Shown here: piece after piece, positions 1-64,000 of the stretch | Position numbering within the stretch: position 1 is the first letter of the stretch | Layout: the number at the start of each line of letters is the position of its first letter | Source of the DNA: Patescibacteria group bacterium | Lineage (GTDB): Bacteria; Patescibacteriota; UBA1384; XYA2-FULL-43-10; 1-14-0-10-43-13 | DNA length: 64,000 nucleotides | Assembly (NCBI GenBank): GCA_041649155.1 | Contig: JBAZNP010000001.1 | Location: forward strand, 238,564-302,563 | Reading direction: 5' to 3' | The notes under the pieces: model-generated | The model's database searches: none | Told to the model about the DNA's origin: nothing | The model's input: only the letters and a program-made list of their open reading frames with translations | Program-made: the position numbers and the translations under genes

Positions 1-456
1 ATTTGAACCAGGACGATTATCGCCCATTAAGAAATATTCATTGGAAGCAAGCTGCCATGATCCATTTGGATCAGTCTCAACGCCAAAAGAAATATAGTTC
101 TCAGAATAAATAACATCGTTTATATAGACCTTGCCGCTATCAATTGATACTTTGTCTCCCGGCAATCCAATCACGCGTTTAATATATTTTTTATTATCAG
201 GATCTCCGGGGTATTTAACCGCCACGACTTGACCTCTTTCCGGACTTGTCGAGCTAGTGTATCTCTTTAGCAAAACCAGTTCTTTGTCATGAATTGTGGG
301 CTCCATTGAAAGACCATCGACGATAAAGATTGTGAACCAAAATTTATGTATCAAAACCAATAGCACAGCAGCTAAAATTACCCATTTACACAGATCAAAT
401 AGAATTCCGCCACCATATAGAAAACGGTTAAAGAATTTATTTTTGGTTATCGACAT
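1..456 (-). CDS. lepB: Signal peptidase I (S26 family), 3' end cut by window edge
   Basis: Minus-strand translation from ATG at 456..454 reads MSITKNKFF...IVDGLSMEPTIHDKELVLL...VIGLPGDKV...LMGDNRPGSN. The SMEPT serine box and GDNR box are hallmarks of signal peptidase I. Absent from the ORF track because no stop codon lies inside the window. Confidence 0.8.
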   Translation of the reverse strand, partial: MSITKNKFFNRFLYGGGILFDLCKWVILAAVLLVLIHKFWFTIFIVDGLSMEPTIHDKELVLLKRYTSSTSPERGQVVAVKYPGDPDNKKYIKRVIGLPGDKVSIDSGKVYINDVIYSENYISFGVETDPNGSWQLASNEYFLMGDNRPGSN

Positions 457-514
457 CAAAACCTCTCTTATTAATTAATGACCCCACCTAACCTCCCCTT
501 CCTAAGGGGAGGGA

Positions 515-2005
515 CTATTCGAACCCTGGTTCTTTCAGAGCAGCCAGACTACGACCAACATATGACACTATCGGGAAGAGAGAAAGACAAAAATCTTCAA
601 TTCCTAAGCCAACTTTTTCAGTTAAAAACCAGTCAGGAACAACAAAATTGTGTTCCGAAAATCTTCTGGCCCAAGCCGCCTCACACTCCAAGACCAAGGC
701 ATAAGGAAGATATTTCTGAAAAATTTCCTGATTATTTTCTGAAAAAGGAATTTGTTCCGGATTAGATAAATATTTTTTAAATGCTAGCCAGTTGCTCAGA
801 ACTTCCTGACCAATAATGGTCCGGACCGGCATTCTGCTGGCAATAATTGAGATAATAAGAGCCGTCACCATCATTCCAACCCAGAAAAATACAACGTAAG
901 CAGGATCAGTAAACCAAAGCAGACTCGCAACAAAACCACCTAATGCAACAAAAAATGCAATTATGCCAATAAAACGATACTTGGCGTGAAGCGCTTGAGG
1001 ATTAACTTTAAAATAACCAAGACGAGTTGCTAAGGTATAAATTCCGGAAGATACAATCGAGATTTTTTTACTATAAAAATGATTATTTATCCTCTCCTCT
1101 ATATCAGAGCGATCAGAATATAGATTTTTTCGGAAAATCTTTGATAAAAGAACTTTTTCGAATCCTAAAAGTCTTTGATCAAATTTACTCTTACCAAATT
1201 CAAACCCTCTCTCCCGATCCACAATCACAATATCCCCTCTCATTGCCAGATCAATAAGAGTGGCGGCAATTTCTCTTGGCCCGACCTTCTGACCATAAAG
1301 AGCACCTACAATTGCAGGAGGAATAGCCATCGGAGGAGAAGAAATCTCCTGACTTGGCATATCTATTTTTTGCTGTTTTAGCTCGGACGACAACAAAGCT
1401 AGCATAATAATAAAAGTAAGAATGGGTAGCAGAACAGCAATCACAAACCAATAGCTCCCCTTGACCTGCTCAATTACCTTTAGAACCTTCCTCATCAAAG
1501 GAGGATCGACCGTGCCTTTGGGCATTTTTGCTACGACGGTTAATGTCGCCTGAGACGAAACATCTGTTGCAAGATAAGTGATTTTATTTGTACCGGAAAC
1601 TTTTGAACTGGTAGCTCCCACGCCGTGAATACCTAAAAACTCATGTTTTGTGTTTTCTGCCACACTTTTTGGCAGGGCCAGATTTACCGTTATTTTGTCA
1701 TAATATTGACCCGAACTATCCAAAATCGGCAAACGTAACTCATCAGAGTCGTTCAGCAAATCTATTCTTTGATCAATTTTCTCACTATCAACCGTAACGC
1801 TGCCATCATTTAATACAGATACATCAATTACACGATCACTAGAATTACTCACGATCTCTCCGGTATTCGTATCAGCTGAATAACGGTTATCCTGCACTAT
1901 CTTAATTCCAATAAATGCAAATATAAAAATAACAAGAAAGAACAGTGACTTTCTTTTATAGAAACTAATTATTCCTTTTTGGGGCTTTCCAAAATTCTTG
2001 ACCAA
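515..2005 (-). CDS. DUF2207-like predicted membrane protein
   Basis: 496 aa. N-terminal TM/signal, large extracytoplasmic region, then a cluster of C-terminal TM helices and a TLIDLAMRGDIVI-type motif, which matches DUF2207 architecture. Confidence 0.5.
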   Translation of the reverse strand: MVKNFGKPQKGIISFYKRKSLFFLVIFIFAFIGIKIVQDNRYSADTNTGEIVSNSSDRVIDVSVLNDGSVTVDSEKIDQRIDLLNDSDELRLPILDSSGQYYDKITVNLALPKSVAENTKHEFLGIHGVGATSSKVSGTNKITYLATDVSSQATLTVVAKMPKGTVDPPLMRKVLKVIEQVKGSYWFVIAVLLPILTFIIMLALLSSELKQQKIDMPSQEISSPPMAIPPAIVGALYGQKVGPREIAATLIDLAMRGDIVIVDRERGFEFGKSKFDQRLLGFEKVLLSKIFRKNLYSDRSDIEERINNHFYSKKISIVSSGIYTLATRLGYFKVNPQALHAKYRFIGIIAFFVALGGFVASLLWFTDPAYVVFFWVGMMVTALIISIIASRMPVRTIIGQEVLSNWLAFKKYLSNPEQIPFSENNQEIFQKYLPYALVLECEAAWARRFSEHNFVVPDWFLTEKVGLGIEDFCLSLFPIVSYVGRSLAALKEPGFE

Positions 2006-2104
2006 TTTCCCTCCGAGTTCAAGAGTGTCAATCGTACTTTCGTCTATTAAATTTTAACACTATTTACCGTTAACCGCAAAATAAATATTCGCTCACCGTC
2101 CCTT

Positions 2105-2207
2105 GTTGTCATCCCGAGCTTAGTCGAGGGATCTTTTAACGGAAGTTCAGATTAATTCTTAAGATTCCTCCGCCCCTGCGACAAAGCGCAGGGAGTCGGA
2201 ATGACAA
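2105..2207. repeat. Family A palindromic element, intergenic copy. Terminal inverted repeat (TIR) TTGTCATCCCGAG ... TCGGAATGACAA with internal hairpins
   Basis: The TIR matches copies at 7355..7436, 32466..32584 (reverse), 38390..38494 and 46450..46568. The internal stem CCCTGCG-acaaag-CGCAGGG here corresponds to CCTCAG-acaagg-CTGAGG in other copies, a compensatory change that keeps the hairpin. Confidence 0.85.
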
Positions 2208-2233
2208 TGGTGAATTAGTAAATACAGAGCTAT

Positions 2234-3202
2234 TCAAATATTGTCTTTGCAGATATTAACCGTCAGCAAAAGAAGTGCCAGACTAGGGCCAAGAAGGCCT
2301 GCTTTCATTTGCTTGTCTATATGAAACAAATTCAAATAGATTTTTTTAAACTTGGCTCTATCGTAATGGCGAAGCAATTCTCTACTTTTTGAAACAATAA
2401 AAGGATGTAATTTCGCTTCTTTGGCAATACTACCTGGAGTTAATCCTTTAGCATTTAATTCAAAAATAGAAAATAAATTCCTGAATTGGTAAACAATCAT
2501 TGAAAAAATGTAAAACTCGTCCTCTCCCGCATCAACCAGATTTTTAAGAGAAAGTAATGCTTTTTTTGAATTTTTCTGCGCAATAGCATCAATAAACTGA
2601 AATACATTGGAATTATTATTGGCTTTTACCAGTTCTTCAATATCCCCTGCTAAAATAACATTTCTATTCTGTGATTTAGCGAATAAGGCCAATTTTTTTA
2701 TTTCATTTTCCATTCGCCATAAATCAACGCCAACAAAAACCTGTAATTTAGTTTTCGCTTCACGATCAATCTCCATACCCGATTTTTTAGTTTCGTCCTG
2801 TATCCAATAACTTAATTTGTCGTTAGATAAAGCCGTTAACTTCTGAGAAAACTTTGGCTTGTTCAATGATTTAAACAAAGCTGTTCTCATATCAGGTAAT
2901 CCATATTCAACGAATAGAATAATTGATGTTTCCGGAATATTATTTAGACTATTCAATATTTTTTTTCTTAAAGAATCATCTTTTCCTAATAAAAGCAGGT
3001 TTTTGATAATTATTAATCTTTTTGTACCAAAAAATGGCAAAGAAGAAATGGCTTTGGAAAAATCGCCGTATGTTAAAATGCCACCCTCAAGACAGGTAAT
3101 ATTCAGGTCCCCAAATTGACTCTTTGAAAATTTTTCAGTCCACTCATTGACTTTTTTATTTATCAAAAATGTATTATCACCATAAAACATGTAAGGCATC
3201 AC
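2234..3202 (-). CDS. holA: DNA polymerase III delta subunit
   Basis: 322 aa. N-terminal clamp-loader delta-like region (FYGDNTFLINKKV...FGTKRLIIIKN) and the length are typical of HolA. Confidence 0.55.
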   Translation of the reverse strand: MMPYMFYGDNTFLINKKVNEWTEKFSKSQFGDLNITCLEGGILTYGDFSKAISSLPFFGTKRLIIIKNLLLLGKDDSLRKKILNSLNNIPETSIILFVEYGLPDMRTALFKSLNKPKFSQKLTALSNDKLSYWIQDETKKSGMEIDREAKTKLQVFVGVDLWRMENEIKKLALFAKSQNRNVILAGDIEELVKANNNSNVFQFIDAIAQKNSKKALLSLKNLVDAGEDEFYIFSMIVYQFRNLFSIFELNAKGLTPGSIAKEAKLHPFIVSKSRELLRHYDRAKFKKIYLNLFHIDKQMKAGLLGPSLALLLLTVNICKDNI

Positions 3203-3257
3203 AAAAATTCCTTTAATGAGATAAGGTAATAGTACTATAAAAATTGGATAGATAAAA

Positions 3258-4454
3258 CTATTGTCTTAAAGCATCAATTGGAGCCAGTCTTTGAGCTCTG
3301 GTAGTCGGATATATGCCGGCAAACACAGAGATTAACACTGCCACTAAAACCATTGCCATGGCAAAATTAATCGGTGTTACAAAAACATCAAGATGTTGTT
3401 CGCTAGAGCGAATAAACATGTTTAAGACATAATTAAAAATTGATCCGAAAGCAACAGCCAGCCCAACTCCCGCCAACCCGCCGATTAGACCGATTAAAGA
3501 TGACTCAAGCAGGAAAAGCATTCTAATGTTGTGATTTGACGCGCCAATTGCTTTCATTATCCCAATCTCATGAGTTCTTTCAAGCAACGATATAGTCATT
3601 GTATTAATGATCCCCAAGGAAGAGACCAACAACCCTATGCCGGCGATTAAACCTAATATGATCTGGACCAATAAAAAGATTTTGTCTATCTGATCAATCA
3701 AATCTTTGATTGTAGTAACTTGATAACCCATCCTTTTTATCTGAGCGCTAACCGTATCCACATCCTGTCTCGATTCAACTTTGACTTTTAAGGTCGAATA
3801 TTTATCAAATTTTGTTATGTTATAAATTTTATCAATCGGAACATAAACTAAATTTGTAGTTTCGCTAGCGTCAATTCCGACTATTTTCAAATTAATTTCC
3901 TTCGATTGAAAATCATATCCGGCACCGGAATCACTCAAAATTTTAATGGTGATTTCTTTGCCCAAAACACTGTCGTGATCACTATTAAAAGCAGAAGCCA
4001 AAGCAGATGATATCACCGCCTCATTTGATGACTTGTCTTTGATTAATACACCGTGATCTAATCCGGAAATTTCAAGATTAATATTTGAAACATCTATACC
4101 ATATACAATTGCTCCGGCACTAGTACCGGTACTAACTACATTTGCCGGAACATTTACGCTAGGTGTAACATCTTTCACGCTATCCATTTTTTTAATTTTA
4201 TTTACCAGTTCTGCATCCAGCTTTGGGCCTTCTTCCATGGTTGATGTTGCAGGAGTCTGGGAAATTGTTAATGTTGTTAGGGCACCCATTCCAGCAACCT
4301 GATCAGCTGTAATTTTTTGTAAACCAACACCTAAAGACACAAAAGCAACTATTGCCGAAATGCCGATAACGACTCCAAGTATTGTTAAAAATGACCGGAA
4401 TTTCGTTCTCCATAAATTCTGCAATGCAAGTTTTATAGAATCGTCAAGTCGCAT
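3258..4454 (-). CDS. ABC transporter permease, FtsX/MacB-like
   Basis: 398 aa. N-terminal TM, large periplasmic domain, and three C-terminal TM helices with a conserved FtsX-like region (LLERTHEIGIMKAIGASN). Its start overlaps the ATPase gene upstream. Confidence 0.75.
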   Translation of the reverse strand: MRLDDSIKLALQNLWRTKFRSFLTILGVVIGISAIVAFVSLGVGLQKITADQVAGMGALTTLTISQTPATSTMEEGPKLDAELVNKIKKMDSVKDVTPSVNVPANVVSTGTSAGAIVYGIDVSNINLEISGLDHGVLIKDKSSNEAVISSALASAFNSDHDSVLGKEITIKILSDSGAGYDFQSKEINLKIVGIDASETTNLVYVPIDKIYNITKFDKYSTLKVKVESRQDVDTVSAQIKRMGYQVTTIKDLIDQIDKIFLLVQIILGLIAGIGLLVSSLGIINTMTISLLERTHEIGIMKAIGASNHNIRMLFLLESSLIGLIGGLAGVGLAVAFGSIFNYVLNMFIRSSEQHLDVFVTPINFAMAMVLVAVLISVFAGIYPTTRAQRLAPIDALRQ

Positions 4455-5157
4455 TTTTTAAACTCCTTTGCACGCTCACTTCTCCCTTTTGAATATAGAT
4501 AATCTTGTCGGCAAATTTTGTATAATTTGGATTATGTGTCGATAAAATAATGGTCGTGCTTCTCTCCTTATAAAGAGAGTAAATCGTTTCCATTATTTCT
4601 GTCGCATTGGCGATGTCCAATCCTCCAGTAAGTTCATCGGCGATTAAAATCTTCGGATTATTCGCCAGTGCTCTTGCAATTGCGACTCTTTGTTGCTCTC
4701 CACCAGAAAGCAAATTTGAATTATGATAAAGACGTTCTTTTAAACCGACGCTTCGAAGCAAAGAAAGAGCTCTGGCTTTTCTCTCCTTTTTGCCAACCCC
4801 CTTAAAAACCATGGGCAAAACAACATTATCCGCTGCTGACATGTAAGGCATAAGATTATATGATTGAAAGACTATGCCGATATTGTCACCTCTCCATCTG
4901 GATAATTTACTTAATGACAATTTTGCAATGTCATCGCCATCAACTAAAATTTGTCCCTCGGTTGGTTTATCAAGCGCGGCCAGCATGTTTAATAGTGTGG
5001 TTTTGCCGGCTCCGGACGCTCCCAAAACCACAACAAAATCACCTTTATTTATACTTAAATTGGCTTTATTAATTACACAAAAGTCTTTTTTTCCGACTCT
5101 AAAAGTCTTGGTTACATCAATTAATTGAATGAAAGAGTCCATATGATTAAAAATCAC
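4444..5157 (-). CDS. ABC transporter ATP-binding protein (MacB/LolD-like)
   Basis: Walker A GASGAGKTTLLN, ABC signature LSGGEQQRVAIARAL, Walker B ILIADELTGGLD. Confidence 0.85.
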   Translation of the reverse strand: MIFNHMDSFIQLIDVTKTFRVGKKDFCVINKANLSINKGDFVVVLGASGAGKTTLLNMLAALDKPTEGQILVDGDDIAKLSLSKLSRWRGDNIGIVFQSYNLMPYMSAADNVVLPMVFKGVGKKERKARALSLLRSVGLKERLYHNSNLLSGGEQQRVAIARALANNPKILIADELTGGLDIANATEIMETIYSLYKERSTTIILSTHNPNYTKFADKIIYIQKGEVSVQRSLKNAT

Positions 5158-5416
5158 CTATCTTTTTATTTTCGTCATCGTCACAGTTATTTTTTGATTT
5201 AAGAATTACCCCGTTCAAAAAGAAAAATATCGCTGGAAACAACATCACAATCAAGATAATAAGAAGTGCATAAATTTTATTTTCCCAATCAGCGTCAACC
5301 TTGAAAAAGGAAAATATTAAAACTGCAACAAAAATAACCAGGCATATTGCTGATAAAAACCAATTTATCCACGCAAATACATTTATCAATTTTTTTACAG
5401 ATCTAATCTCCCTCAA
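5147..5416 (-). CDS. Small hypothetical membrane protein
   Basis: 89 aa with two predicted TM helices. Overlaps the ABC ATPase start codon. Confidence 0.35.
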   Translation of the reverse strand: MREIRSVKKLINVFAWINWFLSAICLVIFVAVLIFSFFKVDADWENKIYALLIILIVMLFPAIFFFLNGVILKSKNNCDDDENKKIGDF

Positions 5417-5437
5417 ATCCCCTCCTTGAAAAAACCT

Positions 5438-5614
5438 TTATTCTTTTTTGCTCTTTTTTCCCTTAGAACCAAGTAAAGGCTTTGTGATTACAGAGACGCC
5501 AAACAGTATTATAATCAGAGGCCAGATAACATCCCAAATATCTCCGGTAACAATACCCAAGTTCTCTAAGAGAAAAACAATCCCGATAATAATTAACAAA
5601 AGACCAAAAAACAT
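5438..5614 (-). CDS. Small membrane protein (58 aa), not in ORF track
   Basis: Minus-strand ATG at 5614 is preceded by a strong SD sequence (AGGAGG). Translation MFFGLLLIIIGIVFLLENLGIVTGDIWDVIWPLIIILFGVSVITKPLLGSKGKKSKKE gives two TM helices and a basic tail. Confidence 0.45.
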   Translation of the reverse strand: MFFGLLLIIIGIVFLLENLGIVTGDIWDVIWPLIIILFGVSVITKPLLGSKGKKSKKE

Positions 5615-5665
5615 TTTCCTCCTTATATGTCTAAATTATACCACAGTATTAAATTGTGACAAACT

Positions 5666-6943
5666 TTAAATCTTTAGAACTTTCATCTCCCCCCAGTTAT
5701 TCCCGACTTTAACCTCGGCAACAATCGGAACGCAAAGCTTAATCACTTGTTCCATTGTCTCTTTGACAATTTTTGCAACCTCCGAAACAGCAGAATCCAC
5801 AACTTCGATTATAAGTTCATCATGAATGGTTAAGAGCATTTGAGCTTTAAATTTATTTTTATTTAAATCGTCCAGCTTTTTTTCGAGATCAATCATAGCT
5901 AATTTCAAAATTTCGGCCGCCGACCCTTGCACTGGAGTATTTATCGCCATTCTTTCTTCCGCATTGGCAATATTGCGATAATGAGAATCAATATTCGGCA
6001 GCATTCTTTTGAAACCAAATATTGTTTCGACGTACCCTTCATCATGCGCTTTTCCGATCATCCGATTGCAGTAATCCTTAATTCCAGAATGAGCTGTGAA
6101 ATATCGACTTATGAAGTCCGCCGCTTTTTCTTGTTCTATACTTAAAGACTGCGACAAACCATAAGGGCTCATGCCATACAAAACTCCAAAATTAACGGTC
6201 TTAGCCACCCGTCTCTGGTCACTGGTTACCTTATTTGTTTTTGTATCAAATATTTCAGCAGCAGTTTTTGCATGAATGTCCTGATGTTGAATAAAAGCTT
6301 CTTTCATTACCTTGTCATTGGCCAGACAGGCCACAACTCTTAGTTCGATTTGAGAATAATCGGCAGAAATTAACTTCATTCCTTTTGAAGCGACAAAAGC
6401 TTTTCTAATTTTCTGACCCAGCTCTCCTTTTATGGGAATGTTTTGTAAGTTTGGTTCATTTGAAGTTAATCTGCCGGTAGTTGTATCCTGCCCATAAGAG
6501 GTATGAAGCCTGGATTTTTCATCAACCAACAAGGGCAGTGGTTTCAAATATGTTGATAGCAATTTTGAAAGTTCTCTGTACTCCAAAATTGGCTTGATGA
6601 TCTTATGTTTTCCTTCGAGTTTTTTAAGTTCATTGGCGGCCGTAGAATAACCGTTTTTAGTCTTTTTAATTTCACCATTTAACAGTTTAAACTTTTTATA
6701 AAGAATTTCTGCCATCTGCATCGGGGAATTGATGTTAAATTCTTCACCGGCCAGCTTCCAGATCTGTTTCTCAATTTTCCTTAATTTTCCTTCAGTATCT
6801 TTAGCTAGTGAATTTAATGATTTCACATCAATCTCAACACCGATTTTTTCCATCCGACGCAAAACCGGACCAATCTGTTCATTAATTTCCTTTGATGTTA
6901 TTTTTGGCAATTCAATGCCTTGTTCTTTTAAATGGGACCACAT
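5666..6943 (-). CDS. polA: DNA polymerase I, polymerase (palm/fingers/thumb) domain as a stand-alone gene
   Basis: 425 aa. Aligns with the Pol I C-terminal domain: NLQNIPIK, SADYSQIELRVVA, QRRVAKTVNFGVLYGMS, TIHDELIIEV. It begins exactly at the start of the polymerase domain; no 3'-5' exonuclease domain is present. Confidence 0.85.
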   Translation of the reverse strand: MWSHLKEQGIELPKITSKEINEQIGPVLRRMEKIGVEIDVKSLNSLAKDTEGKLRKIEKQIWKLAGEEFNINSPMQMAEILYKKFKLLNGEIKKTKNGYSTAANELKKLEGKHKIIKPILEYRELSKLLSTYLKPLPLLVDEKSRLHTSYGQDTTTGRLTSNEPNLQNIPIKGELGQKIRKAFVASKGMKLISADYSQIELRVVACLANDKVMKEAFIQHQDIHAKTAAEIFDTKTNKVTSDQRRVAKTVNFGVLYGMSPYGLSQSLSIEQEKAADFISRYFTAHSGIKDYCNRMIGKAHDEGYVETIFGFKRMLPNIDSHYRNIANAEERMAINTPVQGSAAEILKLAMIDLEKKLDDLNKNKFKAQMLLTIHDELIIEVVDSAVSEVAKIVKETMEQVIKLCVPIVAEVKVGNNWGEMKVLKI

Positions 6944-6955
6944 AGTAAGTTTGAA

Positions 6956-7032
6956 TTAAGAATTTTGAATTATGAATTATGAAATAGCAGCTCTACCTAT
7001 TAGCCATGATTCTTGATTCTAGATTCATGATT
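6956..7032. repeat. Family C palindromic element (GAATCATGAAT...AGAATCAAGAATCATGG core)
   Basis: The reverse complement closely matches 33466..33556 (agaatcatgaatNtagaatcaagaatcatgg). Both have flanking inverted arms (gaatcatgaat / attcataattc). Confidence 0.75.
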
Positions 7033-8130
7033 CTATAAAAGCTTCAGCTGTTCGTCTTTCTGCTTCTGCTCGGATGCTTCCTTAGTTTTTGGCGGCTCGG
7101 ATTTTTCAATTCCAAATCTTTTCAAAAGCGAATGAAACCCAAGTTCTAAAAATAACTCTTTCACTTTCTCTTTATCGTATTCTCCCCATTTGGCGTCATT
7201 GAGATCGAAATCAATCGGAACTTCCTTGTAAATTGTAGCCAGACTTTGCGACAAAAATGCCTGTTCCTTATATTGTATCAAAAGCTGCAAGATACGTGGT
7301 TTTATGTTTAATTTTTTGGCAGCCTCAACCAATTTATCATTTTCCATTTCACTGTTGTCATCCCGAGCGTAGTCGAGGGATCTTTTATTGGAAGATTTCT
7401 CCGCCCTCAGACAAGGCTGAGGAGTCGAAATGACAATATTTTTTTCAATTTTTTCATACAAATTTTTAAGCGTGTCAAATTGCTGGAGCAATTTAGTGGC
7501 AGTAACATTTCCGATATTCGGCACCCCTGGAATGTTGTCTGATGGATCACCAGCCAGTGCTTTTAGGTCAATAAAATCTTCCGGATCAAGACCATATTCA
7601 TCTTTAATAACTTTTCGATCTACCACCGCCATTTGAGACAGTCCTTTTCGAAGACTGTAAACAAAAATATTGCCATCTATCAACTGATAAATATCTTTAT
7701 CACCCGAAACAATATAAACTTCCAAGCCTTCATTCGGAATATGCTGGCATTTTGAATTATGTTCATGGCAGTTTTTAACTATTGTGCCAATACAATCATC
7801 AGCCTCATAACCTTCTTTTTCGTATATTGGAATTTCAAAAGCAGATAGCAATTCCTTTACCCTTGGCATTTGGTCATATAATTCCTGATCGGCTTTTACT
7901 CTTGTTGCCTTATAAGCCGCATATTGCTCGGTCCGAAAAGTTGCTTTTGAGACGTCAAAAGAAGCTGCTACATAATCCGGATGCAGGTCTTCCAGCGTTT
8001 TAATTAAAGTGGTTGTAAAGCCATATACAGCATTGGTCTGCTCACCCTTTCGGGTGGACATGCTTTTGGGTAACGCATGATAGGCACGATGTATCACCGC
8101 GTTAGAATCAATTAAGACAAGCTTTTTCAT
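7033..8130 (-). CDS. polA: DNA polymerase I 5'-3' exonuclease (FEN-like) domain as a stand-alone gene
   Basis: 365 aa. Starts MKKLVLIDSNAVIHRAYHAL...YGFT; acidic metal-binding clusters and helix-hairpin-helix GDPSDNIPGVPNIG match the 5' nuclease domain. Lys/Glu-rich C-terminal tail. Confidence 0.85.
   Translation of the reverse strand: MKKLVLIDSNAVIHRAYHALPKSMSTRKGEQTNAVYGFTTTLIKTLEDLHPDYVAASFDVSKATFRTEQYAAYKATRVKADQELYDQMPRVKELLSAFEIPIYEKEGYEADDCIGTIVKNCHEHNSKCQHIPNEGLEVYIVSGDKDIYQLIDGNIFVYSLRKGLSQMAVVDRKVIKDEYGLDPEDFIDLKALAGDPSDNIPGVPNIGNVTATKLLQQFDTLKNLYEKIEKNIVISTPQPCLRAEKSSNKRSLDYARDDNSEMENDKLVEAAKKLNIKPRILQLLIQYKEQAFLSQSLATIYKEVPIDFDLNDAKWGEYDKEKVKELFLELGFHSLLKRFGIEKSEPPKTKEASEQKQKDEQLKLL
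7355..7436. repeat. Family A palindromic element copy inside the polA 5'-nuclease CDS, reading frame kept
   Basis: Same TTGTCATCCCGAGC ... TCGAAATGACAA termini as 2105..2207. Translated on the minus strand it contributes about 27-30 extra residues (NIVISTPQPCLRAEKSSNKRSLDYARDDNS) between conserved 5'-nuclease blocks. Confidence 0.8.
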
Positions 8131-8195
8131 AGCTAAATCTTATCGCAAATACTGCTCGAATGAAAGAGATAATTTACTTACAACTGATTTACTGA

Positions 8196-8891
8196 CTACT
8201 TACCACTCTTTCTAAATGCTTTTATGACTTGCAAAATTATCCAACAAAAAGCAAAGGTGACCACGAGCCAACGGGCTTTGATAATGCCTTCGATAATTCC
8301 CGAACCAAAAAAGCAAAATGCTCCCCAGAATGTGCACCATGCCAGTATGGCAAATATGGAAGTTATCAAAAATTTTCTAAATGGCATTTTCAAAATGCCG
8401 TAGGCCGTAGAAGTAAAAGCTCCAATATTTGGATGAAAGTATGAAAGCCAGATCCATCTGTCACCATGTTTTTCTATTTTTGCTTTACTATTGTCCAAAG
8501 CGTCGCCAAGGCCGAATTTAACAAATATTTTAAACCAGCCATGCTTGCCAATGAAATAATTTATTATAAATCCAATCAGCATTGCGGCACCGGTTACCAA
8601 AACGACTGAGAAAATGTTGAGAGTTCCCTGTCTGCTAAAAGCTGCAGCTAATAAAACAATCGATGAACCAGGGAAATATAGGCAAATAACCGGAATGGAT
8701 TCAATAAGGGTTGAGAAAAAGAGAACTGGATAGCCATATTTCTCAAAATATACTTTCATCACACCAATCAATTCTTCATTAGAAGGAATATGAAATATTT
8801 TGAAAACTGCAATGAAAGAGATCAAAAGGACCAACAAGAGAAGAGGAAAGGCCAGTTTTTTGCGAGTTTTTTTATCCAGAGCCATAATCAT
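8196..8891 (-). CDS. DedA/VTT-family membrane protein
   Basis: Multi-TM protein with the DedA-type region (LESIPVICLYFPGSSIVLLAAAF...GAFTSTAYGILKMP). The likely start is an internal ATG at 8891 (MIMALDKK) preceded by GAGGA; the first 42 codons of the longer track ORF are probably not translated. Confidence 0.65.
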   Translation of the reverse strand: MIMALDKKTRKKLAFPLLLLVLLISFIAVFKIFHIPSNEELIGVMKVYFEKYGYPVLFFSTLIESIPVICLYFPGSSIVLLAAAFSRQGTLNIFSVVLVTGAAMLIGFIINYFIGKHGWFKIFVKFGLGDALDNSKAKIEKHGDRWIWLSYFHPNIGAFTSTAYGILKMPFRKFLITSIFAILAWCTFWGAFCFFGSGIIEGIIKARWLVVTFAFCWIILQVIKAFRKSGK

Positions 8892-8973
8892 TCCTCTGTA
8901 ATTTTTAAAAAAAAAGATCTGGGCGCACATGAAAGTGCTGTACGCCCAGAAAAGTCGCCACCCCGATGAAACG

Positions 8974-9222
8974 TTACGCCGCTGCCAAAGACGGTTCTGA
9001 GTTAAGATAATTGGCAATTAATTGCTCAATTCCTAGAAAAGTAGGATTGTTCCATAGATCGTCTGGAACAGAGCACCTAATCCACTCTTTATTTTCATCT
9101 CTACCGGCGATGATCTTGCCGCGTTCCTCGGTTTCAATAGGCATCAAGTTCTCACAGTCAAGTTGATCGCCAACTTGTCGGACAATGTCTCTCAGCATAT
9201 CTAAATTAACCATTTTCCCCAC
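8974..9222 (-). CDS. Hypothetical small protein
   Basis: 82 aa, no recognisable motif. Local GC is somewhat above the neighbours. Confidence 0.3.
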   Translation of the reverse strand: MGKMVNLDMLRDIVRQVGDQLDCENLMPIETEERGKIIAGRDENKEWIRCSVPDDLWNNPTFLGIEQLIANYLNSEPSLAAA

Positions 9223-9288
9223 CTAGTACAGAAATTAGTTCTAATTTATTTATAACATAGTATTTCAAATATCAACAAATATTATTTA

Positions 9289-9318
9289 GGAGTCTTCGGT
9301 CTAAACCGAAGACTCCTT
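9289..9318 (-). terminator. Stem-loop terminator overlapping the stop of the 9301..9621 gene
   Basis: Perfect hairpin GGAGTCTTCGG-tctaaa-CCGAAGACTCC with T-rich flanks on both strands. Confidence 0.5.
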
Positions 9319-9621
9319 TGTTTCCCCCTCAGATGATCGCTGCGCATCATACATTTTTCTCAATATACCCTGTTCAATGCTCTCTCTAAGAGACACGCTC
9401 GACTTAATCATCTCGTGCACCTTTTCAAGAATTAGCATGAAACCACAAAAAACCATAACAAGTAATACGAGAAAAAATAATGTATTGGCACTACTCCCTG
9501 CCAAAATCGATAAAGAGATAGCAGTAATGATTGTTTTGCCTATATCTAATAGGAAAAATAATGCCACTGCTATGGGAAGTACCGTAGTTATTACAGATAT
9601 CATTATCAGCCCCCTTAACAC
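9301..9621 (-). CDS. Hypothetical small membrane protein
   Basis: 106 aa, three predicted TM helices, charged C-terminus. Confidence 0.35.
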   Translation of the reverse strand: MLRGLIMISVITTVLPIAVALFFLLDIGKTIITAISLSILAGSSANTLFFLVLLVMVFCGFMLILEKVHEMIKSSVSLRESIEQGILRKMYDAQRSSEGETKESSV

Positions 9622-9800
9622 ATTTGATACTAGTGTATCTGTATCATAATTTAATATAAAAAAACAAGCTAAATCGTTTGACTTATTTTCTTTGACTGCT
9701 ATATTTTAAAGCACTATCAAAAAAAAGGCGGCCAGATGATTACAAAACTCTCTAAAAAAGACTTTTCAACTTTACCCGAACTAAAATAGCTATTCTCATA

Positions 9801-9870
9801 TTGTCATTCCAGACTTGATCTGGAATCTATATAAATAGTAACTGGATCCTGAATCAAGTTCAGGATGACA
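9801..9870. repeat. Family A-like variant element in the yhhQ leader (TTGTCATTCC ... GGATGACA termini, two internal hairpins)
   Basis: tgtcattccagacttgatctggaat and atcctgaatcaagttcaggat hairpins are bracketed by TGTCAT / ATGACA ends. It sits between a TTGACT-N16-TATATT promoter-like site near 9690 and the yhhQ start codon. Confidence 0.6.
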
Positions 9871-9883
9871 CGGAAGGATTATT

Positions 9884-10555
9884 ATGTTTGGAAAAATTCA
9901 AAAGTTCGATTTGTTAGTCTCAATATTTATTTTTTGCACCATTGTCTCAGAACTGATGGGAGCAAAAACTTTCCCGTTGGCAACCATTGGCTCTTTTCAT
10001 TTAAATGCCAGTGTAGCAATCTTTGTTATTCCGGTTCTTTTTGCTGTTGACGACATTATCACTGAAGTATTCGGCAAGGAAAGAGCTAGAAGTGTTATTC
10101 GCTCAAGTCTGGTTGTGATTGTTCTCCTTTCTCTCTTCTCTCTTTTGGCGACACATCTTGCGCCTTCAACCCGATTTGCACCATCCGAAAGTGCATACGA
10201 TCAGATTTTTCTGATTTCAATACGTATGTCTGTCGCAAGCCTAATTGCCTTTGGATTTGCAGAGCTTTTAGATGTTTATATTTTCTCGACAATAAGACAA
10301 AAACTCGGCAAAAAGAATCTTTGGCTCAGAACCAACGCTTCCAACTTCATAGCACAGTTCATGGACACTTCAATCTTCATATTTATCGCCTTTTATGCTT
10401 TAAATAAACCGTTTGGCGACAATTTTAGCTTTTTATTTGGTCTAATATTGCCCTACTGGCTCTTAAAATGTTTCATGTCCATAATCGAAACACCGTTTGT
10501 TTATTTGGGTGTCGGCTGGCTGAAAAAAGAACGGTTGTCAGTTGTAAGTGAATAA
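9884..10555 (+). CDS. yhhQ: Queuosine-precursor transporter YhhQ (DUF165 / VUT family)
   Basis: 223 aa, 6 TM helices, with the conserved FAVDDIITEVFG and YALNKPFG motifs of the YhhQ/COG1738 family. Confidence 0.7.
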   Translation: MFGKIQKFDLLVSIFIFCTIVSELMGAKTFPLATIGSFHLNASVAIFVIPVLFAVDDIITEVFGKERARSVIRSSLVVIVLLSLFSLLATHLAPSTRFAPSESAYDQIFLISIRMSVASLIAFGFAELLDVYIFSTIRQKLGKKNLWLRTNASNFIAQFMDTSIFIFIAFYALNKPFGDNFSFLFGLILPYWLLKCFMSIIETPFVYLGVGWLKKERLSVVSE

Positions 10556-10571
10556 GTTGTAAGTTTAAATT

Positions 10572-11321
10572 GTGAAAATAACCTCCATAAAAACAAATAA
10601 GATAGTTCCCGCACAATCGGATATTTTTTCTGTGCTTGATAAATATTTGCCGGATCTGGAAGATGGTTCCATTCTGGCAATTACTTCAAAAGTAGTTTCA
10701 ATTTGCGAAAGCAATGTTGTTAAAGTTGGAGAGGAAGGAAAAGAAGAACTCATCAAAAATGAAGCCGATTTTTATCTGCCTCCGACTAGTAATAAGTATA
10801 AATATTCCTTAACGATTAAAAATAATATTTTGCTGCCGGCCAGCGGAGTCGACGAATCAAATGGCAACGGTTATCACATTCTCTGGCCCAAAGATCCGCA
10901 AAAGAGTGCAAATAAGATAAGGGAATATTTGATAAAGAGGTTTGGATTAAAAAAAGTCGGAGTAATAATCACCGATAGCAAAACCATGCCTCTTCGTTGG
11001 GGTACAACCGGAGTCTGCATCGCGCACAGCGGCTTTAAAGCGCTCAATGACTACATCGGCAAACCGGATATTTTCGGGGCTAAAATGCAGGTGACTAAAG
11101 CTAATATTATAGATGCCTTGGCTGTGTCGGCAGTTTTAATAATGGGTGAAGGATCCGAACAGACACCAATGGCTGTAATCTCAAATATTCCCTTTGTTAA
11201 GTTTAAAAAAAACAATCCAACAAAAAAAGAGCTCGATGAGCTCAAAATTGATATTGAAGACGATCTTTATGCGCCCATACTAAAGAGCGTTAAATGGCAA
11301 AAAAGAAGAGCCCGCCGTTAG
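10572..11321 (+). CDS. CofE-like gamma-glutamyl ligase (F420-0:gamma-glutamyl ligase family)
   Basis: A block (KKVGVIITDSKTMPLRWGTTGVCIAHSGFKALNDYIGKPDIFGAKMQVTKANIIDALAVSAVLIMGEGSEQTPMAVI) aligns closely with archaeal CofE. Confidence 0.7.
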   Translation: MKITSIKTNKIVPAQSDIFSVLDKYLPDLEDGSILAITSKVVSICESNVVKVGEEGKEELIKNEADFYLPPTSNKYKYSLTIKNNILLPASGVDESNGNGYHILWPKDPQKSANKIREYLIKRFGLKKVGVIITDSKTMPLRWGTTGVCIAHSGFKALNDYIGKPDIFGAKMQVTKANIIDALAVSAVLIMGEGSEQTPMAVISNIPFVKFKKNNPTKKELDELKIDIEDDLYAPILKSVKWQKRRARR

Positions 11322-11339
11322 GCGAGCCCAATATGTGCT

Positions 11340-11936
11340 CTAAGCGAGCTGATTTGCGGCAATGTATTTCGCAACCTTCTGTTGCATTTCCGGTTCGACC
11401 TTGCCTGCAGATACAAGAACTTCCAACACCTCAGAAAGTTTTCCGAGCGAATGAAGCTTGTATCCAGCTTTGGCAAGAATCTTGTCGCCGCCTTGTTCAC
11501 GGTCAAGGATAACTAAAACATCTTCCACTACCAGGCCTGCTTCCTTGAGTGGAGCAATGGCTTCGATCTTGCTGGCGCCGTCAGTGATAATGTCATCGAT
11601 CACCAAGACTCTATCACCCTCCTCGTACTCGCCTTCGATCAGCTTCTTGGTACCATATTCCTTGACTTCCTTGCGTGAGTAAATCATTGGAATATTTCCT
11701 TCGAGAGAAGCAGATACTCCAAGTGGAATGCCAGCATAAGGAATTCCAGCGATCAGATCGCATCCGATTTCTTTTGCCTTATTAGACAATGCACAACCGA
11801 TTTCCGAAAGAAGCTCCGGTTTGGAAACCAATCCGCGAAAGTCGCAATAAACTGGAGACGTACTCCCATTTTTAAGAATGAACTCTCCAAATTTAATGCA
11901 TCCAGCGTCAAAGATATTTCCATACAATTCTTTCAT
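11340..11936 (-). CDS. pyrE: Orotate phosphoribosyltransferase
   Basis: PRPP-binding motif VLVIDDIITDGASK and an OPRTase N-terminal region. GC is about 50%, against about 35% in the flanks. Confidence 0.9.
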   Translation of the reverse strand: MKELYGNIFDAGCIKFGEFILKNGSTSPVYCDFRGLVSKPELLSEIGCALSNKAKEIGCDLIAGIPYAGIPLGVSASLEGNIPMIYSRKEVKEYGTKKLIEGEYEEGDRVLVIDDIITDGASKIEAIAPLKEAGLVVEDVLVILDREQGGDKILAKAGYKLHSLGKLSEVLEVLVSAGKVEPEMQQKVAKYIAANQLA

Positions 11937-11980
11937 AGTTTCACCTCCTTTCTCTCACGTGAGTGATGAAACTTGAGGAC

Positions 11981-12916
11981 TCATCCCCTGTGAATGTAGA
12001 CAGGATATCCGATCTTTGTCTCCAAGGCCTGGTTTAGATCCCTGTTTGCGTCATCGATAGCTGCTGCAACCAAGGTAAGCGGGTCACCCTCTCGAGGTTT
12101 CCCAGATTTACGGTCAAACCAGCTATCAAGTGTGATGCCTCGCGAGCTGTTGACAGTACCCATCAGCTCCTTGCGAGTGTTGACAAGACCTTCTACTGCT
12201 CCAGCAGCTCCTCCACCTTGCGCTCCATATCCTGGAATCAGGAGGAAAACTTCATCCCCAGCATGCTGGCGACAGCTTGTTGCCTGCTCGGGCCAAGTCG
12301 CACCCACTACTCCGCCGACTCGGCCGAGATTGTTTGTAGCAGCCATGACCTGCTCGTTCCACGCTTTGACTCCCTCGGCCAAAAACTCGTAAACAAGTAA
12401 TCCCGAATCGAGCTTCTGGTCTTGGAGCCATGCTGCTTCGGGATTACTTGTGCGAATCATGGAAATAACCATGCAACCGCTTGCCAAGTCGTTCATCCAA
12501 GACAATGTGCCCTTGTTCGCCATGAATGTCGGACCAAGATAAGGAATAAAGGTACATGCATCTACGCCATATCTTCCGAATACCTCATCTGCATACTGAG
12601 CCATTGTCTCGCCTATATCTCCGCGCTTAGCATCGAGAATAACTAAGAGCCCCTTGCTCTTAGCGTAGGCTATAATGCGGATCATCATTTGGATGCCGCT
12701 TGGACCAAAAGCTCCATAATAGGCATACTGCGGTTTGACTACTGCAACTTTCTCAGCTGCAAGATCAATAACTGCCTCAAGGTATCTTTCCAATGCTGGA
12801 AGACCCTTATGCCCAAATGTTTTAGGCACATGCTGGAAGGTTGGATCCAATCCAACACAGAGAACAGACTTCTTGACCAATACTGCTTTTAAATAACGAG
12901 TTACAAAGCTCTGCAC
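11981..12916 (-). CDS. pyrF: Orotidine-5'-phosphate decarboxylase (long, type 2 form)
   Basis: 311 aa with VKPQYAYY...ILDAKRGDIGET motifs. GC is about 50-53%, which produces several long antisense ORFs that are artefacts. Confidence 0.85.
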   Translation of the reverse strand: MQSFVTRYLKAVLVKKSVLCVGLDPTFQHVPKTFGHKGLPALERYLEAVIDLAAEKVAVVKPQYAYYGAFGPSGIQMMIRIIAYAKSKGLLVILDAKRGDIGETMAQYADEVFGRYGVDACTFIPYLGPTFMANKGTLSWMNDLASGCMVISMIRTSNPEAAWLQDQKLDSGLLVYEFLAEGVKAWNEQVMAATNNLGRVGGVVGATWPEQATSCRQHAGDEVFLLIPGYGAQGGGAAGAVEGLVNTRKELMGTVNSSRGITLDSWFDRKSGKPREGDPLTLVAAAIDDANRDLNQALETKIGYPVYIHRG

Positions 12917-13070
12917 TAATGGAAACCTCCTCCAAAAAGATAGGAGGCATTTCAGCCTCCTTCCGATATTTTATACAATAAAAACACTTAAAAGGCAAAC
13001 AAAAATTCGCAACCAGTGCAAAAAATTTGTTAACATATATTTGAGCAATTATATTTAACAAAGGAGAAAT

Positions 13071-13478
13071 ATGGGAGAATTAATGACCGAAATGTCACAA
13101 GAAGAAACCAAAGAAACAAAGGAGCGAACTGACTTTGCCAAAATTGCAGAGATAAATAAAAATGCTGCTTTAGAAATTGAAGGTCTCAGATTGTCGCAGA
13201 AAGAAAACTACTCAACTCAAAGTTTAGAGGAGTTATTAAACTGGCTAGAACAACCAATAGAAAATGAAGAACTTTTGGAAATTATTGAAAAATCTTTAAA
13301 GGCAGCTCATATTATGGCTGATGATGAGAAAACGAACATCCAGACAGAAATTAATACAGTTAAAGACGATTTAAGCAATATGATTCATGATCGTAATTTC
13401 ATCACACAATTTCATACAAAAACAGAGGGTTTATTTGAATTCTGTAAAGCCCTCTCTTATTTCTCTTTAATGAAATAA
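13071..13478 (+). CDS. Hypothetical acidic protein
   Basis: 135 aa, Glu-rich and predicted helical, no motif recognised. It is the only plus-strand gene inside a run of minus-strand genes. Confidence 0.3.
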   Translation: MGELMTEMSQEETKETKERTDFAKIAEINKNAALEIEGLRLSQKENYSTQSLEELLNWLEQPIENEELLEIIEKSLKAAHIMADDEKTNIQTEINTVKDDLSNMIHDRNFITQFHTKTEGLFEFCKALSYFSLMK

Positions 13479-13516
13479 CTGTATCTTAAAATATTGTAGA
13501 TTGTTTTAATTGGAAT

Positions 13517-13550
13517 AAAAAAACAGGGCCTGCCATCATGGCAAGTCCTG
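13517..13550 (-). terminator. Rho-independent terminator for the radical-SAM gene
   Basis: Hairpin CAGGGCCTGCC...GGCAAGTCCTG followed on the minus strand by TTTTTTT. Confidence 0.5.
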
Positions 13551-13568
13551 CTGTAAGCATTCCCTCAC

Positions 13569-14999
13569 TTAGTCTGCAAGATGGTAAAGCCGCATTCCTG
13601 TCGGCTCTGGTACACTGTCTTCCGGAGTCCTTGGGAAATAATATAATTTTCCTTCTTTATTCCTTCTGCTTCCCCATTCGAAATCCGGTTTCTTTTTCAC
13701 TTCTCCGTTAACCCGGATATGTATACCGTCTATATTTGCATCCGGATCCCAATTTTCGTAATCGTCTCCTTTCCGCAATTCAACCGCTCGCCCAGTTCGA
13801 AAGGAAATTGGGGTGAGTAAGATATTACTTTTGATCCCCAATTTCTTCTCCATTAGACCACTAAACAATATGGCCATCATTTCCACAATCCGGCGGTCTT
13901 CATCATCTCCTTTATCGTAATACAGATTTACAAGCGGATTAAGAGAAGCTGCCTCACTAATCATTCTCTCGATCTCAGAAACATAAAGGCGGGAATCTTT
14001 CCTAAAATGCCGCTCTCCCGTTGAAACCGAAATTCGGTGTCGTTTACTATCAACCAGATGATTTTCGGCACAAATTTCGACGACTTTCTTCATCGCCCGA
14101 CAAGCGATTTTATCTTCAGAAAACCATCCTGCTGTTGTCACTGTAACTGGCCGAATGCACGTGGACATCAAACGAAAAACATCACCATAGTCTGCCGGAG
14201 TTCCATCCTGATGTAGAAAACGAAAATCACGATATTCAAGCGGATCATTATCCTCATAGTTGGAGACACAATTGATAATTGACCCTAAGTTAATTGGGAC
14301 GAAATGAAGATAGCGCCCCCTTAAGGCGTTCAGAGGCAAAGACTCCTCAAACGGGACTCTCAGTTTTAAAACCTTGCGGGGGAATTTCTCCCACTCGGCT
14401 AAAAGAAGATTAAAAAAGCCTATCAGCTCATTTTTACGGGCTGTGTTGACAAATTTCCGCACTCGAAATTTCTTAAAATCAACAATTTTCGCTTTCCTAA
14501 GATGTTCTTCCCAATCCTTCCACTCTTGGCAACCAAGTTTTTCGTACTTCCACTTCTTTTCCGCAATTTTCGCAATAGCCGCGAAAGGCGTCATCTCCAG
14601 TCGACAAGCAGCGTCTCTGTAGCACTGTTTACACTGGTGAGTACAACCTTTATGGGACTGAACGCAACTCAATCCCCAACCGAATACTTCCACCTCCTGC
14701 TCTGGAGTAAGATCAAAATCAGCGAAGAGTTCAAGTCTTGGATTCTCAACCGTAGGGAGAATGTCGACATACTTCGCTGGTATACTACCAGCGGCAAGAA
14801 AAGACTGTGCTTCTTTTTTTAACTCCATGCCTAATTCCGATAGCGGATACCGTTGGTGCAAGAACGCTCTTGCAATTAGATAAGCGATCTCCTCAGTGCT
14901 TTTTTTAGTAGTTCTCAATATTGCCACCACCTTTCCACATAGAATGTGCTCCTCTCTTGAGGCCGCGCCAACTATACCACGAAAAGAGTATTTTTTCAA
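13569..14999 (-). CDS. Radical SAM domain protein, family unassigned
   Basis: 476 aa with a canonical CxxxCxxC cluster (GCTHQCKQCY). No SPASM-like second cluster seen. GC is about 45%. Confidence 0.65.
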   Translation of the reverse strand: MKKYSFRGIVGAASREEHILCGKVVAILRTTKKSTEEIAYLIARAFLHQRYPLSELGMELKKEAQSFLAAGSIPAKYVDILPTVENPRLELFADFDLTPEQEVEVFGWGLSCVQSHKGCTHQCKQCYRDAACRLEMTPFAAIAKIAEKKWKYEKLGCQEWKDWEEHLRKAKIVDFKKFRVRKFVNTARKNELIGFFNLLLAEWEKFPRKVLKLRVPFEESLPLNALRGRYLHFVPINLGSIINCVSNYEDNDPLEYRDFRFLHQDGTPADYGDVFRLMSTCIRPVTVTTAGWFSEDKIACRAMKKVVEICAENHLVDSKRHRISVSTGERHFRKDSRLYVSEIERMISEAASLNPLVNLYYDKGDDEDRRIVEMMAILFSGLMEKKLGIKSNILLTPISFRTGRAVELRKGDDYENWDPDANIDGIHIRVNGEVKKKPDFEWGSRRNKEGKLYYFPRTPEDSVPEPTGMRLYHLAD

Positions 15000-15219
15000 G
15001 CCAAAAACAGTTCATTCACAAACTGGCTCAAGTCTGCTAGAATAAGCTCATTATGTCACTAAAGATCGGAACTCGCAGCTCGCTACTCCAACTTTACAAT
15101 TCAAGTTTATGTACGTACTCCCAGCACCCAGAAAAGAACGAATCATCGTTCAACGAGACCGTTTAGGCAGAATTGTTCACTCAAAGCCACCAAAAATGAG
15201 AGTTTGAATACAAATAGTA

Positions 15220-16185
15220 CTATTGCAATTGATTTTTGCTTAGAAAATCTCGAACTAAATAAGATATAATTTTATTGCCTTGGTAAAAGCCAAGCATTTT
15301 TTGTAAGCTATCAGCTTCTTTTGAGTAGCCGTATTTATAAGACCATTTTACTCTATCGAGATTTATTTTTTCAGCTTCGATAAGATTGATTTGCTTTCGT
15401 TTTATCTTTTTGCCTGGCAAGTTAGGGTCAATCATTTCTATTACTATTTTAGGAGTCATCACAAAAACGTGTTTCCTTTCAAGAAAAGTCGGTCCATATG
15501 GTCCTTTTCTTTCTGGGAAAATCTCAATGACTGGCGTATCGGAGGTGATAAATCGTTCATCAAGCGAAATATAGATTCGCCATTTCTTGCCTAAAACAAG
15601 ATTCACAAACCCTTTCATATCCGTCATTAAATTGAGGTGAGAGGTGTTATCAATTTTTAATTCATAATCACCTGATTGAAAAAGTTCTTTGGCTTGCTTA
15701 ACTAATTCATCATTTTCAGCTTCGCCTCGTTGTTTCATTATTTTGTGTACAGATTCATCAAAACCTGGAAAATGAGCATATTTCTTGAATATCTGCTTCC
15801 TCATATCTTCGTTCATTTTGTTTATATTTTCTCGCATCATTGGATTTCGCATCCAAAGAGCAGCCATAAACCAAGCCAATCTATATTGGTCCTCTTCGCT
15901 TATTGGCTTGTAATTAAGAATATCCTCCGCAATCCTGTCGTAATCAGGAGCAATTATGTCCTCTGTTTGCTTGAGAAACGTCTCGATTTCTTGACTTACT
16001 TCATCAGGAACGCCTGTTTCTTGAGCATAATAAAAATCAGCGTAGCAAACGCCAGAATAGGGCTTAGATTTAACAATCTTCGCATTTTTTATATCTAAGA
16101 CCTGCAGCAGATTATCGCTTGCTGCAAAACGCTTAAAATAGAACTTGGGGGCAAAATGTTGCTTGGCAGTTATTTGTTCGGCCAT
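15220..16185 (-). CDS. DUF4238-like protein
   Basis: 321 aa. The N-terminus (KQHFAPKFYFKRFAA...LQVLD) matches the characteristic DUF4238 start (H-x-P-x-F-Y-L-x-x-F). Its start abuts the stop of the ABC ATPase gene. Confidence 0.5.
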   Translation of the reverse strand: MAEQITAKQHFAPKFYFKRFAASDNLLQVLDIKNAKIVKSKPYSGVCYADFYYAQETGVPDEVSQEIETFLKQTEDIIAPDYDRIAEDILNYKPISEEDQYRLAWFMAALWMRNPMMRENINKMNEDMRKQIFKKYAHFPGFDESVHKIMKQRGEAENDELVKQAKELFQSGDYELKIDNTSHLNLMTDMKGFVNLVLGKKWRIYISLDERFITSDTPVIEIFPERKGPYGPTFLERKHVFVMTPKIVIEMIDPNLPGKKIKRKQINLIEAEKINLDRVKWSYKYGYSKEADSLQKMLGFYQGNKIISYLVRDFLSKNQLQ

Positions 16186-17841
16186 CTAATCTAAGTCAAT
16201 TAACATATCATCCAAGGCGATGGTTGATGACATTTGAGATTCTTTTTTCCAAATCTCGCTTGTATCACTAAAATACTTTTCAATAACTTGCTTATTTTTC
16301 TCAAAGAACTTTTCGTTCTCTTCTTTATCAAACAGTTTTAGCTTTTCCATTTGATTCTTCAATTCAACTTTAGAAATCATCAGCGAGTGAGCTATGATAC
16401 CGCTTGATTCTTCAAGATTCTTATTATAATAATCTACTGTCCTCTCCCAAACGGAAACAATCTTTTTAACCTCACTTTTTCTTGCCTGAATTGTTTCTTC
16501 CTTGGCAACCAATACATCGAATATGGCAGGGTATTCCAAAGTTGAGGCCAGTAATTTTCCGCCAGATAAGTTCTTGGCCTGGGTCAGCCAAGGTTCGAAT
16601 GTAACTGCAGCATCCACCTTGTCAGAGATTAGGGCAGCGCCAATATCGCTCCCCTTCAAGTGGACCAGCTTTACATCCTCCGAGGAAAGGTTATTTTGTT
16701 TAAGCAAATATAACAAGAAAAAATGACTTACCCAGTTTTCCTCAACAGCAATTTTTTTACCTTTTAGGTCATTGAAATTAGAAATATCCTTATTTACGAT
16801 TAGCCCATCCCCACCCACAGATTGATTGAGAGCCATTATTATCTTCAGGTCTTTTATTTTCTCTTTGGCGAGTATTGCAGTATCCAGCGTTGAAACAAAT
16901 AAATCCACATTCCTTTCAATCAATGGCTCGACTCGGTTTTCTTGTTTCTCAAGGTCAATCAATTCAACATCGAGTTTATTTTTATCAAACAAACCAAGTT
17001 CTCTCGCAATGTAAAACGGACTATTCCCAGGCCAAGCGTGAAGACCAATTTTAAGCGAATTGGGGTTGATTTCTTTGTACGATAGCCCTGCAGATTTTAG
17101 TGCCTCACCTCTTACCAAATAGGTCAAATGCTTCTTTACTTCAAAGAACTCTTGAGAAAGCTTGATGCTCGATATTCTTGGACGAGGCAAACCAATTGGG
17201 ACCACCTCTTTGATAGTTCCAGGACGAGCGCTCATAACATAAACACTATCAGCCAAAAATATAGCTTCCTCAATATCGTGAGTTACAAACAAAACCGTTT
17301 TTTTACTCTCTTCCCAAATAGAGGAAATAAGTTCTTGCATCAAACTTTTTGTTTGTGTATCCAAGCTAGAAAATGGCTCATCCATTAACAAAACATCAGG
17401 GTTTCGAGCCAAAACTGTGGCAATAGCCACCCTCTGTCTCATTCCACCAGATAGTTCACTAATATAGGCATTTTCAACCCCCTTCAACCCTACGGCATTG
17501 ATAAAATACCTGGTTATCTCATTTTTCTTCTTCCTGTCCATCTTACTGTCTAGCCCAAAAGCAATGTTATCTCGAACACTTAGCCAGGGAAAAGCAACGT
17601 AATTTTGGAAAACAAAACCAATCTTTTCATTGGGAAACTCGATTTTTTTACTGCCATAAAAAACATCGCCTGAATCTGGTTTTATCATTCCAGCAATCGT
17701 TTTTAATAGTGTTGTCTTACCGCACCCAGAAGGACCAACAATTGCAATAAACTTCTTATCCTCCGCTGAGACAGAAATGTCTTTTAGCACTTGGTTCTTA
17801 TCAAATGCAACGAATAGATTTTTTATATTTAATATGCTCAT
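16186..17841 (-). CDS. ABC ATPase (NitT/TauT family) fused to a C-terminal NMT1/SsuA-like substrate-binding-protein domain
   Basis: N-terminal Walker A GPSGCGKTT, signature LSGGMRQRVAIA, Walker B LLMDEPFSSLD. Residues about 250-551 resemble the separate binding protein at 20419..21450; both carry DAAVTFEPWL. Confidence 0.8.
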   Translation of the reverse strand: MSILNIKNLFVAFDKNQVLKDISVSAEDKKFIAIVGPSGCGKTTLLKTIAGMIKPDSGDVFYGSKKIEFPNEKIGFVFQNYVAFPWLSVRDNIAFGLDSKMDRKKKNEITRYFINAVGLKGVENAYISELSGGMRQRVAIATVLARNPDVLLMDEPFSSLDTQTKSLMQELISSIWEESKKTVLFVTHDIEEAIFLADSVYVMSARPGTIKEVVPIGLPRPRISSIKLSQEFFEVKKHLTYLVRGEALKSAGLSYKEINPNSLKIGLHAWPGNSPFYIARELGLFDKNKLDVELIDLEKQENRVEPLIERNVDLFVSTLDTAILAKEKIKDLKIIMALNQSVGGDGLIVNKDISNFNDLKGKKIAVEENWVSHFFLLYLLKQNNLSSEDVKLVHLKGSDIGAALISDKVDAAVTFEPWLTQAKNLSGGKLLASTLEYPAIFDVLVAKEETIQARKSEVKKIVSVWERTVDYYNKNLEESSGIIAHSLMISKVELKNQMEKLKLFDKEENEKFFEKNKQVIEKYFSDTSEIWKKESQMSSTIALDDMLIDLD

Positions 17842-18605
17842 ATCACCGACTTTCTAAACCAAGGGAAAAGCAGTTTTCGTGACACCTTAAAAAGCTGGTC
17901 AAATGATATTCCGAGCAATCCAACAATGATAATTGCGAAAATAACATTTTCAGTTTTTAATAATCTTTGAGATTGGATAATTACGAAACCAATTCCTGAA
18001 GTTGAGCCAACGATTTCAGCGATTAGCAAACTAGACCACGCCCAGCCAAGAGAAACTCGCATATCATCAACAATTCGAGGCCAACTATAAGGCAAGACGA
18101 CCCTGCTAACAACATTTAATCTGTTTAGACCTAACGTTCTTCCAAATTGAATCATATCGCCAGGGACTTGAGAGACAGAATTGGCTATCATCAGAACAAG
18201 TTGAAAGAAAACACTAGCAGAAATTATCACGATTTTTTCAGTTTCACCAATACCCAGCCAGAGGATAAGAAGAGGAACAAACGCAGGAATAGGAGTATAT
18301 CGCACAAAATCGATAACAGGTTCGAGAAAAAGTTCTATGCTCTTATTCGAGCCAATCAATAGCCCTAGCGGTATGGCTAAAATTACCCCAGCAGTAAAAC
18401 CCAGAAATATCCTTGCCAAGCTATATAATATGTCATTAGAAAAATTATTATTAACAAACAAAAGATACCCAGCTTTAGCAACGCTGATTGGACTTGGTAG
18501 AAAGTAGGACTGCACTAATCCGTTTCTGGTAACTAGATACCAAATTAAAATAATTGCTATGAAGGGCAACAATATAATAATTATATTTTTTCTTCTGTTT
18601 GTCAC
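17838..18605 (-). CDS. ABC transporter permease (NitT/TauT family, SsuC/TauC-like)
   Basis: 255 aa, 6 TM helices, with the EAA-like loop of binding-protein-dependent permeases. Overlaps its neighbours by 4 nt (ATGA) at both ends. Confidence 0.8.
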   Translation of the reverse strand: MTNRRKNIIIILLPFIAIILIWYLVTRNGLVQSYFLPSPISVAKAGYLLFVNNNFSNDILYSLARIFLGFTAGVILAIPLGLLIGSNKSIELFLEPVIDFVRYTPIPAFVPLLILWLGIGETEKIVIISASVFFQLVLMIANSVSQVPGDMIQFGRTLGLNRLNVVSRVVLPYSWPRIVDDMRVSLGWAWSSLLIAEIVGSTSGIGFVIIQSQRLLKTENVIFAIIIVGLLGISFDQLFKVSRKLLFPWFRKSVI

Positions 18606-20404
18606 GGTTTCACCACGTTATCTTTTCCTTCTTCTCCATTTTTCTTTTTAAGTATCGCTGCGAGTTCCTTGGTCCTTTCGAATATGTCTTGGATTTCCTC
18701 TTTCGACAAAACAACGTTTCCTTCAGAATCAACGTGTTCATACGTTGCCTGGTCACTAAATAATGCCTTCTTACTGGTCTCTTCAAGGTCTGCGTCGAAC
18801 TTTAGGTCTCTGCCTATAACCTTAGATTTTCTGGCAGAAGTCCCTGGAAGCGGAACAAAGACGTGTGCTTCAAGTTCACTGATTAGCCCTTCATCAACGA
18901 GTTTTTTCAAGAAAGCCAACGATTGTTCTTCCCTTTCTTTGGTAGCTCCTGGCAATCCGATAATCCAAAAAGCACCAACACCGATTCCTGCTTCTTTCAA
19001 GCGTCTGCAAGCTGGTTCTACCCATTCAACCTCTGTATCCTTCAAACTAGCGTCCAATATCTCTTGAGAACCGCTCTCAATTCCCAACAGGACAAAGTTC
19101 ACCCCACTCTCTCTCATATCACCTAAAACTCTTTCTGGCTCACCAATTAGAGTATTGGCCCTTGGATTTCTTCTTTTTTCAACAGCTTCATTTTCCCTTC
19201 CTCGAAGATGACCGACTCTTGCTTGAGCAATAAAGTTGATGTCAGGATATTGTTGATGGATTTCTTTGAGTATGGGTTCGATAACTTCAAACACTGTCTT
19301 TTTCTCTACTGCTTCCGATTCTTTGTCAGTGACTTTTCCATCAGCGTCAAACCATAGCTCAAGCAGTAAGTCATCATCCAATATACCAACATTTTTCTCT
19401 CTGCCTTCTCTTTTATTTACCGCTTCAGCAACGTAACCCAATTCTTCTCTGAAGGACTCAAGCCCTATGTTTGTTATAAAATGACGATACATTTCGCTAC
19501 TCGTACAGAAAGCACAGCGCCCAAGGCAACCTCTAGCAAATAAAACATAATGGTTGAAGTCGCCAATATCAGTCCCTTCTGGAAGAATTACTTTGTCATA
19601 GTTCAAAGGTCCGATTTCTACTGGATTGCCTCGTTCCCTCCGACCAGTTCGTTTAACTTCTTCTCCACCCCAATAGCTCAATCCCTTGATTGACGATAAA
19701 TCAACTGGCGCATCCTCGCCCTGTTTTTTCATCTCTTCCATTAAATCCAGCATTGTCCATTCGCCCTCATAATCGATAATGGCATCAGCTCCAACTCCCT
19801 CTGGCGAAAGCATCTGTTTTCTTGAGTTTTCATCGAATGACGCAGCATTTCCACCAATAACAACTAACGTGTCAGGAAAGTTTTGTTTAATATACCTGGC
19901 CATTGCTAAAACAGAGCGCTCTGTAGGCGAAAACATATAGCTAAATGCAATTACTTTCGGATTTCTTTCTTCAATCAATTTATGTACAGTTTCACGCATC
20001 TTGGTAACGAAAAAAACTTCGTTGGCGACTCCCCTTTGAAGCTGTTGAGTTGATTCTTGTTCAGTAGGAGCAAAATTATCTCCAATTATCTGATTTATCT
20101 CGTCCCTACCTCCGATAAAATCCTGGTTTATAAAAGCATCCATAGGGACAACATTCGCCTCAAATCCCTTCCTGCCTAGTAATGTTGCAACACTTAATGC
20201 GCCTCTTGGGATTTCTTTGCTCATTCCTGAATCATCAAGCGCTTGTCCAGACAGTTCAGGGTCAGAATGAAAAGGAGCATCGAAAATAAGAATGTCAGAT
20301 TGTTCTGGGGGCAATTTTTCCTTACTTTCAATTTGTTGAATTGATTCTGGCTGTTCTATATCTGTTTCTTCTTGATGGAAACCACCACTGCTTTCTATGC
20401 TCAT
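18602..20404 (-). CDS. Cobalamin-binding radical SAM enzyme (class B radical SAM)
   Basis: 600 aa. N-terminal B12-binding-like Rossmann region (KVIAFSYMFS...LVVIGGNAASF) followed by a radical SAM core with FARGCLGRCAFCTS (CxxxCxxC). Confidence 0.75.
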   Translation of the reverse strand: MSIESSGGFHQEETDIEQPESIQQIESKEKLPPEQSDILIFDAPFHSDPELSGQALDDSGMSKEIPRGALSVATLLGRKGFEANVVPMDAFINQDFIGGRDEINQIIGDNFAPTEQESTQQLQRGVANEVFFVTKMRETVHKLIEERNPKVIAFSYMFSPTERSVLAMARYIKQNFPDTLVVIGGNAASFDENSRKQMLSPEGVGADAIIDYEGEWTMLDLMEEMKKQGEDAPVDLSSIKGLSYWGGEEVKRTGRRERGNPVEIGPLNYDKVILPEGTDIGDFNHYVLFARGCLGRCAFCTSSEMYRHFITNIGLESFREELGYVAEAVNKREGREKNVGILDDDLLLELWFDADGKVTDKESEAVEKKTVFEVIEPILKEIHQQYPDINFIAQARVGHLRGRENEAVEKRRNPRANTLIGEPERVLGDMRESGVNFVLLGIESGSQEILDASLKDTEVEWVEPACRRLKEAGIGVGAFWIIGLPGATKEREEQSLAFLKKLVDEGLISELEAHVFVPLPGTSARKSKVIGRDLKFDADLEETSKKALFSDQATYEHVDSEGNVVLSKEEIQDIFERTKELAAILKKKNGEEGKDNVVKP

Positions 20405-20418
20405 TTATGCCTCAACTT

Positions 20419-21450
20419 TCAAAGGTTATTTATGATGCTCTTATCAACCGCATCGTCGATATTTGGTTTAGATTTTATCGAACCAATTTCGAGAAAAGCA
20501 TTGCTGAAAGTATCAGCAACGTCAAAGAACTTTCCCTTCTGATTTCCGACTCCAAAATACGTCTTATTTTCATCAAGCATCGGCCACTTAACACCTGTAA
20601 TTAGGTCAGCAAACTCAGAAGTTGACACGTTATAATGTTTGGCCATTATCTCGTTTGATTCTTGAGGATTAGCTTTCCAATAATCGAGCGCCTTAAACCA
20701 ACCTCTCACAACCTTTTTAACTGTATCTGGGTGATTTTTTAGATAACTTGCGTTTATTGACAAGGTATCAACAATTACTCCTGGTTCATCCGCACTGCTA
20801 ACCAACACTTTACCATCTTTTCTTTCTTTCGCCTTTGAAAGCCAGGGTTCAAATGTAACCGCTGCATCGACTTGTCCAGAAGCAAAGGCAGCTCCAGCCG
20901 CACCAGATTCAGTGTCTACTTCATCAACGTCAGATAAAGACATACCATTTTTCTTTAGAACATACATTAGGAAACTTTCACCGACAAAGTTTTTCTGGAC
21001 AGCAATTTTTTTGCCTTTCAAACCTTGGACGGTTTTGATGTCATTTTTCGTTACAATTCCATCAGCACCGTTGGATTCATCTACTTGTAAAACAGTTACA
21101 GATGGCACGCCTTCATCCCTCGAGAGAACCAATAAATCGACTGTGTCACCCAAACCGTCAACAGTCCCATTCATCATTGCAGCTTTTCTCTGGGCTGTAT
21201 CTTCGAGAGTCGTGATATTAACATTAACACCTTCATCTTTGAAAAACCCTTTTTCTTGGGCAAGGTATAATGGGCCGTAGCCAACCCAAGTATTCACGCT
21301 TAAATTAAACTGGTCCAGTCCCTCCGAACCCTTATTGTTTTTGTGATACAAAAAGTAAACTCCACCAGCAATAAGTCCTACTAAAATGACACCGAGAAAA
21401 GCAATTAACCATTTTCTTTTTGAATTGTCAGGTGAGATTTCGTCTTCCAT
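20419..21450 (-). CDS. NMT1/SsuA-type periplasmic substrate-binding protein with N-terminal membrane anchor
   Basis: 343 aa, single N-terminal TM helix, SsuA/ThiY-like fold motifs (GKKIAVQKNFVGESF...DAAVTFEPWL). Confidence 0.7.
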   Translation of the reverse strand: MEDEISPDNSKRKWLIAFLGVILVGLIAGGVYFLYHKNNKGSEGLDQFNLSVNTWVGYGPLYLAQEKGFFKDEGVNVNITTLEDTAQRKAAMMNGTVDGLGDTVDLLVLSRDEGVPSVTVLQVDESNGADGIVTKNDIKTVQGLKGKKIAVQKNFVGESFLMYVLKKNGMSLSDVDEVDTESGAAGAAFASGQVDAAVTFEPWLSKAKERKDGKVLVSSADEPGVIVDTLSINASYLKNHPDTVKKVVRGWFKALDYWKANPQESNEIMAKHYNVSTSEFADLITGVKWPMLDENKTYFGVGNQKGKFFDVADTFSNAFLEIGSIKSKPNIDDAVDKSIINNL

Positions 21451-21463
21451 ACTTACTCCCTTT

Positions 21464-22231
21464 CTATTTAATTATGGCTTTTGATTCAAATAACTCAAAC
21501 TTCACTGGGTGGGTTTCTACGGATTCAACACTTGCAATCGTACGAAATGTAAACCCATTATTTTTTATAAGCTCCTTTAACTTTTCAATATGCCCTAGCG
21601 TTGAAGAAAAACCGATTAGCAATCGGCCACCTTCTTTTAAGTGATTTTTTGCCTCTTCGATAAAAGTTCTTGTTGATTTGTATCCAGGGTCAAAAACTGC
21701 TTTTTCTAGGGTTGTGACATCTTCATTTTCAGTATATCCAAAAGGAGTATTCCAAAAAACCGTATCGAATTTTTTATCACCGATTGGAGAGTAAAGATTC
21801 CCTTCGTAAACGCTAACTTGTTTTTCCATCTTGTGTATTTTAGCGTTCTCCTGTGTGTTTTTAACTGCATCAGGATTTATATCAACAGCGGCCACTATAG
21901 CGCCCTTCAATGCCATCCAAACGCTAACGACACCACTTCCTGGCCCAATTTCCAAAAACTCTTCGCCCTGTTCCACAAAAATCTCTTTAGCAAAAAACTC
22001 TGTGTCAAAAAAATACTTTGGGCTGAAAACATTTGGATAAACTATAAACTTTTTGCCTAATATCTCTACCCAGTAAGGCGAAGTTTCTTTTTGGCTTTCA
22101 TCAAGGACCTTTTTAGTGCCATCAAGATATTTTTTCTTTTCTTTCATACAAAACTTCCAATCGATAATTATACGATTAGTATCTACATAAATTATAGCAC
22201 TGTCGGCTACTATCTGTCGACTTGTCAACAA
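21464..22231 (-). CDS. Class I SAM-dependent methyltransferase (small-domain MTase family)
   Basis: Gly-rich SAM site LEIGPGSGVV, an acidic residue ending beta-2 (VDIN), and an NTPF tetrad in the position of the NPPY/DPPF motif. Confidence 0.6.
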   Translation of the reverse strand: MLTSRQIVADSAIIYVDTNRIIIDWKFCMKEKKKYLDGTKKVLDESQKETSPYWVEILGKKFIVYPNVFSPKYFFDTEFFAKEIFVEQGEEFLEIGPGSGVVSVWMALKGAIVAAVDINPDAVKNTQENAKIHKMEKQVSVYEGNLYSPIGDKKFDTVFWNTPFGYTENEDVTTLEKAVFDPGYKSTRTFIEEAKNHLKEGGRLLIGFSSTLGHIEKLKELIKNNGFTFRTIASVESVETHPVKFELFESKAIIK

Positions 22232-22256
22232 TACCTTTGCAAACTAGAATTAAGAT

Positions 22257-22982
22257 ATGAAACTAGAAGAACACCTTTCTTTTTTACTTAATGATAACTC
22301 GTTCAAAAAGATTATTTTTGATTTGAGAAAACAAGTAGGTATTTCAGAAGATGGCTTCAAAAAAGACGAGGATTTTAATTCCTGGAATGAAACTTATTCC
22401 GCTGATGCCCTGCAAAAAATAGTAAAAAGCCCAGGGACTATAATTGATGAAACATCACAAAAACTCATTCGCAGTTTAAGCGAGGCGGAAGACAAAAAAA
22501 TTGATAAGCGAAAACTTGATGCAATTGTTTCCAAAGTACTAAAAAAATATAAATTGCCAAGTGCTGCCAGTCAGAGCATATTAAGCTTCTTGATTTTCAA
22601 TAAAATTGAAGTAACCCCAGACAAGACCAAAAATTATAAAGCTTTTTTGTCTTATGAAGATGGTCAGTGGAATCTCTATTTGAAATTGTCAGGAATATGT
22701 CGAGCTGAAGACATCTCCTGGAAAAAAGACATTCGACCTTTGCAAAAGTTCCTGGCTGATTACACAGGCAGCTTACGACCATTAAAAGATGCGAGCGATT
22801 ATAAATTGATTACCTCTAAGAGAAACTCTAAAACAAAAAGGAAGTGGAAAGGGATTGCTTATAGCTCGTTGCCTGAAGAAATTAACTTAATTGATAGCAG
22901 CGAAAGTAAAGTTCTGGTCAATAAAAGAAAAAACCAACTCAAAGCGAAAAACGCTCGTTTAAGAAGGAAATTGAACACTTAA
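22257..22982 (+). CDS. Hypothetical basic protein
   Basis: 241 aa, Lys-rich, no motif recognised. Confidence 0.3.
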   Translation: MKLEEHLSFLLNDNSFKKIIFDLRKQVGISEDGFKKDEDFNSWNETYSADALQKIVKSPGTIIDETSQKLIRSLSEAEDKKIDKRKLDAIVSKVLKKYKLPSAASQSILSFLIFNKIEVTPDKTKNYKAFLSYEDGQWNLYLKLSGICRAEDISWKKDIRPLQKFLADYTGSLRPLKDASDYKLITSKRNSKTKRKWKGIAYSSLPEEINLIDSSESKVLVNKRKNQLKAKNARLRRKLNT

Positions 22983-23027
22983 AACCTCCGAAATAAACGT
23001 AACCTGGTAAATAGGTCTATTTTGTTA

Positions 23028-23049
23028 CGCTTAGCGTAGCGTTTTTTTA
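23028..23049 (+). terminator. Rho-independent terminator after the 22257..22982 gene
   Basis: Hairpin ACGCT-tagcgt-AGCGT followed by TTTTTTT. Confidence 0.5.
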
Positions 23050-23274
23050 ATTGAAAACACTTCAAGTCGCGGAGGTCCTGTCAGCTGGATTGCATTGCGA
23101 CTCAAAATAAGTTTGCAGGAGAACTGGCCCCATACGCAAAACCACACGGATACCTCATTCTCAGGCAGTCAGTAGTAAGTATTTAATCTTAATAACTTAA
23201 ATACCTACTGCCTAGAAAAGGAAACGGCTGGAAGGCGGAGGGAGGGTCTAATAGTAGGAATCTGGAGGTAATAA

Positions 23275-23454
23275 ATGAGTCAACAAATCGTCAAAAAGAC
23301 AAAGCAAATCAGAATCAGCACAGAGCTGCACAAGCTTTTGAAAGTCGAAGCGGCAGAAGCTGGTAAATCAATCAAAACCGTCCTGGAGGAGAAGCTGGAC
23401 TTTGTACCCCCTACCCCCACTTGCGAAGCAAGCGAAGAGGGTTCAGATGAGTAA
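23275..23454 (+). CDS. Ribbon-helix-helix (CopG/Arc-like) DNA-binding protein, 59 aa, not in ORF track
   Basis: MSQQIVKKTKQIRISTELHKLLKVEAAEAGKSIKTVLEEKL... has the beta-strand / helix / helix pattern of RHH regulators. Its stop overlaps the next ORF's start (ATGA). Confidence 0.55.
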   Translation: MSQQIVKKTKQIRISTELHKLLKVEAAEAGKSIKTVLEEKLDFVPPTPTCEASEEGSDE

Positions 23455-23818
23455 GTGCAGCTTTATCAAAAAAGACGGTAACAAGTGCAGAGCTAATGCA
23501 ATGCACGATTCAAAGCTTTGTTTTGTTCATAATCCAGAGTGCGAAACAGAAAGACAAAAAGCCATCGTTGACGGAGGCAAGCAAACCAGAAAGCCGAGAG
23601 TATCAACGGAGGCAATAACGCTTGAGAAGATTGAGGATATTCTACCCTTTCTTAACAAGCTCATCAACGAGGTCAGGCGTGGGGATTTAACTTCAAAATC
23701 GGCAAATGCAATCGGTTATTTAATTAACATCGCAATTGATGCCCTTAAACAAACGGACATCGAACGAAGATTAAAGGAGATAGAAAATGCAATCAAATTA
23801 CGAGAAAAAGAGCTTTGA
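23447..23818 (+). CDS. Hypothetical protein (element cargo)
   Basis: 124 aa counted from the ATG overlapping the RHH stop. N-terminal Cys/His cluster (CSFIKKDGNKCRANAMHDSKLCFVHNPEC) that could be a zinc-binding motif. Confidence 0.35.
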   Translation: MSKCSFIKKDGNKCRANAMHDSKLCFVHNPECETERQKAIVDGGKQTRKPRVSTEAITLEKIEDILPFLNKLINEVRRGDLTSKSANAIGYLINIAIDALKQTDIERRLKEIENAIKLREKEL

Positions 23819-24404
23819 GCTTTTTGACAAGCTGGACATTTACGAAAAGTACAAGGTGATGATGTCCGAAAAAAGCGTTGTGAATACCAGGACTTTGCGG
23901 TCCAGGTTATCAACGGAGGAAGAGCAACAATTTTGGCAGATTTTAGACGATAGCAAAAAGTTTGCTCAAAACCTCAAGGAGTTATTGCTGTTGTCCTTAC
24001 TCAGAAAAGACGTTATGCAGGATATTTTGAAACTGCACCTCAAGCTCGTCGAGGACCAACCATTCAGAAAAACCGATGATGAACTTTTGGAAATCGTTAG
24101 TCAAATAAAAGATTCTGGGGCGGAGCTGGATAAATTAAACAATCAAATGCTTGAACTAATCGAAGAGACGGAATCATTGCAGCAATCCCTGCACCGCCTG
24201 AATTATCCTATCGCTTTTACTCCTGAAATGAATCCAGAAAAGATACGAATACAAGCAGAATTGTTTAAGGGGCTAACCGACATCGAAAATCCACAAGTTT
24301 TTATTCAGCAAGCGAGAGCTTTGGAAGTTCGAGAAATGGTTCAAGGTAATGAGTTAAGAGAAAACTTTATCAATCAAATCAATAAATGGCTTGAGGTCAT
24401 TTAA
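23787..24404 (+). CDS. Hypothetical protein (element cargo)
   Basis: 205 aa, predicted helical / coiled-coil, no motif recognised. Confidence 0.3.
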   Translation: MQSNYEKKSFELFDKLDIYEKYKVMMSEKSVVNTRTLRSRLSTEEEQQFWQILDDSKKFAQNLKELLLLSLLRKDVMQDILKLHLKLVEDQPFRKTDDELLEIVSQIKDSGAELDKLNNQMLELIEETESLQQSLHRLNYPIAFTPEMNPEKIRIQAELFKGLTDIENPQVFIQQARALEVREMVQGNELRENFINQINKWLEVI

Positions 24405-24422
24405 GGAATTAAGAGTTTAGCA

Positions 24423-24602
24423 ATGAAGCGAGTAATGCCAATTAAAACCGAGTTCAAACTACTGGAAAACGACGAAACAAAGAGTCGTGTTCAGTTGGCA
24501 TATAATCGCATCTTTACCATTGCTAATCAGAATCTTATGAAGCAAGAAATGGCAAAAAGGCAAGCAAAAAAGAAAGGAGGTATTGACAGTAATGTACAGT
24601 AA
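24423..24602 (+). CDS. Small hypothetical protein, 59 aa, not in ORF track
   Basis: MKRVMPIKTEFKLLENDETKSRVQLAYNRIFTIANQNLMKQEMAKRQAKKKGGIDSNVQ. Position and size fit a phage-type small regulator. Confidence 0.3.
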   Translation: MKRVMPIKTEFKLLENDETKSRVQLAYNRIFTIANQNLMKQEMAKRQAKKKGGIDSNVQ

Positions 24603-24639
24603 AGTACAATAAGAGTACATAAACAAAGGAGAGCTGATT

Positions 24640-24813
24640 ATGGAAAAACAAGAAAATGAGTTCCTAACCGTTGAAGAAGTAGCTGAAAAATATCGAGTCG
24701 CTGTTGCTACAATCTACCGAATGGTTAGAAAAGGAGAAATCCCAGCCATCAAGTTTGGCAAAGTGTGGAGAATTAAAAAGAACGAACTGGAAGAAAAATT
24801 AAGCAATAAATAA
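24640..24813 (+). CDS. xis: Excisionase / AlpA-family helix-turn-helix protein (57 aa), not in ORF track
   Basis: MEKQENEFLTVEEVAEKYRVAVATIYRMVRKGEIPAIKFGKVWRIKKNELEEKL matches the excisionase-family HTH_17 pattern (LT..E.A..L.VS..TIYR....G..P..K.G..WR.....L). It lies directly upstream of the serine recombinase. Confidence 0.7.
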   Translation: MEKQENEFLTVEEVAEKYRVAVATIYRMVRKGEIPAIKFGKVWRIKKNELEEKLSNK

Positions 24814-24868
24814 AACAAAGCCAGAGTCCTAACGACGAATTAGAAGCACTCTGGCTAAGGAGGAGTCA

Positions 24869-26509
24869 ATGTCCCCAATTCATAATACAAAAGAGAGCGA
24901 AAGTTCTCAACCCCTCATTGCAGGAATGTACGCTCGTGTTTCGACAGGACGACAGGAGCAAGAGGAAACCATCGAATCACAACTCGATGAAATTAAATCA
25001 AAAATAGAAGAAGACGGAAACATCTTGCCAAGCGAGAACGTATTTGTTGACGATGGCTGGAGCGGCGAGATTTTCATTCGTCCAGAGCTTGATAAGCTCA
25101 GAGATGCCATCAGAGCAAAAACGTTTCAGGTGTTATATGTCTATGACCGAGGAAGAATTGCTCGAAAGTTCGCCTATCAAGAGATTGTTTTAGAAGAGTT
25201 AATCAACGCTGAAATACAATTCATCACATTGCACGACTCGCCAGGCAATACACCTGAAGAAAAAGTCCTACAAGCGATGCAGGGAGTTTTTGCGGAGTAT
25301 GAACGTATCAAGATTTATGAAAGATTTCGACGAGGTAAACTTTATAAGGCGAAAAGCAAGATTCTGATAAACGGTCATTCGCTTTATGGCTACAACTACA
25401 TTAAGAAAACCGAAGAAGTCCCAGCTCATTACGAAATCAACGAGGAAGAAACCAGAATAGTCCGAATGATATTTGAATGGGTTGGAGTCGAACAAATATC
25501 CTTACGAGAAGTTATAAGACGTTTGTATGACCTTGGAATACCGCCCAGAAAGCACAAGAGCGAGTTTTGGACCAAAGGCCCTATTGTTCGCCTTTTACAG
25601 TGCGAGGCGTACTCTAAGGGCAAAATCTACTATAATAAATCGGAGGCAGTAGTTCCGAAAAAGCCACTGAAGGATACCAAATACAGAAAAATCAAAAGAA
25701 GCAGTCGTAAAGTTCGGCCACGTGAAGAATGGTATGCTTTCGACGTTCCAACCATACTTGAAGATAATGGCCTATTTGAAAAAGTCCAGGAAATCCTTAG
25801 CTCCAATCAGAAATACGCCACCAAAAATCGAAAGTACGAGTACCTTTTGACCAGCAAAGTATATTGTACGTGTGGTAGCCCTCGTGCAGGTGATGGAAGC
25901 AATGCTGGTGGTCATCATTATTATCGTTGTGCTGAACGCATCTATAAGTTCCCAAAAGAGCACAAGTGCAAGCTTCCAGGCGTAAACGCAGAGGTACTAG
26001 ATAAAACGCTCTGGGATAATCTGCTAAAGTTTATGAGCAATCCAGTGCCGCTGCAGCAAGCTGCTGAAGAATATCTCAAGTTTGAAACCGAAAAGGGGTG
26101 TAATTCGGAACGTGAAGAAAAGCAGATTGCAGCTTACGTTGCCAAAATTCAAGAGGAAGAAAAACGCTACGCCAAAGCATACGGCACGGAAGCGATTGAC
26201 TTTGAAAGCTTCAAAGACCTGATGAAAGAGTGCAAGAAAAGGACGCAATCTTATACAAAGCAGCTCAAAGAGATTCAGAGTAAAAAAGAAGAGTCAAAAA
26301 TAAATCCGTCAAAGCTAAACCAGCTTTGCCAAGAAGCTCGAAAAGTGCTAGAATTACTAGATATAAGCAACAAAATACAGATAGTCAGAGATTTAATTGA
26401 TAAAGTAACGATAAAAGAAGATAGAAAGGTAGAGGTATTGGGTCATATACCCTTAATGCCCCTAAAGTTGGAATATGAACCTATCAGTCGGGATCGTCGG
26501 CCTCCCTAA
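24869..26509 (+). CDS. Large serine recombinase (serine integrase)
   Basis: N-terminal resolvase catalytic domain (YARVSTGRQ, catalytic Ser), a recombinase domain, then a zinc-ribbon-like Cys cluster (CTCGS...CAERIYKFPKEHKCKLPG) and a coiled-coil region. Confidence 0.9.
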   Translation: MSPIHNTKESESSQPLIAGMYARVSTGRQEQEETIESQLDEIKSKIEEDGNILPSENVFVDDGWSGEIFIRPELDKLRDAIRAKTFQVLYVYDRGRIARKFAYQEIVLEELINAEIQFITLHDSPGNTPEEKVLQAMQGVFAEYERIKIYERFRRGKLYKAKSKILINGHSLYGYNYIKKTEEVPAHYEINEEETRIVRMIFEWVGVEQISLREVIRRLYDLGIPPRKHKSEFWTKGPIVRLLQCEAYSKGKIYYNKSEAVVPKKPLKDTKYRKIKRSSRKVRPREEWYAFDVPTILEDNGLFEKVQEILSSNQKYATKNRKYEYLLTSKVYCTCGSPRAGDGSNAGGHHYYRCAERIYKFPKEHKCKLPGVNAEVLDKTLWDNLLKFMSNPVPLQQAAEEYLKFETEKGCNSEREEKQIAAYVAKIQEEEKRYAKAYGTEAIDFESFKDLMKECKKRTQSYTKQLKEIQSKKEESKINPSKLNQLCQEARKVLELLDISNKIQIVRDLIDKVTIKEDRKVEVLGHIPLMPLKLEYEPISRDRRPP

Positions 26510-27566
26510 CGTCGGCAAGTCAACATTATTTAACGCATTGGTCAAAGGTTCAAAGGCAGAAGCGGCTAATTATCCGTTCTGCACCATTGAGCCTAATGTT
26601 GGCATTGTAGAGGTTCCTGATGAGAGATTGGCTCCTTTAGTTGAAGTTTCCAAGTCAAAAAAGGTCGTTCCGACCGTAATTGAGTTTGTTGATATCGCCG
26701 GTTTGGTAAGAGGTGCATCGAAGGGAGAGGGATTGGGCAACCAGTTTCTTGCTCACATTCGCGAATGCGACGCTATCGCTATGGTTGTCCGCTTCTTTGA
26801 AGACGGAAATATCGCTCATGTCGATGGCAAAATTGATCCGCTTTCTGATATTGAAACAATTGAAACCGAGCTTCAGCTTGCCGACATTGCCACTGTTGAG
26901 AAAAGACAGTTTTCAGTCGAAAAAGAATTGAGATCGGGCTCGAAAGAGTCAAAATTCGCTCATTCAGGCCTTCAGAAAATCAAAGATGTTCTATATGACG
27001 GTAAAAATGCCCGAACAGCCAAGCTTGATGAGTTAGAAACAGAAGCCCTTAAAGGCTTGCAGTTAATGACACAAAAGCCAATTTTATATATTGCCAATGT
27101 TTCAGAAGACGAACTCGCCCATTTTGACGAGATAAAAGAAAGACCAGGATTTAAAAATATTGAATTATTACCCATCTCGGCACGAATTGAGAGTGAATTG
27201 AATGAACTAAATGAGCTGGAAAAGAAAGAATACCTTGAAGCTCTAGGTGTTAATGATACCGGACTTAACAACTTGATCAAAAAAGCATATGAAACGCTAG
27301 GATTAATCACCTACCTCACCTCAGGAGAGCAGGAAACCAGAGCTTGGACTATTAAAAAAGGCTTCAAAGCCCCCCAAGCTGCCGGAGTAATTCACACCGA
27401 TTTTGAAAAAGGCTTCATTGCCGCGGATGTGATCCCATGGCAAGATTTGTACGCTCAGGGAGGCTGGACCGGAGCTCGTGCCAAAGGCCTTGTTCGAACT
27501 GAAGGCAAGGAATATGTCGTTAAAGATGGCGACGTATGCTTGTTTAAATTTAATGTGAAAAAATAG
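26475..27566 (+). CDS. ychF: Ribosome-binding ATPase YchF
   Basis: G1 motif GIVGLPNVGKST, the NYPFCTIEPN segment, a TGS-like C-terminus. The first 35 nt overlap the 3' end of the recombinase gene. Confidence 0.9.
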   Translation: MNLSVGIVGLPNVGKSTLFNALVKGSKAEAANYPFCTIEPNVGIVEVPDERLAPLVEVSKSKKVVPTVIEFVDIAGLVRGASKGEGLGNQFLAHIRECDAIAMVVRFFEDGNIAHVDGKIDPLSDIETIETELQLADIATVEKRQFSVEKELRSGSKESKFAHSGLQKIKDVLYDGKNARTAKLDELETEALKGLQLMTQKPILYIANVSEDELAHFDEIKERPGFKNIELLPISARIESELNELNELEKKEYLEALGVNDTGLNNLIKKAYETLGLITYLTSGEQETRAWTIKKGFKAPQAAGVIHTDFEKGFIAADVIPWQDLYAQGGWTGARAKGLVRTEGKEYVVKDGDVCLFKFNVKK

Positions 27567-27597
27567 CTTGTCCTACTACTAATATCAACTCAAATTG

Positions 27598-27626
27598 ATT
27601 GACGTTTGAGTTCTTTTATGTTATAT
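27598..27626 (+). promoter_or_regulatory. Sigma70-like promoter candidate, TTGACG-N17-TATATT
   Basis: Hexamers with 17-nt spacing about 30 nt upstream of the AAGGGAG SD and the ATG at 27656. Confidence 0.35.
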
Positions 27627-27655
27627 TCGAGCTGCCCCGAAAGGGAGTACACAAC

Positions 27656-29290
27656 ATGGAGACGGGAAAAATGGCAGTCTTAGAAGAAGTGCTTGATAAA
27701 GAAATGGGAAAGAAAGTAGCAAGAGAACTTTACCGGCTGCCAGAAGATCTTTGTGCGAGATGGCTGGTTCAGTGTTCATTTAGCACTAGAAGTCGTATAG
27801 AAGCAAACCAAAATATATTGAGGAAGCGGTCCCAGCGGAACAAAGAGTTCGCTCAAGCTCTCTTCGACTATCTTGGAGAAGATTTGCAATATGTGGTCAA
27901 AGTGTATTATGCAGGAGTTGCTAACAACTTGGTAAGCTTTCGAGAAGAACTGGTCCGTTTAACAGAGGCATTAAGAATTGCTAAAAGATGGTACATCTTA
28001 TATCGTCACGACTGGCCAATAGATCAGCTACCTATTATTAGCAAGATCATCGATTTGCTTAAAGGATCAGAAAGAACAACGTTTTGGTTCCACTATTTGC
28101 TTGGAGTTGATATCCGAAATATTGCAAAACAGATAGAAAAAACTGAATACGAAACAAAAAGGTTGCTTAAGAAAGCAATCAAAAAGGTAATGAGCAGCTA
28201 CAGCCTGACCGATGAAGGTTTTTTCATTGAAAAGATAATCAGTCCATCAGTTTGGCTTAGCAACCGCTCTGGTCAAAAAGTTGAAACAATAGAGGAAATA
28301 GCTCACGCCGAGGCCATACTCGAGAGTTTTTCAACAGAAACATCTGGCAAAATAAGAGCTACCTATGAAGCAAAAACATACTCCGAAGCTGCTACTATAA
28401 TTGGCTGTACCGATAAAATGATAGAAGGCGCAGTTAATAGAGCAGCTAAATTAAGTAAGACCTGGTGGAGAATGGCGACGCTTGGTTGGACGCCCGAAGA
28501 ATGCAAAGAGGCCATGTTCCTTCTTAAACACCTTGTTCTTGATGAAAGGATCATACTTGGAGCATACTGGCTTGATGGCAAAACAGATTTTTCTGACAGA
28601 GAGGAAGCTAGACTAGCTAATTGCCTTAAGTTCGCTAGCCTTAAGTACGAACTTAAGCCATTCAAACCACTCAAACTCAAGAAAGAAACAACAATTATTA
28701 GCCCTAGAATAGAGGCTAAACTCATCCGGCAGACATACCAGAAATTGATTGCTCTGGCTGATAATGAGGGCAGAATCACCGGTAATCTTAAAGACATAGC
28801 TCCGATAGTTTTTCCGGAAGTCACACATAAAAAGGCTTTAAGGAACCTCTATCACGCTCACCGTTGGTTAATATTAGCGAGATGGATTGAGTACGATCGC
28901 ACAATTGATAATACAGATACGTTCTTCGTGCTTGATCAGGACAGGCCAGACATTAACCCATCCCAAAAAGAAAATGCAAAAGCAGGAGGACTATTTGTTT
29001 CTTACTGGGAGATTCTGGATGAGATGATTCTGCAGCTTAGAGATCGAATATCATGTGAAAATGATTTATTTCCAGCATCTCTTCGTGAACTTTCCAGGCA
29101 GGCTCTTCTTGCAAAGTTACCTCCTGAATGCAAAGTTAGCCCTGAACGAATTCAAAGATTCGCTATATCAGCAAGTTTCTACTTTAGACGAAAAAAAATC
29201 TTCCTGAGGAACCCTGGGTCGCAGGAGAACAACAGCACATACCGACTTGGTGAAAAAGCGATAGAAGTATATCGTCGGCTATGTAATTAA
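27656..29290 (+). CDS. Hypothetical protein with two sigma-70 region-4-like helix-turn-helix modules
   Basis: Likely start at 27656 (good SD); the track ORF starts earlier. Segments LKGSERTTFWFHYLLGVDIRNIAKQIEKTEYETKRLLKKAIKKV and TYSEAATIIGCTDKMIEGAVNRAAKL look like sigma region 4 / LuxR-type HTH. The rest is unrecognised. Confidence 0.4.
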   Translation: METGKMAVLEEVLDKEMGKKVARELYRLPEDLCARWLVQCSFSTRSRIEANQNILRKRSQRNKEFAQALFDYLGEDLQYVVKVYYAGVANNLVSFREELVRLTEALRIAKRWYILYRHDWPIDQLPIISKIIDLLKGSERTTFWFHYLLGVDIRNIAKQIEKTEYETKRLLKKAIKKVMSSYSLTDEGFFIEKIISPSVWLSNRSGQKVETIEEIAHAEAILESFSTETSGKIRATYEAKTYSEAATIIGCTDKMIEGAVNRAAKLSKTWWRMATLGWTPEECKEAMFLLKHLVLDERIILGAYWLDGKTDFSDREEARLANCLKFASLKYELKPFKPLKLKKETTIISPRIEAKLIRQTYQKLIALADNEGRITGNLKDIAPIVFPEVTHKKALRNLYHAHRWLILARWIEYDRTIDNTDTFFVLDQDRPDINPSQKENAKAGGLFVSYWEILDEMILQLRDRISCENDLFPASLRELSRQALLAKLPPECKVSPERIQRFAISASFYFRRKKIFLRNPGSQENNSTYRLGEKAIEVYRRLCN

Positions 29291-29302
29291 TTTGTTATTT
29301 TA

Positions 29303-29338
29303 GCCCGATGCATAATTATGCATCGGGCAATCTTTTTT
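29303..29338 (+). terminator. Rho-independent terminator
   Basis: GCCCGATGCATAATTATGCATCGGGC hairpin followed by AATCTTTTTTA. Confidence 0.7.
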
Positions 29339-29416
29339 ATAAGGACTTTAAAAAAGAGTCTGAAAATGATAATTTAACAATGTAAAAGAGATAAGCGAAT
29401 ACCCAGAAAGAGAACT

Positions 29417-31636
29417 ATGAATTTTAAAAAGGGAAATTGGGACAAAGAAATTAATGTTAGAGACTTTATCTTCAATAACTACACTGGTTATGATGGAGAT
29501 GAGTCTTTTTTAGAAAAACCAAGCGATAAAACAAAAAAACTCTGGAAAGAATGTCAGCGCTTGATGAAAAAAGAATTTAATTCCAAAGGCGGAGTTCTCG
29601 ATATTGACACAGATACAATTTCAACAATCATAAGTCATAAAGCCGGATATATTAAAAAAGAAGATGAATTAATAGTCGGCCTCCAGACAAACAAACCGCT
29701 TAAAAGAGCAATTAAACCTTTTGGCGGAATTAGAGTGGTTGAAAAGGCTTGCGCGGAATACGATCGAACCGTTAATCCGGAGGTCTCTGAAATGTGCAAA
29801 AAATATCGCAAAACTCACAATGACGGTGTTTTCGATGTTTATACAAAGGAAATGAGAACCCTTCGATCTCTTGGTATTTTAACCGGTCTGCCGGACAACT
29901 ATGCCAGAGGCAGAATTATCGGCGACTACAGAAGAGTCGCTCTCTATGGAATAGACCAGTTAATCGAAATTAAAGAAATCGACAGAGAAAATCTGGTCGG
30001 ACTAATGACCGATGAACTAATTCGTCTTCGCGAAGAAATTAGCGAACAAATTAAAGCACTTCATATGATAAAGGAAATGGCTGCTTCATACGGTTTTGAT
30101 ATTGCAAAACCAGCAAAAAACGCTCAGGAAGCAATCCAATGGACATATTTTGCTTACCTTGCTGCACTCAAAGAGCACGATGGTGCCGCGATGAGCCTTG
30201 GCAACGTAAGCGGGTTTTTTGATGTTTATCTGGAAAAAGATTTGTCTGAAGGAAAAATTACAGAAAAAAAGGCACAAGAATTGGTTGATCAGTTCATTAT
30301 CAAATTAAGAATGGTCAGACATTTGAGAGCTCCGGAATACAACGACTTGTTTGCCGGTGATCCAGCTTGGTTAACGGAATCCCTTGGTGGAGTCTGGCTA
30401 AACGGCAAGCACAAAGTAACAAAAACAACCTATCGATTTTTGCAAACTCTTTATAATCTTGGTCCTTCTCCAGAGCCTAACTTAACCGTACTTTGGTCGG
30501 AAAAATTACCGGAAAATTTCAAAAAATTCTGCGCCAAAGTTTCAATAGATACTTCCTCACTGCAATATGAAAATGATGATCTGATGCGAGAAACCGCTTG
30601 CTACGATGACTATGGAATTAGCTGCTGTGTCTCTTTGTTAAAAACCGGCAAAATGATGCAGTATTTTGGCGCACGCTGTAACTTAGCAAAAATACTTCTT
30701 ATGGCAATTAACGGCGGCAGGGATGAAATGACCGGCACAAAAGTCGTTGACGATATTCCTGAACTAAAAGGCAAAACCTTAAAGTATGATGAAGTAATAA
30801 AAAATTACAATAAAGTGTCAGCTAAAATCGCAGAGGATTATGTCAATGTGATGAATATCATACATTATATGCATGATAAATATTATTATGAACGAGCTCA
30901 AATGTCCTTGCTTGACTCACAGCCTGAACGAGTTATTGCATTTGGCGCTGCCGGACTTTCCGTCGTTACTGATTCATTATCAGCGATAAAATACGCGAAA
31001 GTAACTCCGGTTCGGAATGAAGACGGTATTGCCATTGATTTCAAAATTGAGGGCAATTTTCCAAAATACGGAAATGATAATGATAAAGTTGACTCTATCG
31101 CCAAAAAACTTGCTGCTGATTTTAATAAAGAATTAGGCAAATATCAAACTTATAGAAATGCAAAAGCGACTCTTTCAATTTTAACCATTACATCAAATAT
31201 TGTTTACGGTAAAAAAACCGGCGCGACTCCAGATGGGAGAAAAGCGCATGAGCCATTTGCTCCTGGCGCTAACCCAATGCATGGAAGAGACACTTCCGGT
31301 GCTATTGCCTCTCTAAACTCTGTTGCTAAACTTCAATATGCTAACTCAAGAGACGGCATTTCAAATACTTTCTCAATTATACCTGCCACATTGGGCGCTG
31401 ACGGGAATGAAAGAATCGACAATCTTGTTTCGCTGCTTGATGGTTACTTCAAACAAAAAGCGCATCATTTAAATGTGAATGTTCTAGATAAAGAAACTCT
31501 TCTTGATGCCATGAATCATCCCGAGAATTATCCTCAATTAACAATTAGAATTTCCGGCTATGCTGTTAATTTTATTAAACTTAGCAAAAAGCAGCAGGAA
31601 GAAGTGTTGGCTAGAACATTTTTTGAGAAACTTTAA
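29417..31636 (+). CDS. pflB: Pyruvate formate-lyase (formate C-acetyltransferase), glycyl radical enzyme
   Basis: Active-site Cys-Cys (GISCCVSL) and the C-terminal glycyl-radical motif RISGYAV. Confidence 0.9.
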
Positions 31637-31699
31637 ATACATTTTATTATTCTTCGAACGAAGTGAGAAGTTCTCAGCCGTTGGCTTCGAACAATAACT

Positions 31700-32437
31700 A
31701 TGAATAATTCTATAAAAATCAGCTCAATTGAAACACTAGGGACACATGAAGGACCTGGTATTCGCTTTGTTATTTTTACCCAAGGTTGTAATTTTAAATG
31801 CCTCTACTGCCACAACCCCGAAACACAGTGTATTAACTCTAAATCAGAAGAATATTCGGTAGCTGAACTGGTTGAAAAGATTAAAAAGTGTAAACCCTAT
31901 TTCGGCAAGGAAGGCGGAGTTACAATTTCCGGCGGTGAGCCAATCTTACAAGCGAAAAAAATAATTAGGCTTTTTTCTGAATTAAAAAAAGCAGGAATTC
32001 ATACCGCGTTAGATACCAACGGTTCAATTTTAACTGACGATGTTGAGAAGCTACTAAAAATTACTGGGCTGGTGTTATTAGACATAAAACATATTGATAA
32101 CGAATGGCATAAAAAGATTAGTGGTCATTCAAATGAATTAGTTCTGAAGTTTGCAGAATATTTGGAAAAAAACAACATTAAATTCTGGATCAGATATGTT
32201 TTAGTCCCCAATCTCTCAGATCAAGATGAATTTTTAATACAATTCAGTGAACATTTTAAAGATTATAAAAACCTTGAACGTGTGGAAATATTACCATATC
32301 ATACGCTTGGAATCAGCAAGTACAAAGAATTGAATATCCCCTACTCGCTCCTCAAAACTCCAGTTCCAGATGAGAAACTAATTAAAAAAGCAAAAGACAT
32401 TTTTGAAAAATGTTTTAATAAAGTGGTAGTTAGATAA
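31700..32437 (+). CDS. pflA: Pyruvate formate-lyase activating enzyme (radical SAM)
   Basis: CNFKCLYCHN cluster, a Gly-rich SAM motif, and a size of about 245 aa right after pflB. Confidence 0.9.
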   Translation: MNNSIKISSIETLGTHEGPGIRFVIFTQGCNFKCLYCHNPETQCINSKSEEYSVAELVEKIKKCKPYFGKEGGVTISGGEPILQAKKIIRLFSELKKAGIHTALDTNGSILTDDVEKLLKITGLVLLDIKHIDNEWHKKISGHSNELVLKFAEYLEKNNIKFWIRYVLVPNLSDQDEFLIQFSEHFKDYKNLERVEILPYHTLGISKYKELNIPYSLLKTPVPDEKLIKKAKDIFEKCFNKVVVR

Positions 32438-32465
32438 TCCGATCATTCATAATTACTTACCCACG

Positions 32466-32584
32466 ATGTCATTTCGACTCCTCAGCCTTGTCTGAGGGTG
32501 GACCTGCCTGCCGGCAGGCAGGGAAATCTTAAAATAGATTATTATTTCTATTAGAAGATCCCTCCACGTTGGTCGGGATGACAC
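32466..32584. repeat. Family A palindromic element (reverse orientation) carrying the 20-bp palindrome CCTGCCTGCCGGCAGGCAGG
   Basis: Its reverse complement aligns almost base-for-base with 46450..46568, including TIRs TGTCATCCCGACC ... TCGAAATGACA. Confidence 0.85.
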
Positions 32585-32742
32585 AGGGTAAGTGAGCAGT
32601 TGCGATCGTTTATGTTGACTCAATCACAATTTTCTGATATTATCTAACAAAATTAATATTTAACTTTTTCCCCGATGAACATCGGGGAGCTGGAGTCCGA
32701 ACTAATTTGGACACTAAACACCAGCGCCAAGAAAGGAAATCA

Positions 32743-33468
32743 ATGAGAGAATACGAACTTACGTATTTAATTTCTGATAATGTGCCTGAATCAGATTTAA
32801 ATAAGGTTACCGGTAAAGTCGGTGGCTATGTTACTAGTCTTAACGGAAAAATTTTAAAAGAAGAAATCTGGGGTAGAAGAAAACTAGCTTATCCTATTAA
32901 AAAACAGGATTTTGCTACTTACGTAACTTTGAATTTCAGCTTGCCTGCTGAAAAAGCAAACGAATTTGAACACAACATTTTTATGTCTTCAAAAATAATT
33001 CGTCACCTAATGATTGTTCAAGATTACGGATCAGAAGAGTTAACTTTGACCAAAGAGGATGTTGCTGAAACAGAAGAAATTACCAAAGTAATTGGCGGTG
33101 AAAAATCATTTGAGGCCGTTATCGGAGAAACAGAGGAAAGCAAAGATTTAATGGCAGTTCGCGGGGACGAAGTAGAGACAGAAGAACCTAAAAAAGAAAC
33201 CAAGAAAGAAAAAACTCCAGAAAAAACAGAACTTGAAGAGGAAGTTGAAGACGCCGCATCCACCGAAGGTGGAGCAGGCGCCCCTGCTTCCACTGAAAGT
33301 GGAATGCGGGGAGAACCTAAAAAAGCTGCAAAAACAACGAAGAAAGCTGAAACTCCTAAAAAACCAGCCAAGACAGCTAAAAAAGCAGAGAAAAAGCCAG
33401 AAGATGAAGCAGACAGACTGTCTAAACTAGACAAAGAACTGGACGATATTCTTGGCGATGACCTGTAA
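32743..33468 (+). CDS. rpsF: 30S ribosomal protein S6 with a long low-complexity Lys/Glu-rich C-terminal extension
   Basis: MREYELTYLISDNV...IWGRRKLAYPIKK is a canonical S6 N-terminal domain. Start at 32743, not the upstream ATG of the track ORF. It is followed by ssb and rpsR as in the conserved operon. Confidence 0.85.
   Translation: MREYELTYLISDNVPESDLNKVTGKVGGYVTSLNGKILKEEIWGRRKLAYPIKKQDFATYVTLNFSLPAEKANEFEHNIFMSSKIIRHLMIVQDYGSEELTLTKEDVAETEEITKVIGGEKSFEAVIGETEESKDLMAVRGDEVETEEPKKETKKEKTPEKTELEEEVEDAASTEGGAGAPASTESGMRGEPKKAAKTTKKAETPKKPAKTAKKAEKKPEDEADRLSKLDKELDDILGDDL
33250..33311. repeat. Family E palindromic element inside the rpsF coding sequence
   Basis: gacgccgcatccaccgaaggtggagcaggcgcccctgcttcc...ggaatgcgggg matches 40199..40255 in pyrG. 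The first hairpin, tccacc/ggtgga here versus tccgc/gcgga in pyrG, is kept by compensatory changes. It encodes DAASTEGGAGAPAS..GMRG. Confidence 0.8.
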
Positions 33469-33556
33469 AACCAGAATCATGAATATAGAATCAAGAATCA
33501 TGGGATTGATTAAAGTGCTATAATATTCTTAATTCATAATTCTAATCAAAAGGAGC
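33466..33556. repeat. Family C palindromic element, second copy
   Basis: agaatcatgaatatagaatcaagaatcatgg ... attcataattc matches the reverse complement of 6956..7032. Confidence 0.75.
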
Positions 33557-33559
33557 AAA

Positions 33560-34033
33560 ATGTTAAATTTAAACAGAGCACAAATCTTGGGCAACCTAAC
33601 ACGTGATCCCGAGATGAGATATACACCAAATGGTCAGGCAGTTTCTAGTTTTACCGTTGCAACAAACAGGAAATGGAAGGGACGGGACGGAGCTCCGGAT
33701 GGCGAAGACACTCAATATCACGACATCGTAGTTTGGGGCAAACAGGCTGAAGCAATTACCCCAATGTTAAAAAAAGGCTCTCCGGCTTTCGTTGAAGGAA
33801 GACTTCAAACAAGAAACTGGGAAGGTCAGGACGGAGTAAAAAGATACAAGACTGAAATTATCGCCGACAACATAATTGTGTTGAGCAGCAGAAGTGGTGA
33901 CAATAGTAACTTCATGGCCCGATCACAAAGTAATCCTGTTGACGACATTTCAAACTCATCAACTAGCACAGACAAAAAAACCAATACCCCACCCGCTGAA
34001 GATGAGATCGACATAGAAGAAATACCTTTTTAA
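33560..34033 (+). CDS. ssb: Single-stranded DNA-binding protein
   Basis: OB-fold N-terminus (ILGNLTRDPEMRYTPNG), a disordered linker, and an acidic C-terminal tip DIDIEEIPF. Confidence 0.9.
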   Translation: MLNLNRAQILGNLTRDPEMRYTPNGQAVSSFTVATNRKWKGRDGAPDGEDTQYHDIVVWGKQAEAITPMLKKGSPAFVEGRLQTRNWEGQDGVKRYKTEIIADNIIVLSSRSGDNSNFMARSQSNPVDDISNSSTSTDKKTNTPPAEDEIDIEEIPF

Positions 34034-34035
34034 AA

Positions 34036-34150
34036 TTATTAATAATTTTAAAAAGAATATTCAAGATACAAGAAACAATAAACAAATAAATCACAATATT
34101 CAATAATCAAATTTCAAATATACTTGTATTTTGTTACTTGGAACTTGGTT
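34036..34150. repeat. Family D palindromic element (CAAGATACAAGAAACAA ... TTGTATCTTG arms)
   Basis: Shares acaagaaacaat..caaa..aa...caatattcaataa and inverted arms with 43575..43716. Confidence 0.7.
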
Positions 34151-34170
34151 ATTGCGACTGAAAGGAGCCC

Positions 34171-34395
34171 ATGGCTTATCAAACAATTAGAACAAGCAAA
34201 AAATGTCTATTCTGCAAAACAAAATTAGAAGCTATAGACTACAAAGATGTTAATACTTTATCCAAGTATTTAAATCGTTGGAATAAAATAGACTCAGGTG
34301 CTAGATCTGGCAATTGCACTAAACACCAGCGAGAGCTAACCAGAGCAGTAAAAAGGGCAAGACACTTAGCTTTGCTTCCTTTTACAGTACGGTAA
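34171..34395 (+). CDS. rpsR: 30S ribosomal protein S18
   Basis: 74 aa with a CLFC zinc-type motif and the conserved [19 protein letters not shown]-terminus. Confidence 0.9.
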
Positions 34396-34528
34396 TAAAT
34401 AATTACAAAATCCTAATTCCAAATTACAAACAAAATTTCAAATGTCTAATGTCAAAGTTTTGAATTTTTTAATTTAATATTTGGGATTTGATTAGAAATT
34501 AGTCATTAGAAATTAGGAATTTATTACT

Positions 34529-35086
34529 ATGTTATCAATCACCAACCTAAAAAACGGCACAAAGATCACTCTCACCGGAGAACCTTATGTGGTTTTGTCT
34601 TATTACCATTCCAAAATGGGACGAGGCGGAGCCGTGGTTAAAACAAAATTGAAAAATTTGAAAACCGGCGGAGTAATAGATAAAACTTTTCAGGGAGCAG
34701 ATAAAGTTGAGGAGGCAAATTTAACTAAAAGAAACGCAACTTATCTTTATTCTGATGAAAATAGTTCATACTTCATGGACACAGAAAGTTATGATCAGTT
34801 TGAAATCTCTCTGGAAAAAGTCGGCGATGATAAAAAGTATTTAGTTGAAAACTCCAGTGTTGATCTCCTCTACTTCAACAATGAACCTATAAACATAGAG
34901 CTACCGATTAAAATGACTTTCAAAGTAGTTAGTGCTCCTCCTGCAGTTAAGGGAAATTCTGCCGGCTCAGTAACCAAAAAAGTAACTATCGAAACCGGAA
35001 CTCAAGTGGATGCTCCACTTTTTATCAAAGAAAATGATAAAATAGTAGTAGACACAAGAAGCGGCTCTTACGTTGAACGTGCATAA
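34529..35086 (+). CDS. efp: Elongation factor P
   Basis: 185 aa. KPGKG-equivalent loop (SKMGRGGAVVKTKLKNL) and three OB domains. Confidence 0.9.
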   Translation: MLSITNLKNGTKITLTGEPYVVLSYYHSKMGRGGAVVKTKLKNLKTGGVIDKTFQGADKVEEANLTKRNATYLYSDENSSYFMDTESYDQFEISLEKVGDDKKYLVENSSVDLLYFNNEPINIELPIKMTFKVVSAPPAVKGNSAGSVTKKVTIETGTQVDAPLFIKENDKIVVDTRSGSYVERA

Positions 35087-35138
35087 CCACTCTGATTTTA
35101 AACACAGATAGACGCTGATAGCTCTACCACTAAAATCT

Positions 35139-35696
35139 GTGATGATCAGTGAAAAAATCAGTGAGATAATTTCAATACAATTTATGATTTTTCCCTACAC
35201 AAAAATAGTTAAACTCGAGGTTTTTGATCTAAAAAATCAAAGAGGAGTTGGCGCTGTCAAAGAAATCATAATTCAAAAAAAAGACTTTAAAATCTCCGGA
35301 ATAATCTTGGAAAATTCGTTTTTAGATCGTGGCATCAAGATTGTAAATAGCACCGATATTGTTGATATCTCTCCGGAAGGAGTTGTGATAAACGATAGCG
35401 ACTCGATTTCCAGCCCAAAAGAAAACGTTAGACTAGCGGAAGCAATAAAAGATGGCTTATATGGAATTGGTCAAAAAGTTGTGACCAAAGATGGCAAATC
35501 TTTAGGCAGAGTAAATGATTTATTTGTCTCTACTGAAACTTTAATGATCTCCAAAATCTTCATAAAAAATATCTTCTCAGAAAGAGTTATCCCTTCATCA
35601 GCAATTGTTGAAATTAAGGGCAAAAAGATAATAGTTAAAAATAATTTTGAAACAGTCAGAGTTTCCGTACCCGAGATTAGCGCCAGCGTTGTATAG
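35139..35696 (+). CDS. PRC-barrel domain protein (two repeats)
   Basis: Two segments (e.g. LKNQRGVGAVKEIIIQKKDFKISGIIL and GQKVVTKDGKSLGRVNDLFVSTETLMISKIFI) resemble PRC-barrel / RimM-type barrels. Confidence 0.4.
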   Translation: MMISEKISEIISIQFMIFPYTKIVKLEVFDLKNQRGVGAVKEIIIQKKDFKISGIILENSFLDRGIKIVNSTDIVDISPEGVVINDSDSISSPKENVRLAEAIKDGLYGIGQKVVTKDGKSLGRVNDLFVSTETLMISKIFIKNIFSERVIPSSAIVEIKGKKIIVKNNFETVRVSVPEISASVV

Positions 35697-35700
35697 ATAG

Positions 35701-35803
35701 CAGAATACAGATATCAGATAACAGTTATATGAAAACAATATGTAAAAAATCCCGCCACTATGCGGGATTTTTTACTATCAAATTTCTGTTATCTGTATTG
35801 CTG
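35701..35803. repeat. Family F inverted repeat (CAGAATACAGATATCAGATAACAG / CTGTTATCTGTATTGCTG) around a bidirectional terminator
   Basis: The arms flank AAAAAATCCCGCCACTATGCGGGATTTTTT (35745..35774), a perfect hairpin with A-run and T-run between the convergent PRC-barrel and groEL genes. The motif cagaatacagatatcag recurs inside the GT2 gene at 59383..59414. Confidence 0.7.
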
Positions 35804-35822
35804 TCAACTGTTAGCTATTTTA

Positions 35823-37472
<1,650 letters not shown>

Positions 37473-37545
37473 CTAATAGCTAATTTAACTAATTAAGCTA
37501 ATACAATGAATTGGTTTTATTCGCTGCATTAGTCATTCGTCCTGA

Positions 37546-37821
37546 TTACAAAATTCCAAGTATCTCTTCTTCTCTCATCACTTTATATTCGACGCCTTCA
37601 ATCTTTAACTCTTCGCCTGAATATTTGCCAAATAGAACTTTGTCGCCTTTTTTAACTGAAAACTCGTATTTTTTACCCTCTTTTATACCACTGCCCAATG
37701 CGATAATTTCTCCTTCAGCTCTCTCTTCCTGAGCTGACGCTGGGATAATAATTCCGGATTTAGTTGTTTCTTCTTTTTGGACCGGCTGGACCAAGACTCT
37801 ATCTCCTAGTGGTTGAAACAT
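37546..37821 (-). CDS. groES: Co-chaperonin GroES
   Basis: True start is the internal ATG at 37821 (MFQPLGDRVLVQP...) with an AGGAAGG SD. The 22 upstream codons of the track ORF run into the palindromic repeat and are not coding. Confidence 0.9.
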   Translation of the reverse strand: MFQPLGDRVLVQPVQKEETTKSGIIIPASAQEERAEGEIIALGSGIKEGKKYEFSVKKGDKVLFGKYSGEELKIEGVEYKVMREEEILGIL

Positions 37822-37846
37822 AATGCCTTCCTTTCTACATACACAG

Positions 37847-37866
37847 ATCTCGTACACCTGCCTGCC
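37847..37866. repeat. 20-bp perfect palindrome CCTGCCTGCCGGCAGGCAGG in the groES 5' leader
   Basis: Identical to the cores inside the family A copies at 32503..32522 and 46512..46531. It is nested in a larger inverted repeat (cacagatc ... gatctgcacag) between the groES promoter and the start codon. Confidence 0.8.
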
Positions 37867-37925
37867 GGCAGGCAGGCTGATCTGCACAGATAATTTTATA
37901 TAATTTTTAAACTCAATTTTACTGA

Positions 37926-37955
37926 TATATAAGCGATTGTAAAGTATACTTTACT
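37926..37955 (-). promoter_or_regulatory. Sigma70-like promoter candidate for groES-groEL (TTGACA-N18-TACAAT on minus strand)
   Basis: The minus strand reads ttgacaaaaaagtaaagtatactttacaat about 100 nt upstream of the groES ATG. No CIRCE (TTAGCACTC-N9-GAGTGCTAA) is present. Confidence 0.4.
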
Positions 37956-38174
37956 TTTTTGTCAAGAGTCGATACTACATCGGCTCGCAGACCCCCGACA
38001 AAGCGACACCATGATGCATGGACGTAGACCATGAGAATGGAGAAGCGAAGTGGGGTCACTACCGATAACAAGGGATAAAACAAAAAAAAGAGGATTTCCC
38101 TCTCAACGCTCCCCCTAAATTTAATATGTTCCCGTGATCATCAGTAGTTATCAGTGTAATAGATCAGCGTAGTT

Positions 38175-38217
38175 AAAAAGGTGGCGGTAGTGCAAGGGGG
38201 GCACACTACCACCAACC
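38175..38217 (-). terminator. Rho-independent terminator of the nucleotidyltransferase gene
   Basis: GC-rich hairpin GGTTGGTGGTAGTGTGCCCCCCTTGCACTACCGCCACC followed by TTTTT on the minus strand. Confidence 0.65.
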
Positions 38218-38245
38218 TCAATATAGCGCAACTTAAGCTCAAAAG

Positions 38246-38938
38246 TCAAGATGATTTTGGTGGATGGAAACGAAGTTCTCGATCGTTGTAAACAATCAGA
38301 TCTGGGTATTTTTTAGTCCTCGGATCGCTTTCTATTTTTTTGATCTGATATGATTTTAATAGTTTTTCAAGCCGATTACTAATAATTGATGTCATTTCGA
38401 ACAGAGTGAGAAATCTCCTGTTCTGCTTGCGATAGGATCTCTCGCTTTGCTTAACCCACCTCGCCGGTGGACTCGCAAAGTGTCGAGATGACAATTTTTG
38501 TTTACAATTATATTTTTCAAACAGTTCTTCGTTGGCTCTTAAAAACTCCTCGAATAATCCCCCGTCTCCTGCAATAAACTTGCTGGCACTATAATTCTCC
38601 GCACAGTATTTATCAATTTTTTCTCCCCGACCAGTTGGAATTTTTAGATAACTCTCCGTTAAGAAATAATTGAAACAAAATTTACCGGCATGGCCTTTTG
38701 ACTCATCCTTTGATCTTTTTATGCCAAATAATAATGCGAAAATATTTATAAAAAATCTAGCCGTAAAAATACGACCGTCTTTGGCAATAATCAAGATATC
38801 AATATCAGAGCTCTTCTTGGATTTGCCTTGTGCCAACGAACCATTTAATATCACGCAACGCACAAAAGGCAGTCGGGCGATTGTTCGGCCAATAATTTTT
38901 GCTTGGGATAATCTTTTGTTCAGTAATTCTTTCTTCAT
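38246..38938 (-). CDS. Nucleotidyltransferase-domain protein (Pol-beta-like minimal NTase)
   Basis: N-terminal GS...DxD signature (ILNGSLAQGKSKKSSDIDILIIAK). Confidence 0.55.
   Translation of the reverse strand: MKKELLNKRLSQAKIIGRTIARLPFVRCVILNGSLAQGKSKKSSDIDILIIAKDGRIFTARFFINIFALLFGIKRSKDESKGHAGKFCFNYFLTESYLKIPTGRGEKIDKYCAENYSASKFIAGDGGLFEEFLRANEELFEKYNCKQKLSSRHFASPPARWVKQSERSYRKQNRRFLTLFEMTSIISNRLEKLLKSYQIKKIESDPRTKKYPDLIVYNDRELRFHPPKSS
38390..38494. repeat. Family A-type element (TGTCATTTCGA ... TCGAGATGACAA) inside the nucleotidyltransferase CDS, frame kept
   Basis: 105 bp (35 codons) bounded by the family A TIRs. It encodes ...SPPARWVKQSERSYRKQNRRFLTLFEM... within the C-terminal part of the protein. 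Confidence 0.7.
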
Positions 38939-39181
38939 CGCCTCAAATTTCTAAGCTCTAATTTTTAATTTCAAATAATTTAGACTTTTATTCGTTATTT
39001 GTAATTTGGATTTTGTCATTTGATAAGTTGTCCCCAACTTTTTTAATTGTAACAGAAAATATGGGTGTGCTATCATATAGTTAAAATAAAATATCGTTAA
39101 AAAAAACTCCAACTGAATAAAAAACCTAGGAGTTTTTTAAATTGTTCTAATTATAATCATAAGTTCTATTTCGGAGGAAAA

Positions 39182-40885
39182 ATGAGTTCAAAATACATCT
39201 TTGTTGTTGGCGGTGTAATGTCTTCTGTCGGTAAAGGAATCGCTTCTGCATCAATTGGAACGATCTTAAAAAGTAAGGGCTATAAAGTTACAGCAATTAA
39301 AGCCGATCCTTATATAAATGTTGATGCCGGCACCATGAACCCGACTGAACACGGAGAAGTTTTTGTAACAAAAGACGGCGATGAATGCGATCAGGACATG
39401 GGAAATTATGAAAGATTTCTAGACGAAAGCCTGACCAAGATAAATTACATGACAACCGGCCGAATCTACCAGTCTGTTATTAACAAAGAAAGAAATCTTG
39501 ATTATAAAGGCAAATGCGTTGAAGTTGTGCCTCACATTCCGGAAGAAATAATTAATCGGATTAAAACAGCGAGCAAGAATGCCAAAGCTGATATCACTAT
39601 TATTGAAATTGGCGGGACAATCGGTGAATATCAAAATCTCCTTTTCCTTGAGGCAGCCAGAATGATGAAACAGGAAAATCCTGAAGATGTAATATTCATT
39701 CTAGTTTCATATCTACCAATCCCCTCAAAAGTCGGGGAGATGAAAACAAAACCAACCCAAATGGCTTCACGCGAATTAAATTCTTGCGGAATTCAGACAG
39801 ATTTTATCTTCTGTCGTTCCGAGCGCCCGATTGACCAAAAACGAAGAGAAAAGCTGGCAACATTCTGCGGAATTAAACCGGAAAATGCCATTTCTGCTCC
39901 AGACGAAGATTCAATCTACGACATCCCTGTAAATTTTGAGAATGAAAATCTGGGCGAAAAGATACTAAAACAATTAAGGTTAGAACCCAAACAAACCGAT
40001 CTGGTTGGCTGGCGCAAAATGGTGAAAGAGGCTAAAGAAGCAAAAGGAAGCGTAAAAATAGGTATTGTCGGTAAATATTTTGACACAGGCGATTTTGTTC
40101 TCGCTGATTCATATATTTCAGTTATTGAAGCCGTAAAACATGCTAGTTGGAAAGAAGGTTTGAAACCAGAACTAGTTTGGCTTTCTTCTGACAAATATGA
40201 TGCCGCATCCGCTAAAAGCGGAGCAGGCACCCCTGCTTCCGTAGGAATGCGGGGGAAAAGTAAGAAAAATTTAGAAGAATTAAAACAGTATGACGGTATC
40301 ATAATTCCAGGGGGATTTGGTTCTCGTGGAATTGAAGGGAAAATCGCTGTCGCAGGTTTTTGTCGAGAAAACATGATCCCGTATTTCGGTCTATGTTACG
40401 GCATGCAAATTGCCACTATTGATTTTGCCAGAAATGTCTGCGGTTTAAAAAAAGCCAATTCTCAAGAACTTGACCCCAAAACTCCTCATCCTGTTATTCA
40501 TATAATGTCCGATCAGAAGAAGAAATTGGAAGAAAAAGATTTTGGTGGATCAATGAGATTGGGATCTTATGATTGTAAGCTAGTTAAAAACACCCTGTCA
40601 TATAGGGCTTATTCCAATTTAAAAAAATCTATATCAGGAGAGCCGCCTTTAATTTCTGAGCGCCATCGACATCGTTATGAATTTAACAATGAGTATAAAG
40701 ACCTAATTACTAAAAAAGGCCTGAAAATAGCAGGTCTTAATCCGGAGAGAAAATTGGTTGAAATAATTGAAATCCCAAATCACCCGTTCTTTGTCGGAGT
40801 ACAATTCCATCCGGAATTCCAGTCACGACCAGGACGACCACATCCACTGTTTTTAGAGTTCATTAGAGCAGCCAGAAAGAAATAA
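39182..40885 (+). CDS. pyrG: CTP synthase
   Basis: N-terminal synthetase domain (VVGGVMSSVGKGIASAS), C-terminal glutamine amidotransferase with GLCYGMQ and HPEF. Confidence 0.95.
   Translation: MSSKYIFVVGGVMSSVGKGIASASIGTILKSKGYKVTAIKADPYINVDAGTMNPTEHGEVFVTKDGDECDQDMGNYERFLDESLTKINYMTTGRIYQSVINKERNLDYKGKCVEVVPHIPEEIINRIKTASKNAKADITIIEIGGTIGEYQNLLFLEAARMMKQENPEDVIFILVSYLPIPSKVGEMKTKPTQMASRELNSCGIQTDFIFCRSERPIDQKRREKLATFCGIKPENAISAPDEDSIYDIPVNFENENLGEKILKQLRLEPKQTDLVGWRKMVKEAKEAKGSVKIGIVGKYFDTGDFVLADSYISVIEAVKHASWKEGLKPELVWLSSDKYDAASAKSGAGTPASVGMRGKSKKNLEELKQYDGIIIPGGFGSRGIEGKIAVAGFCRENMIPYFGLCYGMQIATIDFARNVCGLKKANSQELDPKTPHPVIHIMSDQKKKLEEKDFGGSMRLGSYDCKLVKNTLSYRAYSNLKKSISGEPPLISERHRHRYEFNNEYKDLITKKGLKIAGLNPERKLVEIIEIPNHPFFVGVQFHPEFQSRPGRPHPLFLEFIRAARKK
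40199..40255. repeat. Family E palindromic element inside the pyrG coding sequence
   Basis: gatgccgcatccgctaaaagcggagcaggcacccctgcttccgtaggaatgcggggg adds about 20 residues (AASAKSGAGTPASVGMRGKS) in the linker before the GATase domain, compared with E. coli PyrG. It is homologous to 33250..33311. Confidence 0.8.
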
Positions 40886-40917
40886 AAAAATACTTCTTAG
40901 AATAAGTAAAGTAACAG

Positions 40918-43536
40918 TTAAGCCTCTGACTTTTCAAGCTTGGCTGTTTTTTTATCGAAATAATATCTTGTGACCTCAGCAAAGAGAAAAGCTAAAATTG
41001 TAGCAAATACTAACACAATAATTTCTTTTATATTTAGCGAGACGATACTAAATGCATTTGCCAATGGCTTAATAAAGATGACCAACTGCAACACAGCAGG
41101 AATAATTAAGGCGACAATCAAGAAACGATTGGTAAAAAATCCTCTTAAATTCTGCCAGATCCTCTCCGGAGATCTTATAGAAAAACAGAAAGCCAACTCA
41201 GAATAAACAGAGAATGTGAAAACAATAGTTCGAGCCTTCTCTACCGAGAACTGAAGCTCCCACATATAAAGAATAAGTCCTATTATAAATAATAATAAAG
41301 CGAGGTAAAGAGAATAAAGTATCGGTCTGGCCATAGAATTTGTTTTTATAGATCTAGGCCTTTCTTTTAAAACAGTTGGGGAAGGTTTTTCAAAAGCCAA
41401 AGCAATCGCCGGCAAAGAGTCCGTGATCATATTGATCCAAAGTATTTGTATTGTCAGAAGCGGAATAGGTAAATCAAAAAGGAAAGCAAAACCGATCAGG
41501 AAAAGCTCGTCTATGTTGCCGGAAAGAAGAAATATTATCGCGTTTCTAATGTTATCGTAGATTGCACGCCCATATTCTACGGCCGAAATGATTGTACCAA
41601 ACTTATCATCAGAAAGAATTATATCTGCTGAATCCTTTGCTACATCCGTACCCTTTATTCCCATAGCGATACCGACATGAGCTTCTTTTAAGGCGGGAGC
41701 ATCATTTATGCCATCCCCCGTCACAGCAACAGAATAACCTATTTTTTGTAGTAGTTTAACTATATTGATTTTATCCTCAGGAGTAATTCGAGCAAAAACT
41801 TTTACTTTTTGAAGATGTTTCTTTAAAGATGCTTCGGATAAAGTTTCTAGTTCTTTCCCTGTCATTATTTCCTCATCAGAGACAGAAAGGCCGATTTTCT
41901 CTGCAATAAATCGGGCAGTTTCAGGATGATCACCCGTAATCATGATCGGGCGAATTCCAGCACTAATTGCCTCTTTTATAGCTTCCGAGATGCCCTCGGC
42001 AGGTTCATCCACCAAAGCAAACAAACCAACAAAGTCCATTCCGTTCAAAGTGTTTGAACCGTTATTGTTAATTTGTTTACATGACAAAGCTATCACCTTG
42101 AGACCCTCTTTACTCATTTCCGAAGCTTTGCTCAGAATAGTTCTCTTTGCTTTTGCAGGAATGTTACAAAAAGAAATAATTTTCTCAGCCGATCCTTTAG
42201 CAATTATTTCTTTTTTGCCGTTTTGGTTCACTGTAACAGACATAAACTTGTGCTCAGAATCAAAGGGTATTTCTAATTCACGTTTATATAATTTGCTTTT
42301 TGCGATTAGACCTTTTCTAAAATTTTTAGCGGCAGATACGATCGCAACTTCAAGTGGATCACCTAGAATGTCTCCATTTTCATCTTTAAGGCTCACATTT
42401 GAACAAACTACTCCTTTAATAAATAATTCCAAGGTTTCCTTGTTTGGATTGGTTTCGTTCATATCCAGCTCAAGTAATTCAGAGCTATTTTTCATAACTA
42501 CTGCCCTATCCACCACTAACTCGTTATTTGTTAGGGTACCGGTTTTATCTGTCGCTATAATATTCACCGTACCAAGCGTTTCCACAACGGCCAGCTTCCT
42601 GACAATAGCTTTTCTCTTCGCCATTCTGGAAACACCGATTGCCATAGATAAAGTTATTACAGTCGGCAAACTTTCCGGCACAGCAGCCACCAAGAGAGCT
42701 ATTGTTAAAGTTAAGAGAGACCAGACTTCAAATCCCCTCATATATCCAAGAGCAAATATTATAGCAGCAATAATTATTGAAATAATACTAAGAACTTTTC
42801 CTAGGTACAAAATCTGTTTTTCTAAAGGAGTTTTCTCAAGAGTTGCTCCTTGTACTAAATCGGCCACTTTACCGAATTCTGTTTTTTGCCCAATTCCCAC
42901 AACAACACCCTTTGCGCGTCCCTGTACTACTACTGTTGATCCAAAAAGCATATTCGTTCGATCAGCCAAAGCTGTATTTAACTCTAAAACTCCAGCGAAT
43001 TTACCCACAGGAAGAGATTCACCAGTCAAAGCTGATTCATTAACACTTAATGACTCACTTTCAACTACTCTAAGGTCAGCAGGCACTCTGTCACCAGTAT
43101 CGAGAACTACCATGTCGCCTACAACCAGCTCCTCACTTGGAATAGTTCTGATTTTTCCGTCTCTCAAAACCTTGCTTTCAGACTTAAAGGTTTCTTTTAG
43201 AGCTTCCAATGCTTTTTGTGCTTTAAATTCCTGAAAAAATCCCAAAAAAACATTTAATAAAATTATAGAAATTAAGATTGCAGCCTGAAATAGTCCATCA
43301 ACAAAATATGAAATGATTGCAGCAACAAAAAGCAATAAGATAAAGATGTTGTAAAACTGCCTTAAAAAAATAGTAAAGACACTAATATCTTTCAAATTTT
43401 CCAGAGAATTGTTACCATCTTCCAGCAACCTAAAACGAGCCCTTTTCTGCGTTAGTCCATCTTTAAAATCAACGTCGAAATGACGCTTAAGATCATCGTT
43501 AGTCCATTGATGATAAAAAAATGCCCGCTCCTCCAT
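40918..43536 (-). CDS. P-type cation-transporting ATPase (Ca2+/Mg2+-type, P2-like)
   Basis: Phosphorylation motif DKTGTLT, hinge VTGDGINDAPAL, TGES actuator motif, 10 TM segments. Confidence 0.9.
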   Translation of the reverse strand: MEERAFFYHQWTNDDLKRHFDVDFKDGLTQKRARFRLLEDGNNSLENLKDISVFTIFLRQFYNIFILLLFVAAIISYFVDGLFQAAILISIILLNVFLGFFQEFKAQKALEALKETFKSESKVLRDGKIRTIPSEELVVGDMVVLDTGDRVPADLRVVESESLSVNESALTGESLPVGKFAGVLELNTALADRTNMLFGSTVVVQGRAKGVVVGIGQKTEFGKVADLVQGATLEKTPLEKQILYLGKVLSIISIIIAAIIFALGYMRGFEVWSLLTLTIALLVAAVPESLPTVITLSMAIGVSRMAKRKAIVRKLAVVETLGTVNIIATDKTGTLTNNELVVDRAVVMKNSSELLELDMNETNPNKETLELFIKGVVCSNVSLKDENGDILGDPLEVAIVSAAKNFRKGLIAKSKLYKRELEIPFDSEHKFMSVTVNQNGKKEIIAKGSAEKIISFCNIPAKAKRTILSKASEMSKEGLKVIALSCKQINNNGSNTLNGMDFVGLFALVDEPAEGISEAIKEAISAGIRPIMITGDHPETARFIAEKIGLSVSDEEIMTGKELETLSEASLKKHLQKVKVFARITPEDKINIVKLLQKIGYSVAVTGDGINDAPALKEAHVGIAMGIKGTDVAKDSADIILSDDKFGTIISAVEYGRAIYDNIRNAIIFLLSGNIDELFLIGFAFLFDLPIPLLTIQILWINMITDSLPAIALAFEKPSPTVLKERPRSIKTNSMARPILYSLYLALLLFIIGLILYMWELQFSVEKARTIVFTFSVYSELAFCFSIRSPERIWQNLRGFFTNRFLIVALIIPAVLQLVIFIKPLANAFSIVSLNIKEIIVLVFATILAFLFAEVTRYYFDKKTAKLEKSEA

Positions 43537-43574
43537 ATTTTATAGTATAGCAGATAACAGTAGACAGTGCACAG

Positions 43575-43716
43575 AATAATAAGAAAACAAGAGACAAGAA
43601 ACAATGACCAAACAATATTCAATAAACAATTACCAATACCTCAAATATTTGAATGCTTTCTAAGTTGGATATTTGGAATTTGTTTGTATCTTGTAACTTG
43701 TATCTTGTTTCTTCAA
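43575..43716. repeat. Family D palindromic element, second copy
   Basis: aagaaaacaagagacaagaaacaatgaccaaacaatattcaataaacaa ... ttgtatcttgtaacttgtatcttgtttcttc with inverted arms; homologous to 34036..34150. Confidence 0.7.
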
Positions 43717-45600
43717 TTAAGTCGCTGGCACTACTGGCACTACTGGCGCAGGAGTAGCTTCTGGCGTTGGCGCTGGTGCTGGCGCTGGCGCTGGCGCGGC
43801 TTTACCCACTAACCACTTTTCCTGCCACGGTACATATTTAGATACAAAATCTTTTTCTTGGAGAATATCGCTTCCGCGAGTTACCTTATAATGAAATGTT
43901 GCTGTCGCTCCTGGATGAGCACTGTCAATCTTCTTTTTCTCACCTGGCGCCAAAGTATCAGTTTCTGTATAAAGAGGTGGATCAGGTTGAGTAACGTTCG
44001 TTACTACTGGTTCAGATACCTCGGAAGTTCTTCCATCTTTAGTGCCATAGATATCAAAGGTAATTTTCGTTCCGACAACTTTTGATTGAATTAAAACATA
44101 TTTTCCGTAATTATTAACAAATTTAAAATCAGGCGCAGGATCATAGATGGTTGCATCCATACCAACTGGAGGTTCGTAATAACTTACCCTATATTTATGG
44201 TTTTGTCTCTCGGTTATTTTCATGCCTGCATTGAGGGCAGCTCTGAATAAAGTCGATGAAACCTGACACAGTCCACCGCCAAACTCGGGAATGGTTTTAT
44301 TTTCCTTAATCACCAGCTCTTCCAAGTATCCGCTTGAAGCATCAATAGTTCCAAGTTGCTTGAGAGTTGAAAAAGTCTCATCAGGTTTTAGAAGAACACC
44401 GTTAATTGCCGCTGCGCCAATCTGAATATTATGAACCCTATTCGAGGACGAACCAACAAAGTTAGTTGTTGCTGTTCCCACCAGCTCAACAATTCCCAAA
44501 TCACTGATTTTCTGTTCCGAAACTTCCGGTTCTTTTAATGCCACCTTTAAAGTTATTGCTGCAAAATCAGGATTGACTTCTTTTGAATCCATACGTAATT
44601 TTATATTATTTTCAATATCAATTTTTGTCTGTGCTCTGTCCAGTGTTCTACCGGTTATCGATGTCTCAACAACCGTTGCCATACCATCAGATATGGTTAA
44701 TTTCGCATTTTTAGCTTCAACATCAATACTCTTTCCAATGGAGTCGATAAAAGATTTTATACGATCGTCATTTAGTACAATTTCTAAGTCATCACCGTTT
44801 GATTTTGATTTCACAAAGCCACCGATCGTATCATCATCAGCTTTAAATTCCTGATTATCATATTTCAAAATCAAATCGCCTTGTTCGATAATTTTATTAG
44901 CCTTGGCAAGAGCTGCCATAGCTTTATCTTTATCAACCTGAGGTTTAAAATTTTCAGTTTTAAATGATGTTTTCGCAATTTTAAAATCACCAATCTGAGA
45001 TTCAATATCATTAATTATTTCCGCCTGATCAATTCTGTGACCCTCTTTTCGATCTTCTGATAATTTAAATTTACCGTCGCCGTAAACCAATAAATAGTCT
45101 TTTTCTGGATCATCAAGCTCGATAGCAATATTTTTAACTTTTAACGTCAGTCCCTCTAAATTTAGAGAGTAAATAGCCTCATGATCAGTACCAGCAAACA
45201 CTGATTTTAATTGCTCAAGAAAAGATTTAAAAGTCCCCTTGCTTCTTCCTTGTCCCCAAACTTCATCAACTGTAGCTTTAACGTCATATTGAAGTCCTAT
45301 TTCAGAAGGATCAATGACATAAATTTTCTCATCAGAGTTATCATTCTGATATTTTAATTCAATCTTAGCGCCCCCAACTTCTTTTGACTTATCCTCTATT
45401 ATTCTTTGAATTTCTTCTTTGGTTTTGCCACTAAAATTTATTTCACCTATATATTGATGAGCATAAACTTTTTTTGAGAAAGCCAAAGAATATATTCCAA
45501 AAGCAATAAGAAAAACGATAACCAACCCAGAAAAACCAAGCAGGCATATCTTGGCGTATTTTTTAGCTTTTGGGCTTTTAAATATTTTTACTTTTTTCAT
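43717..45600 (-). CDS. VanW-family protein with N-terminal membrane anchor and C-terminal Pro/Ala-rich tail
   Basis: VanW-domain motif GGGLCQVSSTLFRAALNAG. The tail (A/P)n is encoded by the GC-rich microsatellite at 43717..43800. Confidence 0.7.
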   Translation of the reverse strand: MKKVKIFKSPKAKKYAKICLLGFSGLVIVFLIAFGIYSLAFSKKVYAHQYIGEINFSGKTKEEIQRIIEDKSKEVGGAKIELKYQNDNSDEKIYVIDPSEIGLQYDVKATVDEVWGQGRSKGTFKSFLEQLKSVFAGTDHEAIYSLNLEGLTLKVKNIAIELDDPEKDYLLVYGDGKFKLSEDRKEGHRIDQAEIINDIESQIGDFKIAKTSFKTENFKPQVDKDKAMAALAKANKIIEQGDLILKYDNQEFKADDDTIGGFVKSKSNGDDLEIVLNDDRIKSFIDSIGKSIDVEAKNAKLTISDGMATVVETSITGRTLDRAQTKIDIENNIKLRMDSKEVNPDFAAITLKVALKEPEVSEQKISDLGIVELVGTATTNFVGSSSNRVHNIQIGAAAINGVLLKPDETFSTLKQLGTIDASSGYLEELVIKENKTIPEFGGGLCQVSSTLFRAALNAGMKITERQNHKYRVSYYEPPVGMDATIYDPAPDFKFVNNYGKYVLIQSKVVGTKITFDIYGTKDGRTSEVSEPVVTNVTQPDPPLYTETDTLAPGEKKKIDSAHPGATATFHYKVTRGSDILQEKDFVSKYVPWQEKWLVGKAAPAPAPAPAPTPEATPAPVVPVVPAT

Positions 45601-45672
45601 TCGTAACTCTTAGATACATTCCAACACCAACAGTATACTAGTTAAATCCCAAATCAACAACTATTGTAGAAA

Positions 45673-45694
45673 GCGTCCCGATTAATCGGGACGC
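45673..45694 (-). terminator. Hairpin terminator downstream of the PEP-CTERM gene
   Basis: Perfect stem GCGTCCCGAT-ta-ATCGGGACGC with a T-rich minus-strand downstream flank. Confidence 0.45.
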
Positions 45695-45708
45695 CCTGTT
45701 ATGAGCCG

Positions 45709-46290
45709 CTAAGCGGCTCGTCTGTGGAGGAGGAGTCCCCCCAGACCGCTCAGGCCGAGTCCTATGGCAAGTAAAGAACTCGGTTCCGGAACGACTGATG
45801 AATTAAAGTCAACTGTGAAGTCGAAATTACCGCCCATATAGAGGTTTGTTGAATCCCACTCTAGCGGGAGATAGAAACTATTGCTAAAACCGTTCTGAAA
45901 AAAAGTGATCTTTGGTTCAACCATTGGAGGATCCCATGGTCCGCCAGTACTACAATCGATGTAACCGAACAACACATCATAATCGCAAGGATTATCGCAC
46001 AGGATTGAGCCATAAAAGACCCAGTTTCCGGTAAAATCCCGAATATCACAGGCTAGACCATTTCCCAACACAATGTGAACATTGGAATCAGCGTTATAGT
46101 TATTGTTCCACTCAGCGGTTCTGGGTTCCCATGAAAAGCCCATGGTGACAGACTCCCACTGATCAGATCCTTCTTCACTAACCCAGATACCCAAGCCAAA
46201 GTCGGTCTCGCTAGCCAACGCCATCGTTTCAATGACGCCCGCAAGCGTTATGGCAAATAATATTACAGCTGCCATTGTAAACTTACGCAT
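45709..46290 (-). CDS. PEP-CTERM-anchored secreted protein
   Basis: The C-terminus VVPEPSSLLAIGLGLSGLGGLLLHRRAA is a textbook PEP-CTERM sorting signal (PEP, then a TM helix, then an Arg cluster). Likely start at 46290 (MRKFTMAAVILFAITLAGV, a signal peptide). GC is about 49%, against about 35% around it. Confidence 0.65.
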   Translation of the reverse strand: MRKFTMAAVILFAITLAGVIETMALASETDFGLGIWVSEEGSDQWESVTMGFSWEPRTAEWNNNYNADSNVHIVLGNGLACDIRDFTGNWVFYGSILCDNPCDYDVLFGYIDCSTGGPWDPPMVEPKITFFQNGFSNSFYLPLEWDSTNLYMGGNFDFTVDFNSSVVPEPSSLLAIGLGLSGLGGLLLHRRAA

Positions 46291-46449
46291 TACCCTATAT
46301 TCCCCCTCAAAACCAGCATTACGCCATATCGACGTTTGATTCAAAATAACAAAAATAATATTAAAAAATGATTAAGGAAAGATTAAATATTTATTAAGGC
46401 GTTCGTTTTTTTATCTGTAAATTAAAAGTAGTTACTTACCTACCCCTTG

Positions 46450-46568
46450 TGTCATCCCGACCAGAGTGGAGGGATCTTCTGATAGTAATCAGAATTTATT
46501 TTTAAGATTTCCCTGCCTGCCGGCAGGCAGGTCCGTCCTCAGACAAGGCTGAGGAGTCGAAATGACAA
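46450..46568. repeat. Family A palindromic element carrying the 20-bp palindrome CCTGCCTGCCGGCAGGCAGG
   Basis: TIRs TGTCATCCCGACC ... TCGAAATGACAA. Near-identical to the reverse complement of 32466..32584. Confidence 0.85.
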
Positions 46569-46590
46569 TTGCGAGTAAGCGGTTATATTT

Positions 46591-46618
46591 AAAAAAATCC
46601 CCTTTCAGGGATTTTTTT
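46591..46618. terminator. Bidirectional rho-independent terminator
   Basis: AAAAAAATCCCCTTTCAGGGATTTTTTT, with an A-run and a T-run flanking the hairpin. Confidence 0.6.
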
Positions 46619-46656
46619 AATTCAGTGTCAAATATCTAAGATCAAAGTTCTCAGTT

Positions 46657-46893
46657 CTAAATATGGAGTATTTCGTTTAAAATATCTTTTGCTTTTGACT
46701 CTTTTCTATTTCTTTCAGCAGAGTCAGTAGCAAATGTAACAACTACAACCTCACCCTCTTTGGTGTCCCTCGGCAATAAGCTTACTGGCACCACACATTT
46801 TTTTTCATCTGAAATTAAAACTGCGTTGTCACCTTCAAAGCGATCCAAAGTCATTTCCGTTGAAATAATATCTTTTTCTTGTTTCTTACTCAT
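46657..46893 (-). CDS. DUF3006-like small protein
   Basis: 78 aa. LDRFEGDNAVLISDEKKCVVPVSLLPRDTKEGEVVVV matches the DUF3006 pattern (IDRIEGD.AVL......I.VP...LP....EGDV). Confidence 0.5.
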   Translation of the reverse strand: MSKKQEKDIISTEMTLDRFEGDNAVLISDEKKCVVPVSLLPRDTKEGEVVVVTFATDSAERNRKESKAKDILNEILHI

Positions 46894-46896
46894 TAT

Positions 46897-49035
46897 CTAC
46901 TGTGCAACTTTTTCTTTAAGTTTTTTATTTTCCAAAACCACGGTAGACTTTTTACCAAAAATCATAATAGCAGCAACGGCAATAATAAGAACAGCAATGA
47001 TGACAGCTTTCCAAATAGAATCAAGATTTACTTTGATGATAATTGGAGCAATCAATAAAGCGATGATGTTTACAACTTTAATAATTGGGTTGATAGCTGG
47101 ACCGGCAGTATCTTTGTACGGATCACCAACTGTGTCACCAGTAACAGCTGCTTGGTGAGCAAGTGAACCTTTGCCGCCAAAATTACCTTCTTCGATGTAT
47201 TTCTTAGAATTATCCCAAGCACCGCCGCCAGAAGTCATTGAAATCGCAACGAATAATCCGGTAACAATTGTACCAATCAAAAAGCCGCCAAGAGCAACCG
47301 GACCCAAGATAAAGCCAACCAATAAAGGAGCCAATACTGTCACGCTTGCAGGAAGGATCATTTCGTGAATTGCAGCTTTTGTGACAATATCAACCGCTTT
47401 TTTGTAGTCAGGAGTAGCCTTGCCTTCCATTATACCTTTGATCTCTCTGAACTGTCTTCTAACTTCCTCTACAACGGCACCACCAGCTTTACCAACAGCT
47501 TCCATGGCAAGTGATCCAAAATAGTAAGGCAAAAGTCCACCAAGAAGCAAACCTACAAGCACATAAGGATCTTTTAGATCGAAGGCAAAGATATTACCAG
47601 TAGCATGTGATAGCTTTTCTGTGTAATCTGCAAATAAAACCATTGCTGCCAAACCAGCAGAACCAATAGCATAACCCTTGGTAACAGCTTTTGTAGTGTT
47701 TCCGACTGAATCAAGAGCATCAGTGTGGACTCGAACGTCGGCTGGCATTTCCGACATTTCTGCAATACCACCGGCATTATCTACAACTGGACCGAAAGCA
47801 TCAATGGCAACAATAATTCCTGCCATTGAAAGCATACTCATAGCAGCGATTGCCACACCATAAAGACCAGCTAAGCTGTATGCAGCCAAAATACCGGCAG
47901 CAATTACCAAAACAGGCATTGCGGTTGATCTCATTGAAACAGCCAAACCAGTAATAACATTTGTACCATGTCCAGTCATAGAGCTCTGGGCAATTGATTT
48001 AACCGGAGCATATTTTTGTGAAGTAAAGTATTCAGTAATAACAACCAAAAGAGCAGTTACAGCTAAACCGATTAGAGAAGCAAAATATACGTCATTAACT
48101 TCATATGTTCCGTTTCCTTCCATCATCCAACGAGTAATGAAATAGAAAGCTCCAGCAGCCAAAACACCGGCTACAATTAAACCGCGATAAAGCGTTCCCA
48201 TGATATTTTTTGAATTCTTTCCAAGACGAACAAACCAAGTGCCGATGATCGAAGTAACAATTGATGCAGCACCTAGAACTAATGGAAATAGAACCGCATT
48301 TTCAAAATTAGCAAAGAATAAGTGGCCTAAAAGCATAGCAGCAACTGCTGTAACAGAATAAGTTTCAAAAAGATCAGCAGCCATACCAGCACAATCGCCA
48401 ACGTTATCGCCAACGTTATCAGCAATTACAGCTGGATTTCTAGGATCATCTTCTGGAATTCCAGCTTCGACTTTTCCGACCAAATCAGCACCAACGTCAG
48501 CACCTTTTGTAAAAATACCACCGCCAAGACGGGCAAAAATTGAGATCAAAGAACCACCAAAGGCAAGTCCGATTAAACTTTCAGTATCCCTGAAAATAGC
48601 ATAAAAACCAGCAACAGACAGAAGACCAAGACCTACTACAAATAACCCTGTAATAGCGCCAGACTTAAAAGCCACGTCCATTCCGGCAGGTAAACCTTTT
48701 CTGGAGGCTTCCGCAGTACGAACGTTGCCCCTAACTGACACATTCATGCCAATGTAGCCGGCAAGAGCAGAAAAAGCCGCGCCAATTAAAAACCCGAGTG
48801 CAACTTTCCAGCCAATAGCATAAAGAAGCACAACAAACAAAACGGCTGCAACGACTGCAACAGTTGAGTACTGTCTATTTAGAAAAGCTTTCGCCCCGTC
48901 TTGAATTGCCTTAGCAATATCAACCATTTTTTTGTTACCCTGAGGCTTCTTCATGACATTTGAAATCAGGATGAAACCATAGATAACAGCGAGCAGTGAA
49001 GCTCCAAGAGCAATGATGATCGAAGTGGTAAACAT
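46897..49035 (-). CDS. hppA: Membrane-bound proton/sodium-translocating pyrophosphatase
   Basis: About 16 TM helices, with [22 protein letters not shown] and other H+-PPase motifs. Start at the internal ATG 49035 ([11 protein letters not shown]) preceded by GGAG; the longer track ORF overlaps the upstream GT4 gene. Confidence 0.9.
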
Positions 49036-49099
49036 AGAAAACTCCGTTTTTAATTGAAAATTTAATGTTAATTTATCATAACCAAGCTTGCAATTCAAC

Positions 49100-50341
49100 C
49101 TATTGACCAAGAACCTCTTTATAAACTCCCAGTGTCTTTTTTGCCGTGTCATCCCAAGAATATTTTCTCACTTGTTCTAATCCGGCAGGAATCATTTCTT
49201 TTCGCAGGCCTTCATCTGTAATGATTTTTTCCATTGCTTTGGCCATGTCGTCTGTATCATAAGGATCGAAATATAACGGTACGTCACCTAAAATTTCCGG
49301 CATACAAGATTCTTTTGAAGAGATAACGGGCGTTCCGCAAGCCATAGCCTCAAGAGGCGGAAGACCAAATCCCTCGGAGAGCGAGGGTATGATATATGCC
49401 GATGCTCCGGCATAGGCCAATGGCAATTCTTCCTCTAGCACAAATCCAGTAGTAACCACGGCCTTTCTTCTCAATGATTTGTTAAGATCCTCAATTCTCC
49501 TCAATACTTCTGGCTCATCCTTATCAATCTTTCCAGCCATAACCAACTGAACTTTTCTATCTTTGATTTCCCCTTTCGTTGCCGCTTTCTCAAATGCCTC
49601 AAGCATTCTGAGTAAATTTTTGTGTCTCTTCCACATTCCAGTGTAGAGGATGTATTGGTCTAAAATTTTGTATTTTCTTTTAAAGCTTTCAATTTTTGAG
49701 TTCTTATTCCTAACCTGAAGATCATATTTACTATCTGTTCCTAAATAAGTGACTATGATTTTATCTTTGGGAGTACCATAATACTCAATTATTTCTTTTT
49801 TTGATGTTTCCGAGACAGTTAGAATCTTGGCTGAATTTTTTGCAGCTGCCGCCATCACTTTATTAAAAGCAATTACTTTGATTTGATTTTGGCGATGTAA
49901 ATGCCCAAACAATGTTAAATCATGAACAGTAACAATAAATTTTCCTTTATACAAAACAGGGTGATTAAATTGGGCAAAATGAATTAAATCAAACTTCTTT
50001 TCTTTCAAATATTTATACAGCTTGGTCTGCTCTTTAAGACTATAATGCTTAATATCAATAATTTCTAAATCTAAGTTTTTATATTTAGATTTGCAATTCT
50101 CAATGAGTTTTTGCAGCTTTAATTTCTCCTGATTTTTCTGGGCCTTAAAATCCATAATCTCCGGTTCATAAGCTGGAATTTTAAAAAATTCCGCAAAAAC
50201 ATCAGCCCCGCAAGGACGAATTAGTAGTGTGTATTCATTTTCCTGGTCCGATTTAATAATGCGGCTCAATATCTCAAGCGTGTACCTTGATACTGATTCG
50301 CCAACTCCGACAAACCGTCCATCAATTAAGATTTTTGCCAT
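49100..50341 (-). CDS. Glycosyltransferase family 4 (GT-B)
   Basis: C-terminal [20 protein letters not shown] motif (the E-X7-E region) typical of GT4. Confidence 0.85.
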
Positions 50342-51563
50342 TTTTTTCTCCTATTGCTAATCCACTCATTAATATCAGTAAATATAATCCCGCCTGACCA
50401 GTATAAATATTTATAAATAATCCAGCAAGCAAAAAACTCATCAGCAAAGAAAACTCTGCTCTGTCCTCTTTAATATTTTTCTTATTATATATAATATAGC
50501 CCAAAATAACTAAAAAAATTAGAAACAAAGATAGCCCGATCAGGCCAGTCTCTTCGAACATATCGAAATAAATATTTTCAGTCCAGTGGTTTGGCCCCCC
50601 ATCAATTCTATTTTGAGAAGATGGCCCAGCCGTGCCCATTCCACGTCCCAAAATACCGATTTCATACCGTTGATCCCATACTCTTCGATATTGTTCAACC
50701 CTTTCGGTCGAAGAAGCGCCGTGAGTTATTAGCGAATTAAAAGAAACTGATTGATATCCGAACCAGAAAACCAAGGATATTAAAAACACGAAAGAGGCAA
50801 ACCAACTCGATGCGGCAAAAGATCCAAATCGCTTTTTTAAGTAATAGAATATTAGTAATAAGAATAATGCCAATAACCCAATCCATGAACTTCTGGAAAA
50901 AGTTAAAACCAAAGCTGCAATAAATAACGGGCAGAACCATAAAAAATTTTTATTTAAATAAGCGCTAGCGAATACCAAAAAAGAGACAATCGAAAGGAGA
51001 TACAATCCAAGGGCATTCGGACCAGCTAAGACTGATTGGAGTCTAGTAAATTCTCCTCCGACAGCATGAATTGTATTAAGCGATCCTTCGCTTGATATTT
51101 CAGAGATTAGAGGTATTTTAAATTTAAAAAATTCCAAAATAGTTAATGTAAGCACTATTAATGAACTTAGAAATACAGACCAGTAAATATTTTTGCGTTG
51201 ATTTTTCGAAAAATCAAATAGTTGCAAAGAAATTAAGAGTAAAACCGGAACAAACGTAAATCTGAAACCTCTGAGCCATTGTAATGCACTTGCTTCTTTC
51301 CAAAAAAATGTCAGGAGTCCCCATAATATGAAAAGCGAGGAAATAAAAATTAAATTCTTGTTATTAATTTTTTCCCTTGTAAATAAAATCGCTGCGAGAC
51401 CTAAAAGGAATAAAAATATCACAAGCACATCCCTAACTAAGCTTAGGGATGGCTTGCCCGTAATGCTCACCAACCAGGAGCTAAATGGAAGAAAAAAGAA
51501 TAGCGCTATGAGTACAAATGTGGCCAAGCTAGTTGTTGATTTCTTTAGTTTCATTTTTACCAC
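50322..51563 (-). CDS. O-antigen ligase / Wzy-like polytopic membrane protein, paralogue 1
   Basis: 413 aa, at least 10 TM helices, a large external loop near the C-terminal third as in the Wzy_C domain. Confidence 0.55.
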   Translation of the reverse strand: MVKMKLKKSTTSLATFVLIALFFFLPFSSWLVSITGKPSLSLVRDVLVIFLFLLGLAAILFTREKINNKNLIFISSLFILWGLLTFFWKEASALQWLRGFRFTFVPVLLLISLQLFDFSKNQRKNIYWSVFLSSLIVLTLTILEFFKFKIPLISEISSEGSLNTIHAVGGEFTRLQSVLAGPNALGLYLLSIVSFLVFASAYLNKNFLWFCPLFIAALVLTFSRSSWIGLLALFLLLIFYYLKKRFGSFAASSWFASFVFLISLVFWFGYQSVSFNSLITHGASSTERVEQYRRVWDQRYEIGILGRGMGTAGPSSQNRIDGGPNHWTENIYFDMFEETGLIGLSLFLIFLVILGYIIYNKKNIKEDRAEFSLLMSFLLAGLFINIYTGQAGLYLLILMSGLAIGEKNGKNLN

Positions 51564-52767
51564 TAATAATAATTGAAAAAGCGAAAATCAACCAAAAGAT
51601 AGCCGAGAGATCATTTTTAAAATAAGTTGTATCAAAAAGTCCATGAACCATTATCGCCGTCATGGCAGCCAAAATTGTTGCTTTGATTTTTAAATCAGAA
51701 GAAAAAGCATTTTTTAAAAAATCTATTAAAATCACAACAAACAGTAGTAGTCCCAAAATCCCCAGATTGAGCCAAATCGCCAAGAGCAAATTGTGAGGAT
51801 GCAATGCATAAGGCAAAATAAAATACTTAAAGTAAGAGTCATTTACCGAAATTTGAGCTATCGCACTCTGAAAACCACCCAAACCAACTCCATTAACCAG
51901 ATGGTTTTTCAATAGTTGAACAGAATATTTGTAAATTTCTTTTCTTGATTCGTTGCTTCCCGATAAATCAACCAAATGAGAAACTATATAAAAATAGAGA
52001 TAATTTCCGACAAACAAACAGGCAGCAATTAAAGTAGCAAAGACGGGACGTCGGTCCCTACTTTTTTGCTTGTTAATGTATGTATAATTTAAATAAACCA
52101 ACATTCCGATTATAAAGGCCCATAAGCCACCTTTTGATTTTGAAAAACAAAGGGCGACTATCGGAAACAGTGAAAGCAAAAGAAATAATACTTTTTCATA
52201 CTTTTTCTTGAGAGTGCCCCAGATTGATAATGACAGAAAAAACACAGGCACAATGAACATAGCCAAGAAATTTGGTGATTCAAAAGGTCCAAATACACGT
52301 TTATCGTTCATGTATGGCAGAAAAGTAGCGTCACCCGACTGATAGAACAAAGTACCAATAATATCAAAACGTTGAAGTATAGCCCAGAATGAAACTATTA
52401 TTAACGATGCAAAAAGTGGAACACAAAGTCTCAGAAGTTCATTTCTTTTAAAGTTATTAATAATAAGCCAATAAAAAACTACCGGCGCAAAAAACCAACC
52501 TTTAAATATTCCCAAGGCAGTCGTTTTGTCGGGAGAAAAATAAACTGAGATTAAAGCGATAATCAAAAGAAGAGAAGGCCAAACCGAACCATAGATTACT
52601 TTCTTCTTTTCTTTTATTAGAAGTACTATAAATGATAAAAATGAGAGCAAAATGGCAATTTCAAAAACATTGGTCTTAATCCCCAAAACTGAAAAACGAA
52701 AAAAATAAAAGGGAATCAAGAAAACAGATGCTGCTATTAAATATTTATTTATCTTTTGGATAGTCAT
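51529..52767 (-). CDS. O-antigen ligase / Wzy-like polytopic membrane protein, paralogue 2
   Basis: 412 aa, same architecture as paralogue 1. The three genes are arranged head-to-tail and overlap. Confidence 0.55.
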   Translation of the reverse strand: MTIQKINKYLIAASVFLIPFYFFRFSVLGIKTNVFEIAILLSFLSFIVLLIKEKKKVIYGSVWPSLLLIIALISVYFSPDKTTALGIFKGWFFAPVVFYWLIINNFKRNELLRLCVPLFASLIIVSFWAILQRFDIIGTLFYQSGDATFLPYMNDKRVFGPFESPNFLAMFIVPVFFLSLSIWGTLKKKYEKVLFLLLSLFPIVALCFSKSKGGLWAFIIGMLVYLNYTYINKQKSRDRRPVFATLIAACLFVGNYLYFYIVSHLVDLSGSNESRKEIYKYSVQLLKNHLVNGVGLGGFQSAIAQISVNDSYFKYFILPYALHPHNLLLAIWLNLGILGLLLFVVILIDFLKNAFSSDLKIKATILAAMTAIMVHGLFDTTYFKNDLSAIFWLIFAFSIIISGKNETKEINN

Positions 52768-54058
52768 TGGATTGATTTGGCTTATTATCAGCTAAAGCAG
52801 TTGATATTAGGACCAGAAAAGGGAGCAAGATTAAAATATATAGCAATGTATTATTAAAGAAAGAACCGGCAATCCAAGCTACAAGGAATGATAGAAGCGA
52901 CCATGCTAACCAATCTTTCTTTTCCTTAAACTTAAGGAAAAGCTTGAAACCAAGACTGGTAAAGAATGATAAGAATAAAACTAAACCGACAATTCCTGTA
53001 GTGGCAAAAATATTTAAAAGAGAACTGTCTGAACCCTGACTAGACATACCAGTTAAAGATTTGTCTTTCGACAATCCAGAATTTGTCAAAGCTGTTCCGT
53101 ACGCATTATATCCAACCCCATATAACCAATGATTAGTTGCTAGCTTTAGTCCTCTTTTTAAAGACTCCCCTCTAGCTGCGGCGCTGGGATCAAAATCACT
53201 ATCCTGTGTTGTTGAAGTGGAGGAAGATTGAAATATACTTCCACTCTGAGCAATTCTGCTTCCTAATCTTGTTGGTACGAATACCATAATAATAAAAATT
53301 GCTAACACACCCAATGCCAACTTCCAGTTTTTTCTATAAGCGACTAAAGGAAGGGCAATTGCCCCTTGCGCCCAAGCACTTCTTGAGTATGTAAAATACA
53401 ATGCAATCCAGCTTAAAATGAAAAACGCAATTAGAATATTTTTTAACTTCCGGTTAGAACTCCCCAATCCAACTCCCAATAACACTGATAATAAAAGCAC
53501 AAGAAAGGCACCTAAATAGTTGGGATCAAAAAAAGTGGAAAGCATTCTACCTTGATGGGGATCCCAGCCAAAAAGAGCCATAAAACTAAAATCAGGAACA
53601 AAAATGAGTTGAAGATACCCAAAAACTAGTATTACTGCTGACCAGATTAAAAAGTTTTCTAAAAACTTCGCTGTTTCAATTATCCTCTCTTTTAAGAGAT
53701 AAAACATTACCGTGACATTAAATACTAATATAGAAAGCCTTGCCCAATAAGAAAAAGCATTTAATATCTGTCCAGAGGAATAAGCAGCACTATTGATAGC
53801 CAAAGAAATCACAGCCCAAACTAAAAATATAATCAATATTCTCCAAGGGAGACATTTCCATATTTTTTTTAAATAATCTATTAAATTCTTTGTTGACAAT
53901 AAGTAACTAAAAAATATAATTGAAAAGATAATCAACAAACAATCAACCGCTAGTAAGGTTACTCTTGGGCTTTCTGAGACATTAAATCTTACTGCCTGAC
54001 CAGCAGCTACTGAAACGAATAAGAGAAGGGGCGTTAGAAATGATAGAATTTTTTTCAT
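52745..54058 (-). CDS. O-antigen ligase / Wzy-like polytopic membrane protein, paralogue 3
   Basis: Same architecture. Probable start at the internal ATG 54058 (MKKILSFLTPLLLF); the first 27 codons of the track ORF look like spurious extension. Confidence 0.5.
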   Translation of the reverse strand: MKKILSFLTPLLLFVSVAAGQAVRFNVSESPRVTLLAVDCLLIIFSIIFFSYLLSTKNLIDYLKKIWKCLPWRILIIFLVWAVISLAINSAAYSSGQILNAFSYWARLSILVFNVTVMFYLLKERIIETAKFLENFLIWSAVILVFGYLQLIFVPDFSFMALFGWDPHQGRMLSTFFDPNYLGAFLVLLLSVLLGVGLGSSNRKLKNILIAFFILSWIALYFTYSRSAWAQGAIALPLVAYRKNWKLALGVLAIFIIMVFVPTRLGSRIAQSGSIFQSSSTSTTQDSDFDPSAAARGESLKRGLKLATNHWLYGVGYNAYGTALTNSGLSKDKSLTGMSSQGSDSSLLNIFATTGIVGLVLFLSFFTSLGFKLFLKFKEKKDWLAWSLLSFLVAWIAGSFFNNTLLYILILLPFLVLISTALADNKPNQSNDYPKDK

Positions 54059-54177
54059 TTTGCTTAATTTTTTACACAGTTTAAGTTTATAAAAATAACT
54101 TACCATAACTAATATTTTCTTTCCAGAACAAACGACCATCTGGCATTTATTTAATTTTTTGTGCTATTATTTAAACA

Positions 54178-54666
54178 ATGAACATAAAAGATAAAAAAAT
54201 AGTTTTTGTTATTTTTCTTATTTTGTTAGCTATTGCAGTTATTTCAGTCTTAGTTATTTATTTTCCAATGAAAAATAAGGTGAAGGCTCCAATCAGTTCA
54301 GGCGATAGCACACTGGAATCTCAATCAAACTCTAATTCAAGTACTCAATTTGATGCTAAAAGTGAAGTAAATGATCCTAACCAAAATATTAGCAAGCCCG
54401 CTTCATCAAATAGTGCGGAAAATTATTACAATGAAGGACTAAAGGATATTGCAAATAAAGATTATAGCGAAGCAATATTTAATTTTTCCAAAGCGATCGA
54501 ACTCGACCCCAAACAGGAAAACTACTACAGCAAAAAAGCTGAAGCACAAGTCTTAGCTGGAGATAAAAACGGAGCCATAGCAACAGTTCAAACAGGACTA
54601 AAAGCATTACCGGACGATCAATTACTTTTGAATAAATTGGATATAATTAATGCAACGGTAAAATGA
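54178..54666 (+). CDS. TPR-repeat protein with N-terminal membrane anchor
   Basis: TM helix, then about three TPR-like repeats (YNEGLKDIANKDYSEAIFNFSKAIELDP...). Confidence 0.5.
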   Translation: MNIKDKKIVFVIFLILLAIAVISVLVIYFPMKNKVKAPISSGDSTLESQSNSNSSTQFDAKSEVNDPNQNISKPASSNSAENYYNEGLKDIANKDYSEAIFNFSKAIELDPKQENYYSKKAEAQVLAGDKNGAIATVQTGLKALPDDQLLLNKLDIINATVK

Positions 54667-56276
54667 TGATAAAAAAAACAATTTCAATTTTATTAATGGT
54701 CGGACTGTTTGCATCTTTTTTGCCTAACTCGTTAACAAATAAGGCAAATGCGTCTGATCGGACAGTCAGTGAATTTATGGCTGGTCAATACTATAACAGC
54801 GTTATTCCTGACTATGATTTTGTAGACATCAATTCTCTTGGTGTGTCTGATATACAAAGAGTTCTAGTGGATAATAACTCTTTTCTTAAAGACTATCATG
54901 ATAACTCAGCTACAGGTGCAGGAAGAAGCGCAGCTCAAATAATTTATGATGCGTCACATGCAAGCTACGATGCCGCGGCCGGTAGCATCAATGGCATTAC
55001 AATCAACACTTCCACCGGTACAATCAGCCCCAAAGTTCTTCTTGTTATGCTTCAGAAAGAACAAAGTTTGGTATCGATGCAGGCGCAAAATGATACAGCT
55101 TTAAACAGAGCCATGGGATATCAATGTCCCGATGGTGGCGGCTGTGATCCAGCCTATGCTGGTTTTGCCATGCAAGTCGGTTGGGCCGCCTGGCAATTGA
55201 GATATAACTATGAATATGCTGCTCGCGGTATTAAAAATCCAGGCTTCACCATCCACTATGTTAAAAACGAGGGCACAACACTAAGCGATTACACAGGAGC
55301 TTATGATGTAATAATGCTAAACAACGCAACTGCCGCACTTTACAGTTATACACCTCATGTATTCGACAGTGCTTATAATTTCTGGAAAATTTTCTACCGC
55401 TTGTTTACAGCAGCTACGCTACCAAACGATACCCCTCCGCCGTACGATGGCAATGGAACACAGATCTTTTATAGAACTCATGTGCAAAATATCGGTTGGA
55501 CGGACTGGAAAGGAAACGGGGAGACTTCGGGAACTACTGGTCTGGGACTAAGGGTTGAAGCTATTCAGATGGCACTGGTTGGAAATCCAAGTCTTGGCTT
55601 CGAGTTTCGCGCACATATACAAAATAGAGGGTGGTCTGAATGGATGAGTAATAGCGGCATTATTGGCACAACTGGTTTGGATTTACGAATTGAGGCAATA
55701 GAAGCTAGAATTACTAATTCTAACGATTATAATGTTTACTATCAAACCCATGTTGAAGAACATGGCTGGATGGAGGCAACACACGATGCCAACATGGCAG
55801 GAACAACTGGACAAAACCTAAGAATTGAGGCAATAAAAATGGAGGTTAATAGAAGATACACCGTTAATCCCCTTGCATTAGAACTCAATGCTAGAGCCCA
55901 TGTACAAAATGTTGGGTGGACCAGCTTGGTTGGCCAAAATAAGTTACTCGGAACGTCTGGAAGAGGTTTAAGACTGGAAGCTATTCAATTATCATTGGCT
56001 AACGCTCCAGCGGGTACATCTATTTTATACAGAGTCCATGTACAGAATATAGGCTGGATGGATTGGGCGAGAGATGGTCAAACAGCAGGAACAGAAGGCC
56101 AATCCTTGAGAATTGAGGCAATTGAAATCAGAGTAGAAGGACCTCAAACTATCCATGTATTTTATGATGGACATGTACAAAATATTGGTTGGATGAACCA
56201 ATATTATGACGGCAATGCTATTGGAACAGCTGGACAAGGCCTAAGGTTGGAAGCATTGGTACTAAATTTCCGATAA
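54663..56276 (+). CDS. Secreted protein with six C-terminal ChW (clostridial hydrophobic-W) repeats
   Basis: Signal peptide, an unassigned N-terminal domain of about 230 aa, then six repeats of about 50 aa, each like YRTHVQNIGWTDW..G...GTTG..LRLEAI.I. This matches the ChW repeat consensus with its invariant GW. Confidence 0.6.
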   Translation: MMIKKTISILLMVGLFASFLPNSLTNKANASDRTVSEFMAGQYYNSVIPDYDFVDINSLGVSDIQRVLVDNNSFLKDYHDNSATGAGRSAAQIIYDASHASYDAAAGSINGITINTSTGTISPKVLLVMLQKEQSLVSMQAQNDTALNRAMGYQCPDGGGCDPAYAGFAMQVGWAAWQLRYNYEYAARGIKNPGFTIHYVKNEGTTLSDYTGAYDVIMLNNATAALYSYTPHVFDSAYNFWKIFYRLFTAATLPNDTPPPYDGNGTQIFYRTHVQNIGWTDWKGNGETSGTTGLGLRVEAIQMALVGNPSLGFEFRAHIQNRGWSEWMSNSGIIGTTGLDLRIEAIEARITNSNDYNVYYQTHVEEHGWMEATHDANMAGTTGQNLRIEAIKMEVNRRYTVNPLALELNARAHVQNVGWTSLVGQNKLLGTSGRGLRLEAIQLSLANAPAGTSILYRVHVQNIGWMDWARDGQTAGTEGQSLRIEAIEIRVEGPQTIHVFYDGHVQNIGWMNQYYDGNAIGTAGQGLRLEALVLNFR

Positions 56277-56511
56277 TAACTCCGATAAAAATATTGAGAA
56301 TTATTTCCTCATTTTTATTATTAATAACATTTACTTTATTGCTAATAAAAAAAACTGCAGAATTGATCTAGAGAAAATCAGATAATGAATAGCAATCCCA
56401 AACTGCATTTTGATTTGTCCAAGCATTATTCGTTTTCTTTATATTTTAACTATGCTTTGCTATATTAATGCAAGTAAGTGCTTGTTTTAATCTTAACAAT
56501 CCAGTAAACAA

Positions 56512-57834
56512 ATGAATCAAAAAAAAATCAGTGTTGCCTTAGTTTCGAACGATAAAATCGGTAAAATGATGGCTGGTCCGGGAATTAGGTACTTCGAGCT
56601 AGCCAAAACTTTTTCCAAATTTTTTAAAGTTACGCTTTTTGTACCTGATAACTGTGATATTTCTTCGGCTGATTTTAAAATAATAGTCTATAATTCAAAG
56701 AAACAAAGCTCCTCTATCGCAAACTCACTTCTAGGCATAGATGTTATCTTGGCTCAAAGCCTACGTCCTCCACTTTTGCGGGTCATTAATAATAAAAAAA
56801 TTAAGTTCATTGCCGATTTATACGACCCGTTGATTATTGAAATGCTTGAATATACCAAGCTTGATCCTGAAAGAATCCGAAAGAATATTTACGACTTTAA
56901 CTATCATACATTGTTGCTCCAGTTAAACACTGCTGACCATATTTTATGCTCTTCCGAGAAACAGAAGGACTTATACATCGGACTTTTATCCCGCGAGAAA
57001 AGAGTCACCCCTAACGAATATTCAGAATCTCCAGATTTAAAAAACTTAATTTCGATCCTGCCATTCGGCACCCCTTGTAAAAAATTCGAAAAAATAAATG
57101 CTGATTCGTTGGAAAATAAATTTCCTCAGATTAAAAGAACTGACACATTGATTTATTGGGGAGGAGGAATTTGGAACTGGTTTGATCCAATTACTGTCGT
57201 TAAGGCGATTGAAAATATTTCCAAGAAAAGAAAGGATATTAAGCTGTTATTTCTAGGAACAGCCCATCCTAACCCAAAAATCAAAACAATGGAAATGGTT
57301 CAAAGAACGGTTGACTTCTGTAAAGAGAAAGACCTCCTAGATAAAGTTGTTTTTTTCAATTTCGGCTGGACTCCTTATGAAGAGAGAGTTAAATATTTAT
57401 CAAGAGCCGATATTGCCATTTCAACTCATTTTAAAAATTTGGAAACTCGGTTTTCATTCAGAACCAGAATCTTAGATTATTTGTGGGCATCCATACCAAT
57501 GATCGTCACAAAAGGAGATGTTCTCTCTGAGTTCATTAATGACAAAAATCTCGGAAAAGTCGTTGGATACGAAAGCGTTAATGAGATAGAAGAGGCAATT
57601 TTACAATTAGCAGATGAAAAAATAGAAGTTCAAAGAATCAAAAAAAATATTGAAAAAATCAACACTGGCCTTTCTTGGGATAACGCTGCATCAAGCACAA
57701 TTTCAGTTATAAGCAATAACCTATTTAATATTCATAAGATTAATTGGCTAAAATTTGTGTGGCTATCTTTCAATTTTTACCTCAGCGGCTCGAAAAAAAA
57801 ATTAATGAGAAGAATTAATGAGCAAAGAAAGTAA
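56512..57834 (+). CDS. Putative GT-B fold glycosyltransferase
   Basis: 440 aa, two Rossmann-like halves, located in the glycan cluster. No diagnostic motif identified. Confidence 0.4.
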   Translation: MNQKKISVALVSNDKIGKMMAGPGIRYFELAKTFSKFFKVTLFVPDNCDISSADFKIIVYNSKKQSSSIANSLLGIDVILAQSLRPPLLRVINNKKIKFIADLYDPLIIEMLEYTKLDPERIRKNIYDFNYHTLLLQLNTADHILCSSEKQKDLYIGLLSREKRVTPNEYSESPDLKNLISILPFGTPCKKFEKINADSLENKFPQIKRTDTLIYWGGGIWNWFDPITVVKAIENISKKRKDIKLLFLGTAHPNPKIKTMEMVQRTVDFCKEKDLLDKVVFFNFGWTPYEERVKYLSRADIAISTHFKNLETRFSFRTRILDYLWASIPMIVTKGDVLSEFINDKNLGKVVGYESVNEIEEAILQLADEKIEVQRIKKNIEKINTGLSWDNAASSTISVISNNLFNIHKINWLKFVWLSFNFYLSGSKKKLMRRINEQRK

Positions 57835-59278
57835 CAAAATCGCGTCAAATACGCTTGTTCAAATTATTGGGCGAATGCTTGTAATGGTAATGGCTTTAAT
57901 TTCGACAAAACTAATTACCAACTACCTTGGACCAGAAGGAACGGGTTTTTACACCACCATAGTAACCTATTTCAATTTTATAATTGTAATCGCTGATTTT
58001 GGCTTATTTTCTGTTGCAGTTAGAGAAGTATCAAAAGACTATTCTAATTATAAAAAGATTCTTGGAAATATTTTTTATATTCGACTTATAAGTGCATTGA
58101 TTGCAACAATCATAGCAGTAATTATTATATTTTTTACAAAGTATCCAACTGAGATTAAAAATGGCGTCTTAATTGCTTCTTTGTTTCCAATATTTAACCT
58201 TACTGGAAGTGTCTATGATATGTTCTTGCAGGTTAAACTAGAAATGAAGAAAGTCGCCATTGCAGAAATAATATCTAAAATAATCGCTCTAGCTGGCGTG
58301 ATAATAGCAGTTGCCTTTAATCTGGGAATTTATATTATTATTACCACCGTATCACTAGCTGCTGTGAGCAATTTTCTAATTAAGATGTTGATTTCAAAAA
58401 AACAACTACCCCTAAATTTTCGTTATGACAAGTCAATTCTTCCACATTTTATTAAAATGTCAGTGCCGCTTGGAATAGTTTTTATCGTTAATAATATTTA
58501 TTTCAAGGTTGACTCTCTAATGCTTTTTTATTACAAAGGAGCTGCTGATGTCGGTATTTATGCTGTTGCCTATCGAGTACTAGAGACGACTCTTTTCGCT
58601 GGGTCCTATTTGACCAGCTCTCTGAAACCGCTTCTTTCTGTTTCAGTTGAAAATGACAAAGAAAAGACGACTAGAGCCTTAAAACAAGGAACTAATTTTT
58701 TGTTTTTTATGGCGCTCACTATTTCAATTATTTGCATTACTTTTCCTAAAGAAATTATACTGTTTCTTAGTAATGAAGAATTTATAAAAGGCGCCAATGT
58801 GACAATAATCCTAGGATTTGCCACAATTTTTATTTACCTGGGCGGCATGTTCGGAGAAATAATGATCGCCAAGGACATGAGAAGAACAATGCTTAAAATT
58901 TCTGGTTTTATCTTGCTGTTCAACGTGGCCTTAAATATGTATCTGATACCGCGTTATGGTTTTATTGGTGCTGCATATGCTACTTTAATTTCCGAAGTTG
59001 TCCTTCTTGCTATTAGCTGGAACGTGGCGAAAAAAGCAACTGAGATTTCTCTTGACTGGGCCAGGATCACCAAACTAGTATCAATCGGACTGTTTTCAGT
59101 TTTATTTGGATATTTTTTGAAAAGATTTGATATTTATTTCCTAATAAATATGTTATTTACGGTCATTACATATGTAGCGCTATCATACTTCTTGGATGCT
59201 ATACCAAAATCTGTAGTAAATAATTATCTAATATCTCTGAAAAGCAAATGGACAAAAAAGACCTCTCCATCATTATAG
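57818..59278 (+). CDS. Polysaccharide flippase (Wzx-like, MOP superfamily)
   Basis: 486 aa, about 12-14 TM helices, typical Wzx N-terminal region (LVQIIGRMLVMVMALISTKLIT). Confidence 0.65.
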   Translation: MSKESNKIASNTLVQIIGRMLVMVMALISTKLITNYLGPEGTGFYTTIVTYFNFIIVIADFGLFSVAVREVSKDYSNYKKILGNIFYIRLISALIATIIAVIIIFFTKYPTEIKNGVLIASLFPIFNLTGSVYDMFLQVKLEMKKVAIAEIISKIIALAGVIIAVAFNLGIYIIITTVSLAAVSNFLIKMLISKKQLPLNFRYDKSILPHFIKMSVPLGIVFIVNNIYFKVDSLMLFYYKGAADVGIYAVAYRVLETTLFAGSYLTSSLKPLLSVSVENDKEKTTRALKQGTNFLFFMALTISIICITFPKEIILFLSNEEFIKGANVTIILGFATIFIYLGGMFGEIMIAKDMRRTMLKISGFILLFNVALNMYLIPRYGFIGAAYATLISEVVLLAISWNVAKKATEISLDWARITKLVSIGLFSVLFGYFLKRFDIYFLINMLFTVITYVALSYFLDAIPKSVVNNYLISLKSKWTKKTSPSL

Positions 59279-60054
59279 TTCATCATAAATCAAAAAATAT
59301 TACTCTTGATTGCATTAAAAGCATCAGGGAACAGATATTTGGAATTTCTCATGAAGTAATCGTTGTTGATAACAGCGAAAACACAGAATACAGAATACAG
59401 AATACAGATATCAGCAAAATACTAGGGCCTTCTACCTTCTGCCTTCTACCTTCTGCCAACAAAGGCTTTGGCGCTGGCAATAATCTGGGCGCGAGCAAGG
59501 CAAACGGAGAATATTTATTGCTCCTGAATCCCGACACTATAGTATTTGATAATTCGATTGAGAAAATGCTTTCCTTTATTAAAAAACACGATGAAATTGG
59601 GGCATTGACGTGTCTATTGGGACCGGATAAAAAAACTCTACAGAAGAATTTCTTTGGTAGATTTCAATCTCTTCTTTCCGTCACGTTTCGACATTATAAT
59701 TATCAAAAAGTTGACCTTTCCAGGGAATTTTTTTATACCGATATAGTTACCGGCGCAGCCCTAATGATTAAAAAAGAAATTTTTGAAAAAGTCGGCAGAT
59801 TTGATGAGAGATTTTTCATGTATTTAGAAGACGACGACCTTTGCAAACGACTGGTTGATGCTGGATATAAAAATGCAGTTTTGAATACTGCAAAGATTAT
59901 TCACCTCGAAGGCAAAAGCATTTCAAAAAATGCCGAGCGCAAAAAGATTTATTATCAAAGCCAAAATCTCTATTGGCAAAAGCACAATGGATTGCTACCA
60001 ACCATTATAATGAGAGTTATTCGTTGGCCATACAAGTTCATACGCACTAAATAA
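59248..60054 (+). CDS. Glycosyltransferase family 2 (GT-A)
   Basis: LSIIIVHH...VIVVDN, then (after an inserted segment) GFGAGNNLG and LLLNPDTIVFD, which is the DXD-region architecture of GT2. Confidence 0.8.
   Translation: MDKKDLSIIIVHHKSKNITLDCIKSIREQIFGISHEVIVVDNSENTEYRIQNTDISKILGPSTFCLLPSANKGFGAGNNLGASKANGEYLLLLNPDTIVFDNSIEKMLSFIKKHDEIGALTCLLGPDKKTLQKNFFGRFQSLLSVTFRHYNYQKVDLSREFFYTDIVTGAALMIKKEIFEKVGRFDERFFMYLEDDDLCKRLVDAGYKNAVLNTAKIIHLEGKSISKNAERKKIYYQSQNLYWQKHNGLLPTIIMRVIRWPYKFIRTK
59383..59457. repeat. Tandem repeats inside the GT2 CDS: (CAGAATA)x3 followed by a 14-nt unit (CCTTCTACCTTCTG) x2
   Basis: acagaatacagaatacagaatacagatatcag shares cagaatacagatatcag with the family F element at 35701. 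It is inserted between the VIVVDN and GFGAGNN motifs, where most GT2 enzymes have only a few residues. Confidence 0.75.
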
Positions 60055-60151
60055 ACAGCAATAAGAACACAGCCATATTTCCAGAAAACAATTTCTCTGA
60101 TAAAATATATTAGTATAAAACAAAAAAACTATTAAAATAAAACCCACTTAA

Positions 60152-61687
60152 ATGAACAAGCTATTCACCTTTTTTAGAAATAGGCCTTATATTTATTGGA
60201 TCTTTATGGTCTTCATTTTTTTAATATTATTTTTTATTCAATATTATGCCCCGATAAGGGGTCGCTATGTAGTACCGCCCGGTGATGATCCATATAGCCA
60301 CTACTTATTCTTAAAGCCAATTTTAGATGGTCAGAGCAACTTTATAGACGCATTGAAGTTGGGAGCGTATCCACCTGGGTTTCATTTTATTATTGCTAAG
60401 ATTGCTGAGTCTACCCATACAGATCCCTTAAGAATTATGGTTCTAATTTATCCATTAATTTTTTTATTAATTTCGCTGGTTGTGTTTATTTTCTCCTATC
60501 TAATTTTTGGTCGAAAAGTTGCTCTAATAGCATTCTTGCTTTATGGTTTTACTCAAAATGCTCACTTGCAGCTTCAAAATGATGGTGGCTATCCAAATTT
60601 AATAGCAGCAGGAATCTTTCTGCCACTATTAATATTATCTGTGATTTATTTTTTCAAAAAAGACGGATTATTACACAAATTACTTTTTTTAATATTAAGC
60701 CTCATATTAGCAGCAGGAATCTTTGTAACCCATCACCTCTCTGCTATATATCTGCTTGGCCTTTTCTTAACTTCTTTCCCTGTTTTGATAATTTATTTAT
60801 GGATATCGAACAGATGGAGTTATGTGAAAGGATTAGTTTATTTTTTGCTTTATGCTGGCATATTATGCTTGACATTTTATATGTATCAATACAGCGAGAT
60901 GTTTGCTTCTGAAAGAAACCTGTCAAATATGATGGTTCAATTATTAAATAATTACCCATTTCTCAGAGTGATTCCAAGAGAAGAATCATCTGTTCTGCCT
61001 CTGTATCTTTATGATGATAATCTAGTAAAAATAATATTTATTATTGGCTTAATGGGCATACCATATGCTTTTTATTGTTTCAAAGAAAATCATAAGAAAC
61101 TTTATTTTCCGTTATTATTACTTACAACTTGGGCAATAATGCTTTTTATTGTCTCTAGAATGTCTTTTTTATCAGATCCAGGAAGAGCCATGAGAGACCT
61201 GACAATACCGCTAGTAATTTTTAGTGCAATATTTTTATCTGATATTTTAAACCGATTCAAAGATAAAGTATTTGCTGTCGCCATATTATTCGTATGCGCT
61301 TATTTTTGGCTCTGGGGAAGTGTCTTCCAGAGATTTATTTCAGCAAGATCATTTGAACCAATGGTAAGAATCACTGATGCTGATATCGATGCAATCAAGA
61401 CAATAAAAAATACTCCTGGAAAAAATAAAAGAATCCTAACCAATGTATCACATCCTTGGCTCAATTATTATTTATCTGATTATAATATTAATTATACTCA
61501 AGATTATATTAGAGATATAGACTTAATAAGCTATGATTTTGTATATCAAATTGATAATCAAATGGGATGGTCTTCAACGCCCATTAACTATAAATTTACA
61601 AAAAATATTTCTAATGGAGAACTAAAAATACTGGGTCAATACAGTACTCCAACTAATAATATTAATGTCTACGAAGTAATTAAATAA
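60152..61687 (+). CDS. Polytopic membrane protein, possibly a GT-C-like glycosyltransferase
   Basis: 511 aa, at least 11 TM helices in the N-terminal two thirds, a soluble C-terminal domain. Assignment is by architecture only. Confidence 0.3.
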   Translation: MNKLFTFFRNRPYIYWIFMVFIFLILFFIQYYAPIRGRYVVPPGDDPYSHYLFLKPILDGQSNFIDALKLGAYPPGFHFIIAKIAESTHTDPLRIMVLIYPLIFLLISLVVFIFSYLIFGRKVALIAFLLYGFTQNAHLQLQNDGGYPNLIAAGIFLPLLILSVIYFFKKDGLLHKLLFLILSLILAAGIFVTHHLSAIYLLGLFLTSFPVLIIYLWISNRWSYVKGLVYFLLYAGILCLTFYMYQYSEMFASERNLSNMMVQLLNNYPFLRVIPREESSVLPLYLYDDNLVKIIFIIGLMGIPYAFYCFKENHKKLYFPLLLLTTWAIMLFIVSRMSFLSDPGRAMRDLTIPLVIFSAIFLSDILNRFKDKVFAVAILFVCAYFWLWGSVFQRFISARSFEPMVRITDADIDAIKTIKNTPGKNKRILTNVSHPWLNYYLSDYNINYTQDYIRDIDLISYDFVYQIDNQMGWSSTPINYKFTKNISNGELKILGQYSTPTNNINVYEVIK

Positions 61688-63007
61688 TTAGTATCTATAG
61701 TGCTCTGGCTTGTATGGGCCATCAACGGGAATGCCGAGATATTCTGACTGCTTCGAAGTTAGTTTTGATAAATGAACTCCAAGTTTGTCCAAATGAAGTC
61801 TGGCTACTTCCTCGTCCAGTTTTTTAGGAAGTGTATAAACTTTGCCCTTCTCGTATTTTTCTTTTTCAGTGAACAAGCTTATTTGAGCCAAACATTGATT
61901 GGTAAAAGATGAGCTCATAACAAAACTTGGATGACCGTGGGCATTGCCAAGGTTAACTAATCGGCCACGGGAAAGGAGGATTAAACATTTGCTATTATTC
62001 CAGATAAATTTATCAACCTGAGGCTGAATGTTTTCTTCTTTAATATTTTTGTTTTCTTCCAACCACTTAACATCTATTTCACTATCAAAGTGACCAATGT
62101 TACAAACAATTGCTGCATCCTTCATTGCTTCCATGTGCTCGCCTCTTATTACATCGCAGCATCCGGTCGTCGTAACGAAAATGTCACCAACTTTTGCTGC
62201 CTCCTCCATTGTAACCACTTCGTAACCTTCCATGGCGGCCTGCAAAGCATTTATGGGGTCGATTTCAGTAACTAGCACTCTTGCCCCAAAACCGTCCATG
62301 CTTTGAGCACAACCCTTACCAACATCGCCATATCCAGCAATAACAACTACCTTGCCAGCAATCATAATATCTGTTGCTCGTTTTATTCCGTCAGCCAAAC
62401 TTTCGCGGCAACCATATTTATTATCAAACTTTGATTTAGTAACTGAGTCATTCACATTGATGGCAGGAAATTTTAATGTGCCCTTTTCCATCATTTGATA
62501 AAGTCGATGAACACCTGTTGTTGTTTCTTCTGAGACGCCAATAATATCTTTTACTAATTCTGGATGTTTATCATTAACTAGTAAAGTTAGATCGCCGCCA
62601 TCATCAAGAAGAAGATTGGGGCCTTTACTATTTTTTTCAAATTTGAGTGATTCTTCTACGCACCACCAATATTCTTCCTCAGTCTCGCCTTTCCAAGCAA
62701 AAACAGGAATACCGGCTTTAGCGATTGCAGCTGCCGCGTGATCTTGGGTTGAAAAAATATTACAACTCGACCACCTGACTTCTGCACCAAGTTCAATCAA
62801 AGTCTCAATTAAGACGGCTGTCTGAATTGTCATATGAAGACAGCCGGCAATTCTGGCGCCCTTCAATGGCTTCTTATCACCATACCGTTCTCGTAATGCC
62901 ATCAGTCCCGGCATCTCTTTTTCAGCCAAGATGATTTCTTTTCGACCCCATTCTGCGAGAGAAATATCTTTTACTTTAAAATTTTCTAATTTGTTCGAAG
63001 ATGCCAT
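61688..63007 (-). CDS. ahcY: Adenosylhomocysteinase (SAH hydrolase)
   Basis: N-terminus [26 protein letters not shown] and NAD site [16 protein letters not shown]. Confidence 0.9.
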
Positions 63008-63872
63008 AGCGTTCCTCTATTTCTTTGTTACTAATATTTTTTAAATAATTTAAGCTAAAATCTTCAGCACAGAATGAAGCTATTGTGCTGCCATAGATTA
63101 TTGCTTTTCTAATATTTGTTTCCGAGATATCACCTGTTTGCGATAAATACCCGACTAGCCCTCCAGCAAAGCTATCACCTGCCCCAGTTGGATCCTTAAC
63201 TTCTTCCAAAGGATAACCAGGCGCAGAAAAATACTTATCATCCGAAAAAAGCAGCGCCCCATGTTCACCTTTTTTAATCACGATATATTTTGCACCCATT
63301 TTTAAGGCTTGTCTTCCTGCTTTTATCAAATTTGGAGTATTAAAAAGCTGTCTTGCTTCTCCTTCATTTAAAACGAATAAATCAGTTTTCTTTATTACTT
63401 CCAGAAGTGAGTTTTTTTTACTCTCAATCCAGTAGTTCATCGTATCAGTTACAACAAATGGCTTATTATTCATCTGTGATAATACTTCGAGTTGAAGATC
63501 TGGATCAATATTTGCAAGAAATAAAAACTTGGCTTCTTTATAGTTATCGGGGATACTTGGCTTAAAATCAGCAAGCGAATTTAATTCTGTTTTGAGCGTT
63601 TTTGCTTCATTCATGTCAAATTCATAAAAACCAGACCAATGAAAAGTCTTGCCTGTTTTTTTGACCCCTGTAATATCTATCTTTCTTTTTCCAAGAAGAT
63701 TTATATACTCTTTTGGGATATCGTCTCCCATTACAGAAATTAAACCCGGATTTGTGAAAAATGATGCGGCAATGCTAGAGTAAACGCCGCTCCCGCCAAG
63801 GGCCGATACAACCTTTCCAAAAGGTGTCTCAACATCGTCTAAACCAATTGTTCCGATAATAACTAAATTCAT
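62976..63872 (-). CDS. PfkB-family carbohydrate/nucleoside kinase, probably adenosine kinase
   Basis: PfkB signature [12 protein letters not shown] and an N-terminal GG dipeptide region. Likely start at the internal ATG 63872 ([13 protein letters not shown]). The 3' end overlaps ahcY by 32 nt. Confidence 0.7.
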
Positions 63873-63879
63873 TTTTTTA

Positions 63880-64000
63880 TTATTTAATCTTTTTAACTTG
63901 TTCCCATGGCAGGTCGAGTTCCGGTCGACCGAAATGGCCATATGCAGCGCATTGACGGTAGATGGGCCTTCTGAGTCTTAGGTTCTTAATAATCATACCT
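63880..64000 (-). CDS. metK: S-adenosylmethionine synthetase, C-terminal fragment (5' part outside window)
   Basis: The minus-strand frame reads ...[30 protein letters not shown]-stop. AAYGHFGR and PWE are the conserved MetK C-terminal motifs. Confidence 0.8.

What the first reader, a model, noticed from the sequence alone, without database searches (positions are those of the whole stretch)
5666..8130. DNA polymerase I is encoded as two separate genes (5' nuclease and polymerase) with no 3'-5' exonuclease domain. The 89-bp gap between them is a family C palindromic element.
ORF 7033..8130 covers only the 5'-3' exonuclease/FEN domain. ORF 5666..6943 starts precisely at the beginning of the polymerase domain (ELPKITSKEINEQIGPVLRRMEKIGVEID, compare E. 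coli EIELPLVPVLSRIERNGVKID). The proofreading domain of about 200 aa that normally lies between them is missing entirely. The 89-bp spacer (6944..7032) is largely a copy of the family C repeat. Either this lineage has a natural split with the 3'-5' exonuclease lost, or insertion of the element split an already exonuclease-less polA. The 5' nuclease gene additionally carries a family A element in-frame.
Basis: partly seen in the sequence, partly recalled or inferred. Interest (0 to 1): 0.6.

Follow-up and report, generated by a model that had tools for sequence, protein, structure and literature searches.

The report
Split, proofreading-less DNA polymerase I
In this tiny-genome (Patescibacteria/CPR) bacterium, DNA polymerase I is encoded as two adjacent genes with the proofreading domain missing entirely; the nuclease half ends in a conserved peptide that looks like a sliding-clamp anchor, and the palindromic repeat between the genes is a later, incidental insertion.

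Summary
ORF 7033-8130(-) is a complete 5' nuclease (FEN). ORF 5666-6943(-) is a complete family-A polymerase domain. No 3'-5' exonuclease domain lies in or between them, and the 89-bp spacer is in another frame. It is not an assembly error: two other assemblies carry the identical locus, and the best 120 homologues of each half are all stand-alone proteins. FEN sits directly upstream of Pol in all seven loci examined, with spacers of 5-125 bp. The closest relative (92% Pol identity) is split but lacks the family C element, so the element did not cause the split. Related "Kazan"/Patescibacteria genomes encode fused FEN+Pol proteins of about 720 aa without the exonuclease domain. Other CPR genomes keep canonical Pol I. 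A new point: 116 of 120 split FENs end exactly in D-x-Q-L-x-L-L. The fused forms carry QxS[F/L]F at the homologous linker position. Canonical Pol I of CPR, Bacteroidota and Anaerolineae carries QLDLF-like motifs there, whereas Bacillota (0/24) and Gammaproteobacteria (0/5) do not. I infer a beta-clamp-binding motif that the fission left on the FEN. The in-frame family A insertion in FEN is also confirmed.

The parts
7033..8130 (-). fen: stand-alone 5'-3' exonuclease/flap endonuclease (365 aa), derived from the N-terminal domain of Pol I
   Evidence: PF02739 + PF01367. It scores better against the polA N-terminus (298 bits) than against the solo-FEN families PRK14976 and Xni, which stay below their cut-offs. 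The acidic active-site residues D8, D59, E109, D111, D112, D144, D146, D195 and D198 are invariant among 12 orthologues.
7036..7056 (-). C-terminal heptapeptide DEQLKLL, followed directly by the stop codon: candidate beta-clamp-binding motif (QLxLL)
   Evidence: 116 of 120 homologues end in Q[LMIV]x[LMIV][LFMI]. Per-column conservation is 97-99% for D, Q, L, L, L, against 23-70% in the preceding tail. Clamp-binding-like motifs occupy the homologous position in fused and canonical relatives.
7036..7110 (-). Lys/Glu-rich, poorly conserved tail (residues 341-365) linking the FEN fold to the terminal motif
   Evidence: Conservation profile. It corresponds to the FEN-exonuclease linker of canonical Pol I (Taq alignment ends at residue 293).
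7309..7443 (-). 45-residue insertion (residues 230-274) in the FEN C-terminal helical region. It contains an in-frame family A palindromic (MITE-like) element at 7353-7437.
   Evidence: The Pfam PF01367 match is broken into two stretches. Taq residues 222/223 are contiguous across it. Orthologues P0122-P0126 have only 4-10 residues here. Other copies of the element lie at 2104-2200 and 46447-46569.
6944..7032 (-). Intercistronic spacer, almost wholly occupied by a family C imperfect palindrome (about 6950-7034, overlapping the last bases of the TAG stop). No GGAG-type ribosome-binding site lies before the Pol start.
   Evidence: Second copy at 33473-33545(+), 82% identical. Inverted arms. Absent from the closest relative L083. 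No promoter or terminator consensus.
5666..6943 (-). pol: stand-alone family-A polymerase domain (425 aa), with no exonuclease domain of either kind
   Evidence: PF00476 only. Motif A DYSQIELR (6338-6361), motif B RRVAKTVNFGVLYG (6173-6214) and motif C HDE (5816-5824) are invariant across 63 sequences. The AF2 model has pLDDT 93.9 and pTM 0.90. TM-score is 0.89-0.91 to the Bst/Taq large fragments, covering only their polymerase part.
33473..33545 (+). Second family C copy, between the stop of a + strand gene and ssb, in the same orientation relative to transcription
   Evidence: The orthologous copy is in metagenome locus L131.

Best explanation
This is a natural gene fission of an already exonuclease-less DNA polymerase I, fixed in a clade of Patescibacteria (CPR) near Berkelbacteria. 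Shown: the organism makes two separate polypeptides from adjacent, co-oriented genes in a conserved fen-pol...holA neighbourhood. One is a catalytically intact FEN. The other is a catalytically intact 425-aa polymerase core, predicted with high confidence to fold on its own. The roughly 190-aa 3'-5' exonuclease domain is absent, not degenerate. Shown: relatives display the series canonical Pol I (905-981 aa), then fused FEN+Pol without the exonuclease domain (about 714-757 aa, Kazan/Patescibacteria), then split. Inferred: the linker that follows the FEN domain carried a beta-clamp-binding motif before the fission, and the gene break fell immediately after it. The FEN therefore ends in ...DEQLKLL-COOH and is tethered to the beta clamp left at Okazaki-fragment ends, much as FEN1 is tethered to PCNA. 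The untethered Pol core fills the gap and displaces the primer into a flap that the FEN cuts. Proofreading by Pol I is dispensed with. The family C palindrome is a recent, lineage-specific insertion into the pre-existing intercistronic gap. It displaced the GGAG site that relatives have before pol, but it did not create the split. The family A element is a tolerated in-frame insertion in a variable surface loop of the FEN.
For: Domains and boundaries. Not an artefact: the junction is identical in an ENA 603-kb contig and a Logan contig from another run. Lineage-wide: the top 120 Pol hits are 398-483 aa with PF00476 only, and the top 120 FEN hits are 237-398 aa (median 353) with PF02739+PF01367 only. 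At least 30 Pol/FEN pairs share a contig, by equal longest-contig lengths in the two tables. FEN sits directly upstream of Pol in the window and in L083-L088, with spacers of 34, 125, 111, 18, 14 and 5 bp and no constant frame offset. Fission of polA rather than recruitment of a paralogue: FEN scores higher against polA profiles than against solo-FEN profiles. Fused exonuclease-less relatives: P0242, P0344 and P0379 and at least 60 clusters of them. Canonical CPR Pol I: L003 and P0458-P0515. In an NJ tree of polymerase domains the core split clade has 95% bootstrap support, and it sits among the fused exonuclease-less forms in the best tree. Clamp-motif inference. Phylum-specific distribution: Bacteroidota 5/6, Chloroflexota 4/10, Bacillota 0/24, against a background of 11/625 windows. 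Precedents: QLSLL is an experimentally mapped clamp-binding motif in M. tuberculosis Pol I (bioRxiv 10.64898/2026.09.19.751633), and QSSLF in PolA2 (PMC12926913). Autonomous fold.
Against: No binding, activity or expression data exist. The clamp-binding role rests on sequence pattern and conservation alone. The exonuclease-less forms (fused plus split) group together with only 44% NJ bootstrap, so a single loss followed by fission is not established, and P0344 looks like an independent loss. The Pol core has no recognisable clamp motif (1 of 120 by regex), so how it is recruited is unknown. The window Pol gene lacks an obvious Shine-Dalgarno sequence after the element's insertion, so its expression level is uncertain. 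Only about 10% of the genome was searched for a trans-acting 3'-5' exonuclease.
Confidence: 0.8

Rival explanations
1. The split is an artefact or a recent pseudogenisation: a sequencing or assembly error, or a disabling mutation, introduced a stop in a single polA gene.
For: Metagenome-assembled genomes do contain frameshift errors. The two ORFs are adjacent and co-oriented.
Against: Three assemblies carry an identical junction. There are 120 stand-alone homologues of each half, down to 56-58% identity. The Pol N-terminus (MWSHLK...) and the FEN C-terminus (QLKLL-stop) are conserved. All catalytic residues are invariant.
Confidence: 0.01
2. Insertion of the family C palindromic element split a previously continuous, exonuclease-less polA in this lineage.
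For: The element fills the gap and abuts the stop codon. Fused exonuclease-less Pol I does exist in related CPR genomes.
Against: L083 (92% Pol identity) is split with a 34-bp spacer and no element. L086-L088 are split with 5-18-bp spacers. L084 and L085 carry a different AT-rich palindrome in the same gap. The split clade has 95% bootstrap support and is far older than the element's copy here.
Confidence: 0.03
3. The conserved C-terminal DxQLxLL is not a clamp-binding motif. It is instead a docking peptide for the Pol subunit, rebuilding a non-covalent FEN:Pol heterodimer, or for some other partner.
For: After a fission the two halves often stay associated. The Pol core has no clamp motif of its own. 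The motif ends in L rather than the consensus F.
Against: The homologous linker position in fused proteins carries QxS[F/L]F, and there no docking peptide would be needed. In canonical Pol I of Bacteroidota and Anaerolineae it carries the consensus QLDLF/QFSLF. QLSLL and QMSLL are accepted clamp-binding motifs (and my own knowledge of E. coli MutS). A terminal position after a disordered basic linker is typical of clamp-binding motifs, as in Pol II and Pol IV (my own knowledge).
Confidence: 0.2
4. A single FEN-Pol fusion protein is still produced by programmed recoding (stop-codon read-through, frameshifting or hopping across the hairpin).
For: The element can form a hairpin that brings the stop and start codons near each other. 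The window Pol start has no Shine-Dalgarno sequence.
Against: Frame offsets between stop and start differ among relatives (spacers of 5, 14, 18, 34, 89, 111 and 125 bp give offsets in all three frames). Stop codons vary between TAA and TAG, and spacer sequences are unrelated. The sense-strand hairpin is no more stable than shuffled sequence (z = -0.23).
Confidence: 0.02

Closest known systems
Canonical bacterial DNA polymerase I (E. coli PolA; PolA1 of PMC12926913)
   Same: The FEN and polymerase domains are orthologous, with 45-50% identity in the polymerase domain to Bst, Taq and Klenow. The presumed role in Okazaki-fragment maturation and gap filling is the same.
   Different: It is two polypeptides instead of one. 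The DEDDy 3'-5' exonuclease domain is entirely absent. A conserved QLKLL lies at the FEN C-terminus.
Taq/Bst-type Pol I with a vestigial, inactive 3'-5' exonuclease domain
   Same: No proofreading. About half of PolA1 enzymes have an inactivated exonuclease site (PMC12926913).
   Different: Those enzymes keep the exonuclease fold, which is said to be structurally required for stability (PMC10201439). Here the fold is deleted, and the model still has pLDDT 93.9.
'PolA1-like' polymerases lacking the FEN domain plus a solo FEN (PMC12926913); the Aquifex-type arrangement (own knowledge)
   Same: The FEN and polymerase activities are on separate proteins.
   Different: As far as the text says, PolA1-like enzymes lack only the FEN domain. 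Here the exonuclease domain is missing too. The FEN is the polA-derived domain encoded immediately upstream, and it carries a terminal clamp-motif-like peptide. The survey's CPR entries that I found in its genome table were two Saccharibacteria.
Split exo/pol genes of T7-like cyanophages (S-SBP1-like; PMC10201439)
   Same: A family-A polymerase whose polymerase domain is encoded alone.
   Different: There the exonuclease domain survives as the neighbouring gene. Here no exonuclease gene is present at the locus, and the upstream gene is a FEN.
FEN1-PCNA (archaea/eukaryotes), with a C-terminal PIP box
   Same: A stand-alone flap endonuclease with a short clamp-binding peptide at the end of a flexible C-terminal tail. 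The analogy is inferred.
   Different: The clamp is different (beta versus PCNA) and so is the motif (QLxLL versus QxxLxxFF). The nucleases are only distantly related. Binding is untested here.
Clamp-binding motifs in A-family polymerases: M. tuberculosis Pol I 457-QLSLLDD-463 and actinobacterial PolA2 QSSLF
   Same: The motif is nearly identical (QLxLL / QxSLF).
   Different: The Mtb motif lies in the Klenow part and is reported only in Mycobacteriales. The PolA2 motif lies in a loop of the vestigial exonuclease domain. Here the motif lies directly after the FEN domain.
Rickettsia palindromic elements (RPE) inserted in-frame in protein genes; REP/BIME-type intercistronic palindromes (own knowledge)
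   Same: Short palindromic repeats are found both between co-transcribed genes and in-frame inside essential genes (family A in fen; a family-C-like element in-frame in the FEN of L092).
   Different: The sequences are unrelated. Mobility, target duplications and any RNA-level function were not tested.

Membership tests
Bacterial DNA polymerase I (PolA1; NCBIfam TIGR00593 / PRK05755 equivalogs) | N-terminal FEN domain (PF02739 + PF01367) with the conserved carboxylates | tested here: met
   but on a separate 365-aa protein.
Bacterial DNA polymerase I (PolA1; NCBIfam TIGR00593 / PRK05755 equivalogs) | Central DnaQ-like 3'-5' exonuclease domain (PF01612), active or vestigial | tested here: not met
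   No PF01612 or PF22619 hit in either ORF. polA profile positions 305-487 are unmatched. A custom exonuclease HMM finds nothing else in the window.
Bacterial DNA polymerase I (PolA1; NCBIfam TIGR00593 / PRK05755 equivalogs) | C-terminal family-A polymerase domain with motifs A, B and C | tested here: met
   PF00476 at 5.5e-142. D195, R244, K248, F252, Y256, H374, D375 and E376 are invariant or nearly so (F252). Fold confirmed.
Bacterial DNA polymerase I (PolA1; NCBIfam TIGR00593 / PRK05755 equivalogs) | All domains in one polypeptide, with the whole-protein score above the equivalog cut-off | tested here: not met
   Two ORFs in different frames. Scores of 298 and 554 bits fall below the cut-offs of 720 and 600.
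Stand-alone bacterial FEN paralogues (ExoIX/Xni, YpcP/FenA; NCBIfam PRK14976.x, PRK09482) | Score above the family cut-off and a better match than to the polA N-terminus | tested here: not met
   242.8 bits against a cut-off of 305, and 125 bits against 261. The polA profiles score 294-298 bits.
Beta-clamp-binding motif (QL[SD]LF pentapeptide / QLxLxL hexapeptide) | Sequence fits the consensus, in a disordered or terminal region | tested here: met
   QLKLL at the extreme C-terminus, after a poorly conserved Lys/Glu-rich tail.
Beta-clamp-binding motif (QL[SD]LF pentapeptide / QLxLxL hexapeptide) | Conserved as an island among orthologues, and above chance | tested here: met
   97-99% conservation against 23-70% in the flanks. 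Found in 97%, 83% and 68% of split, fused and canonical CPR proteins, against 0-0.9% of background windows. The pattern is phylum-specific.
Beta-clamp-binding motif (QL[SD]LF pentapeptide / QLxLxL hexapeptide) | Physical binding to the hydrophobic cleft of DnaN | not testable with these tools
   The structure tool takes single chains only. No experiment is possible.
PolA1-like + solo FEN arrangement (PMC12926913) | Polymerase gene lacks the FEN domain, and the FEN is supplied by a separate gene | tested here: met
PolA1-like + solo FEN arrangement (PMC12926913) | Domain content of PolA1-like (whether it retains the exonuclease domain) | not testable with these tools
   It is defined in a figure that is not held. 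[quoted passage not shown]
Split T7-like PolA (exo gene + pol gene; PMC10201439) | A neighbouring gene encodes the missing 3'-5' exonuclease domain | tested here: not met
   The upstream gene is a FEN, and the downstream gene is a LiaF-like membrane protein.
Intergenic palindromic repeat (REP/MITE-like) - family C | Imperfect inverted repeat present in several copies per genome | tested here: inconclusive
   The inverted arms are confirmed, but there are only 2 copies in 64 kb. Related elements occur in 8-9 metagenome contigs. The whole genome is not available.

The most novel reading that the evidence does not exclude
Pol I of CPR bacteria, and apparently of Bacteroidota and Anaerolineae, is a beta-clamp client through an overlooked clamp-binding motif in the linker just after the FEN domain. 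In one CPR clade the exonuclease domain was deleted and the gene then broke right after this motif. That produced a bacterial counterpart of the PCNA-FEN1 arrangement, a clamp-tethered stand-alone flap endonuclease. It also produced the smallest natural Pol I core (about 420 aa), which is stable without any exonuclease scaffold.
Probability: 0.5. Interest if true: 0.7.

Novelty: new variant of a known kind. Interest (0 to 1): 0.6.

Why it matters
Three points matter.

1. The library's most recent surveys of family-A polymerases state that PolAs structurally need the exonuclease domain even when it is inactive (PMC10201439). A widespread, conserved, pol-only PolA1 with a confidently predicted autonomous fold is a natural counter-example. 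It is also a candidate minimal polymerase scaffold for engineering.

2. The invariant C-terminal QLKLL of the FEN, and the motifs at the same position in fused and canonical relatives, give a directly testable hypothesis. The hypothesis is that Okazaki-fragment processing in these bacteria is organised on the sliding clamp, as in archaea and eukaryotes. This touches a long-debated question, whether bacterial Pol I works with the beta clamp.

3. The canonical, fused exonuclease-less and split series within CPR is a clean example of domain loss followed by gene fission in an essential replication enzyme of reduced genomes.

The palindromic elements themselves appear incidental to the split.

Tried and rejected
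- **Genome-contig scan with a Pol alignment.** The patterns chosen (PNLQNIPI, DYSQIELR) are universal, so it returned polA from all phyla and only one CPR locus. It was useless for CPR synteny but useful later as a non-CPR control set.
- **Metagenome scan with the family C 17-mer.** Most of the 119+ hits were chance matches. Only 8-9 survived a blastn filter.
- **AF2 model of the FEN from a 12-sequence alignment.** It was poor (pLDDT 50), so I made no structural statement about the insertion or the tail.
- **Rfam at gathering threshold.** Nothing was found in the window, so neither repeat is a curated RNA family.
- **Promoter and terminator consensus scan.** Nothing was found in the spacer.
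- **Search for a trans-acting proofreading exonuclease in the window.** There were no hits, but the window is only about a tenth of the genome.
- **Recoding or read-through.** Rejected because the frame offsets vary among relatives.
- **Single origin of all exonuclease-less forms.** Not supported strongly enough to claim (44% bootstrap).
- **Literature searches for a description of split or exonuclease-less Pol I in CPR.** Nothing was found. The library lacks most subscription journals, so this is not proof that no description exists.
Full report
**1. The observation.** The ORF listing gives a 365-aa ORF at 7033-8130(-) and a 425-aa ORF at 5666-6943(-), separated by 89 bp and lying in different frames. 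The upstream ORF matches the two Pfam halves of the Pol I 5' nuclease, PF02739 (1.3e-51) and PF01367 (1.6e-27). The downstream ORF matches only PF00476 (5.5e-142). Against NCBI's full-length polA profile (889 positions), the two ORFs cover positions 1-304 and 488-889. The block in between, the 3'-5' exonuclease, is matched by neither. Against solved structures, Pol residues 17-419 align to Klenow chain positions 203-603 and Taq 430-829. FEN aligns to Taq 13-222 and 223-293. The catalytic carboxylates of the FEN and polymerase motifs A, B and C are invariant among relatives.

**2. Not an artefact, and not private to this genome.** The same Pol protein is encoded on a 603-kb ENA contig and on a Logan contig from another sequencing run. 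The 500 bp spanning the junction are identical in all three. The best 120 homologues of the Pol ORF (58-100% identity) are all 398-483 aa with PF00476 alone. The best 120 homologues of the FEN ORF are 237-398 aa (median 353) with only the two nuclease domains. Source names are 'Patescibacteria group' and 'Candidatus Berkelbacteria'. In six relatives whose DNA I fetched (Pol identity 92% down to about 60%), the FEN gene lies directly upstream of Pol on the same strand. holA (Pol III delta) lies a few genes downstream in five of the six. The FEN scores higher against polA profiles than against the stand-alone FEN families, which it fails. It is therefore the polA domain set free, not a recruited paralogue.

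**3. The palindrome did not make the split.** The intercistronic spacers are as follows:
- L083 (92% Pol identity): 34 bp.
- L084: 125 bp.
- L085: 111 bp.
- L086: 18 bp.
- L087: 14 bp.
- L088 (Berkelbacteria): 5 bp.

L083 has no trace of family C and keeps an AAACGGAG ribosome-binding site. L084 and L085 hold a different AT-rich palindrome. The stop-to-start offsets fall in all three frames, and the stop codons differ, which excludes conserved recoding. In the window, the element (about 6950-7034) abuts the TAG stop and has replaced the GGAG site.

Family C has just one other copy in the 64 kb, at 33473-33545(+), with 82% identity over about 85 nt. That copy also lies between a stop codon and the next co-oriented gene, in the same orientation relative to transcription. 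A metagenome scan with a 17-mer was mostly noise. After filtering, it showed related hexamer-repeat palindromes in eight or nine contigs, one of them in-frame inside another stand-alone FEN gene.

One oddity stands out. In both window copies the strand antisense to the genes folds as RNA far better than shuffles (z = -2.8), whereas the mRNA strand does not (z = -0.2 and -1.6) and single-stranded DNA does not. The cause is that C.A mismatches in one strand become G.U pairs in the other. I cannot explain this with two copies.

**4. Where the architecture comes from.** A search of 1.84 billion representatives collapses the pol-only family into essentially one cluster. The next-best hits are ordinary 830-960-aa Pol I, but also proteins of 704-756 aa in which FEN is joined directly to Pol with no PF01612. 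Searching with one of these (P0242) finds at least 60 clusters of 714-757-aa FEN+Pol proteins named 'candidate division Kazan' or 'Patescibacteria'. Below them come canonical CPR Pol I of 905-965 aa from Parcubacteria, Buchananbacteria and Kerfeldbacteria. A Patescibacteria MAG (L003) has a 981-aa Pol I with an intact DEDDy site.

So all three states exist within CPR. In a neighbour-joining tree of polymerase domains, the core split clade is well supported (95% bootstrap) and sits next to the fused exonuclease-less forms. The grouping of all exonuclease-less forms has only 44% support, and P0344 looks like an independent loss. 'Loss, then fission' is the simplest reading, but it is not proven.

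**5. The conserved end of the FEN.** Aligning orthologues showed that the otherwise variable Lys/Glu-rich tail ends in an invariant DEQLKLL. Of 120 homologues, 116 terminate exactly in D-x-Q-L-x-L-L. Column conservation is 97-99% there, against 23-70% just before it. In the fused family (n = 62), the only conserved island in the FEN-Pol linker is Q(79%)-x-S-[F/L]-F(79%). A subgroup has E-M-[SA]-L-P-L. These are the pentapeptide (QL[SD]LF) and hexapeptide (QLSLPL-like) forms of the beta-clamp-binding motif, as I know them from E. coli Pol II, Pol IV, MutS and Hda.

Canonical CPR Pol I carries QDSFNF, QGAFDF, TMTLF or QESLF at the same place in 68% of cases, against 0.9% of background windows. 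Among non-CPR Pol I sampled, a strict regex finds the motif as follows:
- Bacteroidota: 5 of 6.
- Chloroflexota: 4 of 10 (Anaerolineae and Caldilineae), with sequences such as QLDLF, QLPLF and QFSLF.
- Bacillota: 0 of 24.
- Gammaproteobacteria: 0 of 5.
- Acidobacteriota: 0 of 7.
- Background: 11 of 625 windows.

Two precedents are in the library. M. tuberculosis Pol I binds its clamp through QLSLLDD in the Klenow part, a motif reported as restricted to Mycobacteriales. PolA2 uses QSSLF and is described as the first A-family polymerase with an identified clamp motif.

I infer that the linker after the FEN domain is a clamp-binding site in these lineages, and that the fission left it as the C-terminus of the FEN. 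The Pol core has no such motif. Binding itself is untested. The main rival is that the peptide docks onto the Pol subunit.

**6. The polymerase core on its own.** With a 63-sequence alignment, AlphaFold2 gives mean pLDDT 93.9 and pTM 0.90 for the 425-aa protein, with no low-confidence segment. Foldseek aligns it to the Bst and Taq large fragments at TM 0.89-0.91 normalised to the query, but only 0.66-0.72 normalised to the targets. That is, it matches their polymerase part and nothing else. The first 16 or so residues (MWSHLKEQGIELPK...) correspond to the end of the inter-domain linker. This is notable because PMC10201439 states that PolAs need the exonuclease domain structurally, even when it is inactive.

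**7. The in-frame family A element.** The Pfam match to PF01367 is interrupted. Taq residues 222 and 223 flank a 45-residue insert (residues 230-274). The closest orthologues have 4-10 residues there. The DNA at 7353-7437 matches two intergenic copies (2104-2200 and 46447-46569). These share terminal inverted repeats, TTGTCATcCCGA ... TCGAAATGACAA. The loop is a recurrent landing site: P0127, P0129 and P0131 carry other inserts there. Pol homologues P0034, P0052 and P0117 carry repeat-like inserts before motif C. This resembles in-frame Rickettsia palindromic elements (own knowledge).

**8. What was not found.** No PolA-type exonuclease or DnaQ-like ORF is detectable in the window, but that is only about a tenth of the genome. 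There are no Rfam families and no promoter or terminator consensus in the spacer. I found no paper describing split or exonuclease-less Pol I in CPR. The CPR entries I found in the 2026 survey's genome table were two Saccharibacteria.

**9. Verdict.** The causal role suggested for the palindrome is wrong. The architecture is visible in database annotations, but to my knowledge it has not been analysed. The conserved clamp-motif-like end of the FEN, and its homologues in other Pol I lineages, are the most interesting outcome and are directly testable.

Noticed in passing
Loci L011, L025, L071, L081 (Chloroflexota); L046, L049, L053, L054, L057 (Bacteroidota); proteins P0458-P0515 (canonical CPR Pol I): Canonical, single-gene Pol I of these lineages carries a consensus clamp-binding-like motif (QLDLF, QLPLF, QFSLF, QDSFNF, TMTLF) in the linker between the FEN and 3'-5' exonuclease domains. 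Bacillota (0/24), Gammaproteobacteria (0/5) and Acidobacteriota (0/7) do not. The papers held in the library do not mention it.
   Followed up: partly
window 6935-7045 and 33460-33565: The family C hairpin is strand-asymmetric. The RNA antisense to the flanking genes folds with z about -2.8 in both copies, whereas the sense RNA and single-stranded DNA fold no better than shuffles (C.A mismatches versus G.U pairs). Metagenome relatives L092, L143 and L126 show the same arm asymmetry.
   Followed up: partly
L092:694-770 (metagenome contig Ga0209162_1000259): A family-C-like hexamer-repeat palindrome sits in-frame inside another stand-alone FEN gene, between the EADD and GDxD motifs. That FEN also ends in a clamp-motif-like ...EQIPLL.
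   Followed up: partly
L084:2376-2500 and L085:2390-2500: Two relatives carry a different AT-rich palindromic element in the same fen-pol spacer, so this gap is a recurrent landing site for small palindromes.
   Followed up: no
window 6944-6965, compared with L083-L085: Relatives have AAACGGAG 7-8 nt before the Pol start. In the window the element has replaced it, and no purine-rich Shine-Dalgarno sequence lies within 20 nt of the ATG at 6943.
   Followed up: no
proteins P0127, P0129, P0131 (FEN) and P0034, P0052, P0117 (Pol): Other members of the family carry repeat-derived, low-complexity in-frame inserts, for example ...SVISSGRSPVERSHEISPTSPEARGRNDN... and ...NPKSEYRNPKQIIKSNDQNPK.... They lie at the same FEN loop and just before polymerase motif C. 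In-frame palindromic elements seem common in these genomes.
   Followed up: no
window 32502-32522, 37856-37876 and inside the family A copy near 46510-46530: A GC-rich perfect palindrome, CCTGCCTGCCGGCAGGCAGG, recurs three times in an otherwise 38% GC window, once nested in a family A element.
   Followed up: no
window 55527-56263: There are five diverged copies of a 44-nt segment at a 135-nt (45-codon) period, suggesting a protein with tandem 45-residue repeats.
   Followed up: no
window 2234-3202(-): holA (Pol III delta) lies about 2.5 kb downstream of pol, and the same linkage recurs in L083, L085, L087 and L088 (L084's fetched flank ends before that position). The window's delta has SSLPFFG where E. 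coli delta has its clamp-contacting MSLF. That alignment was made by eye from memory.
   Followed up: no
proteins P0290 (417 aa) and P0379 (704 aa): In the NJ tree, a second, long-branched pol-only protein pairs with a fused exonuclease-less protein outside the core split clade. This may be an independent fission or a gene-calling artefact.
   Followed up: no

Follow-up and report, generated by a model that had tools for sequence, protein, structure and literature searches.

Heptameric simple sequence repeats (SSRs) have been described as the most abundant class of long SSRs in many bacteria, and they have been attributed to polymerase slippage (PMC4679880 and PMC4692102, citing Mrazek 2007). 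For the heptanucleotide LSSR repeats and the STRR repeats of cyanobacteria, the same sources refer to Mazel 1990 and Mrazek 2007, and inverted pairs of the unit GGGAATC occur in Xanthomonas (PMC4692102). In Rickettsia, palindromic elements (RPEs) are found in frame within genes (reviewed in PMC10969869). The heptanucleotide kind also includes the TAACTGA repeats of Beggiatoaceae. Ever since they were described in cyanobacteria, heptanucleotide arrays have lacked an explanation, and keyword searches of a paper library listed no earlier report of heptanucleotide repeats in Patescibacteria. SSRs can also mediate phase variation, as exemplified by the tetranucleotide tracts in surface genes of Haemophilus and Neisseria.

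The window, by which we mean the whole 64-kb stretch of DNA that was analysed, holds repeats that, among known kinds, most resemble the heptanucleotide LSSR/STRR repeats and palindromic elements that lie in frame, such as the RPEs. An earlier note on this DNA had recognised three palindromic families, C, D and F, in intergenic spacers. These sequences do occur at their positions, far beyond chance expectation, and they are flanked by the genes that had been named (the polA 5'-3' exonuclease and polymerase domains, S6, SSB, S18, the P-type ATPase and VanW). Real as the repeats are, they do not fall into three distinct kinds; all of them share a build with a period of 7 nt. Families C, D and F, together with at least five more loci of the window, probably belong to a single class of small, dispersed non-coding repeats found across the clade.

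Build and extent of the heptamer-armed palindromes

The members of this class are imperfect palindromes of 80-180 nt in which both arms are short tandem arrays of a 7-nt unit, with 3-5 units per arm. They were compared with those of 19 syntenic relatives (L002-L020), all Berkelbacteria-like Patescibacteria. In the 357 kb formed by the window and these relatives, a lag of 7 yielded 56 arrays, while every other lag from 4 to 12 yielded at most 10, so that no period other than 7 is enriched in this range; TRF independently assigned a period of 7 to the arrays of the window. The arrays are concentrated outside genes, with 44 in 51 kb of non-coding DNA versus 12 in 306 kb of coding DNA (8.6 versus 0.39 per 10 kb, an enrichment of about 22-fold). 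They are common in L002-L020, rare in the remaining Patescibacteria loci, and reappear in four Nitrospirota loci (L064, L071, L073 and L076). A single genome carries many unrelated units, such as AGAATCA, CAAGAWA, CAGAWAW, AGAAATT, ATTTGTA and GTTGTAA. The 64 kb, out of a genome of roughly 0.8 Mb, include two copies each of C and D as well as F and one F-like half array. The loci are collected in Table 1.

Table 1. Repeat elements and associated features of the window
Feature	Positions	Strand	Description
Family C copy 1 (C1)	6944-7035	-	(AGAATCA/TGAATCT)x4 arm, centre, (TAATTCA)n arm
Heptamer array, ACTTACA type	8176-8206		Inverted partner 2.3 kb away, at 10534-10573
Heptamer array, GTTGTAA type	10534-10573		From TRF and repeat comparison
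Family C copy 2 (C2)	33469-33556	+	rpsF (S6) to ssb spacer
Extended -10-like TGCTATAAT	33516-33524	+	Centre of C2; by sequence inspection
Family D copy 1 (D1)	34046-34156	+	(CAAGAWA)n ... (TTGTWAC/TTGG)n; ssb to rpsR spacer
Heptamer-armed palindrome (AATTACA/AATTCCA)n ... (AGAAATT/AGTCATT)n	34396-34528	+	rpsR to efp spacer; absent from the earlier note
Family F	35697-35822		(CAGAWAW)n arm, terminator, inverted arm; between convergent PRC-barrel gene and groEL
Intrinsic terminator-like hairpin, F core	35742-35775		14 pairs, 6 GC; A-run/T-run flanks
Heptamer arrays, ATTTGTA type	38960-39035		Nucleotidyltransferase / CTP synthase divergent spacer
F-like half array (ATAGCAGATAACAGTAGACAGTGCACAG)	43547-43583		Adjoins D2
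Family D copy 2 (D2)	43570-43716	-	VanW to P-type ATPase spacer
Single heptamer array, AGTTCTC type	46624-46662		From periodicity scan
GT2 glycosyltransferase ORF, intact, 268 aa	59248-60054	+	
Coding array (ACAGAAT)x3.7 running into CAGATATCAG	59383-59414	+	Encodes TEYRIQNTDIS
Coding array CCTTCTA/CCTTCTG x4.3	59427-59457	+	Encodes PSTFCLLPSA, including beta-strand residues 64-68

C1 occupies the whole spacer between the ORFs for the polA exonuclease and polymerase, and the TAG stop codon of the former sits within its first unit. The two C copies are oriented alike with respect to the genes on either side. Within them, 7004-7034 on the minus strand and 33473-33503 on the plus strand are identical at 30 of 31 nt, a match seen zero times in 100 shuffles, and the full copies share 82% identity over about 90 nt. 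The extended -10-like sequence of C2 is a putative promoter element; a GTGCTATAAT-type motif is also present in the S6-ssb spacer of L003, L007 and L008, all of which lack the C arms.

The arms of family D are likewise inverted, and positions 34054-34117 of D1 and 43573-43636 of D2 are 73% identical. The core CAAGATACAAGAAACAA has nine matches at up to three mismatches versus 0.56 expected, and eight of the nine lie inside D1 and D2. Using nhmmer, the family D consensus was found in five genomes and four different spacers, with E-values of 1e-20 to 1e-26 for the members of the training alignment and of 1.9e-05 for the L018 copy, which had been excluded from the model. D1 is orthologous to the D copies of L004, L010 and L018.

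In family F, the arms (35697-35741 and 35776-35822) lie on either side of a hairpin which, with T-runs on both strands, has the features of an intrinsic (Rho-independent) terminator. That F flanks a bidirectional terminator, as had been proposed, agrees with these data: the scan lists the hairpin on the minus strand, and bidirectionality follows from inspection of the A-run/T-run flanks. The element is conserved in L002 with the unit type of the window, and relatives with a plain terminator that lacks arms at this site also exist. The window has exactly two copies of the 17-mer CAGAATACAGATATCAG, one at 35701 and one at 59398, against an expectation of zero.

The earlier note had overlooked the common 7-nt periodicity, and likewise at least five additional loci in the window, at 8176-8206, 10534-10573, 34396-34528, 38960-39035 and 46624-46662.

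Arrays within the glycosyltransferase gene

The second occurrence of the F motif lies inside the GT2 gene beside perfect short tandem repeats, in agreement with the previous description; TRF reports a period of 7 with 3.7 copies (59383-59408) and a period of 14 with 2.2 copies (59427-59457), both at 100%. The segment is placed between VIVVDN and GFGAGNN, also as described. What could not be upheld is its reading as an insert, since it brings no net length gain in alignments with 25 homologues, down to about 51% identity, and it is modelled as an ordered helix (residues 52-56) and beta-strand (64-68) with a pLDDT around 88-92. According to the alignments and the structure model, the GT2 copy belongs to the fold of the protein and is conserved.

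At the DNA level, the orthologues carry (CAGAATA)3 with (CCTTCTA)4, (CAGAATT)3 with (CCTTCTG)4, or arrays with (AGAATCA)2. The units change in concert between orthologues, from CAGAATA to CAGAATT and from CCTTCTA to CCTTCTG. Segment length and unit register are alike in the GT2 gene of the window and in the orthologues P0002, P0037, P0006 and P0003 (71-85% identity), with degraded arrays in P0003, and in P0004 and P0010 the arrays are kept on either side of in-frame GC-rich palindromes. Identity of third codon positions at conserved residues reaches 94%, 87% and 80% inside the arrays versus 65%, 54% and 52% elsewhere. The GT2 arrays are probably an old, fixed member of the class that is now translated; they may have formed in situ or through replacement by an element. 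Over three units, the 7-nt unit would pass through every reading frame, and homogenisation together with selection at the protein level would hold unit number and sequence, a combination which would explain both the concerted unit changes and the excess conservation at synonymous sites. GT2 offers a clean case of concerted evolution of a non-triplet repeat within a conserved enzyme fold.

It had been proposed that this gene is a contingency locus, in which strand slippage adds or removes a 7-nt unit and the resulting frameshift switches a surface glycan on or off. The repeats are indeed perfect, tandem and inside the ORF, their unit is not a multiple of three, the gene belongs to a polysaccharide cluster (flippase, GT1, GT2), and the concerted change of units reveals repeat dynamics at the DNA level. 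Nevertheless, the proposal is very improbable. The earlier note had named constant length and a conserved protein segment in relatives as arguments against phase variation, and this is largely what the assemblies and homologues show. With 3.7 and 4.3 units the tracts are short, the encoded peptide is conserved and structured, and the number of units is constant in the orthologues at 74-85% identity, with arrays persisting around the in-frame GC-rich insertions of two more. The search for other repeat counts in assemblies and homologues gave none, each allele being identical in every assembly that carries it. Among the 120 homologues listed, no frameshifted or N-terminally split allele was present (P0037 is cut at its C-terminus), and a metagenome pattern scan with a variable gap returned only the reference length, from a single match. 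In addition, similar arrays exist in the CTP synthase, YchF and polA genes of relatives. Phase variation of GT2 is unsupported at the level of assemblies and homologues, which removes the tempting annotation of a surface glycosyltransferase that is phase-variable in this uncultured lineage of episymbionts.

Turnover among relatives and possible origin

In the 19 syntenic relatives, the S6-ssb, ssb-S18, S18-efp, groEL-groES and PRC-groEL spacers mostly contain inverted heptamer arrays whose units differ from genome to genome. L002, the closest relative, has a single unit type (ATTTACC/AAATGAA) in four spacers that in the window are occupied by C, D and further types. The junction between the polA exonuclease and polymerase ORFs measures 3 nt in L008 (TAAattATG), 28 nt in L018 and 92 nt, corresponding to C1, in the window; in L087 it contains (TTTTAAA)n. 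Filled and empty orthologous sites exist, and whole elements or single arrays are occasionally found in frame in tolerant protein loops. The CTP synthase of L012, and of this genome only, has an in-frame insertion of about 100 nt, a full element that aligns with intergenic copies of the AAATCCT family, which counts three copies in L012. The polA exonuclease of L008 includes an in-frame F-type array that encodes TRIQNTDNRIQ, a loop of YchF contains coding arrays in L008 and L016, and nucleotidyltransferase is a further housekeeping gene of relatives with such arrays. Therefore, a coding heptamer array is, in this clade, no mark of a surface-variation gene.

As one class of dispersed repeats, the elements could be accounted for as follows. 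Replication slippage or misaligned repair would create heptanucleotide arrays and keep their units uniform, which is the source of the 7-nt period that the literature suggests. The complementarity of the arms would be upheld by the copying of elements as units, or by arm-against-arm correction through template switching, and new copies would arrive at other spacers or loops by some route of copying or recombination. Elements would be tolerated where signals stay undamaged, as they flank, and do not replace, the ssb -10 box and the PRC-barrel/groEL terminator, and their arms would contribute accessory stem length at most.

Complementary arms may also point to selection for structure, although we consider it rather unlikely that the elements are selected functional hairpins, formed as RNA or as DNA cruciforms, which shield neighbouring transcription units from each other, lengthen terminators, or serve in the processing or stabilisation of mRNA between the genes of highly expressed operons, the heptamer build being incidental. 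The arms are always inverted, and their complementarity is kept although the units differ between genomes. Spacers as a class fold better than their shuffles (mean z about -2 to -3, a moderate value), and this, together with the persistence of heptamer palindromes at the same spacers, is also expected under selection. Among single elements, z is -4.5 for C1 (antisense), -3.8 for D2 and -9.8/-7.8 for F, whose arms lengthen the terminator stem (-45.7 kcal/mol at z -9.8) in a manner conserved in L002. However, at these sites the arms are missing from many relatives, which have plain terminators or short spacers instead, every unit contains systematic mismatches (5-6 of 7 positions paired), and no significant structure was obtained for D1, the 34396 element or the GT2 segment. 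The preferred strand is inconsistent: the sense strand gives the more stable fold in 23 spacers and the antisense strand does so in 29 (no strand bias), and family C folds better antisense to its flanking genes. No Rfam 15 covariance-model match reached the gathering score in the whole window, and no tRNA was found.

Alternatively, the arrays could be bound by a trans-acting factor that covers about 7 nt, for example a cold-shock protein, S1, a CsrA-like RNA binder or a nucleoid protein, and that sets translation or promoter activity. Right arms often end directly upstream of start codons (efp at 34529; the polymerase ORF at 6943), sometimes without a clear Shine-Dalgarno sequence, the GT2 arrays are conserved at the nucleotide level, and precedents have been proposed in the TAACTGA repeats of Beggiatoaceae and the heptamers upstream of recF and recO in Nostoc (PMC4679880; bioRxiv 10.1101/2022.06.06.494920). 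Such a role is quite improbable, as the many unrelated units of one genome could not be read by a single factor, units are replaced wholesale between close relatives, and arrays also occur within housekeeping ORFs.

The elements may be mobile, judging from the filled and empty sites and the distribution of families. No transposase was seen among the scanned ORFs of the 64-kb window and no terminal cleavage motif was identified for the elements; on inspection, the flanks of C1, C2 and the L012 insertion gave no convincing target-site duplication, the relatives being too diverged for an exact comparison of empty sites. A bolder and unlikely extension is that the palindromes form a distinct, actively mobile class of Berkelbacteria-like Patescibacteria, whose single-stranded, 7-nt-periodic arms are recognised by a clade-specific enzyme or factor and which seed new translated sequence in essential enzymes (GT2, CTP synthase, YchF and PolA), the arrays then evolving in concert under three-frame selection. 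If true, this would represent a route of protein innovation in ultra-small genomes.

Comparison with known repeat classes

If many apparent repeat families of a genome are one phenomenon, a systematic census is worthwhile, and in this clade of tiny, highly syntenic genomes the comparison can be made spacer by spacer, for filled versus empty sites as well as for the replacement of families and the copies that lie in frame within genes. GT2 has in common with SSR contingency loci a tandem repeat within the ORF, here that of a glycosyltransferase, with a unit length not divisible by three. It differs from them in that the tract is short and translated into a structural segment that is conserved, the number of units stays constant across species, and OFF alleles were absent from the homologues and assemblies compared.

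With RPEs, MITEs and REPs, the elements share their nature as short, non-autonomous palindromic repeats that form multi-copy families with presence or absence at orthologous sites, and with RPEs also the in-frame insertion into unrelated housekeeping genes in a way compatible with the protein fold. In contrast to RPEs, no conserved encoded peptide defines the families, and whereas the arms of RPEs, REPs and MITEs have unique sequence, those described here are internally periodic, at 7 nt. Neither a terminal inverted repeat with target-site duplication nor, among the ORFs scanned in the 64-kb window, a cognate transposase was identified.

The resemblance to LSSR/STRR repeats lies in the tandem 7-nt arrays, strongly intergenic and with several unit sequences per genome, in their sporadic occurrence across phyla, in the variation of length and sequence between relatives at orthologous spacers, in inverted pairs, known there from Xanthomonas, and in occasional copies inside ORFs. 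Classic STRR arrays, however, comprise tens of units, while those of the window and its relatives are short (3-5 units) and A+T-rich. They differ further in their host, a Patescibacteria lineage, and in forming the two arms of discrete palindromes of 80-180 nt that belong to multi-copy families common to several genomes.

Heptameric build of the repeat families

All the repeats described in the earlier note were found in the window, which belongs to a Patescibacteria (CPR) genome with a G+C of ~38%, and they have a common build which that note had missed: the palindromic families C, D and F, as well as the arrays inside a glycosyltransferase (GT2) ORF, are made of 7-nt units. TRF gives some 15 period-7 arrays, a lag-autocorrelation scan yielded 7 as the sole enriched lag, and further heptamer loci were located (see the table). 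Inspection of the sequences revealed inverted pairs at 7 of the 10 array-bearing loci.

Coordinates of the two polA ORFs and of further heptamer loci in the window
Feature	Position	Strand	Basis
polA 5'-3' exonuclease ORF	7033-8130	-	Pfam
DNA_pol_A ORF	5666-6943	-	Pfam
Further heptamer locus	8176-8206		lag scan / repeat search
Further heptamer locus	10534-10573		lag scan / repeat search
Further heptamer locus (rpsR-efp spacer)	34396-34528		lag scan / repeat search
Further heptamer locus	38960-39035		lag scan / repeat search
Further heptamer locus	46624-46662		lag scan / repeat search

The two copies of family C, C1 in the spacer between the polA exonuclease and polymerase ORFs and C2 in the S6-ssb spacer, have in common a 31-nt arm (30/31 identity, 0 matches expected); over ~90 nt their identity reaches 82%, and both have the same orientation relative to their flanking genes. 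D1 (ssb-rpsR spacer) and D2 (between the VanW and P-type ATPase genes) are 73% identical over 64 nt, each of them internally inverted, and the D core is over-represented 16-fold. Family F, located between the PRC-barrel gene and groEL, consists of a terminator-like hairpin (35742-35775) between two inverted arms. Its recurrence in the GT2 gene was confirmed by the 17-mer CAGAATACAGATATCAG, which is found in F and GT2 only, and the GT2 tandem repeats are perfect arrays according to TRF, with periods of 7 (3.7 copies) and 14 (2.2 copies).

Another direct repeat, spaced by 135 nt and present in five copies (55527-56263) inside the ORF at 54663-56276, is an ordinary protein-domain repeat, the product of this ORF having ChW (clostridial hydrophobic W) repeats. 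Near 22 kb the GC skew changes sign and genes diverge from there, so that this may be a replication origin region.

Distribution and turnover among relatives

The gene names assigned previously agree with Pfam for S6, SSB, S18, EF-P, PRC-barrel, GroEL/ES, CTP synthase, P-type ATPase, VanW and both polA ORFs. The order S6-SSB-S18-EFP-PRC-GroEL-GroES-NTase-CTPsyn-ATPase-VanW is kept in ~19 relatives (EF-P identity 66-88%), and the syntenic relatives, which were fetched via EF-P, include MAGs labelled Candidatus Berkelbacteria. Over the 357 kb formed by the window and the syntenic loci, the non-coding DNA (51 kb) holds 44 lag-7 arrays and the coding DNA (306 kb) holds 12, and lags other than 7 are essentially absent.

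An inverted pair of heptamer arrays is usual in the orthologous spacers, with a unit sequence that varies by genome; in the S6-ssb spacer, the unit is AGAATCA in the window, CATTTAC in L002 (the locus of the closest relative), TAAGCTA in L005 and ATCCGAA in L016. In L002, a single unit type occupies four spacers that in the window contain C, D and other types, which indicates that repeat turnover is fast relative to protein divergence. The F element of this relative retains its unit type and encloses an altered terminator sequence. D-type elements were located at four different spacers in L004, L010 (twice), L016 and L018. In several relatives the equivalent sites have only a promoter or a terminator with no arms around it, and the arms are therefore dispensable.

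Four Nitrospirota / Dissulfurispiraceae loci fetched by chance (L064, L071, L073 and L076) also hold inverted pairs of heptamer arrays, richer in G+C (ATAGGTC/ATGGGTT ... ACCTATC; AAGGCAA ... TTGCCTT; CGTGAAT ... ATTCACG), and thus the same architecture exists in an unrelated phylum.

Elements within genes

The polA split is clade-wide and has alike ends (...QLKLL stop / MWSHL...). The spacer between its parts measures 3 nt in L008, 28 nt of heptamers in L018 and 92 nt (C1) in the window, consists of (TTTTAAA)n in L087, and holds a whole extra gene in L007. C1 was rejected as the cause of the split, and so were the ideas that it is an intron or a bypass element, because relatives with a 3-nt spacer show the split with the same ends. 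In the window and in these four loci, one of the two genes encodes the 5'-3' exonuclease and the other the polymerase domain, without a 3'-5' exonuclease domain; more distant Patescibacteria have fused polA proteins of 720-790 aa.

In L012, the glutamine amidotransferase part of CTP synthase contains a complete heptamer-armed palindrome of ~100 nt (L012 13183-13285), which is in-frame, lengthens a surface loop by about 25-30 residues and aligns with intergenic AAATCCT-family elements of L012. In the polA exonuclease of L008, in-frame F-type units encode TRIQNTDNRIQ, whose RIQNTD peptide is common to GT2, and YchF has a loop that bears arrays in two loci, L008 and L016, and GC-rich palindromes in two others, L011 and L012. 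No convincing target-site duplications were detected at the flanks of C1, C2 and the L012 insertion, the relatives being too diverged for exact empty-site comparison.

Other repeats were observed in the window. The S6 C-terminal extension (33250-33291) and CTP synthase (40199-40240) share a GC-rich direct repeat of 42 nt, with 83% identity between the two copies, which may represent another in-frame repeat family. G+C-rich palindromic families (TGTCATCCCGAGC..GTCGAGGGATC, TCCGCCCTCAGACAAGGCTGAGGAGTCGAAATGACA, ACCTGCCTGCCGGCAGGCAGG) are located at 2104-2145, 7353-7437, 32467-32588, 37856-37883 and 46445-46567; the copy at 7353-7437 is in-frame within the polA exonuclease ORF and encodes ...SSNKRSLDYARDDNSEM....

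The GT2 segment had been regarded as an insert, a view not borne out by alignment to homologues down to ~51% identity, which shows no net length gain. In the AlphaFold2 model, residues 46-70 (pLDDT ~88-92) form a short helix and the beta-strand FCLLP. Among GT2 orthologues, the DNA of P0002 holds (CAGAATA)3-CAGATATCAG plus (CCTTCTA)4 and that of P0006 (CAGAATT)3 plus (CCTTCTG)4; P0037 has one substitution in the left array and a right array that is for the most part degraded, the units of P0003 are degraded, and P0010 has (AGAATCA)2... Unit number is constant in orthologues without nested insertions, and the A/T and A/G changes are shared by every unit and fall on all three codon positions, a pattern of concerted evolution at the DNA level. 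At conserved residues, third positions are more often identical within the arrays than outside them (94 vs 65%, 87 vs 54% and 80 vs 52%), an excess that we infer to come from selection on every unit position in all three frames.

In-frame GC-rich palindromes are nested in or beside the GT2 arrays of P0004 and P0010. In this pair (L092 P0004 / L093 P0010), one orthologue carries the 21-nt palindrome CCGTGCCTGCCGGCAGGCAGG in-frame in the middle of its CAGAATA array, and another a 39-nt GC-rich insert directly before the CCTTCT array. A 'PPAGG' insertion farther downstream is common to P0002, P0004 and P0008.

Possible roles, origin and relation to known repeats

The elements might be selected hairpins, which is unlikely on the folding evidence and the dispensability of the arms. 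Folding z-scores are strong only when the terminator is included (F) and moderate for C (antisense strand better) and D2; those of D1, the 34396 element and the GT2 segment are not significant. A strand-specific RNA hairpin as a general rule was rejected: C folds better in antisense, yet no strand bias was found over 53 orthologous spacers. RNAalifold gave no consensus structure for the D-family alignment, because heptamer slippage leaves it ambiguous, and the census of repeats was made by nhmmer instead. Rfam gave no match at gathering score in the whole window or at E-values of 0.1 or below in two long spacers, and ARAGORN found no tRNA or tmRNA. That the arrays are factor-binding sites is less probable still, their units being replaced from genome to genome. 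The least credible proposal, and a very improbable one, is the phase variation advanced in the earlier note for GT2, whose arrays have a non-triplet unit, so that gain or loss of one unit would shift the frame. Among the listed homologues and assemblies there is no frameshifted allele or length variant, and the assemblies of each allele are clonal. Of the short homologues tried as frameshift alleles, P0037 (205 aa) has a cut C-terminus with its arrays still in frame, and P0120 (198 aa) is a more distant homologue starting at GFGAGNN. A variable-gap metagenome scan for alleles of other lengths matched a single contig, of reference length, which is uninformative on polymorphism; likewise, the 100% identity throughout of four P0002-allele contigs, and of the window-allele assemblies, is silent on slippage rates.

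The best-supported explanation is that C, D, F and the other loci constitute a class of dispersed palindromic repeats with heptamer arms that extends across the clade. Slippage-type processes would generate and homogenise the arrays, the elements would be copied to new sites by an unspecified route, and they would be tolerated, not required, around signals and in protein loops.

The long non-coding stretches at 37888-38245, 22983-23401 and 24405-24868 have no Rfam match. In the first of these, only two parts are conserved in relatives: the 73 nt at its 3' end, with a terminator-like hairpin that follows the nucleotidyltransferase gene, and ~45 nt ahead of groES, in which a scan gave a promoter-like site. 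The leader of pyrG, the CTP synthase gene (39075-39145), holds, downstream of an extended -10-like box, a terminator-like hairpin, aaaaaaaactcc...ggagtttttt, which is conserved in the orthologous spacers of L002, L003, L005, L006, L008 and L020 and is reminiscent of the pyrG leader attenuation of Gram-positive bacteria.

Among long SSRs, the heptameric class is the most abundant in many bacteria and is attributed to polymerase slippage (Mrazek 2007, as cited in PMC4679880 and PMC4692102). STRR heptamers are known from Calothrix and Nostoc, a regulatory role having been proposed and not resolved for those of Nostoc (bioRxiv 10.1101/2022.06.06.494920). GGGAATC arrays, inverted pairs among them, occur in Xanthomonas (PMC4692102), TAACTGA arrays in Beggiatoaceae, some copies within ORFs (PMC4679880), and in-frame palindromic elements in Rickettsia (PMC10969869). 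The window repeats add Patescibacteria to the heptameric-SSR and in-frame palindromic kinds. Two points are particular to this case: heptamer arrays are packaged as the arms of discrete palindromic families, and GT2 offers a well-resolved instance of a non-triplet repeat that evolves in concert within a conserved enzyme fold.

What the first reader, a model, noticed from the sequence alone, without database searches (positions are those of the whole stretch)
11322..26510. Hypothesis: the whole 11.3-26.5 kb segment (pyrEF, radical SAMs, ABC/DUF4238 operon, methyltransferase) is one genomic island mobilised by the serine integrase
The compositional shift starts exactly at the convergent junction 11322..11340 (cofE-like stop, then pyrE stop). 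The segment ends with the integrase abutting ychF. Everything in between is accessory-type: GC-elevated pyrEF, orphan radical SAM, DUF4238, an unusual transporter, a methyltransferase, and small unknown genes. Large serine recombinases typically move islands of 10-50 kb. I looked for junction similarity and found only a short shared CGTTAGG / CCTAACG core at both ends (11316..11322 versus 26505..26511, reverse complement). That is well within chance, so the boundary is an inference from composition and gene content only.
Basis: inference. Interest (0 to 1): 0.55.

Follow-up and report, generated by a model that had tools for sequence, protein, structure and literature searches.

The report
Mobile element inserted in ychF start
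An 11.4-kb mobile element sits in the sixth codon of the conserved ychF gene of a small-genome Patescibacteria bacterium; its serine integrase gene contains its own attachment site, so insertion cuts off the integrase's tail and gives ychF a new start, and the same layout recurs in dozens of related bacteria.

Summary
The left boundary and the "one island" idea are wrong.

The integrase-bounded element is window 15070-26491 (11.42 kb), not 11322-26510.
- attR lies in ychF codon 6.
- attL lies at 15044-15097. It carries the displaced native ychF promoter and first codons (MSLKIG).
- A relative whose YchF is 96% identical has exactly the predicted empty site.

pyrE, pyrF and two unknown genes (11340-14999) lie upstream of the old ychF promoter, outside the att sites. 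They form a separate variable block with a different composition (GC 0.47 against 0.39).

Two features were not expected:
- attP lies inside the integrase gene. Integration removes a conserved 45-residue C-terminal tail, which stays at attL. Database homologues carry the tail contiguous with the integrase.
- The integrase's 3' end supplies ychF with a new start codon (MNLSVG).

Of 68 informative homologous loci from diverse Patescibacteria, 63 have ychF abutting the integrase and 4 are attP-type.

Cargo here is DUF4238 plus an ABC-transporter / B12-radical-SAM / methyltransferase operon. No phage or conjugation genes were found.

This is a new variant of large-serine-recombinase integrative elements. 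What the tail does is inferred, not shown.

The parts
10572..11321 (+). cofE-like F420-0:gamma-glutamyl ligase family gene. Conserved left flank, not part of the element.
   Evidence: PF01996, E=1.9e-37. Collinear with L083 up to about 11308.
11340..14999 (-). Separate variable block outside the att sites: pyrE (11340-11936, -), pyrF subfamily 2 (11981-12916, -), unknown 135 aa (13071-13478, +), unknown 476 aa with CxxxCxxC (13569-14999, -).
   Evidence: TIGR00336 and TIGR02127 score above their cut-offs. Absent from L083, L084 and L086. GC is 0.47 over pyrEF. No tail, attL-like site or flanking repeats. Nearest pyrF homologues are Berkelbacteria/Patescibacteria.
15015..15043 (+). Displaced native ychF promoter (TTCACA-17-TGcTAGAAT), 9 nt before the old ATG.
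   Evidence: Promoter scan, 10 of 12 matches plus TG. Aligns with the ychF upstream regions of the empty sites L084 and L083.
15044..15097 (+). attL: B arm with the old ychF start (ATG 15053, MSLKIG), crossover GG at 15068-15069, P' arm at 15070-15097 with the distal motif TACTCCAACT.
   Evidence: The same architecture occurs in about 25 other loci.
15070..15207 (+). Detached 3' end of the integrase gene: 45 codons plus stop (NSQLATPTLQFKFMYVLPAPRKERIIVQRDRLGRIVHSKPPKMRV*). It is in frame with int across the reconstructed attP.
   Evidence: The tail is contiguous with int in P0128, P0177, P0179 and P0200. Identity by codon position is 0.56/0.71/0.38.
15220..16185 (-). Cargo: DUF4238 protein.
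   Evidence: PF14022, E=3.4e-33. A distant homologue sits next to attL in L102.
16186..22231 (-). Cargo operon: methyltransferase (21464-22231), SsuA-family binding protein (20419-21450), B12-binding radical SAM (18602-20404), permease (17838-18605), ABC ATPase fused to an SsuA-like domain (16186-17841).
   Evidence: Not found in the other elements of the family.
22257..24602 (+). Element backbone genes: unknown 241 aa (22257-22982), Omega/ribbon-helix-helix regulator 59 aa (23275-23454), unknown 138 aa (23402-23818), unknown 205 aa (23787-24404), unknown 59 aa (24423-24602).
   Evidence: The Omega-like gene is shared with 9 loci, the 59-aa gene with 21 loci, and the 138-aa gene with L090.
24640..24813 (+). 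HTH_17 excisionase-like protein, the candidate recombination directionality factor, immediately upstream of int.
   Evidence: PF12728, E=1.5e-16. PHROG excisionase families. Homologue present upstream of int in 70 loci. Promoter-like site at 24583-24610.
24869..26509 (+). Large serine recombinase in its integrated (truncated) form, 546 aa. The last 6 codons (DRRPP*) are read from ychF in another frame.
   Evidence: PF00239, PF13408, phrog_95. Family alignments. AF2 model and Foldseek hits to SPbeta, phiC31, Bxb1 and LI integrases.
26462..26517 (+). attR: P arm (distal motif AGTTGGAATA at 26466-26475, new ychF ATG at 26475), crossover GG at 26490-26491, B' arm in the ychF P-loop codons.
26475..27566 (+). 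ychF with a chimeric 5' end: codons 1-5 (MNLSV) come from the element, and Gly6 onwards is native.
   Evidence: 119 of the 120 closest YchF homologues do not have this N-terminus; about 100 begin with M.L[KQ]I-type starts.

Best explanation
Window 15070-26491 is an 11.42-kb integrative element of a Berkelbacteria-like Patescibacterium. It was inserted by its own large serine recombinase (LSR) into codon 6 of ychF.

Shown from sequence:
- attP is a roughly 56-bp quasi-palindrome, AGTTGGAATA-N14-GG-N14-TACTCCAACT. It lies inside the 3' part of the integrase gene.
- attB is ATGTCACTAAAGATC-GG-GATCGTCGGCCTCCCTAACG, that is ychF codons 1-12. The crossover is at the GG of Gly6.
- Integration leaves the native ychF promoter and MSLKIG at attL, 11.4 kb upstream.
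- Integration joins the body of ychF to a new start codon (MNLSVG) embedded, in another frame, in the integrase's 3' end.
- Integration also detaches the last 45 codons of the integrase, which remain as an orphan ORF at attL. The integrated enzyme ends with six codons read from ychF.
- The truncated enzyme keeps all canonical LSR domains.

Inferred:
- The truncated integrase, together with the adjacent HTH_17 excisionase-like protein, excises the element. Excision would restore a 586-aa full-length integrase and the native ychF.
- In the integrated state ychF is transcribed from within the element, by read-through from the HTH_17-int operon or from a weak internal promoter.
- The conserved tail, predicted as a three-stranded beta mini-domain, modulates integrase activity, stability or directionality according to whether the element is free or integrated.

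Cargo is DUF4238 plus a methyltransferase / binding-protein / B12-radical-SAM / permease / ATPase operon.

The pyrEF-containing block at 11340-14999 is a separate variable segment.
For: 1. Occupied versus empty sites. attL matches the upstream sequence and first 6 codons of empty ychF sites in L083 and L084. attR matches them from Gly6 onwards.
2. L177 (YchF 96% aa, 88% nt) carries exactly attL-left plus attR-right, with one synonymous difference.
3. The reconstructed attP has inverted distal motifs with 14+2+14 spacing, in both the window and L090. In L090 the only shared core is GG.
4. Of 68 informative non-duplicate loci with integrase homologues (44-68% identity; host YchF 40-68% identical to the window's), 63 have ychF abutting the integrase and 4 have the tail contiguous with it.
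5. The attR consensus is seen in about 55 loci and attL in about 25. Element sizes run from 6 to 11.5 kb.
6. The predicted tail occurs contiguous with the integrase in P0128, P0177, P0179 and P0200.
7. Twenty-five tails align with the motif PKPRKER.I..RD.LGRI..SK. Identity by codon position is 0.56/0.71/0.38, a coding signature. Tail-bearing proteins, nearly all short ORFs, fall in 74 clusters at 50% identity.
8. The AF2 model is a canonical LSR with a beta-strand tail.
9. An excisionase-like HTH_17 gene lies upstream of the integrase in 70 loci.
10. The element's tetranucleotide distance is about 6 SD above same-length background.
Against: - No read-level evidence of excision or of a circular form for this particular element.
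- The 6.2-kb attP-type contig L095 is not demonstrably circular.
- The empty-site relative L177 is only 88% identical in nucleotides, so it is not the same population.
- The element carries no recognisable replication, transfer or virion genes, so how it moves between cells is unknown.
- A promoter for ychF inside the element is not conserved: the same position in only 5 of 50 loci.
- The function of the tail is entirely inferred. Only 4 tail-bearing sequences supported that part of the structure model.
- One attP-type integrase (L094) sits in a chromosomal-looking context without ychF.
Confidence: 0.88

Rival explanations
1. One reading: the whole of 11322-26510 is one genomic island moved by the serine integrase.
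For: The whole interval is missing between cofE and ychF in L083. Both pyrEF and the element deviate compositionally from the background.
Against: - The native ychF promoter and first 6 codons sit at 15015-15069, inside the proposed island. They mark where the integrase-mediated insertion begins.
- There is no att-like site, tail or repeat at 11.3 kb.
- pyrEF (GC 0.47) and the element (GC 0.39) differ in composition.
- Family elements are 6-11.5 kb and never contain pyrEF.
Confidence: 0.04
2. The element is a fixed relic. The integrase-ychF pair is now a stable, vertically inherited arrangement, possibly retained because ychF depends on it, and the element no longer excises.
For: - ychF has lost its own promoter and depends on element sequence.
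- All three contigs with the identical YchF carry the element.
- There is no direct evidence of a circular form of this element.
- A defective pneumococcal prophage next to ychF is reported to act as a switch for its expression (PMC8637289).
Against: - The integrase ORF, the catalytic-serine motif, the HTH_17 gene, both att sites and the 45-codon tail ORF are all intact.
- Tails at attL are under coding-type constraint across 25 loci. That makes sense only if excision regularly rejoins them to the integrase.
- Empty sites exist in close relatives, and attP-type copies exist in metagenomes.
- Cargo differs from locus to locus.
Confidence: 0.12
3. It is a small prophage (for example inovirus-like) or an integrated plasmid, rather than a non-autonomous integrative island.
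For: - The size (6-11.5 kb) and the many small unknown genes fit filamentous phages or small plasmids.
- An Omega/ribbon-helix-helix regulator is typical of plasmids.
- Other family members carry a conserved 455-497-aa unknown protein and DUF5659.
- Inoviruses have been reported in the Candidate Phyla Radiation (PMC6813254).
Against: - PHROGs hits are limited to the integrase, the excisionase-like HTH_17 protein and a marginal (E=0.004) Arc-like repressor match for the 59-aa Omega-like gene; the other seven proteins scanned gave nothing.
- No relatives in 2.9 million IMG/VR contigs.
- No Rep, relaxase, Zot/pI-like or capsid domains in the window's element.
- Most of this copy is metabolic and transport cargo.
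Confidence: 0.1
4. The 11340-14999 block is the decayed remnant of an older element of the same family that integrated earlier at ychF (tandem accretion).
For: Tandem arrays and extra attL or tail remnants do occur in other loci: L126/L142, L149, L162, L111, L141. The block has foreign-looking GC.
Against: - The ychF 5' end displaced at 15053 is of the native type (MSLKIG with the native promoter). It is not the element type that a second insertion would leave.
- The block lies upstream of that promoter.
- It contains no tail, no int fragment and no att motif.
Confidence: 0.04

Closest known systems
Classical large-serine-recombinase prophages and elements that target genes (TP901-1, A118 in comK, SPbeta in spsM, phiC31, Bxb1)
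   Same: - Same enzyme class: resolvase catalytic domain, zinc ribbon and coiled coil. Foldseek top hits are SPbeta, phiC31, Bxb1 and LI integrases.
- Quasi-palindromic att sites of about 50 bp with a 2-bp crossover.
- attP lies at the 3' end of int. In TP901-1 the core is 26 nt after the stop codon.
- A small directionality-factor gene.
   Different: - Sequence identity is only 25-27%.
- Here attP has moved inside the ORF, so integration changes the integrase's C-terminus.
- The target gene is not disrupted (that comK and spsM are disrupted is from my own knowledge). It is re-headed with an element-encoded start codon.
Wolbachia phage WO large serine recombinases
   Same: The closest integrases in the phage collection: 34% identity over 93% of the protein.
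   Different: These are large tailed prophages of an alphaproteobacterial endosymbiont. A different target is reported for them (from my own knowledge: a magnesium chelatase gene). No int-spanning attP is known to me.
Pipolins with LSRs integrated at ychF in Actinomycetota (bioRxiv 10.1101/2024.05.22.595293)
   Same: LSR-bearing integrative elements for which ychF was identified as the integration site from genomic context.
   Different: Pipolins are defined by a primer-independent PolB, which is absent here. The phylum is different. That paper reports no att sites or split integrase in the passages read. Whether the integrases are related was not tested.
SSV1-type integrases of archaeal viruses (review PMC8371274)
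   Same: attP lies within the integrase gene, so integration partitions the gene (listed; the mechanism is from my own knowledge of that literature).
   Different: These are tyrosine recombinases in archaea that target tRNA genes, and the split removes a large part of the enzyme. Here a serine recombinase loses only a 45-residue extra tail and keeps all canonical domains.
Integration-dependent immunity of mycobacteriophage BPs and relatives (PMC4557955)
   Same: attP lies inside a phage protein-coding gene, so integration yields a C-terminally truncated protein with different properties (abstract).
   Different: There the gene is the repressor and the integrase is a tyrosine recombinase. Here the integrase itself is remodelled, and the effect on its activity is unknown.
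Defective pneumococcal prophage whose int lies immediately upstream of ychF (Chen et al. 2019, as cited in PMC8637289)
   Same: A mobile-element integrase directly upstream of ychF, with the element reported to control ychF expression.
   Different: The host is a Firmicute. The attB is intergenic, between a DUF951 gene and ychF. The integrase type was not checked here, and no exchange of coding ends is described.

Membership tests
Large serine recombinase (serine integrase) | N-terminal resolvase-type catalytic domain with the nucleophilic serine | tested here: met
   PF00239, E=1.3e-23. The motif YARVSTGRQ is present, with S25 invariant in 30- and 120-sequence alignments.
Large serine recombinase (serine integrase) | C-terminal recombinase domain, zinc-ribbon domain and embedded coiled coil | tested here: met
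   PF13408, E=1.3e-07. PF07508 is precomputed for most homologues. The AF2 model of homologue P0179 (pLDDT 85) has long helices at 362-483. Foldseek hits full-length SPbeta, phiC31 and Bxb1 integrases at E down to 7e-21.
Large serine recombinase (serine integrase) | Short quasi-palindromic attP and attB sites that share only a central dinucleotide, with no long direct repeats at the element ends | tested here: met
   attP reconstructs as AGTTGGAATA-N14-GG-N14-TACTCCAACT. attB equals the empty site in L177. The shared core is TCGG in the window and GG in L090.
Large serine recombinase (serine integrase) | Catalysis of attP x attB recombination, and of attL x attR with a directionality factor | not testable with these tools
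   An HTH_17 excisionase-like gene is present upstream of int, but activity cannot be shown in silico.
Integrated mobile element / genomic island | Defined junctions with an empty site in relatives | tested here: met
   attL at 15044-15097 and attR at 26462-26517. Empty sites in L177, L083, L084 and L086.
   The right end is met. The left junction is at 15068/15070, not 11322. There is no att motif, tail or repeat at 11.3 kb.
Prophage | Virion, packaging or lysis genes, or similarity to known viral genomes | tested here: not met
   PHROGs hits are limited to the integrase, the excisionase-like protein and a marginal (E=0.004) Arc-like repressor match for the 59-aa Omega-like gene. No relatives in IMG/VR.
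Integrative conjugative or mobilisable element | Relaxase, oriT or type IV secretion genes | tested here: not met
   No such Pfam domains in any element ORF at E<=0.001, nor at E<=1 for the unknown proteins. oriT is not testable.
Pipolin | Primer-independent family B DNA polymerase (piPolB) | tested here: not met
   No polymerase domain in the element.
SSV-type split integrase system | attP inside the integrase gene, so that integration partitions the gene | tested here: met
   The int ORF continues across the reconstructed attP into 15070-15207. Contiguous versions exist in P0128, P0177, P0179 and P0200.
SSV-type split integrase system | Tyrosine recombinase of an archaeal virus | tested here: not met
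   The enzyme is a serine recombinase in a bacterium. This is an analogy, not membership.

The most novel reading that the evidence does not exclude
The position of attP inside the integrase gene is a regulatory device. The free (circular) element makes a 586-aa integrase whose conserved beta-strand tail favours integration or controls stability. Integration clips the tail and yields a 546-aa enzyme with different directionality or half-life. At the same time it places the conserved host gene ychF under the element's transcriptional control. This would be an integration-state-sensing serine integrase, a mechanism not described for this enzyme class. The family would also supply dozens of natural attP/attB pairs for the largely genetically intractable Patescibacteria.
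Probability: 0.35. Interest if true: 0.85.

Novelty: new variant of a known kind. Interest (0 to 1): 0.68.

Why it matters
- It turns a vague compositional "island" into a base-pair-resolved element with reconstructed attP, attB, attL and attR.
- It reveals a family of serine integrases, in more than 60 loci, that all target the first codons of ychF across the Candidate Phyla Radiation, a group in which mobile elements and genetic tools are barely known.
- Two coding sequences are swapped reciprocally. The integrase loses a conserved tail, and ychF gains an element-encoded start and loses its promoter. This suggests a way for a serine integrase to sense whether it is integrated, and for an element to take over expression of a universally conserved host gene.
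- Both ideas can be tested directly with the sequences given here.
- The att pairs could also serve as site-specific integration tools.

Tried and rejected
- The genome-contig scan with YchF returned only distant relatives (68% identity or less) and gave no usable synteny. Synteny came instead from exact-protein look-ups of closer YchF homologues.
- The first searches for a displaced ychF 5' remnant failed because the remnant is only 5-6 codons long: a 10-residue peptide pattern and degenerate DNA patterns. It was found through a short inverted match of the P-arm motif and by reading the sequence.
- The IMG/VR scan with an integrase profile found nothing.
- No tRNA genes or Rfam families in the window.
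- PADLOC gave no defence-system assignment for DUF4238 or the unknown proteins. The only hit was a generic methyltransferase match to mad2.
- A conserved internal promoter for ychF inside int is not supported: the same position in only 5 of 50 loci.
- The 11.3-15.0 kb block has no meaningful flanking repeats.
- The look-up of pyrF context in a relative (L178) showed an unrelated neighbourhood and did not explain how the block arose.
- L095/L096 could not be shown to be circular; L096 ends in adapter sequence.
- My regular expression for counting tail-bearing homologues was faulty. The count of 4 in 120 is by inspection.

Full report
**Setting**

The window is low-GC DNA (about 37%) from a Patescibacteria genome. 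YchF homologues are named Patescibacteria or Candidatus Berkelbacteria. The source contig is several hundred kb long (603 kb; 799 kb listed).

- cofE-like 10572-11321
- pyrE 11340-11936 and pyrF 11981-12916, both above the NCBIfam cut-offs
- two unknown genes of 135 and 476 aa
- DUF4238
- an ABC ATPase fused to an SsuA/NMT1 domain, then a permease
- a B12-binding radical SAM protein and an SsuA-family binding protein
- a HemK-like methyltransferase
- a plus-strand block of small unknown genes
- a large serine recombinase at 24869-26509, whose last 35 nt overlap the ychF start at 26475

The window contains no tRNA or Rfam hit.

Exact-protein look-ups of closer YchF homologues gave three contexts. 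They were compared with the window by blastn and tblastx.
- L083 (YchF 89%): Vut_1 and cofE are collinear with window 9874-11308. One unrelated 223-aa gene follows, then ychF.
- L084 (86%): collinear with window 1-9296, then directly ychF.
- L086 (83%): the 5'-3' exonuclease gene, an OMP decarboxylase, a 259-aa gene, then ychF.

The interval 11.3-26.5 kb is therefore indeed absent from relatives. The slot upstream of ychF is filled differently in each of them.

**The integrase always sits on ychF**

Integrase homologues at 44-68% identity are abundant in Patescibacteria. In the first three contexts examined (L090, L091, L092), the integrase lies immediately upstream of ychF and overlaps its start, exactly as in the window.

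A metagenome scan added 80 loci. Of 68 informative non-duplicate loci:
- 63 have ychF abutting the integrase's 3' end
- 4 carry a different, longer integrase 3' end (described below)
- 1 is unclear

The host YchF proteins are only 40-68% identical to the window's, so the hosts are diverse.

**Finding the junctions**

Occupied sites read M-x-L-(S/R)-V-G, and the sequence upstream of the ATG encodes the conserved integrase C-terminus (KLGYEP). Empty sites in relatives read M-(S/G)-L-K-I-G behind an unrelated promoter. The right junction therefore lies in the first codons of ychF.

A short inverted match of the motif TAAAGTTGGA led to window 15000-15100. That stretch reads: ttcattcacaaa...tctgctagaataagctcatt ATG TCA CTA AAG ATC GG, followed by aactcgcagctcgctactccaactttac.
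- The first part aligns with the ychF promoter and codons 1-6 of the empty sites L084 and L083. It scores as a promoter: TTCACA-17-TGcTAGAAT at 15015-15043.
- The second part is the inverted partner of the sequence left of the crossover at attR.

Joining the halves gives:
- attP = AGTTGGAATA-tgaacctatcagtc-GG-aactcgcagctcgc-TACTCCAACT
- attB = ATGTCACTAAAGATC-GG-GATCGTCGGCCTCCCTAACG

L090 has the same 14+2+14 architecture, and there the only shared core is GG.

A relative whose YchF is 96% identical (88% nt; L177) carries TATGTCGCTAAAGATCGGGATCGTCGGCCTCCCTAACG. That is the predicted empty attB with one synonymous change.

The element is therefore 15070-26491, 11.42 kb. The attR consensus recurs in about 55 loci and attL in about 25. 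Element sizes range from 6 to 11.5 kb.

**What lies outside**

pyrE, pyrF and the 135-aa and 476-aa genes (11340-14999) are upstream of the native ychF promoter. The integrase therefore cannot have delivered them.
- The block has no tail, att motif or flanking repeat.
- pyrEF has GC 0.47 and the strongest tetranucleotide deviation. The element has GC 0.39 and a moderate but significant deviation: 0.0172, against 0.0080 +/- 0.0015 for same-length background.
- The nearest pyrF homologues (58-78% identity) are from Berkelbacteria and Patescibacteria.
- In one relative, pyrF sits in an unrelated neighbourhood.

How this block arrived is unresolved.

**The integrase gene spans attP**

Read in the integrase frame, the reconstructed attP continues as an open frame from 15070 to a stop at 15205-15207. 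It adds 45 residues: NSQLATPTLQFKFMYVLPAPRKERIIVQRDRLGRIVHSKPPKMRV. L090 gives a homologous 48-residue extension.

Longer database homologues carry exactly this tail contiguous with the integrase. These are P0179 (573 aa), P0128 (579), P0200 (600) and P0177 (603). Their loci (L095/L096, L094, L114, L126) show attP-type sequence instead of ychF.

Twenty-five tails align with a strong motif: P(T/L)-(L/F)(E/D)F.F.F..PKPRKER.I..RD.LGRI..SK. Pairwise identity by codon position is 0.56/0.71/0.38, the signature of a translated sequence, even though most copies are detached at attL.

A search of 1.84 billion representative proteins with the 45-residue tail found 74 clusters. Nearly all are short ORFs that end in the tail, presumably orphan tails.

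An AF2 model of P0179 (pLDDT 85) is a canonical large serine recombinase. Foldseek hits SPbeta, phiC31, Bxb1 and LI integrases. After a disordered linker encoded by the att site, three beta strands form the tail. The integrated, truncated enzyme therefore keeps all canonical domains.

**Consequences and mechanism**

Shown:
- Integration exchanges coding ends.
- ychF keeps an intact ORF, but codons 1-5 and all upstream sequence now come from the element.
- The integrase loses its tail and ends in DRRPP*, read from the ychF P-loop codons in another frame.

Inferred:
- Excision by the truncated integrase together with the HTH_17 excisionase-like protein. That gene is present upstream of int in 70 loci.
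- Transcription of ychF from the element. Promoter-like sites lie at 24583-24610 and 26326-26354. The latter is not conserved.
- A regulatory role for the tail.

**Nature of the element**

The conserved backbone is the integrase, HTH_17, a 59-aa protein (21 loci) and an Omega/ribbon-helix-helix regulator (9 loci). The rest is variable cargo.

In the window the cargo is DUF4238 plus a five-gene transporter / radical-SAM / methyltransferase operon not seen in the other elements.

No virion, replication or conjugation genes were detected, and nothing similar is in IMG/VR. How the element transfers between cells is unknown.

**Comparison with what is known**
- The closest phage integrases are those of Wolbachia phage WO (34% identity), then SPbeta (27%) and TP901-1 (25%).
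- In TP901-1 the attP core lies 26 nt beyond the integrase stop codon. The present arrangement is a further step of a common layout.
- ychF has been noted as an LSR target for pipolins in Actinomycetota.
- A defective pneumococcal prophage next to ychF reportedly switches its expression.
- Conceptual parallels are the SSV1-type split tyrosine integrases (PMC8371274) and the integration-dependent immunity of mycobacteriophage BPs (PMC4557955).
- Full-text searches found no description of a serine integrase whose gene spans attP, nor of this family in the Candidate Phyla Radiation. The library is incomplete, so prior description cannot be excluded.

**Verdict**

The real object is an 11.42-kb att-bounded element at 15070-26491. 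It belongs to a widespread, previously unremarked family of ychF-targeting serine-integrase elements with an integration-split integrase gene. The pyrEF block is a separate variable segment.

Noticed in passing
L126 and L142 (same contig AMFJ01007473.1); L149 184-1917 and 9983-11641; also L162, L111/L134, L141, L102, L170, L120, L125: Tandem arrays at ychF. An upstream integrase that has regained a tail (a hybrid P-P' site) is followed by a second element whose integrase abuts ychF. Several loci have two or three orphan tail or attL remnants. This implies repeated insertion into a hybrid site (attL or attR), which standard serine-integrase rules do not predict.
   Followed up: partly
window 15015-15055, and the attL sites of about 25 loci: The native ychF promoter has an extended -10 box (TGnTAGAAT / TAAAAT) ending only 6-9 nt before the ATG. 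This suggests a leaderless or near-leaderless ychF mRNA in these bacteria. After integration the promoter points into the element, antisense to the DUF4238/ABC operon. It would translate a 37-aa fusion peptide (MSLKIGTRSS...).
   Followed up: partly
window 9300-15050, compared with L083, L084 and L086: The slot between the 5'-3' exonuclease/VTT genes and the ychF promoter varies independently of the integrase. It holds Vut_1 and cofE (window, L083), a 223-aa gene (L083), nothing (L084), or an OMP decarboxylase plus a 259-aa gene (L086).
   Followed up: partly
window 9793-9870: An intergenic sequence upstream of Vut_1 matches L084 (9839-9918) in both orientations. It is a palindromic element conserved just upstream of the variable slot.
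   Followed up: no
window 27599-32437, compared with L084 11179-14772: The region downstream of ychF is also variable. The window and L083 have a 563/575-aa unknown gene plus pyruvate formate-lyase-like and activating-enzyme genes. L084 has HD, radical SAM and HTH_Tnp_4 genes instead. L086 goes straight to rpsF-ssb-rpsR.
   Followed up: no
window 16186-17841: A single polypeptide fuses an ABC ATPase to a C-terminal SsuA/NMT1-type substrate-binding domain. It lies next to a separate SsuA-family binding protein, which is an unusual transporter architecture.
   Followed up: no
P0123, P0125, P0169, P0183, P0192 (integrase homologues of 573-598 aa): These have long C-termini unrelated to the conserved tail (for example ...GRDSRSSQRREKYAIQCASKKASS...). 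They probably read on through ychF in the alternative frame without meeting an early stop, or they mark a different target. P0125 looks like a frameshifted tail.
   Followed up: no
L094 10001-11812 (P0177): A full-length integrase with its tail, and with a 24-residue insertion at the att-encoded linker, sits in a chromosome-like context next to an ABC-F gene rather than ychF. It may be an inactivated attP or a different way of residing in the genome.
   Followed up: no
window 13569-14999: The 476-aa protein matches no family model. It has a CxxxCxxC motif (C119, C123, C126) and a marginal Fer4_12 hit, so it may be a very divergent radical-SAM-like enzyme.
   Followed up: partly
window 21464-22231: The cargo methyltransferase matches the PADLOC model mad2 (methylation-associated defence) at E=7e-23 and HemK2/MTQ2-type models in NCBIfam. 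The similarity may be generic to the methyltransferase fold.
   Followed up: no
window ~22000-22300: The cumulative GC-skew minimum of the window coincides with the divergent promoter region between the minus-strand cargo operon and the plus-strand backbone genes. It reflects gene orientation inside the element, not a replication origin.
   Followed up: no
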